Source of the DNA: Acidobacteriota bacterium
GTDB taxonomy: Bacteria > Acidobacteriota > UBA6911 > RPQK01 > JADFOI01
NCBI GenBank assembly: GCA_963663035.1
Contig: OY760074.1
Span: 1,184,001-1,248,000 of the forward strand
Length of the DNA stretch: 64,000 nt
Direction of reading: 5' to 3'
Part shown: piece by piece, positions 1 through 64,000 of the stretch
Layout: each line of letters starts with the position of its first letter
Numbering within the stretch: position 1 is the stretch's first letter
Notes under the pieces: model-generated
The model's database searches: none
What the model was told of the DNA's origin: nothing
Seen by the model: the letters and a program-made list of their open reading frames with translations, nothing else
Program-made: the position numbers and the translations under genes

Positions 1-2
1 TG

Positions 3-3000
3 ATGGTAAGGCAGCGGCAGGGGATCCACACCCTGTTGCGATTCTTGGTGGTGTTGCTGTTCTGTGGCAGCTGGGTCCTTCCGGCAGGCACCCAGTACGC
101 CGTAGTGGTGGGTATCTCTACCTTCCGCAACCTTCCTGAGCAAGCCTGGTTGGAGTTCGCCCATTCCGATGCGCGCGTCTATGCCGACTTCTTAAAGAGC
201 CGCTATGTGCGAATACCTCCCGAGAACGTCACCACCCTGCTCAACGAAGATGCCACCACGGTCAAGCTCAAGAGTGCTCTGGGAGAACTGCTGAAGAAGT
301 CCACTGAGGAGGACATTGTTTACATCTATATTGCCAGCCACGGGACCGTGGATCTGGATTTGAACGAGGCCTTCTTTGTCACCTATGACACGGATCCTGA
401 GAATCTCTATGGAACGGCCTACCGGATGAGCGAGTTTCAGTATATTACCAACCAGGTCAAGGCCAAGCACCTGATCGTGATTTCCGACGCCTGTAAGAGC
501 GGGGGTATCGGGGCCAGCATCTCTGGAAGCCGTCGAGACATCGGGGAAGACGAGGTGGTGGTCAACGAGTACTTTCGAGATATCCTGGAAGAGAATGAGG
601 GTGTGGGGAAATCTCAATTTATCTACGCGGCTGCGGGAGCGCGAGAATCCTCCATCGAGGATGGCGCCCTGGGAGGCGGAGTCTTTACCAAGTACCTGAT
701 CGAAGCCCTTCAGGGAGCCGCTGACAACAACCAGGACGGGAATATAACGGCTGCCGAAGCCCACGATTATGTTTTCAACCATGTCCGTCAATTTACCCGG
801 GGCCGCCAGAATCCCATGATCGTCAACAGTGCCCAGTACGATGGGAATCTGGTGCTGGCCGTGACCGAGCCTGGGGCAGAGGTGGGGCGGCTGCTTGAAC
901 CGGATGTTCCAGGGACGGATCGCGACCTACTTGTGACTCCTCCGCCTGCTGACCCACGACCCGTAGCAGCTGATTCTTTTTCATCGACTCCCACCCCGCT
1001 ACCCTCAGCTGCCACATCCGGATTCGGCAGCCTGTTGGTAGAAAGCCCTTTGGAAGGGGTGGCAATACTCATCAACGGGAACCGAGCCGGTGTTCTGCAA
1101 GGACAACCCCTTTTGGTCACGCTGCCGGCGGGTGATTATCGCTTGAAAGCTGACAAAGCTGACCATGAGACCCTGGAGGAGCCCATCTCGATCCAGCCCA
1201 ATCAGCAGCTCAACCGGGTGATCCAGCTGCGGCCCCTCTTTGACCCCCAGTTCAAAGAAGTGGAAAACAAGTTTCTGGATGCGCGGGGTGTCTACTGGGA
1301 CGAAGACCCGGCCAAGGCCGAGCAGTTGTTCCAGGAGGTTTTTGATACCTTGCTGGAGTGGGGACAGACCAGAGCCCTGAGCCTGGAAGAGGATGAGTAC
1401 CTGGTGGATTCTTTTATTCACCATACCAATCTTCAAATGGCCGGGGACAAGGGAGTGCAAACGCTGGAGTCATGGATAGAGAAGTTTTTTACAGTCCACA
1501 TCCTGTTGCCCGGTGCTGACCAGTTCAATGAACCGGAACGCTACCTGGAGGTGGTCCGCGAGCATGCTGTTGAGTTCATCGTCAACAGTCAGGTGCCCGA
1601 GGCCCGCTTGACCATTGATGCGTTACCGGAGAAGAAAATTCAAGGAGAGGAGCACTTTTTCATCAAACCGGGACGTCACCAGATCCGGATGAGCAAAGAC
1701 AACTATAGACCCTTTGAGACCGTCATTGATTTTCTTCCCGATGTGCAATACAGCCCCTTGATCTATGAGGGATATCTGCAGCGCCTGCAGGTTCTGGCCT
1801 TGAGCGAACATCCGCTGACGGCCACGGTCAACCGCTTATCGGAGGTCGAGGCGCGCCCTCTGGAACCCTTGCTTTCCGAACTCAATCCCAAGATCCGCCA
1901 GGAGGTGCAGCAGCGTGTCTCGGCCAGCGGTCTGAATGCTTCACGTCTTTCGGCCGTCTATTTTGACCAGATCAATCCCAACACCAATCGGCTGGTGTTG
2001 GACTTCTCTCGGCCTGGATATGAAGAAAAGAGCTACGAAGTGGCTTTGGACCAGGATGTTTTGGACGGCATCCACTTGCTGGATGGCTACTGGGTCATGG
2101 AAGAGGTGGTGCGATTGGAGCCCATGATCGGTCATTTGAGCATTGTCTCGACCCCTCCCGGAGCCGAGGTCCTGCTGAACCGCCAGGAGATTGGGACCAC
2201 TCCCTTTGATGGGGACGTTCCCGTGGGCGACTATGAGATCAAGGTCAGCCACCCGATCGCAGGCACCTATCTGGAGAGCCTCACCGTGGACCGGGATCAA
2301 AGTTATACCATTGAAGCCCAGCTGAAACCCGTGCTGGTCTATGTCGGAGTGCTTCCCAGTCCAGAAGTGGACTCCGAGAAACTGGGCGATCTCAATGAGG
2401 AACTTTCCCAGCAGATCCAGGCACGACTGGAGAGCTATCTGCTGGATATTCAGCCGGCGGCCCGTTACGAGTTTTGGGATCAGTTCCTGGAGATGCTCGG
2501 CGACGGGATCCAGGAAGGAGAGATGGAGGGTGCCATGAGGCACCTGGACATTATCTCAGAGCGCTTTGACAGCCGACTGATTCTCTTTGGCGCCTTTCGC
2601 ACCTTGAATGAATATCTGGCCAATCGTCTCAGCCTTTTCTTGATCAACGTGACCAACCCCCGTCCCAATATCTGGGAAGTCAATTCCCGCACCTTCAACG
2701 AGATGGACTCTGTGGTGGACCTGATCAACTACGCTCCCCAGGTGGAGGAGCAGTTTTTTCGCAACTGGACGGGCCTCAAGGTTTTAGACACACAGGTGAC
2801 GGGACATGAGTTAGTGGTGATCGATGTCTATGCCGGCTCTCCGGCGGAGATGGCGGGTTTGAGCAAGGGGGATGTGATTGAATCCGTGGATGGCGAGAGA
2901 GTGGATGCTTTGGGCCTCTATGAAGCGATCAGCAGGAAGAAGCCCGAAGAGGAAATTGTGCCCTGGCAACCCTGACGGGAACGAGTCGGGTCACCATCCA

Positions 3001-3373
3001 GGAGAGCCCGGCAGTCATGAGTTCCAAAGACCTTCTCAACAACTCCACCATGGTTGCGCTGGAAGCTGCTTTGGAGCGCTACCCGGAAGACTCCCTAAAG
3101 CACCAGCTGGCCCTCCTTCACATCGGAATCGGCCATATGAATTTCGAAAACTGGCACTTGGCCATCGAAGGCCTCAATGCCCTGGATCAGACACAGATCT
3201 CCCCCGGTTATGTGTCCTACCTGCTGGGTCGCTGCTTCGAAGCTTTAGACGAACAAGAGCAGGCGATTCTCTACTATGAACAAGCCCAGGCGGCCGACAG
3301 CAGGGTTCTGGGTTTCGAGTATGCTGATTCCGGGGCCCAACTGGCCGAGTGGCGGCTCAGAGCTATACGGTAG
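3..3373 (+). CDS. Secreted caspase-family (peptidase C14) protein with PEGA repeats, PDZ-like domain and C-terminal TPR; split by an apparent 1-bp frameshift near 2960 (ORFs 3..2975 and 3017..3373)
   Basis: Signal-like N-terminus; catalytic His (ASHGT) and Cys (SDACKSG); 'GVFTKYLIEALQGAAD' motif; PEGA-like 'STPPGAEVLLN..IGTTP'; PDZ-like 'GSPAEMAGLSKGDVI'. An alternative frame from ~2963 reads LATLTGTSRVTIQESPAV straight into the TPR ORF. Confidence 0.85.
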
Positions 3374-3583
3374 CCGGTATTATGCATAGATTGTCTACTG
3401 CAGTGCCACAATCATCCACGCTGACTGCGTTGTGCGACCCGCACATGCGGGTACCCCTTGGGCTCCTCGGCGTACTACATGAGTACGCCTGCGGGGCCCG
3501 ACCCGCAAGCGGGTGCCCTCACACGCCTTGTCATCGCGGCGCCTGCGGCACTTCGTCACGAAAACCTATGCATAATCCCGGCT
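3372..3583. mobile_element. MITE-like element (~210 bp) with 18-bp terminal inverted repeats and internal hairpins
   Basis: agccggtattatgcatag (3372-3389) vs ctatgcataatcccggct (3566-3583), 17/18 inverted match; internal palindromes acccgcacatgcgggt, ggcgtactacatgagtacgcc, acccgcaagcgggt; TAG on both sides. Confidence 0.8.
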
Positions 3584-3596
3584 TAGGAGGTCAACC

Positions 3597-5066
3597 ATGA
3601 GAAAATCCCTGCTTTTCCGTTCCCTGCCAGTCCTGTTGATCCTGCCCTTCTTACTTTGGTCCAATCTTGTGTATTCTCAAACGGCCCGCCGGGCCCTGAA
3701 TACTGCGATAGGGATGGAAGAGGAAGGCAACCACGAGCAGGCCCTGAGTATCTATGAGCGCTTGATCGATGGAGATCAAGACGAGGAGGTCACCTTACTG
3801 GCCAGGATTCGAGCCGGCACGATTTATCTGAATCAGAAACAGGACTATGCTCAAGCAGAGCAGTTTTTTGAGAGCGTGGTGTCCCACGTCGAGTATTCGG
3901 AGCTGGCCTCTGAAGCCCTCTTCAACCTGGGCAAAATTCGTTATCAGCAGGCTCGTACCGTGGAAGAGATTCAGGATGCTCTTGGCGAATTCCGGCAGGC
4001 CATTGAAATCTATGGAGACACCTCGGCGGCCCTGGATTCCCTCATGTTTGCAGGTATGATTGAGGAAAACATGAACAACCTCTCACGGGCCGTCTTTTAC
4101 TATCAGACTGCTTTCTACCAGTACCCGGAAAGTGAATTGGCCTCCCAGGCTCAGTTCAGGTTGGCCCGATGCTACATGTTGATGGGATCGATCGGGGAAG
4201 CCCTGGAAGAGCTGCAGAAGGTTCGACTCAATTATCCCCAATCCCCCGAAGCCCGGCTGAGTCTGGATGCTTCCTCCAGCATCTATCGTCTCTTCTACTC
4301 AAACAAAATCACGGAGCTCTATCGTCAAAGCGCCATCACCACGCCACAACTGGATAACCCCACTCAAATTGAGTTCGTCTCAGACGGCAATCTTTTGCTC
4401 CTGGACAAGAACAGAGTCCTCACCATAGGAGTGGATGAGAAAACCGTAAACGCCGGCCGAAGCAACAGCGCCAGCATCTTTGTGGATAGAGAGGGTAGGG
4501 TGCACAACGTGACCGACCGTGCTATCCGGAGTGGCGCGCAAAACATCCTGGTCCAGTTTCAGGACAAGGATGATCTCAAGGTCTTTGACAAGATCAAAAC
4601 TTTTGTCCAGAACTCGTTTGGAGAAGGGTATGTGGCGGGAGACAAAGAGGGAATTTGGGGACTTCAGCTGCAAGGCCGCAACTTTCTAGCTGTTCCCCTG
4701 CCTGGGGCTAGGATTGGCAAGGTCGCTCGTCTTCGCGTGGACAGCCGTGGTGCTCTATATGCGCTGGACCAGGATCGCCGGCTTTTGAACATCGTGGATC
4801 GCGACGGCACCTTGCTCAAGCAGATCAATGCCAAGAGCTACGGGATTGACCGCATCCAGGACTTTACCATCGACTTTTTCGATAATCTCTACTTGCTCAA
4901 CAGAGATGGCGGATTTGTCGTGCTACAGAATCTGTACAGTGCCGAAGACAAACTCGCAGCATTGGCCCGAGTTCCGACCACCGTGAAGAAACCCAAAACG
5001 ATCGGTGTGGATCATGCGGGTCGGGTCTACGTCGCTGGAGAAAAAAATCTCGAGAGTTTCAGCTGA
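3597..5066 (+). CDS. Secreted TPR-repeat protein with C-terminal NHL/beta-propeller-like region
   Basis: RBS aggagg; signal peptide; repeated TPR helices (ALFNLGKIRY, AQFRLARCY); C-terminal 'VDSRGALYALD', 'GVDHAGRVYVA' repeats. Confidence 0.8.
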   Translation: MRKSLLFRSLPVLLILPFLLWSNLVYSQTARRALNTAIGMEEEGNHEQALSIYERLIDGDQDEEVTLLARIRAGTIYLNQKQDYAQAEQFFESVVSHVEYSELASEALFNLGKIRYQQARTVEEIQDALGEFRQAIEIYGDTSAALDSLMFAGMIEENMNNLSRAVFYYQTAFYQYPESELASQAQFRLARCYMLMGSIGEALEELQKVRLNYPQSPEARLSLDASSSIYRLFYSNKITELYRQSAITTPQLDNPTQIEFVSDGNLLLLDKNRVLTIGVDEKTVNAGRSNSASIFVDREGRVHNVTDRAIRSGAQNILVQFQDKDDLKVFDKIKTFVQNSFGEGYVAGDKEGIWGLQLQGRNFLAVPLPGARIGKVARLRVDSRGALYALDQDRRLLNIVDRDGTLLKQINAKSYGIDRIQDFTIDFFDNLYLLNRDGGFVVLQNLYSAEDKLAALARVPTTVKKPKTIGVDHAGRVYVAGEKNLESFS

Positions 5067-5073
5067 GGAATCG

Positions 5074-5907
5074 ATGACCATGACTCTCATGATGTCCAAG
5101 AAGTTAGCCGGTCTTCTGGTGCTCTTGTGCTGCTGGGCAAGTCCTTTTGCTCAACAGGAAGAAGAGGATGTGTATCAGAGTGCCAAGGGATTATTCTATG
5201 CCGGTTACCTGGCAACGCCTCCCCCACCCCAGGAGCAATCCATACGGGACCAGGAGCAATCCACACCGGCCCGGGAGCAATCCGCACCAACTGAGGCGCC
5301 TGTGCCTATTTTGAATACCAACATCAGCCAACTGCAGGAATATATGGGAATCCGCTACCGCATCACCCAACTCCTGGAGGACTGTGAGCAAGTGCCCTTG
5401 GATGCCAATTCCACCTTTCACGCCGGGGATCAGATTCGGCTTTCTCTGGAAAGCAATGCAGACGGGTATCTGTATATCCTCAACCAGGGCACAAGCGGTT
5501 CCTGGAACTATATCTTTCCCCATCTCACCATCAACAGCGGTGACAACTTCATTCGCAAGGGAGTGGAGTACACGATTCCCCCACGTTCCTGGCTGCGTTT
5601 TGATGAAAATCCGGGTGATGACGTGCTGATCATCTTGCTCAGCAAAATTCGTCTGGATCCGTTTGAAAGCGGGATTATTCGCCAGCGGCGGGCCTCTTCC
5701 CAGCAGCCGTTGACTGCCGAACTCATCAGCGAACTCAACGATCACATCAAGACGAGAGACCTGGTTTTTGCCGAGGAATATGCTCCCGTGCAGCATCAAA
5801 CCATTGACAAGGCCCAGATACAGAATGTGTATGCGGTGAACCAGAACCCGGACTCCTATTTTGTGACTCAGCTGGTTCTTCGGCATCTTCCACCCGCTGA
5901 CCGATAA
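5074..5907 (+). CDS. DUF4384-like domain secreted protein
   Basis: Signal peptide; 'FHAGDQIRLSLESNADGYLYILNQGTSGSWNYIFP' and 'RFDENPGDD' resemble DUF4384. Confidence 0.75.
   Translation: MTMTLMMSKKLAGLLVLLCCWASPFAQQEEEDVYQSAKGLFYAGYLATPPPPQEQSIRDQEQSTPAREQSAPTEAPVPILNTNISQLQEYMGIRYRITQLLEDCEQVPLDANSTFHAGDQIRLSLESNADGYLYILNQGTSGSWNYIFPHLTINSGDNFIRKGVEYTIPPRSWLRFDENPGDDVLIILLSKIRLDPFESGIIRQRRASSQQPLTAELISELNDHIKTRDLVFAEEYAPVQHQTIDKAQIQNVYAVNQNPDSYFVTQLVLRHLPPADR
5230..5292 (+). repeat. 3 x 21-bp coding tandem repeat (QEQSIRD/QEQSTPA/REQSAPT)
   Basis: caggagcaatccatacgggac / caggagcaatccacaccggcc / cgggagcaatccgcaccaact. Confidence 0.85.
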
Positions 5908-5957
5908 TCTTTCTTAGTGCTTCCTTCACTGATTGACCGAACGAGGTCCGACCTGCA

Positions 5958-7058
5958 ATGGAAACCAACAAGCTTTTAGAGCACTGGCAAGACGAAGGGG
6001 ATTTTCGCTTTCTTTACCAGCAGTTGGCGGAAAGCGACAAGGATCCGGAGCGGAAAGGCTTCTTCGCTGAGATGGCTGCCATCGAGCAGCGCCACCAGGA
6101 CGTCTTTGCTGAATTGCTGGAGAAGCAGGGTGTTCCCTTACCCAACTTTTCTCCGGTGCTGCGGGTGCGTCTGTTGGCCCTGATAGGGAGGGTCTGGGGG
6201 GTCGATGTGATGCTGCCTGCGATTATTCGGTCCGAAGCCAGCGAGACACGGGAGTTTCTCCGAGAGAGCATCTCCTCAGAGGGAAAGATGAAAGAGGTTG
6301 TCCGTCAGCTGGCCCGCGAGAGTGGTGAACACGCTCAGGAACTGATGAAGTTGGGGGACTTTAGCGGTGAGCCCTGGCACCGTGTCAGCAGTGGAGGGTT
6401 CCTGCGCAATGTGATTTATGGATTCAACGATGGGCTTACAGCCAATTTCGGTCTGGTTATGGCTGTGATTGGAGCCCAGGTGGGGCACCAGGTGGTTCTG
6501 GTTTCGGGGTTGGCCGGCATGATTGCGGATTCGCTCTCCATGGGCGCCAGCGGATATCTTGCCTCAAAAAGCGAGCAGGAAGTCTATGCCAATGAGATTC
6601 GCATGGAAGAGGAAGAGCTCGAATTAATGCCTGAACTGGAAAAAGAGGAATTTGTGACCCTCTATCAGCTGCAAGGGTTGGATGCGGAGTCGGCCCGTCA
6701 GCGTGCGGAAGCTGTCATGGCCAACAAACCACAGGCCTTGGAGGAGATGGTTCGACTCGAGCTTGGTTTAAACCCCAATCAAGCCATGTCACCCTTGAAG
6801 GAAGGGTGGATTACCGGGCTGGCGACGGCCGTGGGAGCGCTGATACCGATCCTTCCTTTTCTCTTCTGGCAAGGAACGGTGGCGCTTGCGAGCAGTATCG
6901 TGATCAGCATGCTCAGCCATTTTTTGGTGGGTGCGGGCCGCAGCGTCTTTACCGGCCGCAGTGTGATCCGAAGCGGGATTGACATGTTCCTGGTGGGACT
7001 CGGAGTAGCGGCTGTCGGCTATTTCTTCGGGGATATATTTGTGCGCCTTTTCTCGTAA
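5958..7058 (+). CDS. Rubrerythrin/ferritin-like domain fused to VIT1/CCC1 iron transporter (MbfA-like architecture)
   Basis: N-terminal ExxH motifs (EQRH, ESGEH); 'LRNVIYGFNDGL', 'SLSMGASGYLASKSE' VIT1 motifs. Confidence 0.85.
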   Translation: METNKLLEHWQDEGDFRFLYQQLAESDKDPERKGFFAEMAAIEQRHQDVFAELLEKQGVPLPNFSPVLRVRLLALIGRVWGVDVMLPAIIRSEASETREFLRESISSEGKMKEVVRQLARESGEHAQELMKLGDFSGEPWHRVSSGGFLRNVIYGFNDGLTANFGLVMAVIGAQVGHQVVLVSGLAGMIADSLSMGASGYLASKSEQEVYANEIRMEEEELELMPELEKEEFVTLYQLQGLDAESARQRAEAVMANKPQALEEMVRLELGLNPNQAMSPLKEGWITGLATAVGALIPILPFLFWQGTVALASSIVISMLSHFLVGAGRSVFTGRSVIRSGIDMFLVGLGVAAVGYFFGDIFVRLFS

Positions 7059-7202
7059 AAGATATTCGTAAGAGAGCAGATTCCTGGATTGTGATGTCGT
7101 AGAGGACATGTTAGTATGCGAGGTTAAGTTCACGAGAATCGGTCTCATGAAGCACCAAACACTGTCTGTTAGGTCTCGCATCATTAACATAAGGAGGGCG
7201 CG

Positions 7203-7670
7203 ATGAAAGAGCGTATTACTCTGAACGTCAACAATGAGTCTTACGACGTCGAAGTAGAGCCGGATATGCCGCTGCTCTACGCGCTGCGAAATGACCTGGA
7301 GCTGACGGGAGTCAAATTCGGCTGCGGATTGGCCCAGTGTGGGGCCTGTACGGTCATCATGGAAGGCAGAGCCATTCGGTCTTGCATGACACCAGTGCGA
7401 TCTGCCCAGGGTCGTGAAATCCGAACCATCGAAGGCCTGGGAACCGCTGAGCAGCCTCATCCTGTGCAGCAGGCATTTATCGAGGAGCAGGTGCCCCAGT
7501 GTGGCCTCTGTCTGAGCGGTTGGCTCATGACGTCGGTTGCGCTTCTGGAAGCCAATCCGAACCGGAACGATGCTGAGATTCGGCGGGGGCTTGCCGGCCT
7601 CAAGTGCCGCTGTGGCACACACATGTCGATTCTCCGAGCGGTCAACAAAGCAGCCAAGGCAATGGCTTGA
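7203..7670 (+). CDS. (2Fe-2S) small subunit of xanthine-oxidase-family oxidoreductase (IorA/CoxS-like)
   Basis: GCGLAQCGACTV, QCGLC, CRCG motifs. Confidence 0.93.
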   Translation: MKERITLNVNNESYDVEVEPDMPLLYALRNDLELTGVKFGCGLAQCGACTVIMEGRAIRSCMTPVRSAQGREIRTIEGLGTAEQPHPVQQAFIEEQVPQCGLCLSGWLMTSVALLEANPNRNDAEIRRGLAGLKCRCGTHMSILRAVNKAAKAMA

Positions 7671-7682
7671 GGAGGGATACAA

Positions 7683-9983
7683 ATGACTAAGCAAGCGAGC
7701 TTTCAAATGACGCGTCGTGACCTGCTCAAGGGCGGCGGAGCTTTGGTGATCTCTTTTGGGATTCCGGCATGCGCTCTCTCGGCGAACCAGGGAGGCGCTT
7801 CACCTTCGCGGCCACCCTTTACACCTGACCAGCTGGATAGCTTTCTGAGCATTGGAGCAGATGGCAAGGTGACCGTATTCTTTGGCAAGATGGACATGGG
7901 CCAGGGAGTCGACACTGCGCTTGCCCAAATCGTGGCCGACGAGCTGGATATGCCCTTTGAGAGCGTCGGGGTGGTGATGTGTGACACGGCCCTGACACTC
8001 GACCAAGGAGGCGCCAGCGGCAGCTCGGCGATGTCCAGTGGTGCCTCCCCGCACCGAAATGCCGCAGCCGAGGCGCGCAGAGTCCTGCTCGATTGGGCTT
8101 CTGAGCACTTCAATGTACCTGCCGAGAGGTTGACAGTGACCGACGGCGTTATCTCGGTAGAGGGTAACCCATCTGACACCCTGACTTTCCAGGAGCTAAT
8201 CGGTGGAAAGTATTTCCATGTGACCCTGGAATGGAATGAGCGTTATGGCAATGGGCTCAACGCCACCGGCCAGGCCAAGCCGAAAACTCCTGATCAGTAC
8301 AACATCGTCGGCAAACCGATACCACGCCTCGACGTGCCTGGAAAAGTCCTGGGACAAACCACCTATTGCACGGACATAAAGGTACCGGGGATGGGCCACG
8401 GCCGGGTCATTCGACCGCCCGTTGCGGGCGCTTCGCCAACCGGCTTCGACCTGAATTCAATCAGCCATATACCCGACGTAGAGGTCGTACGCGTCAAGGA
8501 CTTCATCGGAGTGGTGGCTGAAGAGGAATGGAGTGCTATCCAGGCAGCCGAGCAACTCAAGGTGACTTGGTCGCAAGTTGAACCACCCTTTCCCGAGATG
8601 GAAGATCTTTACGATTACATCCGACGTACGCCCGTTATAGAGGAGAGTGAGCCTCGGGGTGTCGATCGGAACACCCCCGTTGACGTAGCAGCCATCGACA
8701 GGGCATTGGAGGGTGCGGCCCGGGTTATCGAAGCGGAATATGAGCATCCCTTTCAGTCACACGCCAGCATGGGGCCTGCCTGCGCAGTGGTCGACGCCCA
8801 GCCCGACAAGGCATCCGTTTGGACGGGTTCACAAAAGGCCCACATGACGCGCAACGGCGTGGCCAAAATCCTGGGACTTCCCACAGAGAATGTGCGCGGC
8901 ATCTGGAACCCGGGTCCGGGCTCCTACGGCCGCAACGACGCCGGCGATGGTGCCATGGATGCCGCAGTGCTGTCCAAAGAGACGGGCCGGCCGGTCCGTG
9001 TCCAGGGTATGCGCCATGAAGGGCACGGCTGGGATCCTAAGGGCCCGGCCTCGGTCATCACTCTTCGCGCCGGCCTCGATGCTGAGGGCAACGTTATCGC
9101 CCACACCTTCAAGGCAAAGGGTTTCTCTGCCTGGGACGTCCGTTCCAACGAGAGCGATCCGGGCGACACATTAGCTGGCTTGATGATCGGTTTTCCCAAG
9201 AAAACACGTTTTAATTATGGTGTACCCTCCGAGTCTTACGACTTCCCCAACAAAATGAAGTTCTGGCAAAACATTCCTCCATTTCTGGAGAAGGCTTCAC
9301 CCCTGCGGACAGCCCATTTTCGAGATCCCCAGGGCCCGCAGATCCACTTTGCCAGCGAGAGTTTCATTGACGAGATGGCGGCAGCCGTGGGTCAGGATCC
9401 TGTCGAGTTCCGTCTGAAGTATCTCACCAATGATCGCGATATAGCCGTCGTCAAGGCGGCTGCTCAGGAAGCCGGCTGGGAGTCGCGGACCTCCCCCAAT
9501 CCTAATGCAAGGAGTGGGGAAGTATTGACAGGCCGGGGTTTGGCCTACGCTTCGCGAGGCGGTACCACTGTTGCTGTTATTGCAGAAGTTGAAGTGAACC
9601 GCCAGAGCGGCCAGGTCTGGGCGAAGCGATTTGTGGTGGCCCATGACTGCGGTTTGATCATTAACCCAGATGGTTTGAAAAGAACCGTCGAGGGGAATGT
9701 CATCCAGGCCTTGAGTCGGGCTCTCAAGGAGGAAGTGAAGTTCGACCGCAACAACGTGACCAGTATCGACTGGGTTGGCTATCCCATTGCCGAGTCCACC
9801 GATATACCCGAAGCGATTGACGTTGTGATGATTAACAGGCCCGAGGTTCGGCCCACTGGTGCCGGGGAACCGACGACTCGGTCAGTTGCGGCGGCGATTG
9901 CCAACGCGATTTTTGACGCGACCGGCGCTCGCGTGCGCAGAATTCCCTTTACACCGGAACGGGTCAAGGCGAGCATGGCCTAA
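7683..9983 (+). CDS. Molybdopterin-binding large subunit, isoquinoline 1-oxidoreductase beta-like, Tat-like leader
   Basis: TRRDLLKGG leader; 'DMGQG', 'AHDCGLIINPDG', 'GAGEP', 'ANAIFDATGARVR'. Confidence 0.92.
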   Translation: MTKQASFQMTRRDLLKGGGALVISFGIPACALSANQGGASPSRPPFTPDQLDSFLSIGADGKVTVFFGKMDMGQGVDTALAQIVADELDMPFESVGVVMCDTALTLDQGGASGSSAMSSGASPHRNAAAEARRVLLDWASEHFNVPAERLTVTDGVISVEGNPSDTLTFQELIGGKYFHVTLEWNERYGNGLNATGQAKPKTPDQYNIVGKPIPRLDVPGKVLGQTTYCTDIKVPGMGHGRVIRPPVAGASPTGFDLNSISHIPDVEVVRVKDFIGVVAEEEWSAIQAAEQLKVTWSQVEPPFPEMEDLYDYIRRTPVIEESEPRGVDRNTPVDVAAIDRALEGAARVIEAEYEHPFQSHASMGPACAVVDAQPDKASVWTGSQKAHMTRNGVAKILGLPTENVRGIWNPGPGSYGRNDAGDGAMDAAVLSKETGRPVRVQGMRHEGHGWDPKGPASVITLRAGLDAEGNVIAHTFKAKGFSAWDVRSNESDPGDTLAGLMIGFPKKTRFNYGVPSESYDFPNKMKFWQNIPPFLEKASPLRTAHFRDPQGPQIHFASESFIDEMAAAVGQDPVEFRLKYLTNDRDIAVVKAAAQEAGWESRTSPNPNARSGEVLTGRGLAYASRGGTTVAVIAEVEVNRQSGQVWAKRFVVAHDCGLIINPDGLKRTVEGNVIQALSRALKEEVKFDRNNVTSIDWVGYPIAESTDIPEAIDVVMINRPEVRPTGAGEPTTRSVAAAIANAIFDATGARVRRIPFTPERVKASMA

Positions 9984-9997
9984 GTTGGCCGGACTGA

Positions 9998-10726
9998 TCA
10001 GAGTGGCTTGGCCACAACCAGAAGAATGTTCTTCAGCTTCGGCATGAGTGAGCCGATCGAGCGTATGACGACGGCTCCCAGAAAGCCGATCACTCCTCCA
10101 GGAGAGACCCGGCCAGGAAAGATAATCTGCTTGTCGCAAATTTGATAGCCACTTTTTTGTAGGATTGCTTCCAGCTCATCCATACAGAAAAGGCGGTGGT
10201 GTCCATAATGATAGGGGTCTCCGCCCACGGTCATTGGTGTCTCATAGGTTAGCGAATCTCCCCGGCCGAGAATGCGCTTGATTCGGTTGACCGCGGACTG
10301 GCGATTCGGGGTCGTCACGATCAACAACCCGTCCTCTTTCAAGAGACGACGAATCTTTTTGAGTGTTCCAACCGGATCAGAAGTGAAGTGCTCAATCACT
10401 TCAGCCAGCACGACAACATCGAAGTTCTCATTCTCAAACGGCAATTCGTGAGACTCCACATTGAGATTGAGCAGGGGAATCTGAAATTGGCTACAGACCT
10501 GCTCGGCCACCTTTCCGTAAAAGAAATCCACAGCAGACACTCGGTGACCTGCTTGCTTCATGGCTGCCGCCAGGAACCCATACCCCACTCCAATGTCGAG
10601 AATAGTGAGGGGAGTGTCCTTGGGAAGGCTCTCCCAGATCTTGCGATAGCGGGCAGCATGGCGGCGAAAGTAAGACTGGCCGTGGGGGATCTGAGCAGCG
10701 ATCTCCCTTAGATTCATTTCAGTCAC
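9998..10726 (-). CDS. Class I SAM-dependent methyltransferase
   Basis: ILDIGVGYG motif I; 'FDVVVLAEVIEH'; 'GLLIVTTPN'. Confidence 0.9.
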   Translation of the reverse strand: MTEMNLREIAAQIPHGQSYFRRHAARYRKIWESLPKDTPLTILDIGVGYGFLAAAMKQAGHRVSAVDFFYGKVAEQVCSQFQIPLLNLNVESHELPFENENFDVVVLAEVIEHFTSDPVGTLKKIRRLLKEDGLLIVTTPNRQSAVNRIKRILGRGDSLTYETPMTVGGDPYHYGHHRLFCMDELEAILQKSGYQICDKQIIFPGRVSPGGVIGFLGAVVIRSIGSLMPKLKNILLVVAKPL

Positions 10727-10780
10727 TCTTCAATGGTATGAGTCCTTTGTCTTGAAGAGCAATAGTCAGTTTCCCCAACC

Positions 10781-11482
10781 ATGACGATATCAATCGCAGC
10801 ACTGGTCGCAGTCAATCTCATCCCACTGGTCGGCGCACTGTTTTGGGGCTGGGATGTGGGGCTGATCCTGATCGTTTATTGGAGTGAGAATCTTGTGGTT
10901 GGCGGCTACAACGTGCTGAAAATAATGGTGCGGCCTGCTGAGCACCCGATTGTATTCTTTGGCCGGCTGTTTCCTGTTGCCTTCTTTTGTTTTCACTATG
11001 GCGCCTTCTGTGGTGTGCACGGCTTCTTTCTTCTGGCGTTCCTCGATCTGTCCGAGAATACCGGAGAGATCCTCTCGGGAGATGGATGGCCGTTTTTTCT
11101 GATCTTCATGCAGATCCTGGTGGAAACGATGAGGACCGTGTGGCAGGCCCGATCCGAAGTGCTGTTTTGGCCGTTAATGGGTCTTGTCCTGAGCCACGGT
11201 GTGAGCTTCATCCAGAATTACATCGGGAAGGGTGAGATCAAGCGCGCCACACTGCAGCAGCTAATGCAGCAGCCCTACAAGCGAATCGTGTTGCTGCACC
11301 TGGTGATCATCGCCGGCGGATTCGCGGTCATAGCACTGGGATCGCCGCTGCCCATGCTGGTGTTGATCGTCATTGGCAAGATCGCGCTCGATATCCATCT
11401 GCACCGCCGCGAGCATCGCCCCCAACCGGATGAGCAGTCCCTGGAGGAGGCGCCGGCCTCAACTGAGGGAGGCAGCGCGTAG
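10781..11482 (+). CDS. DUF6498-like membrane protein
   Basis: 'NLIPLVGALFWGWD', 'YWSEN', 'FFCFHYGAFCGVHG', 'PYKRIVLLH'. Confidence 0.75.
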   Translation: MTISIAALVAVNLIPLVGALFWGWDVGLILIVYWSENLVVGGYNVLKIMVRPAEHPIVFFGRLFPVAFFCFHYGAFCGVHGFFLLAFLDLSENTGEILSGDGWPFFLIFMQILVETMRTVWQARSEVLFWPLMGLVLSHGVSFIQNYIGKGEIKRATLQQLMQQPYKRIVLLHLVIIAGGFAVIALGSPLPMLVLIVIGKIALDIHLHRREHRPQPDEQSLEEAPASTEGGSA

Positions 11483-11483
11483 C

Positions 11484-11516
11484 CAACTTCAAGGCTCAAG
11501 GTTCATTCGCCGCAGC
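11484..11516 (-). repeat. Orphan copy of the kinase 3' end (encodes LRRMNLEP*)
   Basis: 28/33 identity to 12068-12100, the last codons of the intact kinase. Confidence 0.85.
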
Positions 11517-11609
11517 CCAGCCAGGCAATTGTGGACCGGTCTTTCCCCGGGTGCTATATTGAAGGCGAGCCACGATCATCCGCCTTCATTTTGATGGTCC
11601 TCTTACGCT

Positions 11610-11810
11610 GTGAAAGTCCGAGATGTGATTAAATTGATTGAGAAGGATGGTTGGTCTCTTGTCCGTACTCGCGGAAGTCATCGCCAATTCAAGCATTCCT
11701 CCAAAAGAGGTTTGGTCACCATTTCGGGAAAAGCCAATGATGATTTGGCAGCAGGAACATTAAATAGCGTATGGAAGCAAGCTAGACTGGAGCCTGAGAC
11801 AAAGAAATGA
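11610..11810 (+). CDS. hicA: HicA-family toxin
   Basis: 'DGWSLVRTRGSHRQFKH..GLVTI..DLAAGTLNSVWKQA'; extended -10-like tgctatatt upstream (~11551). Confidence 0.9.
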   Translation: MKVRDVIKLIEKDGWSLVRTRGSHRQFKHSSKRGLVTISGKANDDLAAGTLNSVWKQARLEPETKK

Positions 11811-12022
11811 AGAAATACTTGATTGTAATCGAAAGAACCGAGACAGGCTTTTCAGCCTATTCTCCAGACCTCGAAGGTTGTGTGGCCACCGGAGAATCAC
11901 GGAAGGAAGTGGAGACTGCGATGCAAGAGGCCATCTACTTTCATCTGGAGGGCCTGCAAGAGGAAGGTTACAGTATCCCCGAGCCTCACAGCTACTCCAC
12001 CTACGTTGACGTAGCGGTGTGA
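11807..12022 (+). CDS. hicB: HicB-family antitoxin (short form)
   Basis: 'FSAYSPDLEGCVATGES..EAIYFHLEGL..IPEP'; 4-bp overlap with hicA. Confidence 0.9.
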   Translation: MKKYLIVIERTETGFSAYSPDLEGCVATGESRKEVETAMQEAIYFHLEGLQEEGYSIPEPHSYSTYVDVAV

Positions 12023-12072
12023 GTGTGTGGAAGCTCAGGTAAGCTTTTCATCCGACATAGCCCAGAACAACT

Positions 12073-14439
12073 TCAAGGCATTAAGTTCATCCGCCGCAGC
12101 AGATCCTGGAAGCGAGGGTCGGCATGGAGGGGGTCGAAGAAGGGATTACTTTTGATGAAAGCAACTTGGGGATCGCGTTTACCGACGGCTTGGGTCAGCC
12201 ACTCCAGCGCAAGATCCTCCTCGCCGACGTGCATATAGAGACTTGCTTTATGCCACGCAGGGAGTTGCTCTGAATCTCTGAGGGCCGCTATGGCCTCAGC
12301 TCGATTGCCGGAAGCCAAGGAGCGTAAGACAACAGGAGTAATCGATACATTAGGATTTAAGGAAGCCAATCTTTCTGACTGGGCAATAGCCTCTTCGTGC
12401 ATTCCCTTTTCCCAATACGCCCATGTAAGGATTTGATGTGCACCTGGGTGATCTGGATTCAGTTCCAAGGCCCTTTGTAATTGTTCTATGGCCTCATCGT
12501 ATTGGCCTTTCCAAAGGAACACTACTCCGACAAGCCTGGTTATCTCGGGTGAGAGGGGATCAAGCGTTTGAGCCTTACTCGCTTCCTCAAGCGCTTCATC
12601 TAACCGACTCTGAGTCATCAAGAACGCTCCGTACCAGTGGTGAGCAGTTGGGTAGTTTGGATTGAGTTCAATGGCTCGTTTGAGGTCGGCCTCAGCTGCA
12701 CTCCACTTCCATTCGTAAAGAGCTTTGATGTACCCCAATGAGGTGTGGGCCTCAGCGAGGCTGTCATCGATTTCCCGTGCCCTCTGTGCCGCGGCTTTTG
12801 CCAGTGGGAAGGCATCCTCTGGAGTGCGGTGGTAGTAGTAGGCAAGTAAAGTGTAAGTATCAGCAAGTCCAGCATAGGCCTGGGCATACAAGGGATCCTC
12901 GTCAATCGCCTCATTGAAGAGTTCAACCGCCCGCTCGAATCCGTCCCTGTTTCTCTTGTTCCACCAAAAACGGCCCTCCAGGTAGCTCCGATAGGCCTCA
13001 GGATCCTGTGTGCCCTGCTTCATCATCTGACTCTGGTCCTCTCCGCTGAGCTGCCAGCGAAGGTTGTCAGAGACTTCCATAGCGATCTTCTCCTGCACTG
13101 CCAGGAGTTCAGTTGCCTTTTGGTTGTACTGTTCGCCCCACAGCACCCTGTCGGCTTCCGTATCTATCAGTTCGACATTGACCAACAGGTCCTCACCCTG
13201 TTGGTTCAGCCTCCCCAGCAGCAAGGCACGGACACCCAACTCTTCTGCCACTTGTCGGGAGTTTATCTCTTGGCCTTTGTAATGGAGGACCGACGAAAAG
13301 GGAATGACCCTCACCTGCGGCAACTGGGAAAGGCCGTAGATGATGCTCTGAGCAGCCCCGTCGCTGAGATATTCCATTTCGGGGTCGTCACTCATGTTGA
13401 CGAAAGGTAAAACGGCAATAGAAGTGATGGCCTCCTCTGGTGAGGTGGAAGTAAACGGCACAAGCAATGCCAGAAGTAAAAGGCCAAGGACCACCACTCC
13501 CCCAGCCACCGCAGGCCAGAGGTAACTCCGCTTCGCGGGGGTCGCCGCAGCTACTGCTGAGGTGGCTACTGACTCACCTGATGTATCTCTCTTCAGCCTC
13601 TTGAGGTCCAGCAGCAACTCTTTTGAAGTTTGGCAACGAATCTCCCGATCTTTTTCGAGGGCTTTGTTGATGATGCCTTCTAACGGATCAGGCACATCTG
13701 GATTCAACCTCACAGGAGATGTGGGAGCCTTGGACAGAATCTCATTGAAGACAACCGCAGTCGTGCTTCCCTGAAATGGCAAGCTCCCCGTCGCCATCTC
13801 ATAGAGCACCACACCCAGGGAGAACAGATCTGTCCTGGCATCCAGCTCCTCACCCCTGGCCTGCTCAGGCGACATATAGGCTACCGTCCCCAAGGCGGTG
13901 CCAGGATTGGTGAGAGCCTCCTCCGGCACCTGTGCCGTGGGCATCTTCGAGTCCACCCCGGTCTGCTCCTGGGTCAGCTTGGCCAGTCCAAAGTCCAGCA
14001 CCTTGGCGTCGCCCCGTTGGGTGATGAAAATATTGCCCGGCTTGATGTCCCTGTGAACGATGCCCTTGGCGTGAGCGGCGTCTAAAGCATCGGCAATCTG
14101 AATCCCCAGATCCAGGATCTCATCCGTTGGCATGGAGCGGCCCTGGATGCGGTGGGTGAGAGTCTGGCCCTCCAGGTACTGCATGACAAGGTAAGGCTGG
14201 CTCTTATGCTGACCGATGTCGTAGATGGCACAGATGTTGGGATGATCCAGTGCCGATGCCGCACGAGCTTCTCTCTGGAAGCGTTCCAGTGCCTGTTTGT
14301 TCTGGGCAAACTTCTCAGGCAGGAACTTCAGGGCCACATTGCGGCCGAGCCTGGTGTCCTCGGCCTTGTAGACCACACCCATCCCTCCGCCGCCGAGCTT
14401 CTCTGTGATTTTGTAGTGGGAGATGGTTTGGCCGATCAT
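12073..14439 (-). CDS. Hanks-type Ser/Thr protein kinase with TM segment, TolB-N-like domain and TPRs (intact)
   Basis: GGGGMGVVY, VALK, HRDIKPGN, DFG, YMSPEQ; TM; 'SIAVLPF'; TPRs; C-terminal DPRFQDLLRRMNL. Confidence 0.95.
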   Translation of the reverse strand: MIGQTISHYKITEKLGGGGMGVVYKAEDTRLGRNVALKFLPEKFAQNKQALERFQREARAASALDHPNICAIYDIGQHKSQPYLVMQYLEGQTLTHRIQGRSMPTDEILDLGIQIADALDAAHAKGIVHRDIKPGNIFITQRGDAKVLDFGLAKLTQEQTGVDSKMPTAQVPEEALTNPGTALGTVAYMSPEQARGEELDARTDLFSLGVVLYEMATGSLPFQGSTTAVVFNEILSKAPTSPVRLNPDVPDPLEGIINKALEKDREIRCQTSKELLLDLKRLKRDTSGESVATSAVAAATPAKRSYLWPAVAGGVVVLGLLLLALLVPFTSTSPEEAITSIAVLPFVNMSDDPEMEYLSDGAAQSIIYGLSQLPQVRVIPFSSVLHYKGQEINSRQVAEELGVRALLLGRLNQQGEDLLVNVELIDTEADRVLWGEQYNQKATELLAVQEKIAMEVSDNLRWQLSGEDQSQMMKQGTQDPEAYRSYLEGRFWWNKRNRDGFERAVELFNEAIDEDPLYAQAYAGLADTYTLLAYYYHRTPEDAFPLAKAAAQRAREIDDSLAEAHTSLGYIKALYEWKWSAAEADLKRAIELNPNYPTAHHWYGAFLMTQSRLDEALEEASKAQTLDPLSPEITRLVGVVFLWKGQYDEAIEQLQRALELNPDHPGAHQILTWAYWEKGMHEEAIAQSERLASLNPNVSITPVVLRSLASGNRAEAIAALRDSEQLPAWHKASLYMHVGEEDLALEWLTQAVGKRDPQVAFIKSNPFFDPLHADPRFQDLLRRMNLMP

Positions 14440-14479
14440 CTGTTTGACTCTCCCTCAAAGCGGGTGTGATTCGTCCTAG

Positions 14480-14508
14480 ATCTTAAGCCTTAAGGGGTAG
14501 GAAGGCAA
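14480..14508 (-). promoter_or_regulatory. sigma70-like promoter of the kinase (TTGCCT-17-TAAGAT)
   Basis: Minus strand; homologous boxes at 19099-19127, 24531-24560, 63437-63466. Confidence 0.7.
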
Positions 14509-14517
14509 TGGGAAATG

Positions 14518-14548
14518 TAGCGCGCCCGGCAGGGTTGGGACCTACTAC
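14518..14548 (-). repeat. Degenerate tRNA-Arg 3'-end relic (att-like scar)
   Basis: tagcgcgcccggcagggttgggacct vs tggcgcgcccgacaggattcgaacct. Confidence 0.7.
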
Positions 14549-14583
14549 AGGTGCACGATCCAAGATTCGCGTTTCCCAGATCG

Positions 14584-15690
14584 TCAGTAAGGTGGTGCCA
14601 GGCGGCGGAACCCGTGCAGCAGCACAAACACCAGAAGGAAGAGATTGCGCAAGAGCATGCCCGGCCAGAAATAGCGTACAGGAGAGCCCCTCTGGAACCC
14701 TTCACTGTTCTCTGCCAGTTGATCAGCAATTTCTCTTAAAATCCGGGCACCCCGGGGCCAATCACAGAGGCCATTGAGCCAATCCGCGGGAATCCCCCCT
14801 TCACCGGTGACCGCGCCTGCCAGGGCACCGCTTATGGCTCCTGTGGTATCGGTGTCACCACCGCAGCTCAAGACTGCACTTACGGTGTCTTCAAAAGAGC
14901 CGAAATGCAGGTACCAGGCATAAACCACCACCGGTACCGTGTGGTAAACATATCCGGAGATCCCTTGGGATAGGCCCAGTGAATCTGCAAACTGTTGGAC
15001 AGTGTGCTGCTGACCATAGGCGGTGGCCATCGATTCGAGTGCGGTTTTCCATTCTTGGTCCTGGTGGCCGGCCTGCTCAAGCAGATCCAAAAAGTCCTGC
15101 AGTTCCGGCCTCTCCTCCAGATTTTCCCGAATACTCCAGCCGGCGATCAGTGCCACCGCCTTGGCCCCGGTGAGGGCTCTCGGATCGGTATGGGTGAGTC
15201 GGGTAGAGGCCTGAACGTAATCATTCGTACGCTTCCGGGACAGGGCAAAGAAGGCTCCAATAGGTGCCGAGCGCATGGCGGGACCGTTTCCCGCCGAGTA
15301 GACGCCGCTGCGCAGTGGACTGATGAGCCAGGAACGAAGGATAGACCTCAGGGTGGCAAACCCAATGCCGGGCGGCAGGGACAGGAACCATCCCCTCAGA
15401 CAGCGGGAAAGTCGCCTTACGAAAAGCTCTACTGAGTCAGGATAAGTGAGCAAGCTCTGGGCTACGAAGACGGTATGGTCTGTGTCATCGCTGACCATTC
15501 CCCGGTTGAGCAACAGTCTCTGCCGCCAGCGGCCCGGGAAAAGCTTTCTGGAGCGTGAGGGAGAGATTCCCTCGGCCGGCAGGCCGATGGAGTCACCCAC
15601 AGCGGTTCCCAGCAGTACCCCTCTGAATCTGTCACGACGACTCAACTCCTTCTCCCCAGTTTCTCCTGTTCTTACCGTCGCGCAAAGCAC
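14584..15690 (-). CDS. ADP-ribosylglycohydrolase family protein
   Basis: 'AVGDSIG', 'SDDTD', 'SAGNGPAMR', 'GGDTDTTGAISGALAGA'. Exact start uncertain. Confidence 0.9.
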   Translation of the reverse strand: MLCATVRTGETGEKELSRRDRFRGVLLGTAVGDSIGLPAEGISPSRSRKLFPGRWRQRLLLNRGMVSDDTDHTVFVAQSLLTYPDSVELFVRRLSRCLRGWFLSLPPGIGFATLRSILRSWLISPLRSGVYSAGNGPAMRSAPIGAFFALSRKRTNDYVQASTRLTHTDPRALTGAKAVALIAGWSIRENLEERPELQDFLDLLEQAGHQDQEWKTALESMATAYGQQHTVQQFADSLGLSQGISGYVYHTVPVVVYAWYLHFGSFEDTVSAVLSCGGDTDTTGAISGALAGAVTGEGGIPADWLNGLCDWPRGARILREIADQLAENSEGFQRGSPVRYFWPGMLLRNLFLLVFVLLHGFRRLAPPY

Positions 15691-16622
15691 AGCAGAGTCT
15701 TTGCTTCTCTTCTGATGAGGAGGAAACGGTCGTTGACATCTTCAATGCGACACTCCTCTTGAGTCTCTTCCGAGAGGGCTATCTTCTGGCAGATGTTTCC
15801 CGTTTGGAGATCCAGCACCCACAGAAAATTCCGTCTCGGGTTGGGTTTGACGCAGTTGGGCTTCTCGGGATCAATAGGGACGTAGGCTGGCCGGTCTGAA
15901 ACGAGCAGGAACATGTAATCGCCGTGGTGGCGGTAGGAAAAATAGTTGCCCTCAATGAAATGATTTTCCTTTTCCAGGTGGAAGTGCCAGAGCTGTTCAT
16001 CATCCGATCGACGGCGAGCCAGGTGAAAACCCTTGCTGGTTCTCTGCTCTCGGGGACAGTTCCTATCGGGAGAATGGGCCAGCAGCTCTCCATTTTCGAG
16101 CATCACCCTTCTCTTGCTGTACAGAATCCAGGACGGACTTTCATCCCCGTTCGTCTTCTTGAAGTGGTCTGAAGGAGAAACCTTGCGCAGAAATCGACCC
16201 GTTTTGACGTCTATGATGTCGCCCTGCTCACACAGGCATTCGGATCCTCGAACTGCCACAGGTTTGTCCCGCAACTCGTTGGAAAAGCCAGGAATGAAGT
16301 CCATCAGGCGAAGGAGCTTTCCTCCTTTTTTTCGGTGGGCCGTCCACAGGAGTTCGCCGGTCGCGAGGGAGATCCCATAGCAGCCCTTTGTCAAGGTCCA
16401 GGGTCCGTCTGAGCCCATTTCGCTGGCTACGATGACACTCTCGCTGACTCCGCAAATGGTGTTGGCCTGCCGAAGGCGATGGTCCCACAGGGGTTTGCCC
16501 GTCTGCAAGTCCGCGCAAAACCATTGGCCCAGGGCCCTGTCCTCTAAAAGATGGACGTGCCCGTACCATTGGGTGAGGGAATTGGAAGTGGTGTACTGCC
16601 ACTTGGCTTCTTCATTTACCAT
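15672..16622 (-). CDS. Hypothetical protein with PQQ-like beta-propeller repeats
   Basis: Repeated 'DLQTGKPLW', 'SLATGELLW', 'LDLQTG'; probable start ATG 16622, 6 nt after TATAAT. Confidence 0.65.
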   Translation of the reverse strand: MVNEEAKWQYTTSNSLTQWYGHVHLLEDRALGQWFCADLQTGKPLWDHRLRQANTICGVSESVIVASEMGSDGPWTLTKGCYGISLATGELLWTAHRKKGGKLLRLMDFIPGFSNELRDKPVAVRGSECLCEQGDIIDVKTGRFLRKVSPSDHFKKTNGDESPSWILYSKRRVMLENGELLAHSPDRNCPREQRTSKGFHLARRRSDDEQLWHFHLEKENHFIEGNYFSYRHHGDYMFLLVSDRPAYVPIDPEKPNCVKPNPRRNFLWVLDLQTGNICQKIALSEETQEECRIEDVNDRFLLIRREAKTLLCFARR

Positions 16623-16767
16623 AAAAACATTATAGAAAAGAAGAGGGGGGGAGCGGGGAAGAGCGGGGCGCGCCAGCCTTGACAGTCCCACCTGCCTTGG
16701 ATATAAATTCCCCTAATTCATGCTTGAATTCCAAAACTTAACTTCCGGAAACGCGTTGAGGTGTTCT

Positions 16768-18621
16768 ATGAAAAGACTGGTGATTCTCTTTCTTATCATT
16801 CCCTCATTTCAGGTCGTGGGTTTCTCTCAGCTGCATCCCCTGGTTGCAGAGCAGGGCTATGCGGATAGCATTCTGATGAACGCTAAAATTGTCACCATGG
16901 ATGATTGGAGCACCGTTCCCAATACGCCGGGGACCATCGTTGCTTCGATGGCCATCAAAGGCGAGAGAATTATGGCTCTGGGGACCAAGGAGGACATGCG
17001 GAAACTGGCCGGACCCGATACGCGGTTTGTGGACATAGGCAACCGAACCGTGATCCCCGGCATCATTAATCCCCACTTTCATGCTTTCTCGAGCGCAGCC
17101 AGAACCTATGGTCCCAGCCAGGGCCTCAGCGATCCCAGCATACAGTTGAGGGTCGATGGCGAGACCACGGCGGAAGCTACGGCCAGGAAGATCCGAGAGA
17201 CGGTGGTCAATGCCATCCAGGTGCAAAACATCCCCCCCGGTCAGTGGATCACGGTGGGTCTGACCGATAACAAGGCCAATCCGAGCGGGACGGCCCGGGG
17301 TTGGCTCTATCTCGGTGAGATCAATCGGAGGCAGATCGACGGTGGAACGGAAAATAATCCGGTGGTGGTCACCATGGGGATCCAGGGACTTTTCAACAGC
17401 GTGGCCATTGAGGCGATCAAAGCGGTCTTTGTCGACTGGGAGGAAAGTACCGATCTGGAAAACCGGCCTGGGGCTGGCCGAGACGGCTATGCTGCGGTTC
17501 CCGACATTCAGGGCCTGACCTTTGAATTCTGGTGGAAGGATGAGCCCATTGCCAAGTTGGCGGAAAGCTTGCGCCTGTATGGACACGATACGGTGGCGCG
17601 AGGAGTCACCACCATCGGGACCCGAATTCTGTTCCCCAAGGTGATCCAGGCTTACAACCTCCTGAATCGAGAGGGCACGATGCCCCATCGGCTGGCTTAT
17701 TACGCCGAGCCGCAGAGAGGAAACTTCTGGAATCTCAAAACCATCCACGAATTCTACAAGGGGAGTGGTGCCCCCTGGACCACGCACTCCGCCGGTGGCG
17801 ATATGCTGTGGCTCAACGGGATGTGCAATGAAATCTGGGATTCCGTCGTCAACGAGGTGTGCATGGGGCCCGACATGCCCAATGCCTCGGCTGAAGTGAA
17901 GGCCAAGGAGCGATGCCCCAGCCCCGGGACCAAGCCCTGGGAAACCTACCGGGAGGCCATCGTCAGCGGCTGGCGTCCCGTCCAGGCCCACGGCACCTCC
18001 AGCCATGGTGCCCGCCTCTACATCCAGATGCTGGAGCAGGCCATGGAGGAAGGGAATTTCAGCCTGGAGTACATGCGTGGCCTCAGGACCACCCTCGAGC
18101 ACAACATCTTACTGGGCAAGCAACCGGACGTGATCGCGGGACTCAAGAAGTTCGGGATCATCATCAATGTCAATATGGGAATGCTGGGCGGCGTACCCTT
18201 CAATATGAAGGTTTATGGTCCCGAGCTGGAAGAATATGCCATGCCGGTGAAGACCTGGATCAATGAGGGAATCCGTGTGACCTTTGAGGGGGGAGGGAAC
18301 TGGCGTCCCATCCATACCCTGATCACCCGGGAAGTCACCGTGTCCGACTTTGGAGTTCGTCCCGAACCAGGCGTAGAGCCGGAGGTGGTGGTGCTGCTCC
18401 CCGACGAGGCAGTGGATCGAGTCACCGCCCTGAAGATGACCACCAACTGGGCCGCTGAATATGTGATGGCCGAGGACACCCTGGGATCTCTGGAAGTGGG
18501 GAAGTATGCCGATTTCGCGGTACTGGATAGAGATTTCTTCACCATCCCGATCGATGAGATTCTGGATATTGAGGTCGTGGCCACGGGTCTCAACGGGAAG
18601 CTGGTCTACGACCGCCGATAG
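16768..18621 (+). CDS. Secreted amidohydrolase-3 (YtcJ-like) family protein
   Basis: Signal peptide; 'VIPGIINPHFH'; 'GSLEVGKYADFAVLDRD'; upstream TTGACA-17-TATAAA (16679-16707). Confidence 0.88.
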   Translation: MKRLVILFLIIPSFQVVGFSQLHPLVAEQGYADSILMNAKIVTMDDWSTVPNTPGTIVASMAIKGERIMALGTKEDMRKLAGPDTRFVDIGNRTVIPGIINPHFHAFSSAARTYGPSQGLSDPSIQLRVDGETTAEATARKIRETVVNAIQVQNIPPGQWITVGLTDNKANPSGTARGWLYLGEINRRQIDGGTENNPVVVTMGIQGLFNSVAIEAIKAVFVDWEESTDLENRPGAGRDGYAAVPDIQGLTFEFWWKDEPIAKLAESLRLYGHDTVARGVTTIGTRILFPKVIQAYNLLNREGTMPHRLAYYAEPQRGNFWNLKTIHEFYKGSGAPWTTHSAGGDMLWLNGMCNEIWDSVVNEVCMGPDMPNASAEVKAKERCPSPGTKPWETYREAIVSGWRPVQAHGTSSHGARLYIQMLEQAMEEGNFSLEYMRGLRTTLEHNILLGKQPDVIAGLKKFGIIINVNMGMLGGVPFNMKVYGPELEEYAMPVKTWINEGIRVTFEGGGNWRPIHTLITREVTVSDFGVRPEPGVEPEVVVLLPDEAVDRVTALKMTTNWAAEYVMAEDTLGSLEVGKYADFAVLDRDFFTIPIDEILDIEVVATGLNGKLVYDRR

Positions 18622-18690
18622 ACGGAGGAATTCGGGGACTGTCCCCAAATTCCGTCGTCTGTTGTCAGTTGTCAGGTGTCAGCTGTCAGG
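18621..18690. repeat. REP-like palindrome followed by 7-bp tandem repeats
   Basis: ggaattcggggactgtccccaaattcc hairpin, then tgtcagt/tgtcagg/tgtcagc/tgtcagg. Confidence 0.65.
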
Positions 18691-19068
18691 GGCCCGGTAC
18701 CAGGCGTTTGAGTTCTTCAAACCAGTTTTGGACGACGATGATGCTTGTCGTCTGGGCAGGTTCATCCGATCCGCCGCCTTCCTTGAGCATCAGGAACCGG
18801 TCTCCCTCCGGGGAGATATCGATCCTTCGGTTCGCTCTTGCGGACGGTTTGAAGTATGGGCCCAGGTCAAACAACAGCTCCACCGTGCCCTGGGTGAAGG
18901 TCGGCTCGGTTTCAATAGGCACTGCCATCATGCCTTCTGAGCTCCCATAGAACAATTCCCGGCCGTTCGGACTCCAGAGCGGCCATCCTCAGCCCGGTAG
19001 ACCTCTCCCATGCCGCCCTGGCCGATCTTCTGGATGACTTTGTAATGGGAGATAGTGGTGCCGACCAT
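18686..19068 (-). pseudogene. Internally deleted Ser/Thr kinase: ~28 N-terminal codons fused out of frame to the last ~100 codons of a PD40/TolB-propeller-type kinase
   Basis: MVGTTISHYKVIQKIGQGGMGEVYRAED joined at ~18985 to WPLWSPNGRELFY...DISPEGDRFLM...IVVQNWFEELKRLVP. Confidence 0.88.
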
Positions 19069-19098
19069 AGTTACTGCTTTCCCAGGTATTTGTTCTAG

Positions 19099-19171
19099 AT
19101 GTTACGCCTGGAGGTCGGGGAAGGCAATGGGCAATATGGCTTGCCCGGAAGCGGCAGGTGTCGAACCTACT
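19099..19171 (-). promoter_or_regulatory. tRNA-Arg 3' relic (19137-19171) plus kinase promoter TTGCCT-17-TAACAT
   Basis: tggcttgcccgg[aagcgg]caggtgtcgaacct resembles the tRNA 3' end with a 6-bp insert; promoter homologous to 14480-14508. Confidence 0.68.
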
Positions 19172-19175
19172 CCGA

Positions 19176-19970
19176 CTAGCGCGCCAGCCCCATCACCGGC
19201 TGTTCACATTGCGCCAGGACGGAATCGACTGCTTCTCTTTCCCTGTTGTCCATGGTGAGACGCCAATCGTTTTTCGCTATGATCCATGCCCTCACATATC
19301 CGCAGTGGAAGTCTGGATTGGGCGGCAACCAATCCGCTGGGCTTCTGTCTCGTTTGGACCTGTTTGCAAATGAAGAAATCGCCGTTAGCATCCTTGGATA
19401 CGATAGATCATTGGCGTACTCATTTCGTAGTTTCGCGCTCCACCGGCTTGCTCCACTGCGGTGTGCCTCAGCAAGCGGGATAAGATGATCGATGTAGAGG
19501 TCCCTGGGATCGGTGAAGGTCTCGCCTGTGTAGGGGTCGAGCCACTGCCCTGAGACGACGCGACAACCTCTGGAGTCCAGCTCGACTGGACCGATGCTTT
19601 CCGCGATCAACACTTCCTGTCGAGTGTTCTGGCAATCTCCGTCCTCGTCCGTCCACCCACCATAAAGATCACGGTCGTATGGGACTGGAGACAGGGCAGA
19701 GCTACTTTCGCCAGTGCTGACCTCAAGTGCGCGAAGTGCCTCCTCTTGGGAGCTGAAAGATTGTCCAGCCAGTGGCCCACTGTGGCAATGGTACCCACCT
19801 CGCTGGCTATCGTGATGGCAGCCCAGTGAGTCAGTGACACCACCATGGGCCACAGCAAGAGATGTTGAGGCCAGAGGCAGGCATATGAGTAGAACAGTGT
19901 AACGAATAGCTAAGAGAACGGTTTTCGATGATGCCTCTTGACCTTCGTAGCTTGACCCCAAAAAAAGCAT
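19176..19970 (-). CDS. Secreted YHYH-like motif plus DUF1524-type HNH endonuclease
   Basis: 'HGGVTDSLGCHH...YHCH'; 'CQNTRQEVL', 'IDHLIPLAEAH', 'ANRSKRDRSPADWLP'. Confidence 0.8.
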   Translation of the reverse strand: MLFLGSSYEGQEASSKTVLLAIRYTVLLICLPLASTSLAVAHGGVTDSLGCHHDSQRGGYHCHSGPLAGQSFSSQEEALRALEVSTGESSSALSPVPYDRDLYGGWTDEDGDCQNTRQEVLIAESIGPVELDSRGCRVVSGQWLDPYTGETFTDPRDLYIDHLIPLAEAHRSGASRWSAKLRNEYANDLSYPRMLTAISSFANRSKRDRSPADWLPPNPDFHCGYVRAWIIAKNDWRLTMDNREREAVDSVLAQCEQPVMGLAR

Positions 19971-21099
19971 GATTCCATCTTAACCTTTAATTTCCTCTTC
20001 CTGCAGAACTCCAAGAGTTAAAAGGCCAAGGAAGCCTACATGCGTTCACAAGTGGAGGTTCAGCCGCTCAAGGCTGAAGGTTTATCCGCAGCAGATAAGG
20101 ATGAGAAGGCCAAACTCCTCAGAGGCAGTCTCTAAAATGAGCTGCAGTTTAGAGGAACGCAGTCCCAAAGCTTGGGCTGCAAAATATTAACTCTTTAGCA
20201 AAGGAGCTTGGCCATGAAAGATTCTATCAAAGAGATCACACAGATTCCGGAACTGACGATGGGTTTGGACCTGGGAGACAAATTTTCCTACTACTGCATC
20301 ATCGACAAGTCAGGACAGAAAGTGGAAGAAGGTAGGGTGAAGACTCAACGACGAGCCATGGAAAGGTTCTTCAAGTCTCAGCCAAAAATGCGGGTGGTGT
20401 TGGAAACGGGAACCCACTCTCGGTGGGTGCAAGCGATAGCCAAGGAGCAAGGACACGAAGAAATCGTGGCCAATCCCCGACAGGTTCGACTCATCAGCCA
20501 GAACCGAAAGAAATCGGACCGCAAGGATGGAGAGCTTCTGGGACGTTTAGGAAGAGTGGATCCCGAGCTGTTGTATCCGATTCAGCATCGGGGCGAAGCC
20601 GCTCAAGCGGACCTGGCGGTGGTTAAAGCTAGAGATGAGCTGGTGAGAGCCCGAACCCGGCTGGTCAATCCTATCCGAGGATCTGTGAAAGCCTTCGGGG
20701 AGCGTCTGCCCAGTTGTTCCACAGAGGCTTTTCCCCATCGGGTCAAACTCCACATTCCGGGTTGCCTGAAGATGGCTTTGGAGCCCCTGCTGGAGATGAT
20801 CCAACAGCTCACCGCACAGATCCGCCAATACGATCGGCAGATTCAGCAACTGTGCCAGCAGAAGTATCCGGACACCGAGAACCTTCAGCAAGTTCGAGGA
20901 GTAGGACCGATCACAGCTCTGGCCTTTGTTTTGACCCTCGAGGATGCCCATCGGTTTGGAAGAAGTCGCCAGGTGGGAGCGTATCTGGGGCTCACTCCCA
21001 GACAAGACCAATCCGGGAATCGGGATCCTCAGTTGAGGATTACCAAAGCCGGCGACCGATTCGTTCGCAAACTACTGGTCGGTAGTTCCCAGTACATCC

Positions 21100-22366
21100 T
21101 GACCTTGCCCCCTAAAACGAGTCCAGTTTGAATGTTAGGATTTCCGGTTTAGGAAGGAGGCAAGGATGGCAGGGAAGCGGTTTAGGGCAGAACAGATCAT
21201 CATGAAGCTGCGTGAGGCAGAGGTGGGTCTGGCCCAAGGACAGAGGGTGGGACAGGTGTCGAAGCAGATGGGGGTGAGCGAGCAGACCTACTACCGGTGG
21301 CGCAAAGAGTACGGAGGGCTCCGGTTGGACCAGGCCAAGAGGTTGAAGGTGTTGGAGAAGGAGAATACCCGGTTGGAGAAGCTGGTGGCGGATCTGTCTT
21401 TGGACAAGCAGATCCTGAAGGAAGTGTCCTCGGGAAACTTCTAGGCCCGGCGAACAGGAGACGAGCGGTGATGTGGGTACGAGAGCGATTAGGAGCAGAG
21501 CGAGTCTCCGAACGTCGGGCCTGCCAAGTGCTGGGACAGGTTCGATCGACCCAGCGAAGGGAAAGGCAAATTCCCGATGATGAGGCCCGATTGGTGGCCC
21601 GGATGGTGGAGTTGGCTACGCAATACGGGCGTTATGGCTACCGGCGGGTCACGGCGATACTTCATGGGGAAGGGTGGAAGGTGAATCCTAAGCGGGTGGA
21701 GAGGCTGTGGAGACAAGAAGGGCTGAAAGTCCCGTCCAGACAGCCGAAACGAAGGAGGCTGTGGCTTAATGACGGTTCCTGTGTTCGGTTACGAGCGGCT
21801 CGCAAGAACCACGTCTGGAGCTATGATTTCGTGCATGAACGGACCCATGATGGGCGAGCCTTTCGGCTATTGACGATCCTGGATGAGTACACCAGAGAGT
21901 GCCTCGCCATTGATGTGAAACGGCAGATGAATCACCAAGACGTGTTGGACCGGCTGGCGGAGTTATTCGTTGATCGGGGAGTGCCTGAGTTTATCCGGTC
22001 CGATAACGGATCGGAGTTTACGGCACAGGCGGTCCGGGACTGGCTGCAGGCTGTTGGGGTAAGGACCTTGTACATCGAGCCGGGCAGCCCCTGGGAGAAT
22101 GGGTACATTGAGAGTTTCAACGGGAAACTACGGGATGAGCTGCTGAACATGGAGATCTTCGACACGCTGGGGGAAGCCAAGGTGTTGGTAGAACGCTGGC
22201 GGAGGGATTACAATCAGATCCGGCCTCACAGCGCCTTGGCCTATCGGCCGCCGGCGCCAGAGGCCAAACTACCTAGGTCGCAGGCACTGGATCCAATCCC
22301 TTGGAGTGGACTTCAAATGGTCCCGGGTCTAGCATAGAGGGTGGACTCGTTCGTGGGGGCAGGTCA
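21100..22366 (+). mobile_element. IS3-family element (IS407-like), 4-bp target duplication ATCC
   Basis: TG...CA ends; ~25-bp imperfect TIR; ATCC at 21096-99 and 22367-70. Confidence 0.93.
21166..22337 (+). CDS. IS3 transposase OrfA (21166-21444) / OrfB joined by -1 programmed frameshift
   Basis: HTH OrfA; slippery GGGAAAC at 21432-21438; OrfB 'WSYDF', 'SDNGSEF', '[15 protein letters not shown]'. Confidence 0.92.
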
Positions 22367-22567
22367 ATCCTGGGACCTTTTGGCTCGGATTGTGACTTGC
22401 GACGCTATGGGGAGAGGATTGCTTCCAGAGGAGGAAAAAGCGCCAAGAAGCGAGCCGTGGTGGCGGTGGCTCGTAAACTCTCGGTCCTGCTGCACCATCT
22501 GTGGGTCACAGGAGAGACCTATGAACCGCTGTACAACAATCAAGAGTACCTGGAAGGGGCTGCCTAA

Positions 22568-22881
22568 GAGATTGAACCCAGAAGGGATTCCGGTGAACGT
22601 GACCCGCCCATGGAGTTAACCTCAATGATCCAAATGCCCAGTTCGGGTGACTGCGAACGACCTGCTGTTCCTTCCTTCGGAAGAGAACGAGCCGCAGATT
22701 GCAGCGCCCAGTTTGACGAACCCTTACATGCACCCAGTCCAAATCAAGGGCTGAAAAAGAGTGCGGATGGAAGCAAGGCAAACAAAATCAGCATCACTGG
22801 ATCGATTAAGCGAACTCCCATCAGCTGGCTTAATCACCCGGTCCCGGACTTTTGACCGCCAAGTCGGTCTTGACAAGAAAG
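22568..22881 (+). ncRNA. Putative bridge/seek RNA of the IS1111 element
   Basis: Two stem-internal loop-hairpin units. Loop strands gacctgct(g) 22659-67 and gccgcag 22691-97 match the target. ccttacat 22722-29 and atggaag 22767-73 match the predicted circle junction. RNA boundaries are not determinable. Confidence 0.75.
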
Positions 22882-22895
22882 GGCCTTCTCATGGA

Positions 22896-22935
22896 AGCAG
22901 GTCTTGGAAGCGAGGGTCGTCGCGGAGGGGGTGGA
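22896..22935 (-). repeat. Kinase 3'-end relic, upstream half (PLRDDPRFQDL); continues at 20094-20068 (LLRINLQP*)
   Basis: Joined flanks translate HPLRDDPRFQDLLLRINLQP*, vs the intact kinase DPLHADPRFQDLLRRMNLMP*. Confidence 0.85.
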
Positions 22936-22999
22936 TCCTCCCCCGACTTCTTGAGCTCAGTTCGCTAGGTGAGCTTGGCGGACTAACATCTATCGCTCG

Positions 23000-24333
23000 C
23001 TACTTTGCACAGGTGCGGAACCCCGCGAAAATGTCATTTCGGTAGGGTCGGAAAAAGTTGCGATAGCCATTGCAAGCAAGACGAGAGCGAGTGGCCCAGG
23101 CGCCGCCCTTTAGTACCTTACGATACCCAAACCAAGGGGCAGAATATTCCTGATAAGGAAAATCCACAATGTACCCCGGAAAAGGATAAAAAGGGGAAGC
23201 GGTCCACTCCCACACATTGCCGATCATCTGGCGGCATCCAAAGGCGCTATCTCCAGAGGGAAACGCAGCAACATCGGCGCATCCCAGAGCACGTGAATCC
23301 AGATTGGCACGATCAGGCGTCGGAAACTCATCTCCCCAGGGATACCGTCTCTGGCCTTCAGCGATTCCTCTACCGCCGCTGGAAGGTTTCCCCATGGCGG
23401 ACATTTCCCATTCTGGCTCCGTGGGGAGGCGTCTCCCCGCCCACTGACAATAGGCTTCGGCTTCGTACCAATTGACATGGATTATGGGAGCGTTCTCTTC
23501 AAGGGGGACCAGCTTGTTGAAGTGCCGACGCAACCATCCCTTCTCACCCCGGCTCCAGTAGAGAGGATGCTGGGCTCCAGCCTTGGTCCGCCAAATCCAC
23601 CCTTGAGGACTTCACAGTTCCTGCCGCAGATATCCTCCATCATCCACGAACTCCGAGAACTCGGCGTTGGACACAGGAGCACGATCTATTTGAAAGGAAG
23701 CGGTTTGCACCGGATGTGCCCACTTCTCATTATCGAAGACAAAGGGAAGGTCCGGCGTAGCTCCGAGTTGAAACGTGGCTTCTGGAATTTCCACGTCTCC
23801 AGGCAAAGGGCCTTCGCTCAACTCAGCGGGAGTTCCTTCTGTGTGAGCGGTGGAAAGCTGAGGCAGGGGGTACTCCAGCGGCTGTCTCATATAGGTAAAA
23901 GCCTCCCCATGCATATCCTCGTGAAACACTGACAGAAGATACAAATAGGTTTCCTCGGCGCTGGGTTCACGCGAGGCTAAACGTTCGACAACTAACTTCA
24001 ATGTGTGCTGCATGTAATCCAGAGTTTTCTCTCTTGAAGGGAGAGGTAAAGACCAGCGATCATCGTGGTCAACTGTGAATGAGTTATAAGAATTATCTCC
24101 GTCTTCCATAATCGGATCGATATGATCCAGGCCGCGCAAGAGAAATATGTCGTAAAAAAAGCAACGTGTCCCAGCTCCCAACGAAACGGATTAACGATCT
24201 CAAGCAGAGGGACGTTTAGTTGGTCAACTTCCAGATCGGTGAGCAGTTCCAACGTTCAATCACGAGCATCGTTGACCAGTTGGAGAAGCTCCGAGGCTGG
24301 AAGCTTGAAGTGCTTATCCTTTAGATTGTTCAT
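23000..24333 (-). pseudogene. EgtB/SenA-like sulfoxide synthase (DinB + FGE-sulfatase domains), disrupted
   Basis: 'VNPFRWELGHVAFF', 'FHEDMHGEAF', 'FDNEKWAH', 'RLPTEPEWE', 'GNVWEWT', 'FAGFRTC' spread over 3 frames; in-frame TGA at ~24257. Confidence 0.88.
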
Positions 24334-24357
24334 ACTAGTGAATTCCCCCACAGAGGA

Positions 24358-24483
24358 TCGGGCAGCACCTTAATGGCCACTTCACTGCTGAGATTAGTGT
24401 CCTGGGCACGATGAACCTCTCTCATGCCGCCCCTGGCCAATCTTTTCAGGGATCTTGTAGTGAGACAGAACATTCCCGACCAC
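24358..24483 (-). pseudogene. Ser/Thr kinase 5'-end relic (~41 codons)
   Basis: VGNVLSHYKIPEKIGQG/GMREVHRAQDTNLSSEVAIKVLPD, with 1 extra G; promoter TTGCCT-18-TACCAT at 24531-24560. Confidence 0.85.
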
Positions 24484-24569
24484 AGTGGGCTCCCCGTCTC
24501 CTTCAACGTGTGGGACGTGACTCTTTGTAGATGGTAGACCTTCGAGGGCGGGGAAGGCAATGGTGATGT

Positions 24570-25868
24570 GGTGCCCATTCCGAAAGATGGGTAACAAATT
24601 ATACCGGACACATGGGTAACACTTATAGGCTTCTTCTGGGAGGTGCCCAGAGATGCCATGGAAGGAGATCTGTGTGATGGACGAGAGAATGAGATTTATA
24701 GCGAAGCTGTTGGATGGGGAGTCCATGAGCCGTCTGTGTGAGGAGTTTGGGATATCCAGAAAGACGGGCTACAAGATTTGGAACCGCTATCAAAACACCG
24801 GCGCTTACGCCCTGGTGGATCGGAGCCGCAAGCCGCATCGTTACGGAAACCAACTGCCCGAACAGGTGGAACGGACCCTGGTCAGGCTAAAGCGAGAGAA
24901 GCCGTATTGGGGAGCTCCCAAGATTCGGGCGCTCCTGATTCGTAGGTTTCCGAATGTACGGCCGCCTGCGGTGAGCACAGTTCACGCGGTTCTGGATCGC
25001 AACGGCCTGGTGAACTGTAGAAAACGGCGACGGTTCAAGGCAGAGGGGACTCGATTGTCCAGCAGCCAGAATCCCAATGACCTTTGGTCTGCCGACTTCA
25101 AAGGAGAGTTCATGCTGGGAGACAAACGGTACTGTTATCCTCTCACCGTGAGCGATCACGCCAGCCGTTATCTGCTCGCCATCGAGGCTCTCGACAGTGT
25201 TAAGGAAAGAGGTGCTTTCCCCGTATTCGAGAGAACCTTTCAAGAGTTAGGTTTGCCGGAAGCGATCCGCACGGACAACGGAGTCCCTTTTGCATCACCC
25301 AACGGATTGTTTGGACTCAGTCGACTGGCCGTCTGGTGGCTTAGGCTAGGAATCCGAATCGAGAGGATCAAGCCCGGCCATCCCGAGCAGAACGGAAGGC
25401 ATGAGCGCCTTCATCTCACCCTCAAGAAGGCCACAGTCGTTCCCGCTGCCCACAACCTTCTTCAGCAGCAAGAGAGGTTTAATGCCTTTCAGGCGGAATA
25501 CAATACTGAGAGACCTCATGAGGCCCTGGGCATGAAGTTTCCGTCCGAGGTCTATACTCCCGCATCTTGTCCCTACCGAGGAATCGGGCGCGTCGAGTAC
25601 CCCATGCACGATCGCACCGTGACCGTCACCAGCTGCGGCAGAATCTGTATGAAAAGTCAAAAGATCAACTTCAGCACGGTGTTTGCTGGTCAAGATGTTG
25701 GAATCAAAGAGGTCAAAGAGAAAATTTGGCTGGTGTCGTTTATGGAATACGACCTCGGTTACTTTGACGAAGACAGTAGAAGGTTTGAACCTATAAATAA
25801 CCCTTTTGGTGCAAAGGTGTTACCTATGTCTTCGGAATAAACTGTAACCTATGTGTCCGGAATGCACC
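24570..25868 (+). mobile_element. IS481-family element with doubled terminal motifs
   Basis: Left ggtgcccattccgaaagatgggtaaca..ccggacacatgggtaaca; right tgttacctatgtcttcgg..tgtaacctatgtgtccggaatgcacc. Exact ends approximate. Confidence 0.8.
24653..25840 (+). CDS. IS481-family DDE transposase
   Basis: 'MPWKE', HTH, 'WSADFKG', 'RTDNGVPF', 'QNGRHERLH'. Confidence 0.93.
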   Translation: MPWKEICVMDERMRFIAKLLDGESMSRLCEEFGISRKTGYKIWNRYQNTGAYALVDRSRKPHRYGNQLPEQVERTLVRLKREKPYWGAPKIRALLIRRFPNVRPPAVSTVHAVLDRNGLVNCRKRRRFKAEGTRLSSSQNPNDLWSADFKGEFMLGDKRYCYPLTVSDHASRYLLAIEALDSVKERGAFPVFERTFQELGLPEAIRTDNGVPFASPNGLFGLSRLAVWWLRLGIRIERIKPGHPEQNGRHERLHLTLKKATVVPAAHNLLQQQERFNAFQAEYNTERPHEALGMKFPSEVYTPASCPYRGIGRVEYPMHDRTVTVTSCGRICMKSQKINFSTVFAGQDVGIKEVKEKIWLVSFMEYDLGYFDEDSRRFEPINNPFGAKVLPMSSE

Positions 25869-25877
25869 GATTTTAAC

Positions 25878-25922
25878 TGGCGCGCCCGACAGGATTCGAA
25901 CCTGTGACCTTGGGTTTCGTAG
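25878..25922 (-). repeat. att-like duplication of the tRNA-Arg 3' half (retains CCA)
   Basis: 25880-25922 matches 28965-29007 at 42/43, ending in the anticodon loop. Confidence 0.93.
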
Positions 25923-26211
25923 GTTGAAGTCGCCGGTTTTCACCTCATTTCATCTCAGTGCATCTGAGTTTCTATCATCTTTGGAAACAACACCTTAAAA
26001 CCCAGCGAGTATTTCATCTCACTTTCTCTCATCTTTGTCAGTTTGGCTCATCTCGTTAGATGAAATTAGATTGAGGGGGGCGAATGCAGGGATACTCTGT
26101 CTATTGTTTCTTGTGTGGCCCACGTGCATCATCTAGTATTGGCACTAAGCCCATGCCATTTTGACGGCACCACAACAAGAACCAAAAGGAGAAACAGGGG
26201 AGGGTATCACG

Positions 26212-28110
26212 ATGCATAAACACCATATCTGGATCGCGGCTGTAGTGATCGCTGCAAGCATCTCTGTTGGCGTAGCCCAACAGACCGCCGACACCGTTTT
26301 GTACAACGGCAAGATTTTGACCGTGGACTCGAACTTCACCATTGCACAGGCGGTGGCGGTGCGCGGCAACCGGATTACGGCTGTGGGCACGAACGATGAA
26401 GTGCTCAGGCTGGCCGGGCCGAACACGCGCAGGATTGATTTGAAGGGGAAGACGGTGACGCCGGGGCTGATCCATACACACGTCCATTTGCAAGCGGTCG
26501 GTGCTTATGGCCGCGAACTGGGAACCGTCAAGAGCAGGCAAATATCCCTAAGCGTGAGAGGAATGAAAACTCCGGACGAAGTCCTTCAGCAGATCCGGGA
26601 CATTATTGCAGCTTTCAAGTTTCCGCCGGGTGAGTGGCTCTATTTCTCCCCCAACTGGACGGGAAGTCAGGCTGACCTGATTTTTAACCAGCTAAACGCG
26701 AAGGAACTGGACAAGGCCGCTCCCAACCATCCGATCGTTATGAGGGTGGGAATATCGGCAAATAACATCAATATGTTGAACTCGATGGCTCTTGCGGAGA
26801 TGTGGCGCAAGTACGGACTCTTCATTGAAAGGTATGGGCGCTACTGGGCCGACGAATCGGGCAGGCCGACTGGTATTCTGGAGGCCCCGGCCAGCCAAAT
26901 CGTTTGGGAGGATCAGGAGTTTGGGCTGTTTCCCAAGCCCGAAGACGCGGGCCCGTACTTCAGGAAACTTCTTGTCGAAAACTACTCGTCCGTGGGTATC
27001 ACGACGCTTTCGGGAGCTCTGAATACGGCCAATGTGCAGGCCTATCAGTGGCTGGACTCGCGGGACGAGATGCCGCTCAGATATGCCTATGGGGCCATGG
27101 CGGGGTTTCAGCCAGGCGTGGACATGAAGCAGTACCAGTTGGGCTCCGGCACCGACAATGTTTTCATCTCGTCCGTGACCGCGCGCGCGACCGACGGGGG
27201 CGGTGTCAGAAGGTGTATTGATCTAACCAGAGACAATGAGGCAGTGGCCGATGGGGTCCAGGTCAGCGCCCTGAACTCGGGGGATATGAATGCAGTCGCC
27301 ACCGAGTGGTGGCCGCGGGGCCAGTGCAACCTGGATATTGAGTACAGCGGAAGCACCAGGGGAGCGCGTATTAGCGGCAACCGCTTCCTGGAGTGGTACC
27401 GGGAGGTTGCCGTGGAGGGTCTGCGGTCGGCCAATTCTCACGCCGCGGGAGAGGCATCCATCTACATGATGCTTAACACGTGGGAGCGAATCGACCAGGC
27501 CGATCCGGGATCAGTCAAGGGCTGGGCATTCGACCATTGCACCATGGTTCCTCCCGACGCCATTCCGCGGGCGGCAGCACTGGAACTGATGTTTAGCTGT
27601 AACATGGTAAATGCCATCTCCTCAGACCTGGAAAGAGGAGCCCGGTCGACGCTTGGGGCCTATGGAGCGGATATTCTCAACACCTATGGGGCCCCCATCG
27701 GGAGCATGCTCGAGGCCGGAATCAATGTCTCCTCGGAAGGAGCGTGGGACAGCATTGAAACCATGATCACGCGCCTTGACCACGAAGGGAAGGTCTGGGG
27801 AGCCGATCAGCGCATAGATCGGCGAACCGCCCTGAAAGTGGGAACGCAGAACGGGGCCAATTACGTCCTGAAAGGAGATCAGTTGGGTTCGCTCGAGCCG
27901 GGAAAGTTTGCGGATCTGATCATCCTGGATCGCGATTACATGAGCATGCCGGTGGAGGAGATTTCGGAGATGCGACCTCTGATGACCATGAAAGGTGGCC
28001 AATTTATCTTTTTACGCACCGACTTTTCCGATGAGTACAACCTGAAGCCGGTCGGTGCGGAAATCAGCACGTTTGAGGATTTGCGGGCGCGTCGTCCGGG
28101 ACGTGAATGA
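26212..28110 (+). CDS. Secreted amidohydrolase-3 family protein (paralog of 16768..18621)
   Basis: Signal peptide; 'ADTVLYNGKILT', 'PGLIHTHVH', 'GSLEPGKFADLIILDRD'. Confidence 0.9.
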   Translation: MHKHHIWIAAVVIAASISVGVAQQTADTVLYNGKILTVDSNFTIAQAVAVRGNRITAVGTNDEVLRLAGPNTRRIDLKGKTVTPGLIHTHVHLQAVGAYGRELGTVKSRQISLSVRGMKTPDEVLQQIRDIIAAFKFPPGEWLYFSPNWTGSQADLIFNQLNAKELDKAAPNHPIVMRVGISANNINMLNSMALAEMWRKYGLFIERYGRYWADESGRPTGILEAPASQIVWEDQEFGLFPKPEDAGPYFRKLLVENYSSVGITTLSGALNTANVQAYQWLDSRDEMPLRYAYGAMAGFQPGVDMKQYQLGSGTDNVFISSVTARATDGGGVRRCIDLTRDNEAVADGVQVSALNSGDMNAVATEWWPRGQCNLDIEYSGSTRGARISGNRFLEWYREVAVEGLRSANSHAAGEASIYMMLNTWERIDQADPGSVKGWAFDHCTMVPPDAIPRAAALELMFSCNMVNAISSDLERGARSTLGAYGADILNTYGAPIGSMLEAGINVSSEGAWDSIETMITRLDHEGKVWGADQRIDRRTALKVGTQNGANYVLKGDQLGSLEPGKFADLIILDRDYMSMPVEEISEMRPLMTMKGGQFIFLRTDFSDEYNLKPVGAEISTFEDLRARRPGRE

Positions 28111-28238
28111 GCCGGCGTCTCTGGCCGTGGCTGCTCAGAAATCGAGAAAGTAACTGTACTTGAGCGAGATGACCCGCTCCATCCTTCCAGCATCGGTGGT
28201 TGATGAGCAGGTGTCGAGGTGCCTGAGTGGAAGTGACA

Positions 28239-28808
28239 ATGAACAGGCTTGTTTTGGGCAAATCGTTGGTGCTGGTGGCGTTTGTTGCATCGGCCTTAAT
28301 GTACGGACAAGATATTGCCTCCCTGCAGGAGTCGGTTGGTCCGTCTCTAGACTTGAGTTCTGATATCGAGGGTCCAGGGTGGGAGGTTACGATTACCGTT
28401 AACCTCCGTGTTCCAGTGGACGTGAGGGTCGGAAAAGCCATGAGTGAGATTACCTATCCGATCAAGACTCTCGAGTTTATTGAGGCCATACGCGGTCTGT
28501 CTGCAGAGGCCGTGGGAGCGAAGGTGACTGCAGTTACCGAAGCCCTCGACGGCGATTACTCAATACTGCGGGTGACGATTGCGGCCAAAGAGGGAGAGTC
28601 GATTCCGCAGGGTATTGTCGCCGATCTTCGTTTCATGATTTCCGAGGAGGTGCTTGCTGACGATACCACGGTCCCACTGATCAACCAGGTATCCGCTTGG
28701 TCAGACGAGATCCCTCCAAATCCGATTGAATCCATTACAGGAGAAGACGGGGCAGTGACGATATCCGCGAATCCCCCCGTCTTTGCGTGCTTCTTTTTCA
28801 TGCATTAG
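28239..28808 (+). CDS. Secreted beta-sandwich (cohesin-like) protein ending in ACFFFMH
   Basis: Signal peptide; alternating beta-strand pattern; fold assignment is inference. Confidence 0.55.
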   Translation: MNRLVLGKSLVLVAFVASALMYGQDIASLQESVGPSLDLSSDIEGPGWEVTITVNLRVPVDVRVGKAMSEITYPIKTLEFIEAIRGLSAEAVGAKVTAVTEALDGDYSILRVTIAAKEGESIPQGIVADLRFMISEEVLADDTTVPLINQVSAWSDEIPPNPIESITGEDGAVTISANPPVFACFFFMH

Positions 28809-28860
28809 CCTTTCCCCATCTGTGCGAATTCACGCTTCTGAGGTGACTGTAACTTCCTGA

Positions 28861-28922
28861 GGCTTTGTCAAGTTAAGGCAGAGGCAGGCACAATTGACAG
28901 ATGGAATCGCTTGATCGAGGGC
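28861..28922 (+). mobile_element. IS6 left-end relic
   Basis: ggctttgtcaagttaaggcagaggcaggcacaattgacagatgg... is a diverged copy of 62336-62397. Confidence 0.85.
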
Positions 28923-28965
28923 AGGGAATTGGTTTATCTAACTGATCTGAAAAGAGTTAAGAAAG

Positions 28966-29039
28966 CGCGCCCGACAGGATTCGAACCTGTGACCTTTGGT
29001 TTCGTAGACCAACGCTCTATCCAGCTGAGCTACGGGCGC
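28966..29039 (-). tRNA. tRNA-Arg(ACG), CCA not encoded
   Basis: GCGCCCG-TAGCTCAGCTGGATAGAGC-G-TTGGT-CT ACG AA-ACCAA-AGGTC-ACAGG TTCGAAT CCTGT-CGGGCGC-G cloverleaf. Confidence 0.97.
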
Positions 29040-29274
29040 AAATGGGTTTCCATCGCAGTGAGAAAACGAAGACAGATTGTAACATGGTCAGACGATGGTT
29101 TCTTCTTGCTCGGGCCAATCTGCTCAAGAAATACTCTGTTGACCTGCCTTGCCCTCCCAGATAGACTAGCCTCCAGAAAGTGGCTTCTTATTCCCTTGAG
29201 ATTAACCACTCTAAACTCTTTGGATAAAGGGTTTAATTAGAGAAGTCTTCAGTCTTACCGCTGTTCCTGAAAGG

Positions 29275-44669: not shown

Positions 44670-44787
44670 TTCCGGTGATTGTAGCGGAGGAGAAATACCT
44701 GTTCCCATTCCGAACACAGTAGTTAAGCCCTCCAGCGCCCATGATACTGCACGGGAATCTGTGTGGGAAAGTAGGTCATTGCCGGAT
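44670..44787 (+). rRNA. rrf: 5S rRNA
   Basis: tccggtg...cccattccgaacac...agtaggtcattgccgga. Confidence 0.97.
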
Positions 44788-44792
44788 TTTTC

Positions 44793-44823
44793 GGGGGGAG
44801 ATTGAACCTCCCCCCTTTTTTTT
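44793..44823 (+). terminator. Intrinsic terminator after 5S
   Basis: ggggggag-attgaac-ctcccccc followed by T8. Confidence 0.9.
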
Positions 44824-46633
44824 AGATCCTCTTGAAGCCCCGCAGTATTTCCTCAATTCCCAAGCGCAGCACAATAGGACGTCCATGAGGACAGGTGAAG
44901 GGATCGTGGCACCGAAAAAGCTCATCAAGCAGCCACTGCATCTTCTCCTGGGTGAGCGGTGAGTTGATCTTGATGGCAGCCCGGCAGGAGAGGCTGATGG
45001 CAATTTTCTGGCGGAGCCGGCGTACCTGGGCGTCCGGACTGGCCAGTTCCTGGCCGGAGGACCCCAATTCATCCAGAATCTCCTCAAGCAAAAGTTGTGC
45101 ATCACAGTCCTGGGCGAAGCTGGGAACCCCTTTGATGACGATGGTCTGGTCGCCAAACCATTCGACCTCGAAGCCATTGGCGTTGAGCAGGTCGAGGATT
45201 TGCGCGCAAATTGCCTTCTGCTGCAGATTGAGCTCATGAGTCAAGGGGATCAACAGGCGCTGGGTGGCGCAGGGGCGGGAAGATTCCAGTTGACGTAGCG
45301 CTCGATCATACAAGATTCTCTCGTGGGCCACGTGCTGATCGACCAGCATGACTCCTTCCCGATCGACTGAAACTACAAAACTTTCCACAAATTGGCCCAA
45401 GACGACGGGAACGGCATCCAGATAGTCTGTCTCCGGGATATCATCCCCATGAACATCAGCGGGAAAAGGAATCGCGGGTGAATTTCCAAGGTCGGGAAAG
45501 GTGTCTCCCTGACGAGAGTGACGTTGAAAGACTGTGGCCATGTTCCTGGCCCCACCGTTACCGGAAAGAGAAGGATCTGCCCGCTGCAGATGATCACCAG
45601 GCAGGTCGCGCGCCAGCTGAGAAAGGCTCCCCTGGTGTTGCAGCAGGGCTTCTTCAATGCCGTGGCGGATCAGGCGGTGCACCAGGTCGGTTCTTTTAAA
45701 GCGAATTTCGGTTTTGCAGGGATGAACATTCACATCCACCTCCTCCGGGTCCACTTCCAAGAAGAGGATGACTACCGGGTAGGAATTGGAGGGGATCAAA
45801 TCCTGATAGGCCAGTCGGATGGCGTGAGTCAAGATGCGATCTTTGACCATGCGGTGGTTGACATAGAGGTATTGTGAGCGTGTGCTGGTGCGATGCTCAT
45901 GGGGCAGCGAGGTGAAGCCAGAGAGAACGAGCCCATCTTTCTCATAGTGGACCCGAACCAGATTTTCCAGAAAGGACTCCCCAAAGACCTGGTAGATTCG
46001 ATCCTCAAGACTTTCCACTCCAGGGGCATCAACCACGGTTCGGCTCTGATGATGGAATTCAAAGGCAACCTGGGGATAGGCAATGGCATAGTTCATCACC
46101 TGCCGACTCAGGTGGCTGAGTTCCGTGGTGTTTGTTTTCAGAAACTTGCGTCTAGCCGGAACATTAAAAAAAAGATCCTTCACCTGAACCTCTGTCCCTA
46201 CCGGCCAGGAGATTTCCTCTACCCCACTCAGCTCTCCTCCCTGTGATTGAATCTCGCTCCCCAGGGGGGTGGAGCCGGAGGCAGCCCCTTCCACTGTTCG
46301 CAGGCGGAGCCGCGACACCGAGGCGATGGAGGGAAGAGCTTCGCCGCGAAAGCCTAAAGTTTGAATATTGCTGAGGTCTTCAAAGGTTTGAATCTTACTG
46401 GTGGCATGGTGCTGAAAGGCCAGGCGGGCATCCTCCGGAGTCATACCGGAGCCGTCATCGCGCACCAGAATGAGACGTTTTCCACCCTCTTCTGCTTCTA
46501 CCAGGATACGCCGGGCTTTAGAATCCAAGGCATTTTCCAGCAACTCCTTCATGACCGAGGCGGGGCGCTCCACCACCTCACCTGCCGCAATCTGGTGGGC
46601 AAGGATGTCCGGAAGAACGCGAATTTTTGCCAT
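44822..46633 (-). CDS. mutL: DNA mismatch repair protein MutL
   Basis: 'IAAGEVVERPAS', 'GFRGEAL', 'DQHVAHER', 'CPHGRP'. Confidence 0.97.
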   Translation of the reverse strand: MAKIRVLPDILAHQIAAGEVVERPASVMKELLENALDSKARRILVEAEEGGKRLILVRDDGSGMTPEDARLAFQHHATSKIQTFEDLSNIQTLGFRGEALPSIASVSRLRLRTVEGAASGSTPLGSEIQSQGGELSGVEEISWPVGTEVQVKDLFFNVPARRKFLKTNTTELSHLSRQVMNYAIAYPQVAFEFHHQSRTVVDAPGVESLEDRIYQVFGESFLENLVRVHYEKDGLVLSGFTSLPHEHRTSTRSQYLYVNHRMVKDRILTHAIRLAYQDLIPSNSYPVVILFLEVDPEEVDVNVHPCKTEIRFKRTDLVHRLIRHGIEEALLQHQGSLSQLARDLPGDHLQRADPSLSGNGGARNMATVFQRHSRQGDTFPDLGNSPAIPFPADVHGDDIPETDYLDAVPVVLGQFVESFVVSVDREGVMLVDQHVAHERILYDRALRQLESSRPCATQRLLIPLTHELNLQQKAICAQILDLLNANGFEVEWFGDQTIVIKGVPSFAQDCDAQLLLEEILDELGSSGQELASPDAQVRRLRQKIAISLSCRAAIKINSPLTQEKMQWLLDELFRCHDPFTCPHGRPIVLRLGIEEILRGFKRI

Positions 46634-46667
46634 GGTCGCCATTATAGCTTGCCTCGATGACAGCAGA

Positions 46668-46803
46668 GAGGAGACAGGAGGTAGGAGACAGGAGGCAGGA
46701 GGTAGGAGGTAGGAGACAGGCGAAGAATTCAGAATCCAGAAGAGAGGAGTCAGCTGTCAGCGGTCAGCGTCTCCTACCTCCTGACTCCTATCTCCTACCT
46801 CCT
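46668..46803. repeat. Intergenic 7-bp tandem repeats arranged as an imperfect inverted pair
   Basis: aggagac/aggaggt/aggaggc x7 on the left; ctcctac/ctcctga on the right; cagaatc and gtcagc(t/g) units between. Confidence 0.75.
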
Positions 46804-48574
46804 ATTCTTTCAGCTTGAGATGCAGTTCTTTGAGTTGTTCCTGGGTGACCGCAGAGGGTGCACTGCACATGAGGTCAATGGCACGAGCCGTCTTGGGAAA
46901 GGCAATGACATCGCGCAGCGACTGTTCTCCCGCCAAGAGCATGACAATGCGGTCCAACCCCAGGGCAATGCCGCCATGGGGAGGGGCGCCGTAGCCCAGA
47001 GCTTCCAGTAAGAATCCGAATTTGGCTTCTGCCTCCTCCGGCTCGATACCCAGTGCTTTGAAGACGCGCGTCTGAATCTCTCGTTGGTGGATACGGATGG
47101 AGCCACTGCCAATTTCCAGTCCATTTAAGACAGGATCATAGGCCTTGGACCGCACTCGGGCCGGATCGCTCTCCAGAAGATCCAGATCCTCATCCAGGGG
47201 GGAGGTGAAAGGGTGATGGCAGGCAAGGTAGCGTTTTTCCTGCTCGTCCCACTCTAGAAGGGGGAAATCGTACACCCACAAAAACTCGTAGCTGTCTTGG
47301 GAAATCAAATTCTCTTCCACGGCTAGGTGCTTGCGCAGACGGCCCAGGATCGGGTGAACGTTTTTTGGGGGGCCACCCAGCATCAAGAAAAGGTCATTTT
47401 CGCGAAGCTGGGCCAGGCTCTTGGCGGATTCCAACTCCGCCTGAGGAACGGCTTTGGGCAGGGAAGACTTGAGACCCTCCGACGTCACCTTAATCCAACT
47501 CAAGTCAGCGCCGCTTGCCTGGGTCTGGACAAAGCCTCTCAGGTCATCGAGTTGCTTGCGGGAATAGCTGGCTCGCCCCGGCACTCGAATCCCCTTGATC
47601 AGACCGCCATCCTCTATAATCTGGCGAAAGATTCGAAAGCTGCTCTGGGAGAAGGCGTCAGAGACGTCCACCAATTTCAGGTCAAACCTGGTATCGGGCC
47701 GATCCGTTCCATACTGGGAAAGAGCCTCAGCGTAGCTCATGCGCGGAAAAGGAGTCGGGACCGAGATGTCGGCCAGGGCGAAAACCCTCTCCAGTAATCC
47801 CTCAACCACCTGAAAGATGGTGTCCATTTGTGGAAACGAGATCTCCAGGTCAATCTGAGTAAACTCCGGCTGCCGGTCTGATCTGAGGTCCTCATCTCGA
47901 AAACAGCGAGCGATCTGAAAGTAGCGGTCAAAACCGGCTACCATCAGCAGTTGCTTGAACAACTGAGGCGACTGAGGCAGGGCATAGAACTGGCCGGGAT
48001 AGAGACGGCTGGGCACCAGGTAGTCACGCGCACCTTCTGGAGTTGATCGGGTCAGGATGGGGGTCTCGATCTCCAAGAATGCCTCCTCGTCCAGGAACTT
48101 TCGGATCTCCAGGCACACCTGATGTCGGAGGCGGAGATTGTGCTGCAGACGCTCCCTCCGGAGATCCAAAAAGCGGTAATGGAGTCGCGTTTCTTCCGAG
48201 GCCGAGGTGGGGGAATTGATGGGGAAAGGAGGAGTCTGGGAAGCATTGAGCAAACTGATCGCTTCTGCCTGAATCTCCAGCCGGCCAGTGGGAAGCTGTG
48301 GATTCACCGTTTCCTCTTCTCGCCAGACCACCTGGCCGGTGACGGCCAGCACGTCTTCGGGACGAGCCTCTTTTGCCTTGGCCAGGCCATCGGGCCACTC
48401 GGGCTTGGCCACTACCTGCACGATTCCTTCTCGATCGCGCAGATCCAGGAAAATCAAATTCCCCAGGTCGCGGCGACGGTCCACCCACCCCATGACGGTG
48501 ACCGTCTTCTCGACATACTTCTCCGTGATCAAGCCACAGGGGCAAGTCCGTTTGAGATCTCCTAGTGGGTCCAT
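46802..48574 (-). CDS. aspS: Aspartate--tRNA ligase
   Basis: 'STPEGARDYLVPSR', 'ALPQSPQLFKQ', 'RQPEFTQID', 'PPHGGIALGLDR'. Confidence 0.97.
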   Translation of the reverse strand: MDPLGDLKRTCPCGLITEKYVEKTVTVMGWVDRRRDLGNLIFLDLRDREGIVQVVAKPEWPDGLAKAKEARPEDVLAVTGQVVWREEETVNPQLPTGRLEIQAEAISLLNASQTPPFPINSPTSASEETRLHYRFLDLRRERLQHNLRLRHQVCLEIRKFLDEEAFLEIETPILTRSTPEGARDYLVPSRLYPGQFYALPQSPQLFKQLLMVAGFDRYFQIARCFRDEDLRSDRQPEFTQIDLEISFPQMDTIFQVVEGLLERVFALADISVPTPFPRMSYAEALSQYGTDRPDTRFDLKLVDVSDAFSQSSFRIFRQIIEDGGLIKGIRVPGRASYSRKQLDDLRGFVQTQASGADLSWIKVTSEGLKSSLPKAVPQAELESAKSLAQLRENDLFLMLGGPPKNVHPILGRLRKHLAVEENLISQDSYEFLWVYDFPLLEWDEQEKRYLACHHPFTSPLDEDLDLLESDPARVRSKAYDPVLNGLEIGSGSIRIHQREIQTRVFKALGIEPEEAEAKFGFLLEALGYGAPPHGGIALGLDRIVMLLAGEQSLRDVIAFPKTARAIDLMCSAPSAVTQEQLKELHLKLKE

Positions 48575-48587
48575 GGCCGATTCCTAC

Positions 48588-49841
48588 TCATTCTTCCCTC
48601 ACATAAGCAGCCAACTTTTCCCGGGTCAGCGTGACCTGGTGGCCGTCTTCCATGCGCTTGAGGGGAAACTCACCACTTTCTCTCTCTTCTTCGCCGATAA
48701 CACAGGTGAAACGACTGTTGAGCCGATTGGCTAGCCTCATCTGTGCTTTCAGGCTGCGACCCTGGAAGTCGATATAAGCGAAAATTGCCTGGCGGCGCAG
48801 TTCTTGAGCCAGTTGCAGGCCCTCCTCCAGAGCCCGCTCATCCAGGCAGGCAAAGAAAATATCTGGTCGAGGCAGCTGAGAATCCTGGGTTTCCTCCAGC
48901 AATACCACCAGACGCTCGATCCCCAAGGCAAATCCGAATCCCTGAACAGGGGGACCACCGAGGAGCTCTGAAAGGCCATCGTAACGTCCCCCGCCTACCA
49001 CGGCATTCTGTGTGGGGCCCAGCTTCGAGGTGACGATTTCAAAAGTGGTTCCAACGTAGTAGTCCAGTCCTCGAACCAGGCGGGGTATCACCTCATAGCG
49101 GATCTTCAGCTGCTCCAGATAGGCACGAAAACTTTCAAAGTGTTGCCGGCAGTTCTCACAGAGGTGCTCGAGAATGGAAGGAAACTCGTCAATCACAGGC
49201 TGACAGGCAGGAACCTTGCAATCGAGCACCCTCAGTGGATTGGTTTCACTCCGCTGCTGACACTGGGGGCACAAGTCGTCCTGATGCTTGCTCAACTCCT
49301 CCCGCAAGAGCTTCACATATCCAGGGCGGCAAGTGGTACAGCCGATGGAGTTCACCAGCAGGCGAAGTTCCGTGGCTCCCAGCTCTTCTAAAAAGCGATC
49401 CAGCATGTCGATCACCTCGGCTTCCAGAGCCGGATGATCTGAACCCAGTACCTCGACCCCCAGCTGGTGAAACTGCCGGTAGCGTCCTTTTTGAGGTCGC
49501 TCATGGCGGAACATGGGTCCAATGTAGTACAGCTTGTGGATTCCCCCGTCACGAGAGAGGCCGTGCTCAAGGTTGGCTCTCATGACCGAAGCCGTGCCCT
49601 CGGGCCGAAGACTGATGTTCTTTCCCTTGCTGTCGCTGAAGGTGTACATTTCTTTTTGAACGATATCGCTTTCCGACCCGATGCTGCGGGCGAACAATTC
49701 GGTCTGCTCGAAGATGGGGGTGCGTACCTCGGCATAGCCATAGAGCTCAAAAAGGCGACGAGCGCTGGTTTCAATCCTCTGCCAGAGTCCGACGGACTCC
49801 GGCAGCAGGTCATGAGTGCCGCGAACCGACTTGAATTTCAT
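48588..49841 (-). CDS. hisS: Histidine--tRNA ligase
   Basis: 'LRPEGTA', 'ERPQKGRYRQFHQ', 'LVRGLDYY', 'GGRYDGL'. Confidence 0.97.
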   Translation of the reverse strand: MKFKSVRGTHDLLPESVGLWQRIETSARRLFELYGYAEVRTPIFEQTELFARSIGSESDIVQKEMYTFSDSKGKNISLRPEGTASVMRANLEHGLSRDGGIHKLYYIGPMFRHERPQKGRYRQFHQLGVEVLGSDHPALEAEVIDMLDRFLEELGATELRLLVNSIGCTTCRPGYVKLLREELSKHQDDLCPQCQQRSETNPLRVLDCKVPACQPVIDEFPSILEHLCENCRQHFESFRAYLEQLKIRYEVIPRLVRGLDYYVGTTFEIVTSKLGPTQNAVVGGGRYDGLSELLGGPPVQGFGFALGIERLVVLLEETQDSQLPRPDIFFACLDERALEEGLQLAQELRRQAIFAYIDFQGRSLKAQMRLANRLNSRFTCVIGEEERESGEFPLKRMEDGHQVTLTREKLAAYVREE

Positions 49842-49851
49842 CTGGACATCA

Positions 49852-50334
49852 TTATAAACGCGCCTTCAAGCGCTGGTAAATATTCTGGCGATGGGTGCCA
49901 CCCCAGTAGATTCGCTGGCACCCTGGACAGCGCTTGAAACGGGAATGGCTTTTGTAAACGTAGGGAGGAACCTGGGGACGGATCCCATCCTTGCTCACCT
50001 TCTCCAAGGGAGCATTGCAGCGAAGACAGCGTGTGAGGAGGCGTTCCGGAGACAGATCGTGGCCGAGAAATTCGAGGACTTCCCGAATCTGCTGGAACAG
50101 CTCCTCGTTTTGAATCAGCAGGCAGCGAGAGGCCTCGAGGCGCTGCTGCAGCGGACGATCCCGGGTCAGAGTAATACGGCCTTCGCGGTGGCTGCGAGCG
50201 ATGATTTGATCATCCTCGATTCGATTGTCATAAACGGTATCGTATCCCAGAATTCGCAGCCACCTGGCCAGGCTGCCCAGCATGACATCTGCGAGAAATT
50301 GGGGACGGGCGGAGGCACAGGGCTGATCCGACAC
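49852..50334 (-). CDS. Mut7-C RNase domain protein
   Basis: 'FLADVMLGSLARWLRILGYDT', 'RCLRCN', 'CPGCQRIYWGGTH'. Confidence 0.9.
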   Translation of the reverse strand: MSDQPCASARPQFLADVMLGSLARWLRILGYDTVYDNRIEDDQIIARSHREGRITLTRDRPLQQRLEASRCLLIQNEELFQQIREVLEFLGHDLSPERLLTRCLRCNAPLEKVSKDGIRPQVPPYVYKSHSRFKRCPGCQRIYWGGTHRQNIYQRLKARL

Positions 50335-50336
50335 TG

Positions 50337-51260
50337 CTACTCGAGGACGTTGCCTACAGAGCGGAATTTCTCAAATCGAGCAGCCAGCCGCTCATCCGGA
50401 CCAAGACTCCGTATCGCTTTGAGATTGCGCTGCAAGGCCATCTTCAAAATGGCAGCGGCCTCATCCCAGTTCAAGTGAGCACCTCCTGGAGGTTCCGGAA
50501 CAATCTCATCAATAAGCTTGAATTTGAGCAGATCCTGGGCCGTCAGCCGCAAAGCCTGGGCTGCTTCCTGGACGTGGTCTTGATCCTTCCACAAGATGGC
50601 GGAGCAGCTTTCCGGAGAGATCACTGAATAGATCGAGTGCTCGAGCATAATTACACGATCTCCCAGGCTAATGGCAAGAGCTCCCCCGCTGCCTCCTTCC
50701 CCCAAAACAGTCACAACGATGGGTACGCGAAGCCGGACCATAGAGCGAAGATTGTCGGCAATGGCTTGGGCCTGACCTCGTGCCTCAGCTCCAAGTCCGG
50801 GATAGGCGCCCGGGGTATCAATGAAGGTGAAAATGGGCCGATTGAACTTCTCAGCCAGGGACATGAGACGGATGGATTTACGGTAGCCTTCGGGCTTGGC
50901 CATTCCGTAGTTGCGATAGAGACGATCTTTTGTGTTGCGGCCTTTCTGCTGGCCGATGACCAAGACCGGTTCTCCCTCAAAGAGGGCCATCCCTCCAACC
51001 ATCGCCGGATCATCTTTAAACTTGCGATCTCCATGAATGGGGCGGAAGGACGAAAAGAGGCGGGTGATGTAGTCAAGCGTGTAGGGGCGATCCTGGTTGC
51101 GGGCCAGCTGAATCTGTTCCCAAGCAGTCAGCTTCTCGTCCGTGTCGGCCTCCAGTTGGGCAATCAGCTGTTTGAGAGTAGCAATCTCCGCGGTGGCGTC
51201 CACAGGAAGCTCTTCGACACGCTCCTTGAGATGAGTTAACTCCTTCAGCTTGCTGTTCAC
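50337..51260 (-). CDS. accA: Acetyl-CoA carboxylase carboxyltransferase alpha
   Basis: 'PEGYRKS', 'IDTPGAYPG', 'GEGGSGGALA', 'YSVISPE'. Confidence 0.97.
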   Translation of the reverse strand: MNSKLKELTHLKERVEELPVDATAEIATLKQLIAQLEADTDEKLTAWEQIQLARNQDRPYTLDYITRLFSSFRPIHGDRKFKDDPAMVGGMALFEGEPVLVIGQQKGRNTKDRLYRNYGMAKPEGYRKSIRLMSLAEKFNRPIFTFIDTPGAYPGLGAEARGQAQAIADNLRSMVRLRVPIVVTVLGEGGSGGALAISLGDRVIMLEHSIYSVISPESCSAILWKDQDHVQEAAQALRLTAQDLLKFKLIDEIVPEPPGGAHLNWDEAAAILKMALQRNLKAIRSLGPDERLAARFEKFRSVGNVLE

Positions 51261-51314
51261 TTGTCTTCCTTATAGATAGCTCTCAGAACACCATTTTTTA
51301 GGCGATGTTTAGCT

Positions 51315-54300
51315 TCAAGTATACAGGGCTACGGAGTTTTCGCCAAAAAGGTCTTCCACCTCTTGGACAAAGGAGGGAATGGGATTGATGAGAAGATCTT
51401 CCATGGGAATGACACGAATGCAATATTCATCTTTCTGGAGAAGCTCAAATTCCAACGGGCAGGTTCCATGATAATGAGTCACCAGCGAATGCAGCGTTGA
51501 AACTTTTTTGGAATCCAGGGAGGGAAGGGAAATCCGGATTCGGGTTCTTTGAACAGCTTTGTTCCAAAGCGTCTCCAACTGCAGGATCTCTGAGCTGAGC
51601 AAACGGATCTCTCCTGTGGGGTCCAACTCACAGCGCCCCTTGACCAGGACCGGCAAATCGTCCTCGATCAGCGGTTGGTAACGCTTGTAGACGTTGGGCC
51701 AGACCAACACCTGGAGAGTTCCCAGAAGATCCTCCAGCTTGAAGGTGGCCATTGAAGCCCCCTTACGGGTACGGAAATTCTTTAGACCCGTGATCATTCC
51801 GCCGATGGATATCTCTCGACCCGAAAGTTCTTCGGTGATGTCCAGGGTAGACAGTCGGGAAAACTGCTTCAACTCCTTGCTGAAGTTCTGCAGCGGATGG
51901 CTGGTCACGTAGTATCCCAAGGCTTCCTTCTCAAAAGCCCACTTCTGGCGATCCGGCCATTCCCCAACCTCAGGAATATCCTGAACTTGACCCTTCTCAG
52001 ACTGGGGTTCTGGAGCCAAAAACAATTTCTTTTGACCGGTCAGACGGTCCCTCTGGACCTTCTGCCCGGACTCTATAGCCCGATCCAGAGATTCCATGAC
52101 CGATTTGCGATGATAGCCCAGAGAATCGAAGGCTCCGGCCTTGGTCAACCCATCCAGGGCACGTCGGTTGACGGCCCGCAGATCAACCGTCTCACAGAAG
52201 TCGAAAAAGCTGGAAAAGGGACCGTTCTCGCCTCGGCAGGTCAGGATGGCTCGGATAGCAGACTCTCCCACGTTTCGAATCGCAGCCAGGCCAAATTTGA
52301 TGTCCTTTCCTGAGGCCATGAAATCGAGTTGACTGGCGTTGATGTCGGGGGGCAACACGCGGATACCCATTTCCTTGGTCTCGGCCAGGTGCTTCACGAT
52401 CTTGTCCGTATTGGACATCTCACTGGTGAGCACGGCTGCCATAAACTGAACGGGATAGTGAGTCTTGAGGTAAGCCGTCTGATAGGCAAGGAGCGCATAG
52501 GCCGTGGAATGGCTTTTATTGAAGCCGTAACCTGCAAACTGCTCCATCAATTTAAAGATCCGCTCAGCTCTGCTGGCCTCAATATTGTTCTTTTTACAGC
52601 CGGCCAGAAACGCTTTTCTCTGTGCCTGCATGACCTTTTTCTTCTTCTTGCCCATGGCCCGGCGCAACAGGTCGGCTCCCCCCAGAGAAAAACCGCCCAG
52701 CTGGCTGGCAATCTGCATGACTTGCTCCTGATAGACAATCACCCCATAGGTCTCCTTGAGGATCTCCTCAAGAGCCTTGAGCTCCTCTTCGATCTGGACC
52801 TGGCCGTGGCGACGCGCAATAAAATCGTCGATCATGCCACCTTGGATGGGTCCCGGGCGGTACAGAGCATTTAAGGCAATGAGGTCCTCGAAACGGCTGG
52901 GTTGGAGACGTCGCAAGATGTCGCGCATACCCGAGGATTCAAACTGAAAAATGCCGGTGGTTTTGCCTTCACAAAAAAGCTGAAAGGTCTTCTCTTCATT
53001 GAGCTCCAGCTCGGCCAGGTCCAGAGTCACCCCTAACTGGGCCTGGATTTGTGCCACGGTCTGATGGATGACGGTCAAAGTGGTCAGGGCCAGAAAATCC
53101 ATCTTCAGAAGACCCAGACGCTCCAGGTCTGTCATGGAATACTGGGTGGTAATCTCGTCCTTGTTGCTCTTGTAAAGAGGAATCAAGTCGATGAGGGGCT
53201 TGGGGGCAATCACCACTCCGGCCGCGTGGGTGGAGGCATGGCGAGCCAATCCTTCCAACTGCTGGGCGACTGTGATCAGCTGGGCGTAGGGAGAGCCCTT
53301 TGCTGCAGCTTCTTTGAGTTCCGGCACCCGTTGGACAGCTTTTTTCAGTGTGGTGTCCGGAGCCTGGGGAACCAAGCGAGCGATTTTGTCCACTTCTGCG
53401 TAGGGGATGTCCAGACTGCGTCCCACATCCCGAATGGCCCCTCGGGCAGCCATGGTGCCGAAGGTGATAATCTGGCTGACATTCTCCCGGCCGTATTTGG
53501 AGGTCACGTAATCGATGACTTCACCACGACGCAGCATACAAAAGTCGATATCGATATCGGGAGGGGTGACGCGTTCTGGATTGAGGAAGCGCTCGAAGAG
53601 AAGATCATATTGAAGGGGATCCACATCGGTGATCCGCATGGCATAGGAGACCAGGGAGCCTGCCACTGATCCTCGTCCGGGTCCCACCGGTATCTGGTTT
53701 TCCCGCGCATAGCGAATAAAGTCCCACACGATGAGAAAGTAGCCGCAAAACTGCATCTTCTTGATGATTTCGATTTCCTGCTTCAAGCGCTCTGGATATT
53801 GGGTGAGCGGGCAGCGAAGTTTCTTGAGACTCGCTTGTTTTTCGAGACGATGGAGGCGGCTCTCATATCCGTCGTGGACCACTTTTTCAAAATAGCTGTC
53901 CAGGGTGTGATCGGAAGGGACCTCGAATTCCGGAAAGATATTCTCCGGTTCACCCAGCTCGAATGTGCACTTTTCAGCGATCTCCAACGTATTGGAGAGA
54001 GCCTCAGGCACTGGATCAAAGAGAGCCGCCATCTCCTGGTCGCTTTTGAAGTAGAACTCATTGCTGCTGTAGCGGAGGCGGTTCTCATCGTGAATTGTCT
54101 TCCCCGTCTGGATACACAGCAAAACATCGTGGGCGAAGGAGTCTCCTTGCGACAGATAATGGCAGTCGTTGGTGGCCACCATGGGGAGATCCAGGTCGCG
54201 GGACAGATTCATCACCTGGGAGTTGACCTTCTTTTGCTCCTCCAGCCCATGATTCTGTAACTCCAGGTAAAAGTTTTCTGGCCCCAGGATCTCAGCCAGC

Positions 54301-54779
54301 CGACCCGCCTCCTGGAGAGCTTCCGAGTACTTATCCTGGAGGATATTCCAGGCCACAATCCCTTTCAGGCAGGCGGAAAGCCCCAGCAGTCCCTCGCTGT
54401 GCTCCTGGAGCAGTTCGATATCGATGCGGGGACGATAGTAAAAACCTTCCAGATAGCCGAGGGAGACGAGTTTGACCAGATTCTGATAGCCGGTAGCATC
54501 TTTGGCCAGCAGAACCAGATGATTGCTCTGATCGGAACGACCGTTTTTGAACTTGCGTCCCTCCCGGGCAACGTAGACTTCACAACCGATAATGGGCTTG
54601 ACCCCGTATTTGAGGGCCAGGTCGTGAAATTGAACAGCTCCAAACAGGTTGCCATGATCCGAGAGGGCTAAAGCCGGCATCTTCAGCTCCGAGGCACGAC
54701 GCACCACTGCCTCCAACGGATTGGCCCCATCCAGGAGACTAAAATGACTATGGAGGTGCAGGTGAACGAATTTACTCAA
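51315..54779 (-). CDS. dnaE: DNA polymerase III alpha subunit
   Basis: PHP 'HLHLHSHFSLLDG', 'GRGS', 'PDIDIDF', 'YGFNKSHS'. Confidence 0.98.
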   Translation of the reverse strand: MSKFVHLHLHSHFSLLDGANPLEAVVRRASELKMPALALSDHGNLFGAVQFHDLALKYGVKPIIGCEVYVAREGRKFKNGRSDQSNHLVLLAKDATGYQNLVKLVSLGYLEGFYYRPRIDIELLQEHSEGLLGLSACLKGIVAWNILQDKYSEALQEAGRLAEILGPENFYLELQNHGLEEQKKVNSQVMNLSRDLDLPMVATNDCHYLSQGDSFAHDVLLCIQTGKTIHDENRLRYSSNEFYFKSDQEMAALFDPVPEALSNTLEIAEKCTFELGEPENIFPEFEVPSDHTLDSYFEKVVHDGYESRLHRLEKQASLKKLRCPLTQYPERLKQEIEIIKKMQFCGYFLIVWDFIRYARENQIPVGPGRGSVAGSLVSYAMRITDVDPLQYDLLFERFLNPERVTPPDIDIDFCMLRRGEVIDYVTSKYGRENVSQIITFGTMAARGAIRDVGRSLDIPYAEVDKIARLVPQAPDTTLKKAVQRVPELKEAAAKGSPYAQLITVAQQLEGLARHASTHAAGVVIAPKPLIDLIPLYKSNKDEITTQYSMTDLERLGLLKMDFLALTTLTVIHQTVAQIQAQLGVTLDLAELELNEEKTFQLFCEGKTTGIFQFESSGMRDILRRLQPSRFEDLIALNALYRPGPIQGGMIDDFIARRHGQVQIEEELKALEEILKETYGVIVYQEQVMQIASQLGGFSLGGADLLRRAMGKKKKKVMQAQRKAFLAGCKKNNIEASRAERIFKLMEQFAGYGFNKSHSTAYALLAYQTAYLKTHYPVQFMAAVLTSEMSNTDKIVKHLAETKEMGIRVLPPDINASQLDFMASGKDIKFGLAAIRNVGESAIRAILTCRGENGPFSSFFDFCETVDLRAVNRRALDGLTKAGAFDSLGYHRKSVMESLDRAIESGQKVQRDRLTGQKKLFLAPEPQSEKGQVQDIPEVGEWPDRQKWAFEKEALGYYVTSHPLQNFSKELKQFSRLSTLDITEELSGREISIGGMITGLKNFRTRKGASMATFKLEDLLGTLQVLVWPNVYKRYQPLIEDDLPVLVKGRCELDPTGEIRLLSSEILQLETLWNKAVQRTRIRISLPSLDSKKVSTLHSLVTHYHGTCPLEFELLQKDEYCIRVIPMEDLLINPIPSFVQEVEDLFGENSVALYT

Positions 54780-54843
54780 GGTACTCGTGCTGTCCCTCTG
54801 TCGTGCGTGGGAGGCACCTCAGGTGCCGAATCCCTACTTTCGA

Positions 54844-56388
54844 TCATTCCCATTCAATGGTAGCGGGGGGCTTGGAGCTAATATCATAGACCACTCGGTT
54901 GATTCCTTGGACCTCGTTGACAATCCGGTTTGAGATCCGCCCTAAAAGCTCTTGAGGCAGGTGTACCCAGTCGGCTGTCATCCCGTCTACAGAATAAATG
55001 GCACGGATTGCGATGACCTTTTCGTAGGTTCTCTCATCCCCCATGACACCGACAGTCTTGATGGGAAGCAAGATGGCGAACGACTGCCAGATCTTAGCAT
55101 AGAGGTCTGCATCTTTTATTTCCTGTTCCAAGATCTTATCCGCCTCTCGCAGAGTGCTCAGACGAGCTTCGGTGACTTCTCCGATGATCCGTACAGCCAA
55201 TCCGGGTCCAGGAAAGGGCTGGCGCTGGATCAGGGCTTCAGGCAAACCCAACTCCTGACCCACACGTCGAACCTCATCCTTGAAGAGACCTTTCACAGGC
55301 TCCACCAGCGAGAGCTTCATTCGCTCGGGCAGTCCCCCCACATTGTGATGACTTTTAATGACGGCTGAGGGTCCCAACACCGAGACCGATTCAATGACAT
55401 CCGGATAGAGGGTGCCTTGAACAAGAAATTGAACATCGCCCAATTTTTTGGCCTCCCTCTCGAAAACACGGATGAATTGTTCCCCAATAATTTTTCGCTT
55501 TTGCTCGGGATCCTCGACGCCGGCCAGCTTCTTTACAAAGTCACGGCTGGCATCGACGCCCACTACATTCAGGGAGAGTTCTCCACGAAGAGTCCCCAGC
55601 ACTTCTTGAAACTCACCCTTACGAAGCAAACCATTGTCGACGAAAATCGAGGTGAGCCGATCCCCGATGGCCTGATGGACCAGAGTGGCAACGACGGTGG
55701 AATCCACTCCCCCTGATATTCCACAGATGGCTTTCCCCTGACCGATTTGAGCGGAGATCTCAGTGATTGCATTTTCCGCAAAGGAGGTCATCGTCCAGTC
55801 CCCGCGGCACTGGCAGATCTCAAAAAGAAAGTTTTTCAAGATTTCGTGACCGCTCGGTGTATGAACAACTTCCGGGTGAAATTGCAATCCGAAAATCTTT
55901 CGATCCTGATTGGACATGGCTGCCAGGCCACTCTTGCTGCGGGCAATCTCAGTGAAATCCGGTGGAACGGTCTCGATCCGGTCCCCGTGGCTCATCCACA
56001 CTTCCATTTCTTCAGGCAGACCTTGAAACAGAGGGCTTGGCTCGACCCGCTGAATATGGGCTCTTCCATATTCTCGGTTGTCTGAGGGGGCGACCTTTCC
56101 TCCAAAATGATGGGCCAGAAGCTGCATTCCGTAGCAAATGCCCAGCAGCGGACCTTTAAAATCGAAAAGACGGGCATCGGGATGAGGAGCGTCCTCTGCG
56201 AAAACCGACTGGGGTCCTCCTGAGAGTACAATTCCTTTGGGATCGAGGCTTTCGATTTCCTCCCAGGAGTTGTTAAAAGGGAGGACCTGGGAGTACACTC
56301 CAGCCTCTCGAATGGAGCGGGTAATCAGCCGCGTGTACTGGGAGCCAAAGTCGAGAATGAGAACATTTTCCCTAAGCATAGCACTCAA
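54844..56388 (-). CDS. guaA: GMP synthase (glutamine-hydrolysing)
   Basis: 'LDFGSQY', 'GICYGMQ', 'SGGVDS', '[11 protein letters not shown]', 'KPPATIEWE'. Confidence 0.98.
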
Positions 56389-56512
56389 CTGGGAGGTTCC
56401 AGGTCTCGGGTTTCAGCCTTTTGCATACCATTCTGGGACCTGGAATTTCGCATGGAAGTATAGCACGGCTATTTCTTGACTCCTCGCTTGTAAAACTCGA
56501 CCATTAGTACTT

Positions 56513-57334
56513 ATGAGTCCAATGCTCGTCAATGACTCAGTGCAGGCTCTTTTCCTTGGCATCCTTCAAGGTATCACCGAGTTTCTTCCCATCAGCAGCT
56601 CCGCTCACCTGATTCTGTTCCCCTGGTTTCTGGGTTGGGAGCCGATGGGACTGATCTTCGACGTGGTTCTTCACGGGGGAACAACGCTGGCTATGCTGAT
56701 CTATTTTCGCAAGGAATGGAAGGAGCTTAGTCAACAATTTATCAAGTATTTCACTAAGGCCTCAAGAGGGGAAGCGACCCTTCTGGGTGCTTTGATTTTG
56801 GGAACCATTCCAGCCGGTACGGTCGGTAGGCTAGCTTTAGAGTTCATTGAAAGCTCTCTGCGAGGACCGCTTGTCATTGGGATGACGCTCTGTGCTTTTG
56901 GACTCCTGTTGGGGTGGTCCGATAGGACCGCCCGCCAGACGCGCAGCCTCAGCAGTATCACCATGACAGAGGGTTTACTGATTGGCTTGGCCCAAGCTGT
57001 GGCTCTGGTTCCAGGGGTGAGCCGGGCGGGAGTGACCATTTCGGTGGCTCTGATATTGGGATTTTCCCGAACAGATTCCGCCCGCTTTTCCTTCTTGTTG
57101 GGAACGCCGCTCCTGATGGGAGCAACCTTCCACAGCCTTTTCATGCTGTGGCAGTCTCAGATTAACGGCTTGAGCACTGTTTTACCTCTCCTGTTTGGTG
57201 TAATATTTTCTTTTGTCAGTGCTTTCTTATGCATCAGATATCTTCTTCAATTTCTTCAAACCCATACCTACCGTCCCTTCGTCATCTATCGCTTGCTGCT
57301 TGCTGCCTTTGTTTTTGTCTGGCTGCTTCTTTGA
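56513..57334 (+). CDS. uppP: Undecaprenyl-diphosphate phosphatase
   Basis: 'QGITEFLPISSSAH', 'PGVSRAG', 'ARFSFLL'. Confidence 0.95.
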   Translation: MSPMLVNDSVQALFLGILQGITEFLPISSSAHLILFPWFLGWEPMGLIFDVVLHGGTTLAMLIYFRKEWKELSQQFIKYFTKASRGEATLLGALILGTIPAGTVGRLALEFIESSLRGPLVIGMTLCAFGLLLGWSDRTARQTRSLSSITMTEGLLIGLAQAVALVPGVSRAGVTISVALILGFSRTDSARFSFLLGTPLLMGATFHSLFMLWQSQINGLSTVLPLLFGVIFSFVSAFLCIRYLLQFLQTHTYRPFVIYRLLLAAFVFVWLLL

Positions 57335-57948
57335 GCGAGAGTCTCGGTGGGCAGGATGCAACGGAGGAAGATGAGCTCCTTCCAGTTCGGCACAATCCGA
57401 TTCTCAGAGAATTCTTTCGAAGACAGTTCTCTGGCATGCGATCATCTGGCAGCACCCGTTACCCAGGGAGTGACCGCTTCAACGATGCCCTGATTGATCG
57501 TCAGATCGACCATTATGTAAAGGAACTGCGTGAAAAACTGACTCTCTTAAAAACCCATTTTGGGGAGGTTGAGCGAGAACGGGAAGCCATCCGCCAGGCT
57601 ATTTCTACTGCGGAGCGTCGACAGGCCAGAGTCGACCGCAAGAGAGCTCTTGGTGGAGTTCAGGAGCAGGCCGGAGATCTTTGGAATATGCTCCGCTACA
57701 TCTTTGTTGCCCTGGAAGACAAAGGAGATTTCAAGCCTCTCATCGAGACCACCGACACCGGCTCACTGTTTGATAAGGAAATCCAGTTTATAGGTGAGCA
57801 GATTGAAGTAGCAGAGAAGAGAATTACCCAATACTTCTTCGAGGCAGACAGCACCATCAGTCTGGAAGATCTCCAAGGGGAAAACATGCTGATCCATCTG
57901 TACCGGGTTCGGGAGATGGCCAAGAGGTTGAGGGAGCGGGGAGGATGA
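57229..57948 (+). CDS. Hypothetical helical protein (start uncertain, probably downstream of 57229)
   Basis: Long ORF following uppP with coiled-coil-like composition. Confidence 0.55.
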   Translation: MHQISSSISSNPYLPSLRHLSLAACCLCFCLAASLSESLGGQDATEEDELLPVRHNPILREFFRRQFSGMRSSGSTRYPGSDRFNDALIDRQIDHYVKELREKLTLLKTHFGEVEREREAIRQAISTAERRQARVDRKRALGGVQEQAGDLWNMLRYIFVALEDKGDFKPLIETTDTGSLFDKEIQFIGEQIEVAEKRITQYFFEADSTISLEDLQGENMLIHLYRVREMAKRLRERGG

Positions 57949-57970
57949 ACCGCCACTCAAGCCGTCAGTT

Positions 57971-58537
57971 CTACGTCGGGTCCGAGTCGCTTGCGCGTCG
58001 AAACAGTAAAGCCGATCCGACAAGCAACATGACGAAGAACGCATTCAGAATGAACACACCGACCACACCTGCCGTACCCCAGGAGGTAACTTGGGGTTGC
58101 CATATAATCAGCGCGATCACGGGAACCAACATCTGAGCAAACGCCGTCGCAAACAATGCGCGCGCCATTCCATGTGGCTGGAAGCGCGCGATGAGGGCAC
58201 CGATGACTCCGACGGCGAGCACCCCGAAATACATCAAGTTGGCGGGGTTTCCCTCGTTTCCGATAATGCCAACGGCACCGTTCACCCAGACAAGGAGGAA
58301 CGCCGCCGCAAGCGCAACGCCGACGGCGACTCGGTACACGATTGCGCCCTCCTTCCTCGCTACCAGCTCATACGCGAGACCAGTGCCCAATAGGAGGACG
58401 CCGGCGACAGTGAAATCAGCCAGATCCCAGACCACTTCATCGGTGAACTGCATCGCTAACAAGGGCAGCAGCAATATGAACGCTGTCGCGAGCGCAATGC
58501 GGATAATGCTTTTGTTTTGCAGAATGATAACTGTCAT
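57971..58537 (-). CDS. Hypothetical membrane protein
   Basis: ~6 TM segments; 'AMQFTDEVVW', 'WVNGAVGIIGNEGNPANLMY'. Confidence 0.75.
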   Translation of the reverse strand: MTVIILQNKSIIRIALATAFILLLPLLAMQFTDEVVWDLADFTVAGVLLLGTGLAYELVARKEGAIVYRVAVGVALAAAFLLVWVNGAVGIIGNEGNPANLMYFGVLAVGVIGALIARFQPHGMARALFATAFAQMLVPVIALIIWQPQVTSWGTAGVVGVFILNAFFVMLLVGSALLFRRASDSDPT

Positions 58538-58607
58538 GTTCTCTCTAATAATTCCTGCGGAAGTTTCGACGAACATCCAGAGAGCGAAGCCGAATAATCC
58601 TTTTTCT

Positions 58608-59405
58608 GGTACTGTCAAGTTAACGGGACCAAGCCGATATCTTTCCCAAAACGACAGAAGTCCCGCAATCTCTCAACAGACGCACGTCACCTCTCTCCAA
58701 TCTGAAAAAGCTCGGTCCCGGAGGAGTCGATGGTGAACTGCTTTGAGGTAGTGCCGACCGACTCGAAACAAGTTCTGGATGGGACCGTGAACTGAGAGAA
58801 AACGCTGAGTCTGTGCCATTGATTTGAACCTTCGCATTTGCCGCTCTTGTTCACGAGTGTGCTGATGGGAGACTTCTGCCCGATTGTTTTCGTATTGTCC
58901 CGTTCGATGGACCACGGAAGGGAAGATGTCCCTATGTGCAGCCGGATAACTCCGAAGCTTGTCGGTGATCAATTGCCAGGGTACTTGTCCCTGATGTTTC
59001 AAGGCCCTGCGAAAGAAGCGTTTAGCGGCTCGACGATCTCTACGCTTGGTAACCAGAATCTCGATCACGTCTCCATCCTGATCGACGGCTCGCCATAGAT
59101 ATCGGCGTTGACCTTGGATGGTGATGAAGAGTTCATCGACGTGCCAGATATCGCCCAACTTGCCTTGTTTCCTTCTTAGTTTTCGGGCGTAGCTGGGTCC
59201 AAACTTCTGACACCAGTATCGGATCGCTTCGTAGGAGACAAGAATGCCTCGCTCCGCAAGCAAGTCTTCTACATCGCGAAAGCTCAGGGTGAAGCGATGG
59301 TATAGCCAGACAGTGTGACTGATGATTTCAGGTGGAAAGCGATGCCCTCGATAAAGTGATTTCATCCGTCAATTGTGCCTGACTCCGCCTTAACTTGACA
59401 AAGCC
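58608..59405 (-). mobile_element. IS6-family element, copy A (798 bp; transposase 58673..59365)
   Basis: TIR ggtactgtcaagttaa / ggctttgtcaagttaa; 'WHVDE', 'YLWRAVD', 'TDK', 'NNRAE'. Confidence 0.95.
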
Positions 59406-59623
59406 CGATTCGTGTCTCAGTCTCGGGAAGCGGTGGAGCCTCGACGTCGACACGAAGGATTTCTTTGAACCAAAGGTCCTCGCTCACACACTGGTGGACC
59501 ATTTGTTCATGTACGCTCCGACCCCGAGCGTCCTCGGGGTGGGGACGGACAGGGAGTTCCTCCTCCTTGAACATACTCCATACGCTCTGTTTCGTACGTA
59601 TCGACGATAAATTGATAGGTCAT
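59406..59623 (-). pseudogene. DinB-like gene 5' fragment truncated by IS6
   Basis: MTYQFIVDTYETER / VWSMFKEEELPVRPH..RSVHEQMVHQCVSEDLWF; family assignment from recall. Confidence 0.55.
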
Positions 59624-59752
59624 AACTGCCTCCAAATCAACGATAACCAGCTCAAGCTCTTAGTCGTAACCTCCCCTCAGCCGCCTCTAGTGAGTTTCAG
59701 GGCGGTGTGGGTTATTCGGCTGATGGGACTAGGGTTGTCAAGAACTGACGCA

Positions 59753-61132
59753 GAGGTTCCGTCAATAAGTGTGTAAATAGACATCAGGCGGCTTTCTCCT
59801 GGGTGACTGGGTTGACTGGAACTCCATTGACATATTGGGCTCCTTGGTAGACATCCTTCATCAAGTGGGGAGCCTTCAAACGGCGAAATCTCTTCTCAGC
59901 GACCAGCAGCATCTTCCAGATGACAGCCCGTGCGTTGGCCACTTTCTTGAACCTTCGAGCAGCATCGGTTCGCAGTCGCAGAGCAGAGAAGGGAGACTCC
60001 ACTGGGTTGGTAGTCCGCAGATGTTGCCACTGCTGTTTGGGATAGTTGTAAAACGTCACCATCCGCTCCCAGTCCTGGTCGATCAGATCAGCCGCTGCCT
60101 CCAGGCCTCTCTTGCTACACCAATGTTGGAATCGTCCTTTGACTCGCTCGGCTTCCTGCCGTGTTTCTGCATAAGGGATCTGCCGCAACATCAACAAGGC
60201 CGCTTTGTGCCGACTCTTGGGGATCTTGGCCAGCAAGTTGACGATGCGATGATTCCAGCATCTCTGCTCGTCGGCTTCTGGGAACACGTTGCGCAACGCT
60301 CCCCAGATCCCCAGATGCCCGTCAGCGATCACCAGACGGGGTGGGTTCATCCCCCGCTCTTTGAGATCCCGCAGCACTTCGGACCAGCTCTGGGTCGATT
60401 CTCGATAACCACTACTGACGGACACCACCACTTTAGTGCCATCACTTAAAGCGGCGATCACTACCAGAATCACGGCCTTCTCCTTCTCCAGCCCTGCTTT
60501 GATGTACACGCCGTCCGCCCACAAATACACCACTTCCAGATCATCCAGCCGACGGCTCTGCCAGGCCTCCATTTCTCCCTGCCACTTCTGTTTCAACCGG
60601 GCTACGGTGCTGGGGGACAGCGGCGCTTCTTCCCCTAAAAGCCCTCTCAAGGCCAGATCGAAATCCCCCTCGGCCAGACCATGTAAATAGAGTTCTGGAA
60701 TCAAGTCTCGTACCTCTCGCGTTCGCTTGGCAAACAGCGGCAAGACCCGGCTCTCAAAACGCTCTTCCAGATCCCGCACTCGGGGACGCCGCAGCTTGAT
60801 CGTTCCGCAACTCATCGTCAGTCGCCGCTCCTTGCCGTAGCCGTTGCGATAGCCACCGGAGGCGTCCACTTCTCGGCGACGCTCATTCTTTCTTCGTCCC
60901 AGCAGCTGTGTCACTTCATCCTCCAGCAGTTCCTGTACGTAAAACTGGATCTGCTCTCGCACCCACTCTTCCAGCTGTTCAAAGCAGACTCTTGACTCCA
61001 CACTGTGATCAATGTTCTTCTTGCTCATGGCGGTGTGACTCCTTCCTTTCGGGCTCTTCCGCCCGGGTTTTTATTTTCACCCGGAAGGATAATCACCGCC
61101 TGTGCTATTTACACACCTTTTGAGGGTAGCTC
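59753..61132 (-). mobile_element. IS256-family element (transposase 59784..61028), 9-bp target duplication ACTGACGCA
   Basis: TSD at 59744-52 and 61133-41; imperfect TIR; 'YRNGY', 'WADG', 'IADG', 'QRCWNH', 'RTTNPVES'. Confidence 0.95.
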
Positions 61133-62084
61133 ACTGACGCATCCGATTGGCAATCACGTCCCCGTCTTCTTCAAGAGCAAAATGCCCTGTATCGAGCAAG
61201 TGGAACTCGATATTGTTCAAATCCCGCTTATAGGGTTCGGCTCCCTCCGCCGGGAAGATAAAATCGTTCTTTCCCCACACGATCAACGTAGGAGGTTGAT
61301 ATTCGCGGAAATAGGCCTGCCATGCCGGGTAGAGAGGAACATTGGTCCGATAGTCATAAAACATGGCTAATTGAATGTCATTATTTTCAGGCCGACTCAA
61401 ATGCTGCAGATCAACATGCCAATTATCCGGACTGATCTTCTCAACATCCCGCACTCCATTCGTGTATTGCCATTTCAATCCGTCTAGAGAATGAAAGCCC
61501 TCCAAGGCTTTACCATTTTCGACGGTCTTGTCATTCCAGTACTTCTTGAGGGGATCCCAAAACTCTCTGAGGCCTTCTTCATAAGCATTGCCATTTTGCA
61601 CGATCAATGCCTCTACCCTTTCCGGGTATTTCGCTACGATTCTATATCCAATGGGGGCACCGTAATCCATGAGGTAGATGCTGAACCTTTCGACATTGAG
61701 CGCCTCAAGAAAGCCTTCAATGATATTAGCCATGTTATCGAACGTATAATCGAATTCAGCCATGGGAGGCTGTTCACTTCTTCCATAACCGGGATAGTCA
61801 GGCGCCAAAAGGTGGTACTTATCGGACAGATCCCGGATTAAATTGCGAAACATGTGGGATGACGTAGGGTATCCGTGGAGCAAGAGAATCGTGGGTGCGT
61901 TTGCGGGTCCGGCCTCGCGATAAAAGATGTCGAGTCCCTCCACTTCGATGGTTCTGTGAAAGGTCGGATTTGGGGTTGGCTGCTCAGCAACTGTTTCTGA
62001 GACTTGTGGCCCAGCGCATCCTGCCATGAAAGCGCCCGTGACAGCGACGCTCACAATAGCAGTGATTTTGATGGAACTTAACAT
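61131..62084 (-). CDS. Alpha/beta hydrolase with lipoprotein-like leader; last 10 aa cut off by IS256
   Basis: '[13 protein letters not shown]', 'MDYGAP', 'GHFALE'; displaced tail FLTTLVPSAE* at 59744-59712. Confidence 0.9.
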
Positions 62085-62335
62085 GGTTGGTCCTCCTTTT
62101 TAGTCGAAAAAGTAAGAGTGCCCTAAAGGCTTTGTGAATGACTCCTTTTCTGTACTGCGATGAGGTAATGCGTGAGGTAGGGGCAGTGATCGCGGCTGTA
62201 GATCAGCTGGTCAATCAGCCACTTCGCCTTCCTAAGCCATTCGTCGGTCCACCCGGCTCGCTCACCGTGACACAGCACTTCGTCTTCCCACATGATCAGT
62301 CCCTCGGGAAGTTCGCATCACTCTACCACATCGAC

Positions 62336-63133
62336 GGCTTTGTCAAGTTAAGGCAGAGTCAGGCACAATTGACGGATGAAATCACTTTATCGAGGGCATC
62401 GCTTTCCACCTGAAATCATCAGTCACACTGTCTGGCTATACCATCGCTTCACCCTGAGCTTTCGCGATGTAGAAGACTTGCTTGCGGAGCGAGGCATTCT
62501 TGTCTCCTACGAAGCGATCCGATACTGGTGTCAGAAGTTTGGACCCAGCTACGCCCGAAAACTAAGAAGGAAACAAGGCAAGTTGGGCGATATCTGGCAC
62601 GTCGATGAACTCTTCATCACCATCCAAGGTCAACGCCGATATCTATGGCGAGCCGTCGATCAGGATGGAGACGTGATCGAGATTCTGGTTACCAAGCGTA
62701 GAGATCGTCGAGCCGCTAAACGCTTCTTTCGCAGGGCCTTGAAACATCAGGGACAAGTACCCTGGCAATTGATCACCGACAAGCTTCGGAGTTATCCGGC
62801 TGCACATAGGGACATCTTCCCTTCCGTGGTCCATCGAACGGGACAATACGAAAACAATCGGGCAGAAGTCTCCCATCAGCACACTCGTGAACAAGAGCGG
62901 CAAATGCGAAGGTTCAAATCAATGGCACAGACTCAGCGTTTTCTCTCAGTTCACGGTCCCATCCAGAACTTGTTTCGAGTCGGTCGGCACTACCTCAAAG
63001 CAGTTCACCATCGACTCCTCCGGGACCGAGCTTTTTCAGATTGGAGAGAGGTGACGTGCGTCTGTTGAGAGATTGCGGGACTTCTGTCGTTTTGGGAAAG
63101 ATATCGGCTTGGTCCCGTTAACTTGACAGTACC
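62336..63133 (+). mobile_element. IS6-family element, copy B (transposase 62376..63068), inverted relative to copy A
   Basis: Identical protein; same TIRs. Confidence 0.95.
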
Positions 63134-63404
63134 CTTCGATGAGTTGGAGAACCAGGGCCTTGGTCTGGCCTGCGTCTTCAATCCCGTAAATCTGCCCAAT
63201 GTTGGGATGATCCAGGGAGGCCAGGACCTCCGCTTCCCGCTGAAACCAGCCCATCCTCTGAGAATCAGACGCAAACTGCTCGGGTAGGATCTTCAGCGCC
63301 ACGTCCCGGTTGAGCTTGGTATCGGTGGCACGGTAGACCTCACCCATACCGCCTTCACCGACTTTCTCAAGAACTTTGTAATGGCTGATGGTCTTGCCGA
63401 GCAC
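63134..63404 (-). pseudogene. Ser/Thr kinase 5' portion truncated by IS6
   Basis: MLGKTISHYKVLEKVGEGGMGEVYRATDTKLNRDVALK...LDHPNI...LIEG then IS end. Confidence 0.9.
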
Positions 63405-63533
63405 AGCTTCCCCTCACTGCAATGCAGTTGTACCTAATACTAAGTCTTGAGGTGTCCTGAAAGCAATCAAAATTGCCCTCTATTTTGGTTGGAGTTATCA
63501 TTGACCTTGATGCCGGGCGCAACTCTATTTCTC

Positions 63534-64000
63534 ATGGGATGTTCCCTCGGTGCTGTTGGTAGCCTCCTCTGGCTGCTTTGGCGCAGGGTAGGCTTGCTCG
63601 GTAAGACCACAACTGTGTTCTTGCTCCTCTGCTCGCCTATCTGCGCCCAGGGACAATCGATCACGGTGACATTGCTGGGGACGGGCTCGCCCGTGCCCAA
63701 CTTGGAACGTTTCGGACCCAGCATACTGGTTCAGGCGGGCTCCCAGGTCCTGTTGATCGACTGCGGACGGGGTGCTGTACAGCGGCTCTTCCAGCTGGGG
63801 ATGCTTAAAGAGGTGAACTCCCTGTTCCTGACGCACTTGCATGCCGATCACGCGGTAGGGATTCCGGATTTATGGCAGGCTGGTTGGCTCATCGGACGGC
63901 GCGATGTGCCCCTTCAGATCTGGGGCCCCAAGGGAACGGCCGATATGATCTCGCACCTCGAGAAAGCCTACCAGTTCGACATTGGCATCCGCTTGCAGTA
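63534..64000 (+). CDS. MBL-fold metallo-hydrolase (RNase Z/AtsA-like), runs off the window
   Basis: Manual translation: 'VTLLGTGSP', 'LIDCGRG', 'LFLTHLHADH'. Confidence 0.85.
   Translation, partial: MGCSLGAVGSLLWLLWRRVGLLGKTTTVFLLLCSPICAQGQSITVTLLGTGSPVPNLERFGPSILVQAGSQVLLIDCGRGAVQRLFQLGMLKEVNSLFLTHLHADHAVGIPDLWQAGWLIGRRDVPLQIWGPKGTADMISHLEKAYQFDIGIRLQ

Follow-up and report, generated by a model that had tools for sequence, protein, structure and literature searches.

A probable island of foreign genes, worn and transposon-rich, beside a tRNA-Arg(ACG) gene in an Acidobacteriota genome

The tract at positions 11,484 to 29,039 of the window (the whole stretch of 64,000 nucleotides that was analysed, from contig OY760074.1 of the Acidobacteriota bacterium assembly GCA_963663035.1) is a worn, transposon-rich island of foreign genes beside one tRNA. 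On balance, it appears to be a composite island, formed by successive integrations into the 3' end of tRNA-Arg(ACG) and since decayed. With each integration, element DNA would have restored the tRNA gene, and the previous 3' end would have been displaced outward and left as a relic. Later loss of backbone genes, integrases among them, would have left att-flanked, integrase-less remnants of the CIME type. The tract also contains four insertion sequences, together with an IS6-family end fragment, which would have arrived afterwards. By att logic, the elements are the segments between att copies (Table 1). Segment 1, from the tRNA to relic 1 (3.0 kb), would then carry amidohydrolase A and an ORF of 193 aa; segment 2, from relic 1 to relic 2, the EgtB-like and GmrSD-like genes; and segment 3, bounded by relics 2 and 3, the genes for amidohydrolase B and ADP-ribosylglycohydrolase and the ORF of 339 aa.

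Table 1. Features of the tRNA-Arg(ACG)-linked tract, in window coordinates, from the tRNA outward.
Feature	Position	Strand	Remarks
tRNA-Arg(ACG)	28965..29039	-	tRNA call; intact; role attL
IS6-family element terminus	28861..28923	+	62-63 nt (IR and leader), truncated
ORF of 193 aa	28227..28808	+	no Pfam family; cargo of segment 1
Amidohydrolase A	26161..28110	+	Amidohydro_3; cargo of segment 1
Relic 1	25878..25922	-	45-nt copy of tRNA-Arg(ACG) 3' part, anticodon loop to encoded CCA
IS481-family element	24571..25868	+	transposase 24653-25840
Promoter-like box 1	24531..24560	-	TTGCCT, 18 nt, TACCAT
Kinase 5' stub 1	24330..24483	-	~50 codons with frameshift; leader of EgtB-like gene
EgtB-like gene	23000..24330	-	DinB_2 and FGE-sulfatase; broken by frameshifts
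566-bp repeat	22367..22932
IS3-family element	21166..22337	+	HTH_Tnp_1 orfA, rve orfB
IS110-family transposase	20208..21131	+
GmrSD_C (HNH-type) nuclease-like gene	19176..19970	-
Relic 2	19137..19171	-	T-arm-like stretch AGGTTCGACACCTGCCG...CGGGCAAGCCA; statistically marginal
Promoter-like box 2	19099..19127	-	TTGCCT, 17 nt, TAACAT
Kinase 5' stub 2	18985..19068	-	28-30 codons
Amidohydrolase B	16720..18621	+
ORF of 339 aa	15672..16691	-	weak PQQ_2 beta-propeller hint only
ADP-ribosylglycohydrolase	14584..15690	-
Relic 3	14520..14548	-	decayed tRNA-Arg 3' end, 22/29 ungapped
Promoter-like box 3	14480..14508	-	TTGCCT, 17 nt, TAAGAT
Kinase 3	12073..14439	-	intact, 788 aa, Hanks-type; Pkinase and TPR repeats
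HicA/HicB pair	11610..12022	+	toxin-antitoxin

Relic 1 matches the 3' part of tRNA-Arg(ACG) at 42 of 45 positions without gaps and at 42 of 43 in a local alignment. As judged by its score of 81, against a maximum of 30 among 2000 shuffles (none as high), it is certainly a true copy, and its first description as near-perfect was accurate. Relic 1 is the attR of segment 1. The tRNA gene itself has a 3' trailer without an encoded CCA and continues into ...GCGCGCTTTC in its place, whereas CCA is present in relic 1 and in the genes of congeners; this fits an attR that is the old native end and an attL that was rebuilt from element DNA.

The unrelated cargo of the tract is as the sequence-only reading had listed it, with amidohydrolases, HNH-like, ADP-ribosylglycohydrolase and EgtB-like genes and HicA/HicB. 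Orthologs of amidohydrolase A (87%) lie at other places in two genomes, G005 and G012, and the ADP-ribosylglycohydrolase gene, the 339-aa ORF and the GmrSD-like gene had no match in six congeners among the best matches listed. The earlier observation that the tract has no integrase also holds, as no tyrosine or serine recombinase was found in it and the genome's matches to PF00589 (eight) and PF00239 (two) all lie elsewhere. The site where an integrase is expected is occupied by the IS6-family end fragment, and full copies of it precede the DDE_Tnp_IS240 transposase genes found at 62376-63068 and 58673-59365. The fragment is likely the scar of a deletion that removed tRNA-proximal genes including the integrase. 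Since it ends 42 nt from the tRNA 3' end, loss by deletion would explain the absence of an integrase better than mobilisation in trans.

Copies of the 3' half of tRNA-Arg were found in five congeners (six copies, five of the ACG isoacceptor and one of the CCG type). The four ACG-type copies in G001, G002, G003 and G005 all start at CTACGAA in the anticodon loop, the start of the fifth, in G004, lies inward of this by a few nt, and the CCG-type copy (G003:C166) starts at the equivalent position in the anticodon loop of its tRNA. A left (P) arm of ~75 nt is common to four of the six, which points to one element family. In G005, a bounded island of 4.3 kb at tRNA-Arg(ACG) consists, in order, of the tRNA, a 148-aa PF00589 integrase remnant, an HTH gene, an ORF, a promoter with a kinase, and a relic at the far end; given the integrase remnant and the kinase there, kinases may be linked to tRNA-Arg(ACG) islands. 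The proposal of serial integration at this tRNA is thus supported by relic 1, which is certain, by relic 3, which is probable, and by the 3'-half copies in the congeners.

Relics 2 and 3 had both been read as decayed copies of the same tRNA end, and this probably holds for relic 3, relic 2 being marginal. Relic 3, on the same strand as the tRNA and 14.4 kb from it, scores 28 against a shuffle maximum of 25 (none of 2000 shuffles as high) and 30 against a maximum of 28 in a control of 1000 random windows. Of the 16 sites in the genome that match at 21 or more of 29 positions, all but this one are tRNA genes or exact copies of tRNA sequence. Relic 3 is probably tRNA-derived and the outermost att copy, which would make it the island boundary. 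The score of relic 2 is 19, equalled or beaten by 16 of 2000 shuffles; when compared with all 51 tRNAs it scores 24, near the 99th percentile for random windows of 61 nt, with tRNA-Tyr or Arg(TCG) as the best partner. Hence relic 2 is a marginal candidate for a tRNA-derived att copy. Both relics include the T-stem GTAGG/CCTGC, as compared with ACAGG/CCTGT in the resident tRNA. The change preserves pairing (A-U to G-C, plus one G.U), and the resulting stem agrees with GCAGG/CCTGC of other Arg tRNAs in the order. A shared, pairing-preserving variant is expected of copies of a working tRNA end, not of random decay.

As described earlier, and as read directly here, a conserved box (TTGCCT-17/18-TAxxAT) followed by an xxGxx[IL]SHYK kinase start (at 24483, 19068 and 14439) is present at all three sites. 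A simple sigma-70 scan calls none of the three boxes (8 of 12 matches against a threshold of 9), and they are putative promoters. The sequence-only reading had counted three kinases, of which kinase 3 is intact and the other two are only stubs; unrelated gene fragments follow stub 2 at 18695-18994. The three units are 51-62% identical over 172-182 aligned columns and are therefore not near-identical products of local tandem duplication. Genome-wide, ~37 loci are related to kinase 3, and short fragments make up ~13 of the 38 kinase loci. The promoter and kinase start are the shared 5' module of this dispersed kinase paralog family, not mobile-element cargo. It comprises the -35/-10 box, the first codons and, between them, a conserved leader. 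In another species (G006:C471, 87% identity), the combination of promoter, stub and EgtB-like gene is intact, and homology there ends at the -35 box, upstream of which no relic lies; the fusion of stub and EgtB-like gene is older than the G000/G006 split.

Kinase 3, DUF6498 and methyltransferase are syntenic in G002:C255 (84-89% identity), a contig that ends inside kinase 3. As kinase 3 lies outside every att-bounded segment and its neighbours are kept in G002, it would be chromosomal flank and not cargo, a placement that follows from synteny on its 3' side only. The position of HicA/HicB in G002 is occupied by other DNA. The 5' module after relic 3 would thus belong to the native flanking kinase, and only stubs would be left of those after relics 1 and 2.

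Some observations stand against successive integration. Relic 2 is marginal and is more decayed than relic 3, though relic 3 would be the older of the two, and the native tRNA-Arg(ACG) flank common to G001, G003 and G004, which was not found in this genome, is not a kinase. A pattern of tRNA-Arg end, promoter box and kinase also had no match in 75 other genomes of the order, and the contig data, which are unsuited to reveal either, gave no sign of excision or of variation between strains. In addition, successive integration leaves unexplained why segments 2 and 3 begin no more than 10-20 nt from an att copy with a promoter-kinase module of the native-flank type. With ~19 modules in 3.6 Mb, such placement is unlikely to arise by chance if the relics are real.

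One alternative, which we consider unlikely, is that the ancestral locus was tRNA-Arg, promoter and kinase, and that DNA arriving there brought along a duplicate of this junction, comprising the tRNA 3' half, the promoter and the first kinase codons. Imprecise excision in a previous host, of the kind that underlies specialised transduction, could have yielded such a duplicate; alternatively, entry would have been by single-crossover homologous recombination. Each event would leave a relic, promoter and kinase stub ahead of new cargo. This would account for stubs of arbitrary length (28 and 50 codons) joined to unrelated DNA, for the equal spacing from relics 2 and 3 to the -35 box (CCA/CTA, 9-10 nt, TTGCCT), for a T-stem variant unlike that of the resident tRNA and for the divergence of the units, expected of copies from different donors. 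However, a native junction of this kind was found in no genome of the order: a tRNA-Arg end with promoter box and kinase had no match in 75 other genomes, and two exact patterns gave six matches there, none with a kinase behind it in the DNA available for these loci. Furthermore, the spacing in unit 1 differs (19-20 nt with the IS removed), the stub-EgtB fusion predates the species split and has no relic in G006, and each of the three modules is closer to paralogs elsewhere than to the other two.

It is quite improbable that only the 3-kb segment bounded by relic 1 is real, with relics 2 and 3 as chance or unrelated GC-rich sequences and the remaining tract as ordinary chromosome scrambled by insertion sequences and by recombination among kinase 5' repeats. 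The range of random windows does include relic 2 when all tRNAs are allowed, the genome abounds in kinase fragments and insertion sequences, neither side of the tRNA keeps its synteny with congeners, and orthologs of amidohydrolase B (86%) lie at a different tRNA, ~1.85 kb from tRNA-Leu(CAG), in G003 and G006. Against this are relic 3, which exceeds both of its controls and is unique in the genome at its match level, and the T-stem variant and equal -35 spacing that relics 2 and 3 share.

The most doubtful explanation is that relic, promoter and kinase, with or without cargo, form small integrase-less cassettes that were inserted serially at tRNA-Arg by an integrase acting in trans and spread the kinases. 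All three att copies are followed by a promoter and kinase start within ~10-20 nt (with the unit-1 IS removed), a kinase lies inside the G005 island, a relic adjoins kinase fragments in G002:C293, and homology among the kinase-module paralogs and orthologs always ends ~10-12 nt upstream of the -35 box, like a fixed 5' edge. A candidate for the trans integrase is an intact reading frame of 311 aa, matching PF00589, beside tRNA-Arg(TCT), elsewhere in the genome; the last 29 nt of this tRNA are identical to those of tRNA-Arg(ACG), and the predicted protein is the genome's best relative of the G005 integrase remnant (35-37% identity). However, a genome scan for kinase starts behind a box and a tRNA 3' fragment, proposed earlier, found most of 19 kinase-linked boxes without tRNA-like DNA upstream, the exceptions being this locus, one box after an intact tRNA-Cys and one with a weak 15-nt His-like match. 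Conversely, no kinase start lies behind the other tRNA relics in the genome (Pro, two Asp-like, two Asn-like and Gly), no relic lies upstream of the other kinase starts examined in G005, and the same box type also precedes non-kinase genes. With the module at 19 kinase loci, two of the three kinases reduced to stubs of 28-50 codons, the stub-EgtB module free of a relic in G006, and the intact kinase past the outermost relic and not separated from the conserved flank by a further att copy, the family of kinase-carrying elements put forward by the sequence-only reading is not upheld.

A side finding is of more interest than the kinase units. The IS481-family element reported between relic 1 and promoter 1 was found there, inserted 9 nt after the CCA of the relic, and all 12 copies of this element lie against the 3' end of a tRNA or tRNA-like sequence, in most cases 9 nt past CCA. 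It is a tRNA-3'-flank-specific insertion sequence. A literature search found no description of such a target for the IS481 family, which is not proof of absence. The IS3- and IS110-family elements, the IS6-family end fragment and the 566-bp repeat, which has three further genome copies (99-100% identity), were not part of the earlier description of the tract.

Kinase 3, with its complete Pkinase domain and TPR repeats, resembles Hanks-type Ser/Thr kinase families with TPR tails, whereas stubs 1 and 2 are non-coding, one of them serving as the leader of the EgtB-like gene. For the preferred reading of successive integration and decay, the closest known case is the tandem accretion and decay to CIMEs (cis-mobilizable elements) outlined for ICESt1-related elements of Streptococcus in a review (PMC5704250). 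As in that outline, direct repeats of the 3' end of the target gene bound segments of the tract, one tRNA has a series of several att copies, and segment 1 retains both attL and attR while lacking integrase and transfer genes. Unlike those elements, the tract has no recognisable ICE/IME backbone, two of its three att copies are decayed, and it was also struck by four insertion sequences. The tRNA-linked islands of Prochlorococcus, described as built by tycheposons and as having scattered partial tRNAs (10.1101/2020.12.28.424599), are similar in that repeated integration at one tRNA moves older elements outward, in their fragmented integrases and scattered extra partial tRNAs, and in cargo that is adaptive and non-mobile. 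However, they belong to another lineage, and the only integrase remnant of the present comparison lies in G005. As the tract has no surviving tyrosine recombinase or replication module, membership of the tycheposon family cannot be claimed. The IS481-family element shares with the elements described as targeting tRNA genes, namely the Ty3 and TRE retrotransposons, Dada DNA transposons and type V-K CRISPR-associated Tn7-like elements (PMC5006619, PMC3706591, PMC11406308), a fixed short distance and a fixed orientation at tRNA genes, a 'safe haven' strategy. Unlike these, as so described, it is a plain bacterial DDE/rve element of 1.3 kb with no guide RNA system, whose target is the 3' flank, 9 nt past CCA, with 3'-half relics accepted as well.

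The tract lies in a genome of 3.59 Mb with 54% G+C, assembled as a single contig (G000). Its layout is given in the table; the evidence points to tandem accretion and subsequent decay of an island at a tRNA gene in an IS-rich genome. In an Rfam scan of positions 10000-31000 the tRNA was the sole match. The 566-bp repeat has three further copies in the genome, at 66.4, 87.8 and 842 kb and with 99-100% identity; its ORFs have no Pfam match, and it may be a non-autonomous element.

Features of the tract in the order met reading leftward from tRNA-Arg(ACG) on the minus strand (positions in the window)
Feature	Position	Remark
tRNA-Arg(ACG)	28965-29039	intact
IS6-family end fragment	28861-28923	62-63 nt
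ORF193	28227-28808	
Amidohydrolase A	26161-28110	
Relic 1	25878-25922	
IS481-family element	24571-25868	
Putative promoter box 1, then kinase start	24483	position of kinase start
EgtB-like gene	down to 23000	broken; DinB_2 and FGE-sulfatase
566-bp repeat	22367-22932	
IS3	21166-22337	
IS110	20208-21131	
GmrSD_C-like gene	19176-19970	
Relic 2	19137-19171	
Putative promoter box 2, then kinase start	19068	position of kinase start
Amidohydrolase B	16720-18621	
339-aa ORF	15672-16691	
ADP-ribosylglycohydrolase	14584-15690	
Relic 3	14520-14548	
Putative promoter box 3 and kinase 3	12073-14439	
HicA/HicB	11610-12022	
DUF6498	10781-11482	

The sequence-only reading had placed a copy of the tRNA 3' end at the head of each of three units, and this claim fared differently for each. 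Relic 1 is beyond doubt a genuine tRNA 3' copy, matching tRNA-Arg(ACG) at 42 of 45 positions ungapped and 42 of 43 in local alignment, with a score of 81 that none of 2000 shuffles reached (maximum 30). Relic 3 is a probable tRNA-derived att copy. It matches the last 29 nt of tRNA-Arg(ACG) at 22 positions. Counting both strands, 16 sites in the genome match at 21 positions or more, and the 15 apart from relic 3 are all tRNA genes or exact copies of tRNA sequence. In local alignment relic 3 scored 28, more than any of 2000 dinucleotide shuffles, and when 61-nt windows were compared with all 51 tRNAs it scored 30, where the best of 1000 random windows reached 28. Relic 2 is marginal, as its score of 19 against tRNA-Arg(ACG) was attained in 16 of 2000 shuffles, and its score of 24 against any tRNA falls at about the 99th percentile of random windows, with tRNA-Tyr and tRNA-Arg(TCG) as best partners.

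Relic 2 is supported by two features common to relics 2 and 3, namely the spacing to the -35 box (CCA/CTA, 9-10 nt, TTGCCT) and a T-stem of GTAGG/CCTGC. The resident tRNA has ACAGG/CCTGT; the change preserves pairing and resembles the GCAGG/CCTGC of other Arg tRNAs in the order. The shared T-stem suggests that both relics descend from a functional Arg-tRNA end unlike that of the present tRNA-Arg(ACG). Neither relic, used with its upstream sequence as a DNA query, found an orthologous region in 14 family genomes, the sole result for relic 3 being a 33-nt match to a tRNA-Arg(TCT)-type 3' copy in G011. Lengthening relics 2 and 3 by the conserved left arm of the congener relics did not improve the alignments.

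Each unit had also been credited with a Ser/Thr kinase. Kinase 3 is intact, with a complete Pkinase domain (PF00069, 4.4e-51, residues 9-271) and TPR repeats; in contig G002:C255 of a congener it adjoins DUF6498 and a methyltransferase at 84-89% identity, and that contig ends inside the kinase. Units 1 and 2 hold stubs in which only the glycine loop is left. Unit 2 encodes MVGTTISHYKVIQKIGQGGMGEVYRAEDG and then breaks off; the 290 nt that come next match an unrelated place in the genome (85%), along with the C-terminus of a gene family commonly found ahead of kinases. Unit 1 has about 50 codons with a frameshift, reaching the VAIK region before the break and running into the EgtB-like gene, which is itself frameshifted. 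The same promoter, stub and EgtB-like module is present in the congener G006 (G006:C471, L032, 581-2130), with 87% identity to window positions 23000-24560. There the EgtB-like frame is intact (DinB_2 1.5e-10, FGE-sulfatase 3e-49), the homology to the window stops at the -35 box, and the DNA upstream of the module contains nothing tRNA-like. Since the module is kept in G006, the unit 1 stub is an old leader of the EgtB-like gene, shared by two species, rather than a recently decayed kinase. With relic 1 certain, relic 2 marginal and two of the three kinases reduced to stubs, the tripartite pattern is partly confirmed.

A tblastn search with the first 290 residues of kinase 3 gave 38 matches at about 37 loci of the genome, about 12 of them short fragments, with unit 1 as a thirteenth. 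These 5' fragments, at about 13 of the 38 kinase loci, span 15-175 residues and often retain the promoter, and three are inside the window (19068, 24483 and 63404). Several full kinases begin directly at the stop of an upstream gene ending ...INVVLNWFEELK. Alignment of 17 upstream regions revealed a common -35 box (ATTGCCTT), a -10 box (TAACAT/TAGCAT), a conserved leader and conserved first codons, the similarity ending about 10-12 nt before the -35 box. A regular expression located 51 such boxes in the genome, 19 with and 32 without a kinase start after them, and the same box type stands ahead of non-kinase genes in G000 and its congeners. The three boxes of the tract probably act as promoters, a role deduced from conservation and position because a simple sigma-70 scan did not call them. 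One subgroup of kinase leaders has a conserved hairpin-like motif (CAACTGCATTGCAGTGAGGGGGAG) immediately before the start codon, as at 94.8, 376.4, 1274.1 and 2966.0 kb; Rfam gave no match for the kinase leaders within the window.

Integration at the 3' end of a tRNA gene leaves the element bounded by the reconstituted tRNA on one side and by the displaced original end on the other. Where several elements have entered in tandem, each is delimited by two neighbouring att copies, and native chromosome begins past the outermost copy. By this reasoning kinase 3 is native flank and not cargo; the amidohydrolases, ORF193, the EgtB-like gene, the GmrSD-like gene, the 339-aa ORF and the ADP-ribosylglycohydrolase are the cargo. 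Segment 1 (25878-29039) has att ends in the tRNA and relic 1 and only an amidohydrolase and the 193-aa ORF between them. Relic 1 forms a direct repeat of the 3' part of the tRNA bounding an insert, and the segment keeps attL and attR while integration and transfer genes are gone, as in a CIME. The geometry is matched in detail by the encoded CCA, which relic 1 shares with the tRNA-Arg(ACG) genes and relics of congeners and which the present tRNA-Arg(ACG) lacks, TTTCTT following instead.

Copies of the 3' half of tRNA-Arg occur six times in five congeners (G001-G005), five of the ACG type and one of the CCG type (G003:C166). In the ACG-type copies the 5' boundary falls at, or very close to, one common point within the anticodon loop, and a left arm of about 75 nt is common to four of the six copies. 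In G005:C7 a bounded island of 4.3 kb sits at tRNA-Arg(ACG). The tRNA is followed by a 148-aa integrase remnant (PF00589, 1.1e-15), an HTH_3 gene, an ORF, a kinase module comprising the promoter box and a 498-aa kinase, small ORFs and the relic. Together these copies and the island mark tRNA-Arg(ACG) as an integration hotspot in the genus, and the island indicates that a kinase can be cargo. Synteny around tRNA-Arg(ACG) is broken in all congeners, in a collection of one genome per species; the flank after this tRNA common to G001, G003 and G004 is non-kinase and has no counterpart in G000.

Amidohydro_3 paralogs also lie beside tRNAs in relatives, at L013 (G012:C15), L015 (G003:C119), L016 (G006:C6) and L023 (G005:C11). 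The settings include a position after tRNA-Ala(TGC), one about 1.85 kb from tRNA-Leu(CAG) and one between tRNA-His and tRNA-Arg(TCG), which are neighbours in G003. Genes of this kind may often be carried as cargo beside tRNAs.

The earlier statement that the tract carries no tyrosine or serine recombinase holds. No integrase lies beside the intact tRNA-Arg(ACG), and the 8 PF00589 and 2 PF00239 matches of the genome all fall outside the tract; tblastn of the G005 integrase remnant against the window found nothing. The IS6-family fragment is the outer end of its element, pointing to the tRNA and cut 42 nt from it, where the G005 island has its integrase. Full copies are present upstream of the DDE_Tnp_IS240 transposase genes at 62376-63068 and 58673-59365. 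A deletion marked by this fragment may have removed the IS6-family body together with the tRNA-proximal genes, and to it we infer that the absence of an integrase is due. An intact reading frame of 311 aa with a PF00589 match and 35-37% identity to the G005 integrase remnant lies beside tRNA-Arg(TCT), at about 2,031,051-2,031,983 of the genome; tRNA-Arg(TCT) and tRNA-Arg(ACG) agree at every one of their last 29 nt. Action of this candidate integrase in trans on the tract is a lead only. In a composite-transposon-like arrangement elsewhere in the window (58650-63100), two inverted IS6-family copies flank a Mutator-family transposase and an alpha/beta hydrolase.

Metagenome contigs from several studies contain 77-95% of the sampled words of the tract; the runs with lower shares carry the labels sponge metagenome and marine metagenome. 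Positions 11000-30900 were compared with contigs from four runs, each of a different study, and one run may be the source of the assembly. With 0-1 differences, the relic 3 junction was bridged by contig pieces X1, X3 and X9, the relic 2 junction by X1, X2, X3 and X9, and the junction between the tRNA and segment 1 by X1, X2 and X3. As the tract showed 0-3 differences over kilobase pieces across the four studies, the sampled population is, so far, close to clonal here. None of the 15 joints listed (53 more exist) links att copies, and contigs cannot reveal rare excision; the listed joints have short sides (21-39 nt) and map to kinase paralog repeats. The comparison neither supports nor refutes mobility.

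The element between relic 1 and promoter box 1 belongs to the IS481 family by its DDE/rve core and N-terminal HTH/leucine zipper (rve_3 2.9e-15, rve 5.3e-10, HTH_32, HTH_28; LZ_Tnp_IS481 29 bits, cut-off 22.2). Its ends, TGCCCATTCCG... and ...CGGAATGCA(CC), are imperfect inverted repeats, and no consistent target-site duplication was identified among nine full copies. The 1.3-kb element is present in the genome as nine full copies with 100% identity, one with 95%, one truncated and one interrupted; those outside the window are at 363, 397, 763, 775, 1496, 1678, 1925, 2113, 2824, 2878 and 2947 kb. All 12 adjoin a tRNA gene or a tRNA-like 3' end. Eight are at intact tRNAs (Pro-GGG, Pro-TGG, Pro-CGG, Ala-CGC, Ile-GAT, Phe-GAA, Met-CAT and Gly-GCC), three at 3' copies (relic 1 of the tract, a Gly-CCC copy and a relic of Pro-TGG lying 11 kb away from tRNA-Pro(TGG)) and one, uncertainly, at a T-arm-like remnant. 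In every copy the transposase is encoded on the strand opposite to the tRNA. The distance from the IS end to the encoded CCA is exactly 9 nt in 9 of 11 clear cases; it is 10 nt at tRNA-Ile, and tRNA-Phe has no encoded CCA. At the tract, relic 1, with its CCA, has a copy and tRNA-Arg(ACG), without one, has none. A 95% copy lies beside tRNA-Ile in G004 (L039) and a 65% relative beside tRNA-Ser in G026 (L041), and two other 65% relatives have no tRNA in the short flanks examined. In the titles and abstracts of the literature searched, no report of a tRNA-3'-flank target for the IS481 family was found. Such a habit would give a clear bacterial example of a simple IS that uses tRNA flanks as a 'safe haven'.

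At 763305-776099 of the genome, outside the window, tRNA-Pro(TGG) and its 3'-half copy 11 kb off bound another integrase-less island, with an IS481-family copy at both ends and a kinase stub just inside the distal end, pointing inward. At 1677922-1678840, also outside the window, tRNA-Gly(CCC) comes after a truncated IS481-family copy and another copy of the tRNA, which is partly deleted and has the 9-nt spacer too; this points to an IS-linked tRNA duplication.

At the tract, all three att copies are followed by the promoter and kinase-leader module, at 9-10 nt in units 2 and 3 and at 19-20 nt in unit 1 when counted with the IS481-family element removed. Elsewhere in the genome a kinase module follows a tRNA only at the intact tRNA-Cys, about 45 nt away, and no kinase start follows the other relics (Pro, two Asp-like, two Asn-like and Gly). 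The kinase stub near the Pro relic is about 270 nt off, on the opposite strand and reading away from it. A tRNA-His-like stretch of 15 nt at 147,600-147,640 (14 of 15 nt matching, CCA included) adjoins a kinase-stub promoter at the spacing of relics 2 and 3; it was set aside as too short and weak, since many exact matches of 11-14 nt to the tRNA-His end occur elsewhere. A tRNA-Ser-like match upstream of a kinase at 1064 kb belongs to a simple CTCCTGAC repeat; it is no relic. The presence of the same module after every att copy at the locus is unexplained and merits specialist attention.

One unlikely explanation is that the whole junction was duplicated, by imprecise excision or homologous insertion. 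This would account for the stubs and for the spacing.

As to a local tandem duplication, the three units are mutually 51-62% identical over 172-182 columns and each is nearer to paralogs elsewhere, so they do not stem from one recent local duplication; the near-identical tandem copies that the sequence-only reading had itself named as evidence against its view were not what was found.

Less probable still is a portable, att-linked 'leading end', made up of the tRNA 3' copy, promoter and kinase leader. It would belong to small integrase-less cassettes that insert serially at Arg tRNAs via the tRNA-Arg(TCT)-linked integrase and would supply a strong promoter to cargo, here the kinases, the EgtB-like gene and the amidohydrolases. 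The fixed 5' edge of the module, the kinase island of G005 and the association at all three att copies of the locus are compatible with this proposal. Among relatives, a kinase start followed none of the five relics examined, and in G002:C293 the last 15 codons of a kinase follow the relic. Of 76 genomes of the order (which include the unpublished G017, on which no claim depends), three contained an exact pattern of tRNA end plus promoter box, none of them with a kinase next. A second exact pattern matched in four of the 76, at unit 2 itself, at tRNA-Cys or a copy of it (G005 and G001) and at one unrelated site, and no kinases were found at its loci. The original proposal of kinase-carrying, integrase-less cassettes, which if true would be a new class of kinase-spreading mobile cassettes, is not supported and has low odds; its other part, serial integration at tRNA-Arg(ACG), is supported.

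Tandem accretion and decay is a well-known process, and recognising it here is of use for annotation: it accounts for the succession of pseudogenes and stubs and flags an integration hotspot of this genus, tRNA-Arg(ACG). The points worth following are the insertion habit of the IS481-family element and the junction coincidence. The tract stands outside any named element family because no backbone gene survives. For tycheposons the mark would be a family-specific tyrosine recombinase and replication module beside the island tRNA, and the tract retains no recombinase. Its history matches the tandem accretion and decay that lead to CIMEs (PMC5704250) and the tRNA-linked islands of Prochlorococcus, which have scattered partial tRNAs and fragmented integrases (10.1101/2020.12.28.424599).

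Follow-up and report, generated by a model that had tools for sequence, protein, structure and literature searches.

What places an insertion sequence (IS) exactly within the last codons of a kinase gene relic, and does the element itself carry the instruction? The question is raised by a locus in the window, the 64,000-nucleotide stretch of Acidobacteriota DNA that we analysed, where the two halves of a kinase 3' end flank a mobile element that is itself interrupted by another. We found an unremarkable IS110/IS1111-family element of the RNA-guided type, disabled by a second IS. The best explanation of the locus, which we hold with high confidence, is that the element is one of four IS1111-type IS110-family copies guided by their own 3' RNA to the tail codons of a kinase.

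The element, its ends and its copies

The element and its immediate surroundings comprise the following features.

20068–20094, minus strand: downstream half of the target relic, last 9 codons (L-L-R-I-N-L-Q-P-stop) of a C-terminal motif of kinase type; left flank ...tccgcagcag in 4/4 genome copies
20095–22897, plus strand: IS110-family (IS1111-type) IS; three other genomic copies, 99–100% identical
20101–20111, plus strand: left subterminal inverted repeat ATGAGAAGGCC, kept across homologues
20208–21099, plus strand: N-terminal 297 codons of the recombinase gene (PF01548, 2.4e-17; PF02371, 2.6e-19)
21100–22366, plus strand: IS3-family element (orfA HTH_Tnp_1, orfB rve) within the recombinase gene; present genome-wide in more than 50 full-length copies that are nearly identical
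22373–22567, plus strand: last 64 codons and stop of the recombinase gene; in copy B they run on from the N-terminal codons in one 362-aa ORF
22882–22892, plus strand: right subterminal inverted repeat GGCCTTCTCAT, then GGA and the core AG
22898–22935, minus strand: upstream half of the target relic, ...(I)HPLRDDPRFQDL(L) codons, with no kinase body upstream

The IS extends from ATAAGG... (20095) to ...CATGGAAG (22897). The left flank terminates in ...tccgcagcAG at 20094 and the right flank begins with caggtc at 22898, and the empty site is therefore gcagcAGcaggtc. At 2803 bp the element is longer than the uninterrupted copies (1531 bp) because it carries the IS3-family insertion. Its subterminal repeats are 11 bp long and perfect, with asymmetric extensions. 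The 6-nt ATAAGG precedes the left repeat and becomes 8 nt when the core is counted with the IS, so that the extensions are 8 and 3 bp with the core on the left or 6 and 5 with the core on the right, one base above the norm; in most homologues they are exactly 7 and 3 (AGATGGG and GGA). The IS1111 criterion is subterminal repeats of 7–17 bp, usually 11–13, with extensions of 7 and 3, sometimes 6 and 3 bp (PMC11187229). The non-coding sequence amounts to 330 nt after the gene (22568–22897), compared with about 113 nt before it (20095–20207).

The genome holds four copies in total (A–D, the window copy being A), the other three of them uninterrupted, and these four account for all PF01548 matches in the genome. 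One of the intact copies lies at 66.4–68.0 kb of the genome. Every copy has the same junction, tccgcagcAG/IS/caggt, in the same orientation, with 15 bases, tccgcagcAGcaggt, common to the junctions of all four. Counting related copies at the sister-genome loci L006/L099, L007, L008, L011 and L100, we recovered nine occupied sites; their four to five source genomes belong to a single genus, and several of the assemblies are fragmented. At all nine (eight motif sites plus copy D), the element lies in one orientation, and only AG is common to element and target, with no longer duplication. This core dinucleotide (20093–20094) reads AG on the plus strand and CT on the minus strand. The preliminary description of this locus had equated it with the CT core of IS621; since it is AG on the transposase strand and CT on the kinase strand only, that likeness is superficial.

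The N-terminal 297 codons of the recombinase cover the DEDD RuvC-like domain and most of the Tnp domain, including GLTPRQDQSG, and their Pfam matches (DEDD_Tnp_IS110 and Transposase_20) are both above cut-off. The transposase of an intact copy scores 224 bits on NF033542 ('IS110 family RNA-guided transposase'; cut-off 140), and GLTPRQDQSG in the intact ORF fits the GL-P----S(t)G motif of the C-terminal domain, which is an IS1111-group criterion (PMC11187229). Residues D21, E66, D104, D107 and S269 are invariant in the homologue alignment A1, and the motif pattern suggests that they are counterparts of the IS621 catalytic residues. In its C-terminal domain the protein is similar to the transposases of IS621 and ISCro4, both of solved structure (E 3e-7 to 5e-7). 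Identity is about 25% to IS4321/IS5075 by tblastn and at most 35.5% to any plasmid-borne relative. The IS3 insertion is bounded by a 4-bp duplication, ATCC, at 21096–21099 and 22367–22370; the interval first given for it, 21100–22370, was close, with IS3 proper ending at 22366. The window copy is thus non-autonomous, as its own recombinase cannot be produced.

A predicted guide RNA in the 3' non-coding region

Downstream of the recombinase gene lie the elements of a predicted bridge/seekRNA.

22641–22793, plus strand: predicted bridge/seekRNA core, from fold predictions and the homologue alignment
CTGCGA from 22651 and TTGCAG from 22699, plus strand: loop 1 stem, with a hairpin at 22667–22688
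22657–22666, plus strand: 5' target guide ACGACCTGCT, complementary to core AG and 8 nt of right flank on the IS top strand
22691–22699, plus strand: 3' target guide GCCGCAG, then AT, reading the left flank, the core and the first two IS bases
GTTTG at 22711–22715 and CAAAC at 22779–22783, plus strand: loop 2 stem
22722–22729, plus strand: 5' donor guide region CCTTACAT, its CCTTA part complementary to IS bases 2–6 (TAAGG)
22767–22773, plus strand: 3' donor guide ATGGAAG, same sense as the right IS end and core, 7/7

ViennaRNA predicts two stem-loops with internal loops, stem-loop 1 being the predicted target-binding loop and stem-loop 2 the predicted donor-binding loop. Their coordinates agree with the two stem-enclosed internal loops originally reported for this region, and all of the motifs quoted in that report were found where it had placed them. 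The folding check that it proposed succeeded in part: two loops are predicted, whereas the single-sequence fold of the window RNA showed no significant gain over shuffled sequences (z −1.44 and −1.83) and an Rfam 15 scan of 19900–23100, at E up to 10, returned four chance-level matches (E 3.9–7.7), none of them related to bridge RNAs, a family that Rfam may not hold. In an alignment of 75 homologues, RNAalifold kept the basal stems, with compensatory changes in 6 of 17 pairs and one stem pair altered on both sides in 21 sequences, while the loop segments varied freely. The distal hairpins were more stable than their shuffled counterparts (median z −2.2 and −1.9; z < −2 in 42 and 33 of 74 sequences). 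The 3' region is also overlapped by an 81-codon ORF (22610–22855). We found no promoter in the non-coding region; a promoter and terminator scan of 20050–22950 yielded one promoter-like site, within IS3, and one terminator-like site on the wrong strand, and shuffled sequences gave as many. Assembled RNA-library contigs (X15–X18) span the RNA region and the empty motif, although such libraries may contain DNA and the contigs are no proof of transcription, nor a guide to transcript ends or strand.

The 5' segment of loop 1, ACGACCUGCU, is complementary to the core AG and the right flank, the two loop segments being GACCTGCT at 22659–22666 and GCCGCAG at 22691–22697. The 5' guide matches its target at 10/10 positions in copies B and C, 9/10 in the window copy and 7/10 in copy D. 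The 3' guide matches at 7/7 in sister genomes (L006/L099, L008) and at 6/7 in all four copies here, each with a single mismatch (GCAGCAG vs GCCGCAG). The combined fit thus reaches 10/10 plus 6/7 in this genome and 10/10 plus 7/7 in the sisters, where copies of the same IS occupy ...gccgcAG/caggtc.... Sister 5' guides have A in place of the C of this genome, and a matching T is present in three of four sister flanks. A shifted register of the 3' guide, with CCGCAG pairing 3 nt farther from the core, was ruled out because sister genomes have gccgcAG directly at the junction; the register chosen at the outset, which gives 7/7 there, was correct. So was the 12/13 match first noted for both the occupied site and the intact kinase site at 12093–12105.

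The donor loop fits less evenly. Of the two matches to the circle junction that had been proposed for loop 2, the 3' strand held in full (7/7), whereas the 5' strand (6/8) is weak when the window element is taken alone. The 5' donor segment varies with the left extension in several homologues (TTAGA/TCTAA, GTAAA/TTTAA, ATGAG/CTCA), in part only. A G-to-A variant in the RNA accompanies CATAGAAG ends in all three such lineages (L012, L027, L096); a G-to-A change at the right end of copy D is unmatched by copy D's own RNA. We also considered a handshake-like match in the donor loop, as the CA after the core equals the first two flank bases here, and rejected it, since this holds in only 17/34 and 8/34 cases across the family.

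To assess covariation between guides and targets, we used 54 loci with both junctions, grouped into 22 target classes, from a set of about 75 homologues with 51–60% protein identity that spans the same 22 classes. The 5' guide matched its own flank at a mean of 5.45 of 8 positions, compared with 3.51 for others' flanks; for the 3' guide the means were 4.09 and 2.29 of 6. For each guide, the observed fit was reached in 0/100,000 permutations, the opposite of the lack of covariation that the preliminary description had named as refuting. Homologues with unrelated targets have loop-1 segments that follow their own flanks. It is this comparative evidence, and not the single-sequence fold, that is decisive for reading the segments as putative guides. 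Given the covariation and the permutation result, the predicted bridge/seekRNA function of the 3' region is strongly supported in silico.

These observations, namely the anatomy, copy number, identical junctions, guide/flank complementarity and covariation across homologues, can be joined with the published behaviour of the family, from which we infer that the RNA is made and bound, that an IS circle forms and that strand exchange follows the known chemistry. In such a scheme, the recombinase would be supplied by the three intact copies, as the window gene is split by IS3, and would bind an RNA of about 150 nt transcribed from the 3' non-coding region. The 5' strand of loop 1 would pair with the IS top strand, over the core AG and 8–10 nt of right flank; the 3' strand would pair with the bottom strand, over 5 nt of left flank and the core, with two more bases reading into the IS left end. 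Loop 2 would read the abutted IS ends likewise. Recombination at the AG core would then insert the circularised IS in one orientation, with duplication limited to the core.

Kinase tail codons as the target site

On the strand of the host gene, the programmed site is ACGACCTG-CT-GCGGC, that is, the H/Q-D-L-L-R-R codons right before the stop of a Ser/Thr kinase-TPR paralogue family. Because the target lies in a paralogous family, the genome offers many near-identical sites. One is in the window:

12073–14439, minus strand: intact 788-aa Ser/Thr kinase-TPR paralogue ending ...DPRFQDLLRRMNLMP; unoccupied near-target at 12093–12107, 2 mismatches in 15

Motif matches across the genome bore out the initial view that the 13–15-mer encodes D-L-L-R-R within a C-terminal kinase motif present in multiple copies. 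The genome has about nine full-length kinase paralogues, four of which contain unoccupied, core-intact sites with 2 mismatches to the 15-mer (genome positions 381421, 1196107, 1378389 and 3283687). Of the reconstructed empty sites, those of copies B and C differ from the 15-mer at 1 position, that of A at 2 and that of D at 3. Only one other core-intact genome site (2595765) equals the fit of B and C (1 mismatch in 15), and two core-intact sites with a perfect 3'-guide match (80783 and 1378389; 2 mismatches in 15) are empty. Among the assembled RNA-library contigs, many uninterrupted motif ends from natural communities carry the perfect 3'-guide sequence, and the pool of live targets is therefore large. 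It is common to find short relics whose upstream limit recurs near GCGACGACC, and motif likeness ends at the stop codon. As a separate observation, short 3'-end relics are oddly numerous in this genome. Recombination at a pseudo-target was considered as the source of the relic limits, as GGTCGT occurs twice in the flank; the limits lie off the core position, and the idea was set aside informally.

Insertion at the motif is predicted to replace the last seven residues of a kinase by read-through to ...DLLP-stop, in line with the small change originally foreseen. None of the nine occupied sites is in an intact gene. Eight are short 3'-end relics and one (copy D) is an unrelated near-match; a tabulation of flanks places A–C at the kinase motif, as proposed, and D in sequence without that motif, sharing only 15 nt with the other sites.

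These facts favour a reading, which we place only a shade below an even chance, in which insertion is RNA-guided and the element persists only in dead 3'-end kinase fragments or chance look-alikes, so that the coding origin of the target is a historical accident and live kinase genes are either never hit or cleared of insertions by selection. At all nine occupied sites (flanks of 1.3–3 kb) the reading frame that enters the IS stays open for no more than 16–92 aa, tblastn found no kinase body upstream of copies A–D, copy D lacks the motif altogether, and the core-intact sites in four of the full-length paralogues stand empty. Against this, the sample is just nine sites from a single genus; the sites with the best match in this genome are, as it happens, relics, and guide fit could be enough to account for site choice; and live-gene insertions may be unsampled, given the many uninterrupted motif ends in RNA-library contigs. 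A more ambitious proposal is that the IS lineage adopted the last codons of an expanding kinase-TPR family, kept uniform among paralogues and between species by protein-level selection, as a landing pad tied to the family's decay. We consider this unlikely. In its variants, the ...DLLP-stop insertion may start gene loss, or the element may survive only in short 3'-end relics; in its boldest form, the IS may help to generate or spread the relics of about 60 nt.

The other two alternatives dispense with guided choice of this site. The conserved flanks could be part of the mobile unit, through wider boundaries or about 30 nt of flank carried along, which would account for occupied sites having 26–40 nt in common on their right side and about 27 nt on their left when the guides cover only about 15 nt, and for the recurrent upstream limit of the relics. 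However, the motif is uninterrupted in intact kinases, in unoccupied relics and in RNA-library contigs running across the empty site; relic lengths vary between copies, conservation stops with the coding sequence, and copy D has no extended flank at all. This makes a larger mobile unit very improbable. We give still less credence, almost none, to the view that the complementarity is coincidental, the protein alone reads the site and the 3' region is a 3' UTR, terminator or small ORF. The weak single-sequence z-scores and the overlapping 81-codon ORF are consistent with it, but the covariation over 22 target classes contradicts it; compensatory stem changes beside freely varying loop segments argue the same way, as does published IS1111-type genetics in which the non-coding region is essential and programmable (PMC11187229).

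Relation to known RNA-guided elements

The IS1111 seekRNA elements ISEc11, ISPa11, ISKpn4 and ISPst6 (Siddiquee et al. 2024, PMC11187229) share several features with the window element: the transposase is of the DEDD type and has the GL-P----SG motif, asymmetric extensions lie outside subterminal repeats of about 11 bp, a long non-coding region follows the gene, and in the guides the complement of the top strand lies 5' of the match to the bottom strand, with overlap at the insertion point. They likewise insert in a single orientation with a duplication no longer than the shared core, and every lineage is reprogrammed to a different site. The window element departs from the IS1111 norm in its left extension (8 nt vs 7, core counted with the IS) and in its transposase (362 aa vs the usual 330–350), and sequence comparison revealed no likeness of its RNA to that of IS5075. 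Its target, unlike theirs, is a motif derived from coding sequence and not REP, attC or transposon ends, and it is known from sequence alone.

The bridge RNA of IS621 and the IS110 group (Durrant et al. 2024, PMC11208160; Hiraizumi et al. 2024, PMC11208158) also has a target loop and a donor loop, and each of the two reads both strands around a 2-nt core. As in the handshake guides of IS621, the target-loop bases after the core match the donor end, at position +2 in 34/34 and at +1 in 22/34 distinct combinations; the corresponding match in the donor loop, in contrast to IS621, is unsupported across the family of the window element. The predicted RNA of the window element differs from that of IS621 in lying at the 3' end of the element rather than the 5' end and in its reversed guide order. 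The element further differs in its long subterminal repeats, in a core that is AG on the transposase strand and in a protein alignable to that of IS621 over the C-terminal domain only (E ~3e-7).

Other family members target multicopy repeats, namely REP (ISPa11, ISPpu9/10 and IS621), attC (ISKpn4/ISPst6) and Tn21 ends (IS4321/IS5075). A short multicopy target provides all of them, and the window element, with a renewable set of sites, but here what keeps the repeats alike is conservation, at the protein level, of the codons that end the genes of one family, and not a role as extragenic repeat or recombination site. We found no statement of a conserved coding-motif target in the parts of the IS110/IS1111 literature covered, and the supplementary target lists of Durrant et al. 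2024 and Siddiquee et al. 2024 may hold cases. The mechanism is the one already published in those two studies and is unchanged by this element. What the locus indicates is that a multicopy target need not be an extragenic repeat and that a conserved codon block can suffice; it also raises the question of tolerance in live genes, where none of the nine occupied sites was seen. It adds a well-resolved natural lineage of IS1111-type bridge/seekRNAs from Acidobacteriota and from soil or sediment metagenomes, comprising an alignment of about 75 RNAs and 22 cases of natural reprogramming. The dataset helps to define guide registers for the IS1111 type, which has been studied less, here a 10-nt 5' guide including the core and a 7-nt 3' guide, with 2 nt reading into the IS end.

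Anatomy and copies of the element

The insertion sequence (IS), an IS110-family element of the IS1111 type, is split by an IS3-family insertion. From the window sequence and ORF reading, its parts are as follows.

20095–22897, + strand: the IS
20208, cut at 21100, + strand: 5' part of the recombinase ORF, with DEDD_Tnp_IS110 and Transposase_20 domains (Pfam)
21100–22366: IS3-family element of 1267 bp (orfA, HTH_Tnp_1; orfB, rve), with a 4-bp duplication, ATCC
22373, stop at 22567, + strand: 3' part of the recombinase ORF

The left flank ends in ...tccgcagcAG and the IS starts with ATAAGG followed by ATGAGAAGGCC; at the other end, GGAAG comes after GGCCTTCTCAT, and caggtc opens the right flank. 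The 11-bp words ATGAGAAGGCC and GGCCTTCTCAT form a perfect subterminal inverted repeat, and the dinucleotide AG is the sole sequence common to the flank and the IS end. A 330-nt non-coding stretch lies 3' of the recombinase ORF. This copy is defective.

The genome, a single 3.59-Mb contig of which the window is positions 1,184,001–1,248,000, holds three further copies (~66.4–68.0 kb, 87.8–89.4 kb and 842.1–843.7 kb), all uninterrupted, 1531 bp long and 99–100% identical, each with a 362-aa ORF. We call the window copy A and the others B, C and D, D being the one at 87.8–89.4 kb. These four copies account for every PF01548 match genome-wide (4/4). The intact recombinase scored 224 bits against a cut-off of 140 for the NCBIfam model 'IS110 family RNA-guided transposase', and all of the defining IS110-family and IS1111-group features that we tested were present. 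Likeness to the solved IS621 and ISCro4 transposases was confined to the C-terminal domain (E 3e-7 to 5e-7). Transposase identity to IS4321/IS5075 is only ~25%, the best plasmid-borne relative is 35.5% identical, and the IS5075 non-coding region showed no sequence likeness to the RNA region here. The preliminary description had assigned the element the same CT core as IS621; this holds for the strand opposite the transposase, whereas the core on the transposase strand is AG.

Over 50 full-length, near-identical copies of the IS3-family element make for a very heavy IS load in this 3.59-Mb genome, suggestive of a recent expansion and of gene decay still under way. Near the right end of the IS, a perfect, outward-facing TTGACA (22870–22875) could be the −35 box of a circularization-junction promoter, by analogy with the description of ISEc11; its 22-nt distance to the IS end looks long. 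The box is also found in the homologous loci L010 and L012, and L009 has TTGACT. Adjoining the IS is a 264-aa ORF with a GmrSD_C domain (restriction endonuclease C-terminal; 19176–19970, − strand).

Predicted guide RNA and its match to the flanks

The ViennaRNA fold of 22630–22800 consists of two stem-loops, both interrupted by an internal loop. This single-sequence fold was not significantly better than those of shuffled sequences (z −1.44 and −1.83), and an Rfam 15 scan returned no family matching the RNA region, so the single sequence proves little. In an alignment of 75 sequences, RNAalifold kept 17 pairs, mainly in the basal stems; six of the 17 showed double changes, and one pair was altered on both sides in 21 sequences. 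Against mononucleotide shuffles, the variable distal hairpins had the more stable folds: the median z was −2.2 for one and −1.9 for the other, and 42 and 33, respectively, of the 74 distinct sequences fell below −2.

In loop 1, the predicted target-binding loop, the 5' side is ACGACCUGCU, which is the complement of the IS top strand across AG and the right flank. The match is 10/10 in copies B and C, 9/10 in A and 7/10 in D. The 3' side, GCCGCAG-AU, reads in the sense of the left flank, AG and the first two IS bases; its flank part matches at 6/7 positions in all four copies. In loop 2, the predicted donor-binding loop, the 5' side is CCUUACAU, of which CCUUA is complementary to IS bases 2–6, and the 3' side, AUGGAAG, is identical to the right end plus core. 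As outlined for IS1111-type seekRNAs in PMC11187229, the top-strand complement comes first and the matches overlap at the insertion point; according to the same account, the IS110 type has the opposite guide order.

When one genome per species was scanned, other Acidobacteriota assemblies proved to carry this IS, at 93–96% nucleotide identity. In an order-level search, it was present in four of the six other genomes of the genus; a second genus gave one weak match and the other 15 families none, so that matches, this genome included, came from 6/76 genomes in all. The left junction in sister genomes, ...tccgccgcAG at two loci, matches the 3' guide at 7/7 positions (a third locus has tccgccacAG). 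The sister-genome 5' guide is AAGACCUGCU, with matching right flanks (caggtcTt) in 3/4; the 5' guide here has C, and the matching G is in 2/4 flanks. This difference is one small compensatory change in guide and target. These junctions and guides settle the register as the preliminary description had set it.

For more distant relatives, metagenomes were scanned with a profile built from four sequences, and the best 80 of 551 confirmed relatives were taken (51–60% identity). Both repeat arms lay at IS-like spacing in 67/92 loci, and the RNA module was recognizable in 80/95 sequences examined. Conserved stems, GACUGCG...GCAGC and GCAC...GUGC-GGAUGGAAG, enclose lineage-variable segments that track the flanks, and left flanks are likewise repeated in the 3' segment across lineages.

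5' guide segments and corresponding flanks in distant relatives (locus; segment; flank)
L009; CUUGCGCAC; tgcgcaag
L012; UCCGCGUCU; acgcgga
L027; GCUAGCUCU; agctagc
L040; UGACUCGCU; cgagtca
many loci; UAAUCGCCU; gcgatta

Covariation was tested on 54 loci with both junctions, in 22 target classes; L011, which lacks the left end, was dropped. The 5' guide matched its own flank at a mean of 5.45/8 positions versus 3.51 for the flanks of others, and the 3' guide at 4.09/6 versus 2.29. The observed sums were reached by 0 of 100,000 permutations. Some low own-flank scores arise from one-base register shifts, a bias against the test. This covariation of guide and target, together with the two-loop structure across homologues, supports well the earlier bridge-RNA reading: the IS is a real, natural IS1111-type element whose predicted bridge/seekRNA is well supported. 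It adds a further IS1111-type member to the known RNA-guided ISs, with the mechanism as already published (Durrant 2024, PMC11208160; Siddiquee 2024, PMC11187229).

The donor loop also follows the element: the RNA has AUAGAAG where the IS end is CATAGAAG in all three such lineages (L012, L027 and L096), and its 5' segment tracks the left extension in several lineages, not all. In the target loop, the bases after the core equal the first IS bases at +2 in 34/34 and at +1 in 22/34 distinct combinations, which recalls the handshake guides described for IS621 (PMC11208158). Post-core bases of the donor loop did not track the target flank (17/34 and 8/34).

The largest homologue subfamily, from soil and sediment metagenomes (for example, L059, L066, L072 and L081), occupies the site ttgacgtaa(a/c)cAG|gcgattacac..., and within it minor changes in the guide go with minor changes in the flank. 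The 51%-identical relative L010 (in a deltaproteobacterial assembly, ~3541–3670) keeps a donor-type AAUGGAAGCAUG segment but no target loop in its non-coding region, which is only ~125 nt long; this relative may have degenerated or may depend on functions supplied in trans.

The kinase-tail target

All four copies lie in the same orientation between a left-hand tccgcagcAG and a right-hand caggt. Copies A, B and C have longer common flanks, which on the opposite strand read ...(W/Y)DP(L/F)RDDPRF(H/Q)DLL | L R (M/I) N L x P stop. The preliminary description had the guides aimed at the D-L-L-R-R codons at the C terminus of a kinase, of which the window holds an intact example.

12073–14439, − strand: 788-aa kinase–TPR protein (Pkinase 4.4e-51, TPR repeats), ending ...DPRFQDLLRRMNLMP
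24339–24495, − strand: kinase N-terminal fragment near copy A
~64.05–64.19 kb of the genome: kinase N-terminal fragment near copy B

The genome encodes ~9 full-length paralogues of this kinase. The word GACCTGCTGCTGCGG has seven exact occurrences, and 41 when up to two mismatches are allowed. Similarity among motif-bearing occurrences ends just past the stop codon, an indication that the target word derives from coding sequence and is not an extragenic repeat. The programmed 15-mer has 20 sites with up to two mismatches, against ~10.6 expected from base composition, and 7/20 lie within the motif. Rebuilt empty sites have one mismatch for B and C, two for A and three for D; only one other core-intact genomic site equals the one-mismatch level. 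Contigs from four RNA libraries (three studies), which attest presence and give no measure of transcription, contain many uninterrupted motif ends, ...ttcatccgccgc followed by agcaggtc..., a perfect target. They also hold pieces of related RNA modules, including the C-to-A guide variant.

At the junction the host-gene frame reads GAC CTG CTT CCA TGA, so that an insertion would replace the last seven residues by P-stop, in agreement with the earlier statement that insertion would alter only the last ~7. Each site had 1.3–3 kb of flank to read. The frame running into the IS is open for 36, 79, 46 and 44 aa in copies A, B, C and D, and for 16, 92, 35, 72 and ~26 aa in L006/L099, L007, L008, L011 and L100. 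Upstream of copies A–D, tblastn found no kinase body, just the N-terminal fragments near A and B. All nine occupied sites are outside intact genes, eight being short relics and one a look-alike. The claim of coding-motif targeting is supported for the programmed site, which lies in kinase-tail codons, and not for the occupied sites, of which 0/9 are in live genes. Selection against insertion in live genes, a better guide fit of the relics and decay after insertion could each account for this pattern; nine sites are too small a sample to decide among them.

The origin of the target is mildly unusual. Natural targets named in the published accounts include REP elements, attC sites, transposon ends and a 'short linear target'. 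No paper in our literature search reported a target that is a conserved coding motif; supplementary target tables may list such cases.

Copy D (~87.8–89.4 kb) shares only 15 bases around the core with the other sites, and its surroundings are unrelated to the kinase motif. Its right end is CATAGAAG, and its own RNA still has AUGGAAG; it is possibly an off-target, now mismatched copy, for which half-match recombination, as presented in a recent preprint, is a possible frame.

Among the kinase fragments, only the two most conserved gene ends survive. N-terminal pieces (~aa 9–80) lie 1.4 kb upstream of the A relic, with a split FGE-sulfatase-type gene between (23000–24181, − strand), and 2.2 kb upstream of the B relic; at ~2,137,273–2,137,497 of the genome, one directly abuts a C-terminal relic. 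About 20 nt just past the kinase stop (gggacgattctacccaccac, IS strand) are common to the left flanks of L006, L007 and L008; in sister genomes the unit that is repeated may run beyond the end of the gene. Kinase 3'-end relics of ~60 nt are numerous genome-wide (for example, at 3510, 68359, 80785, 1677026 and 2882403). Several, including those flanking L008 and copy B, share the same upstream limit, just before GCGACGACC, a recurrence more suggestive of a site-specific process than of random deletion.
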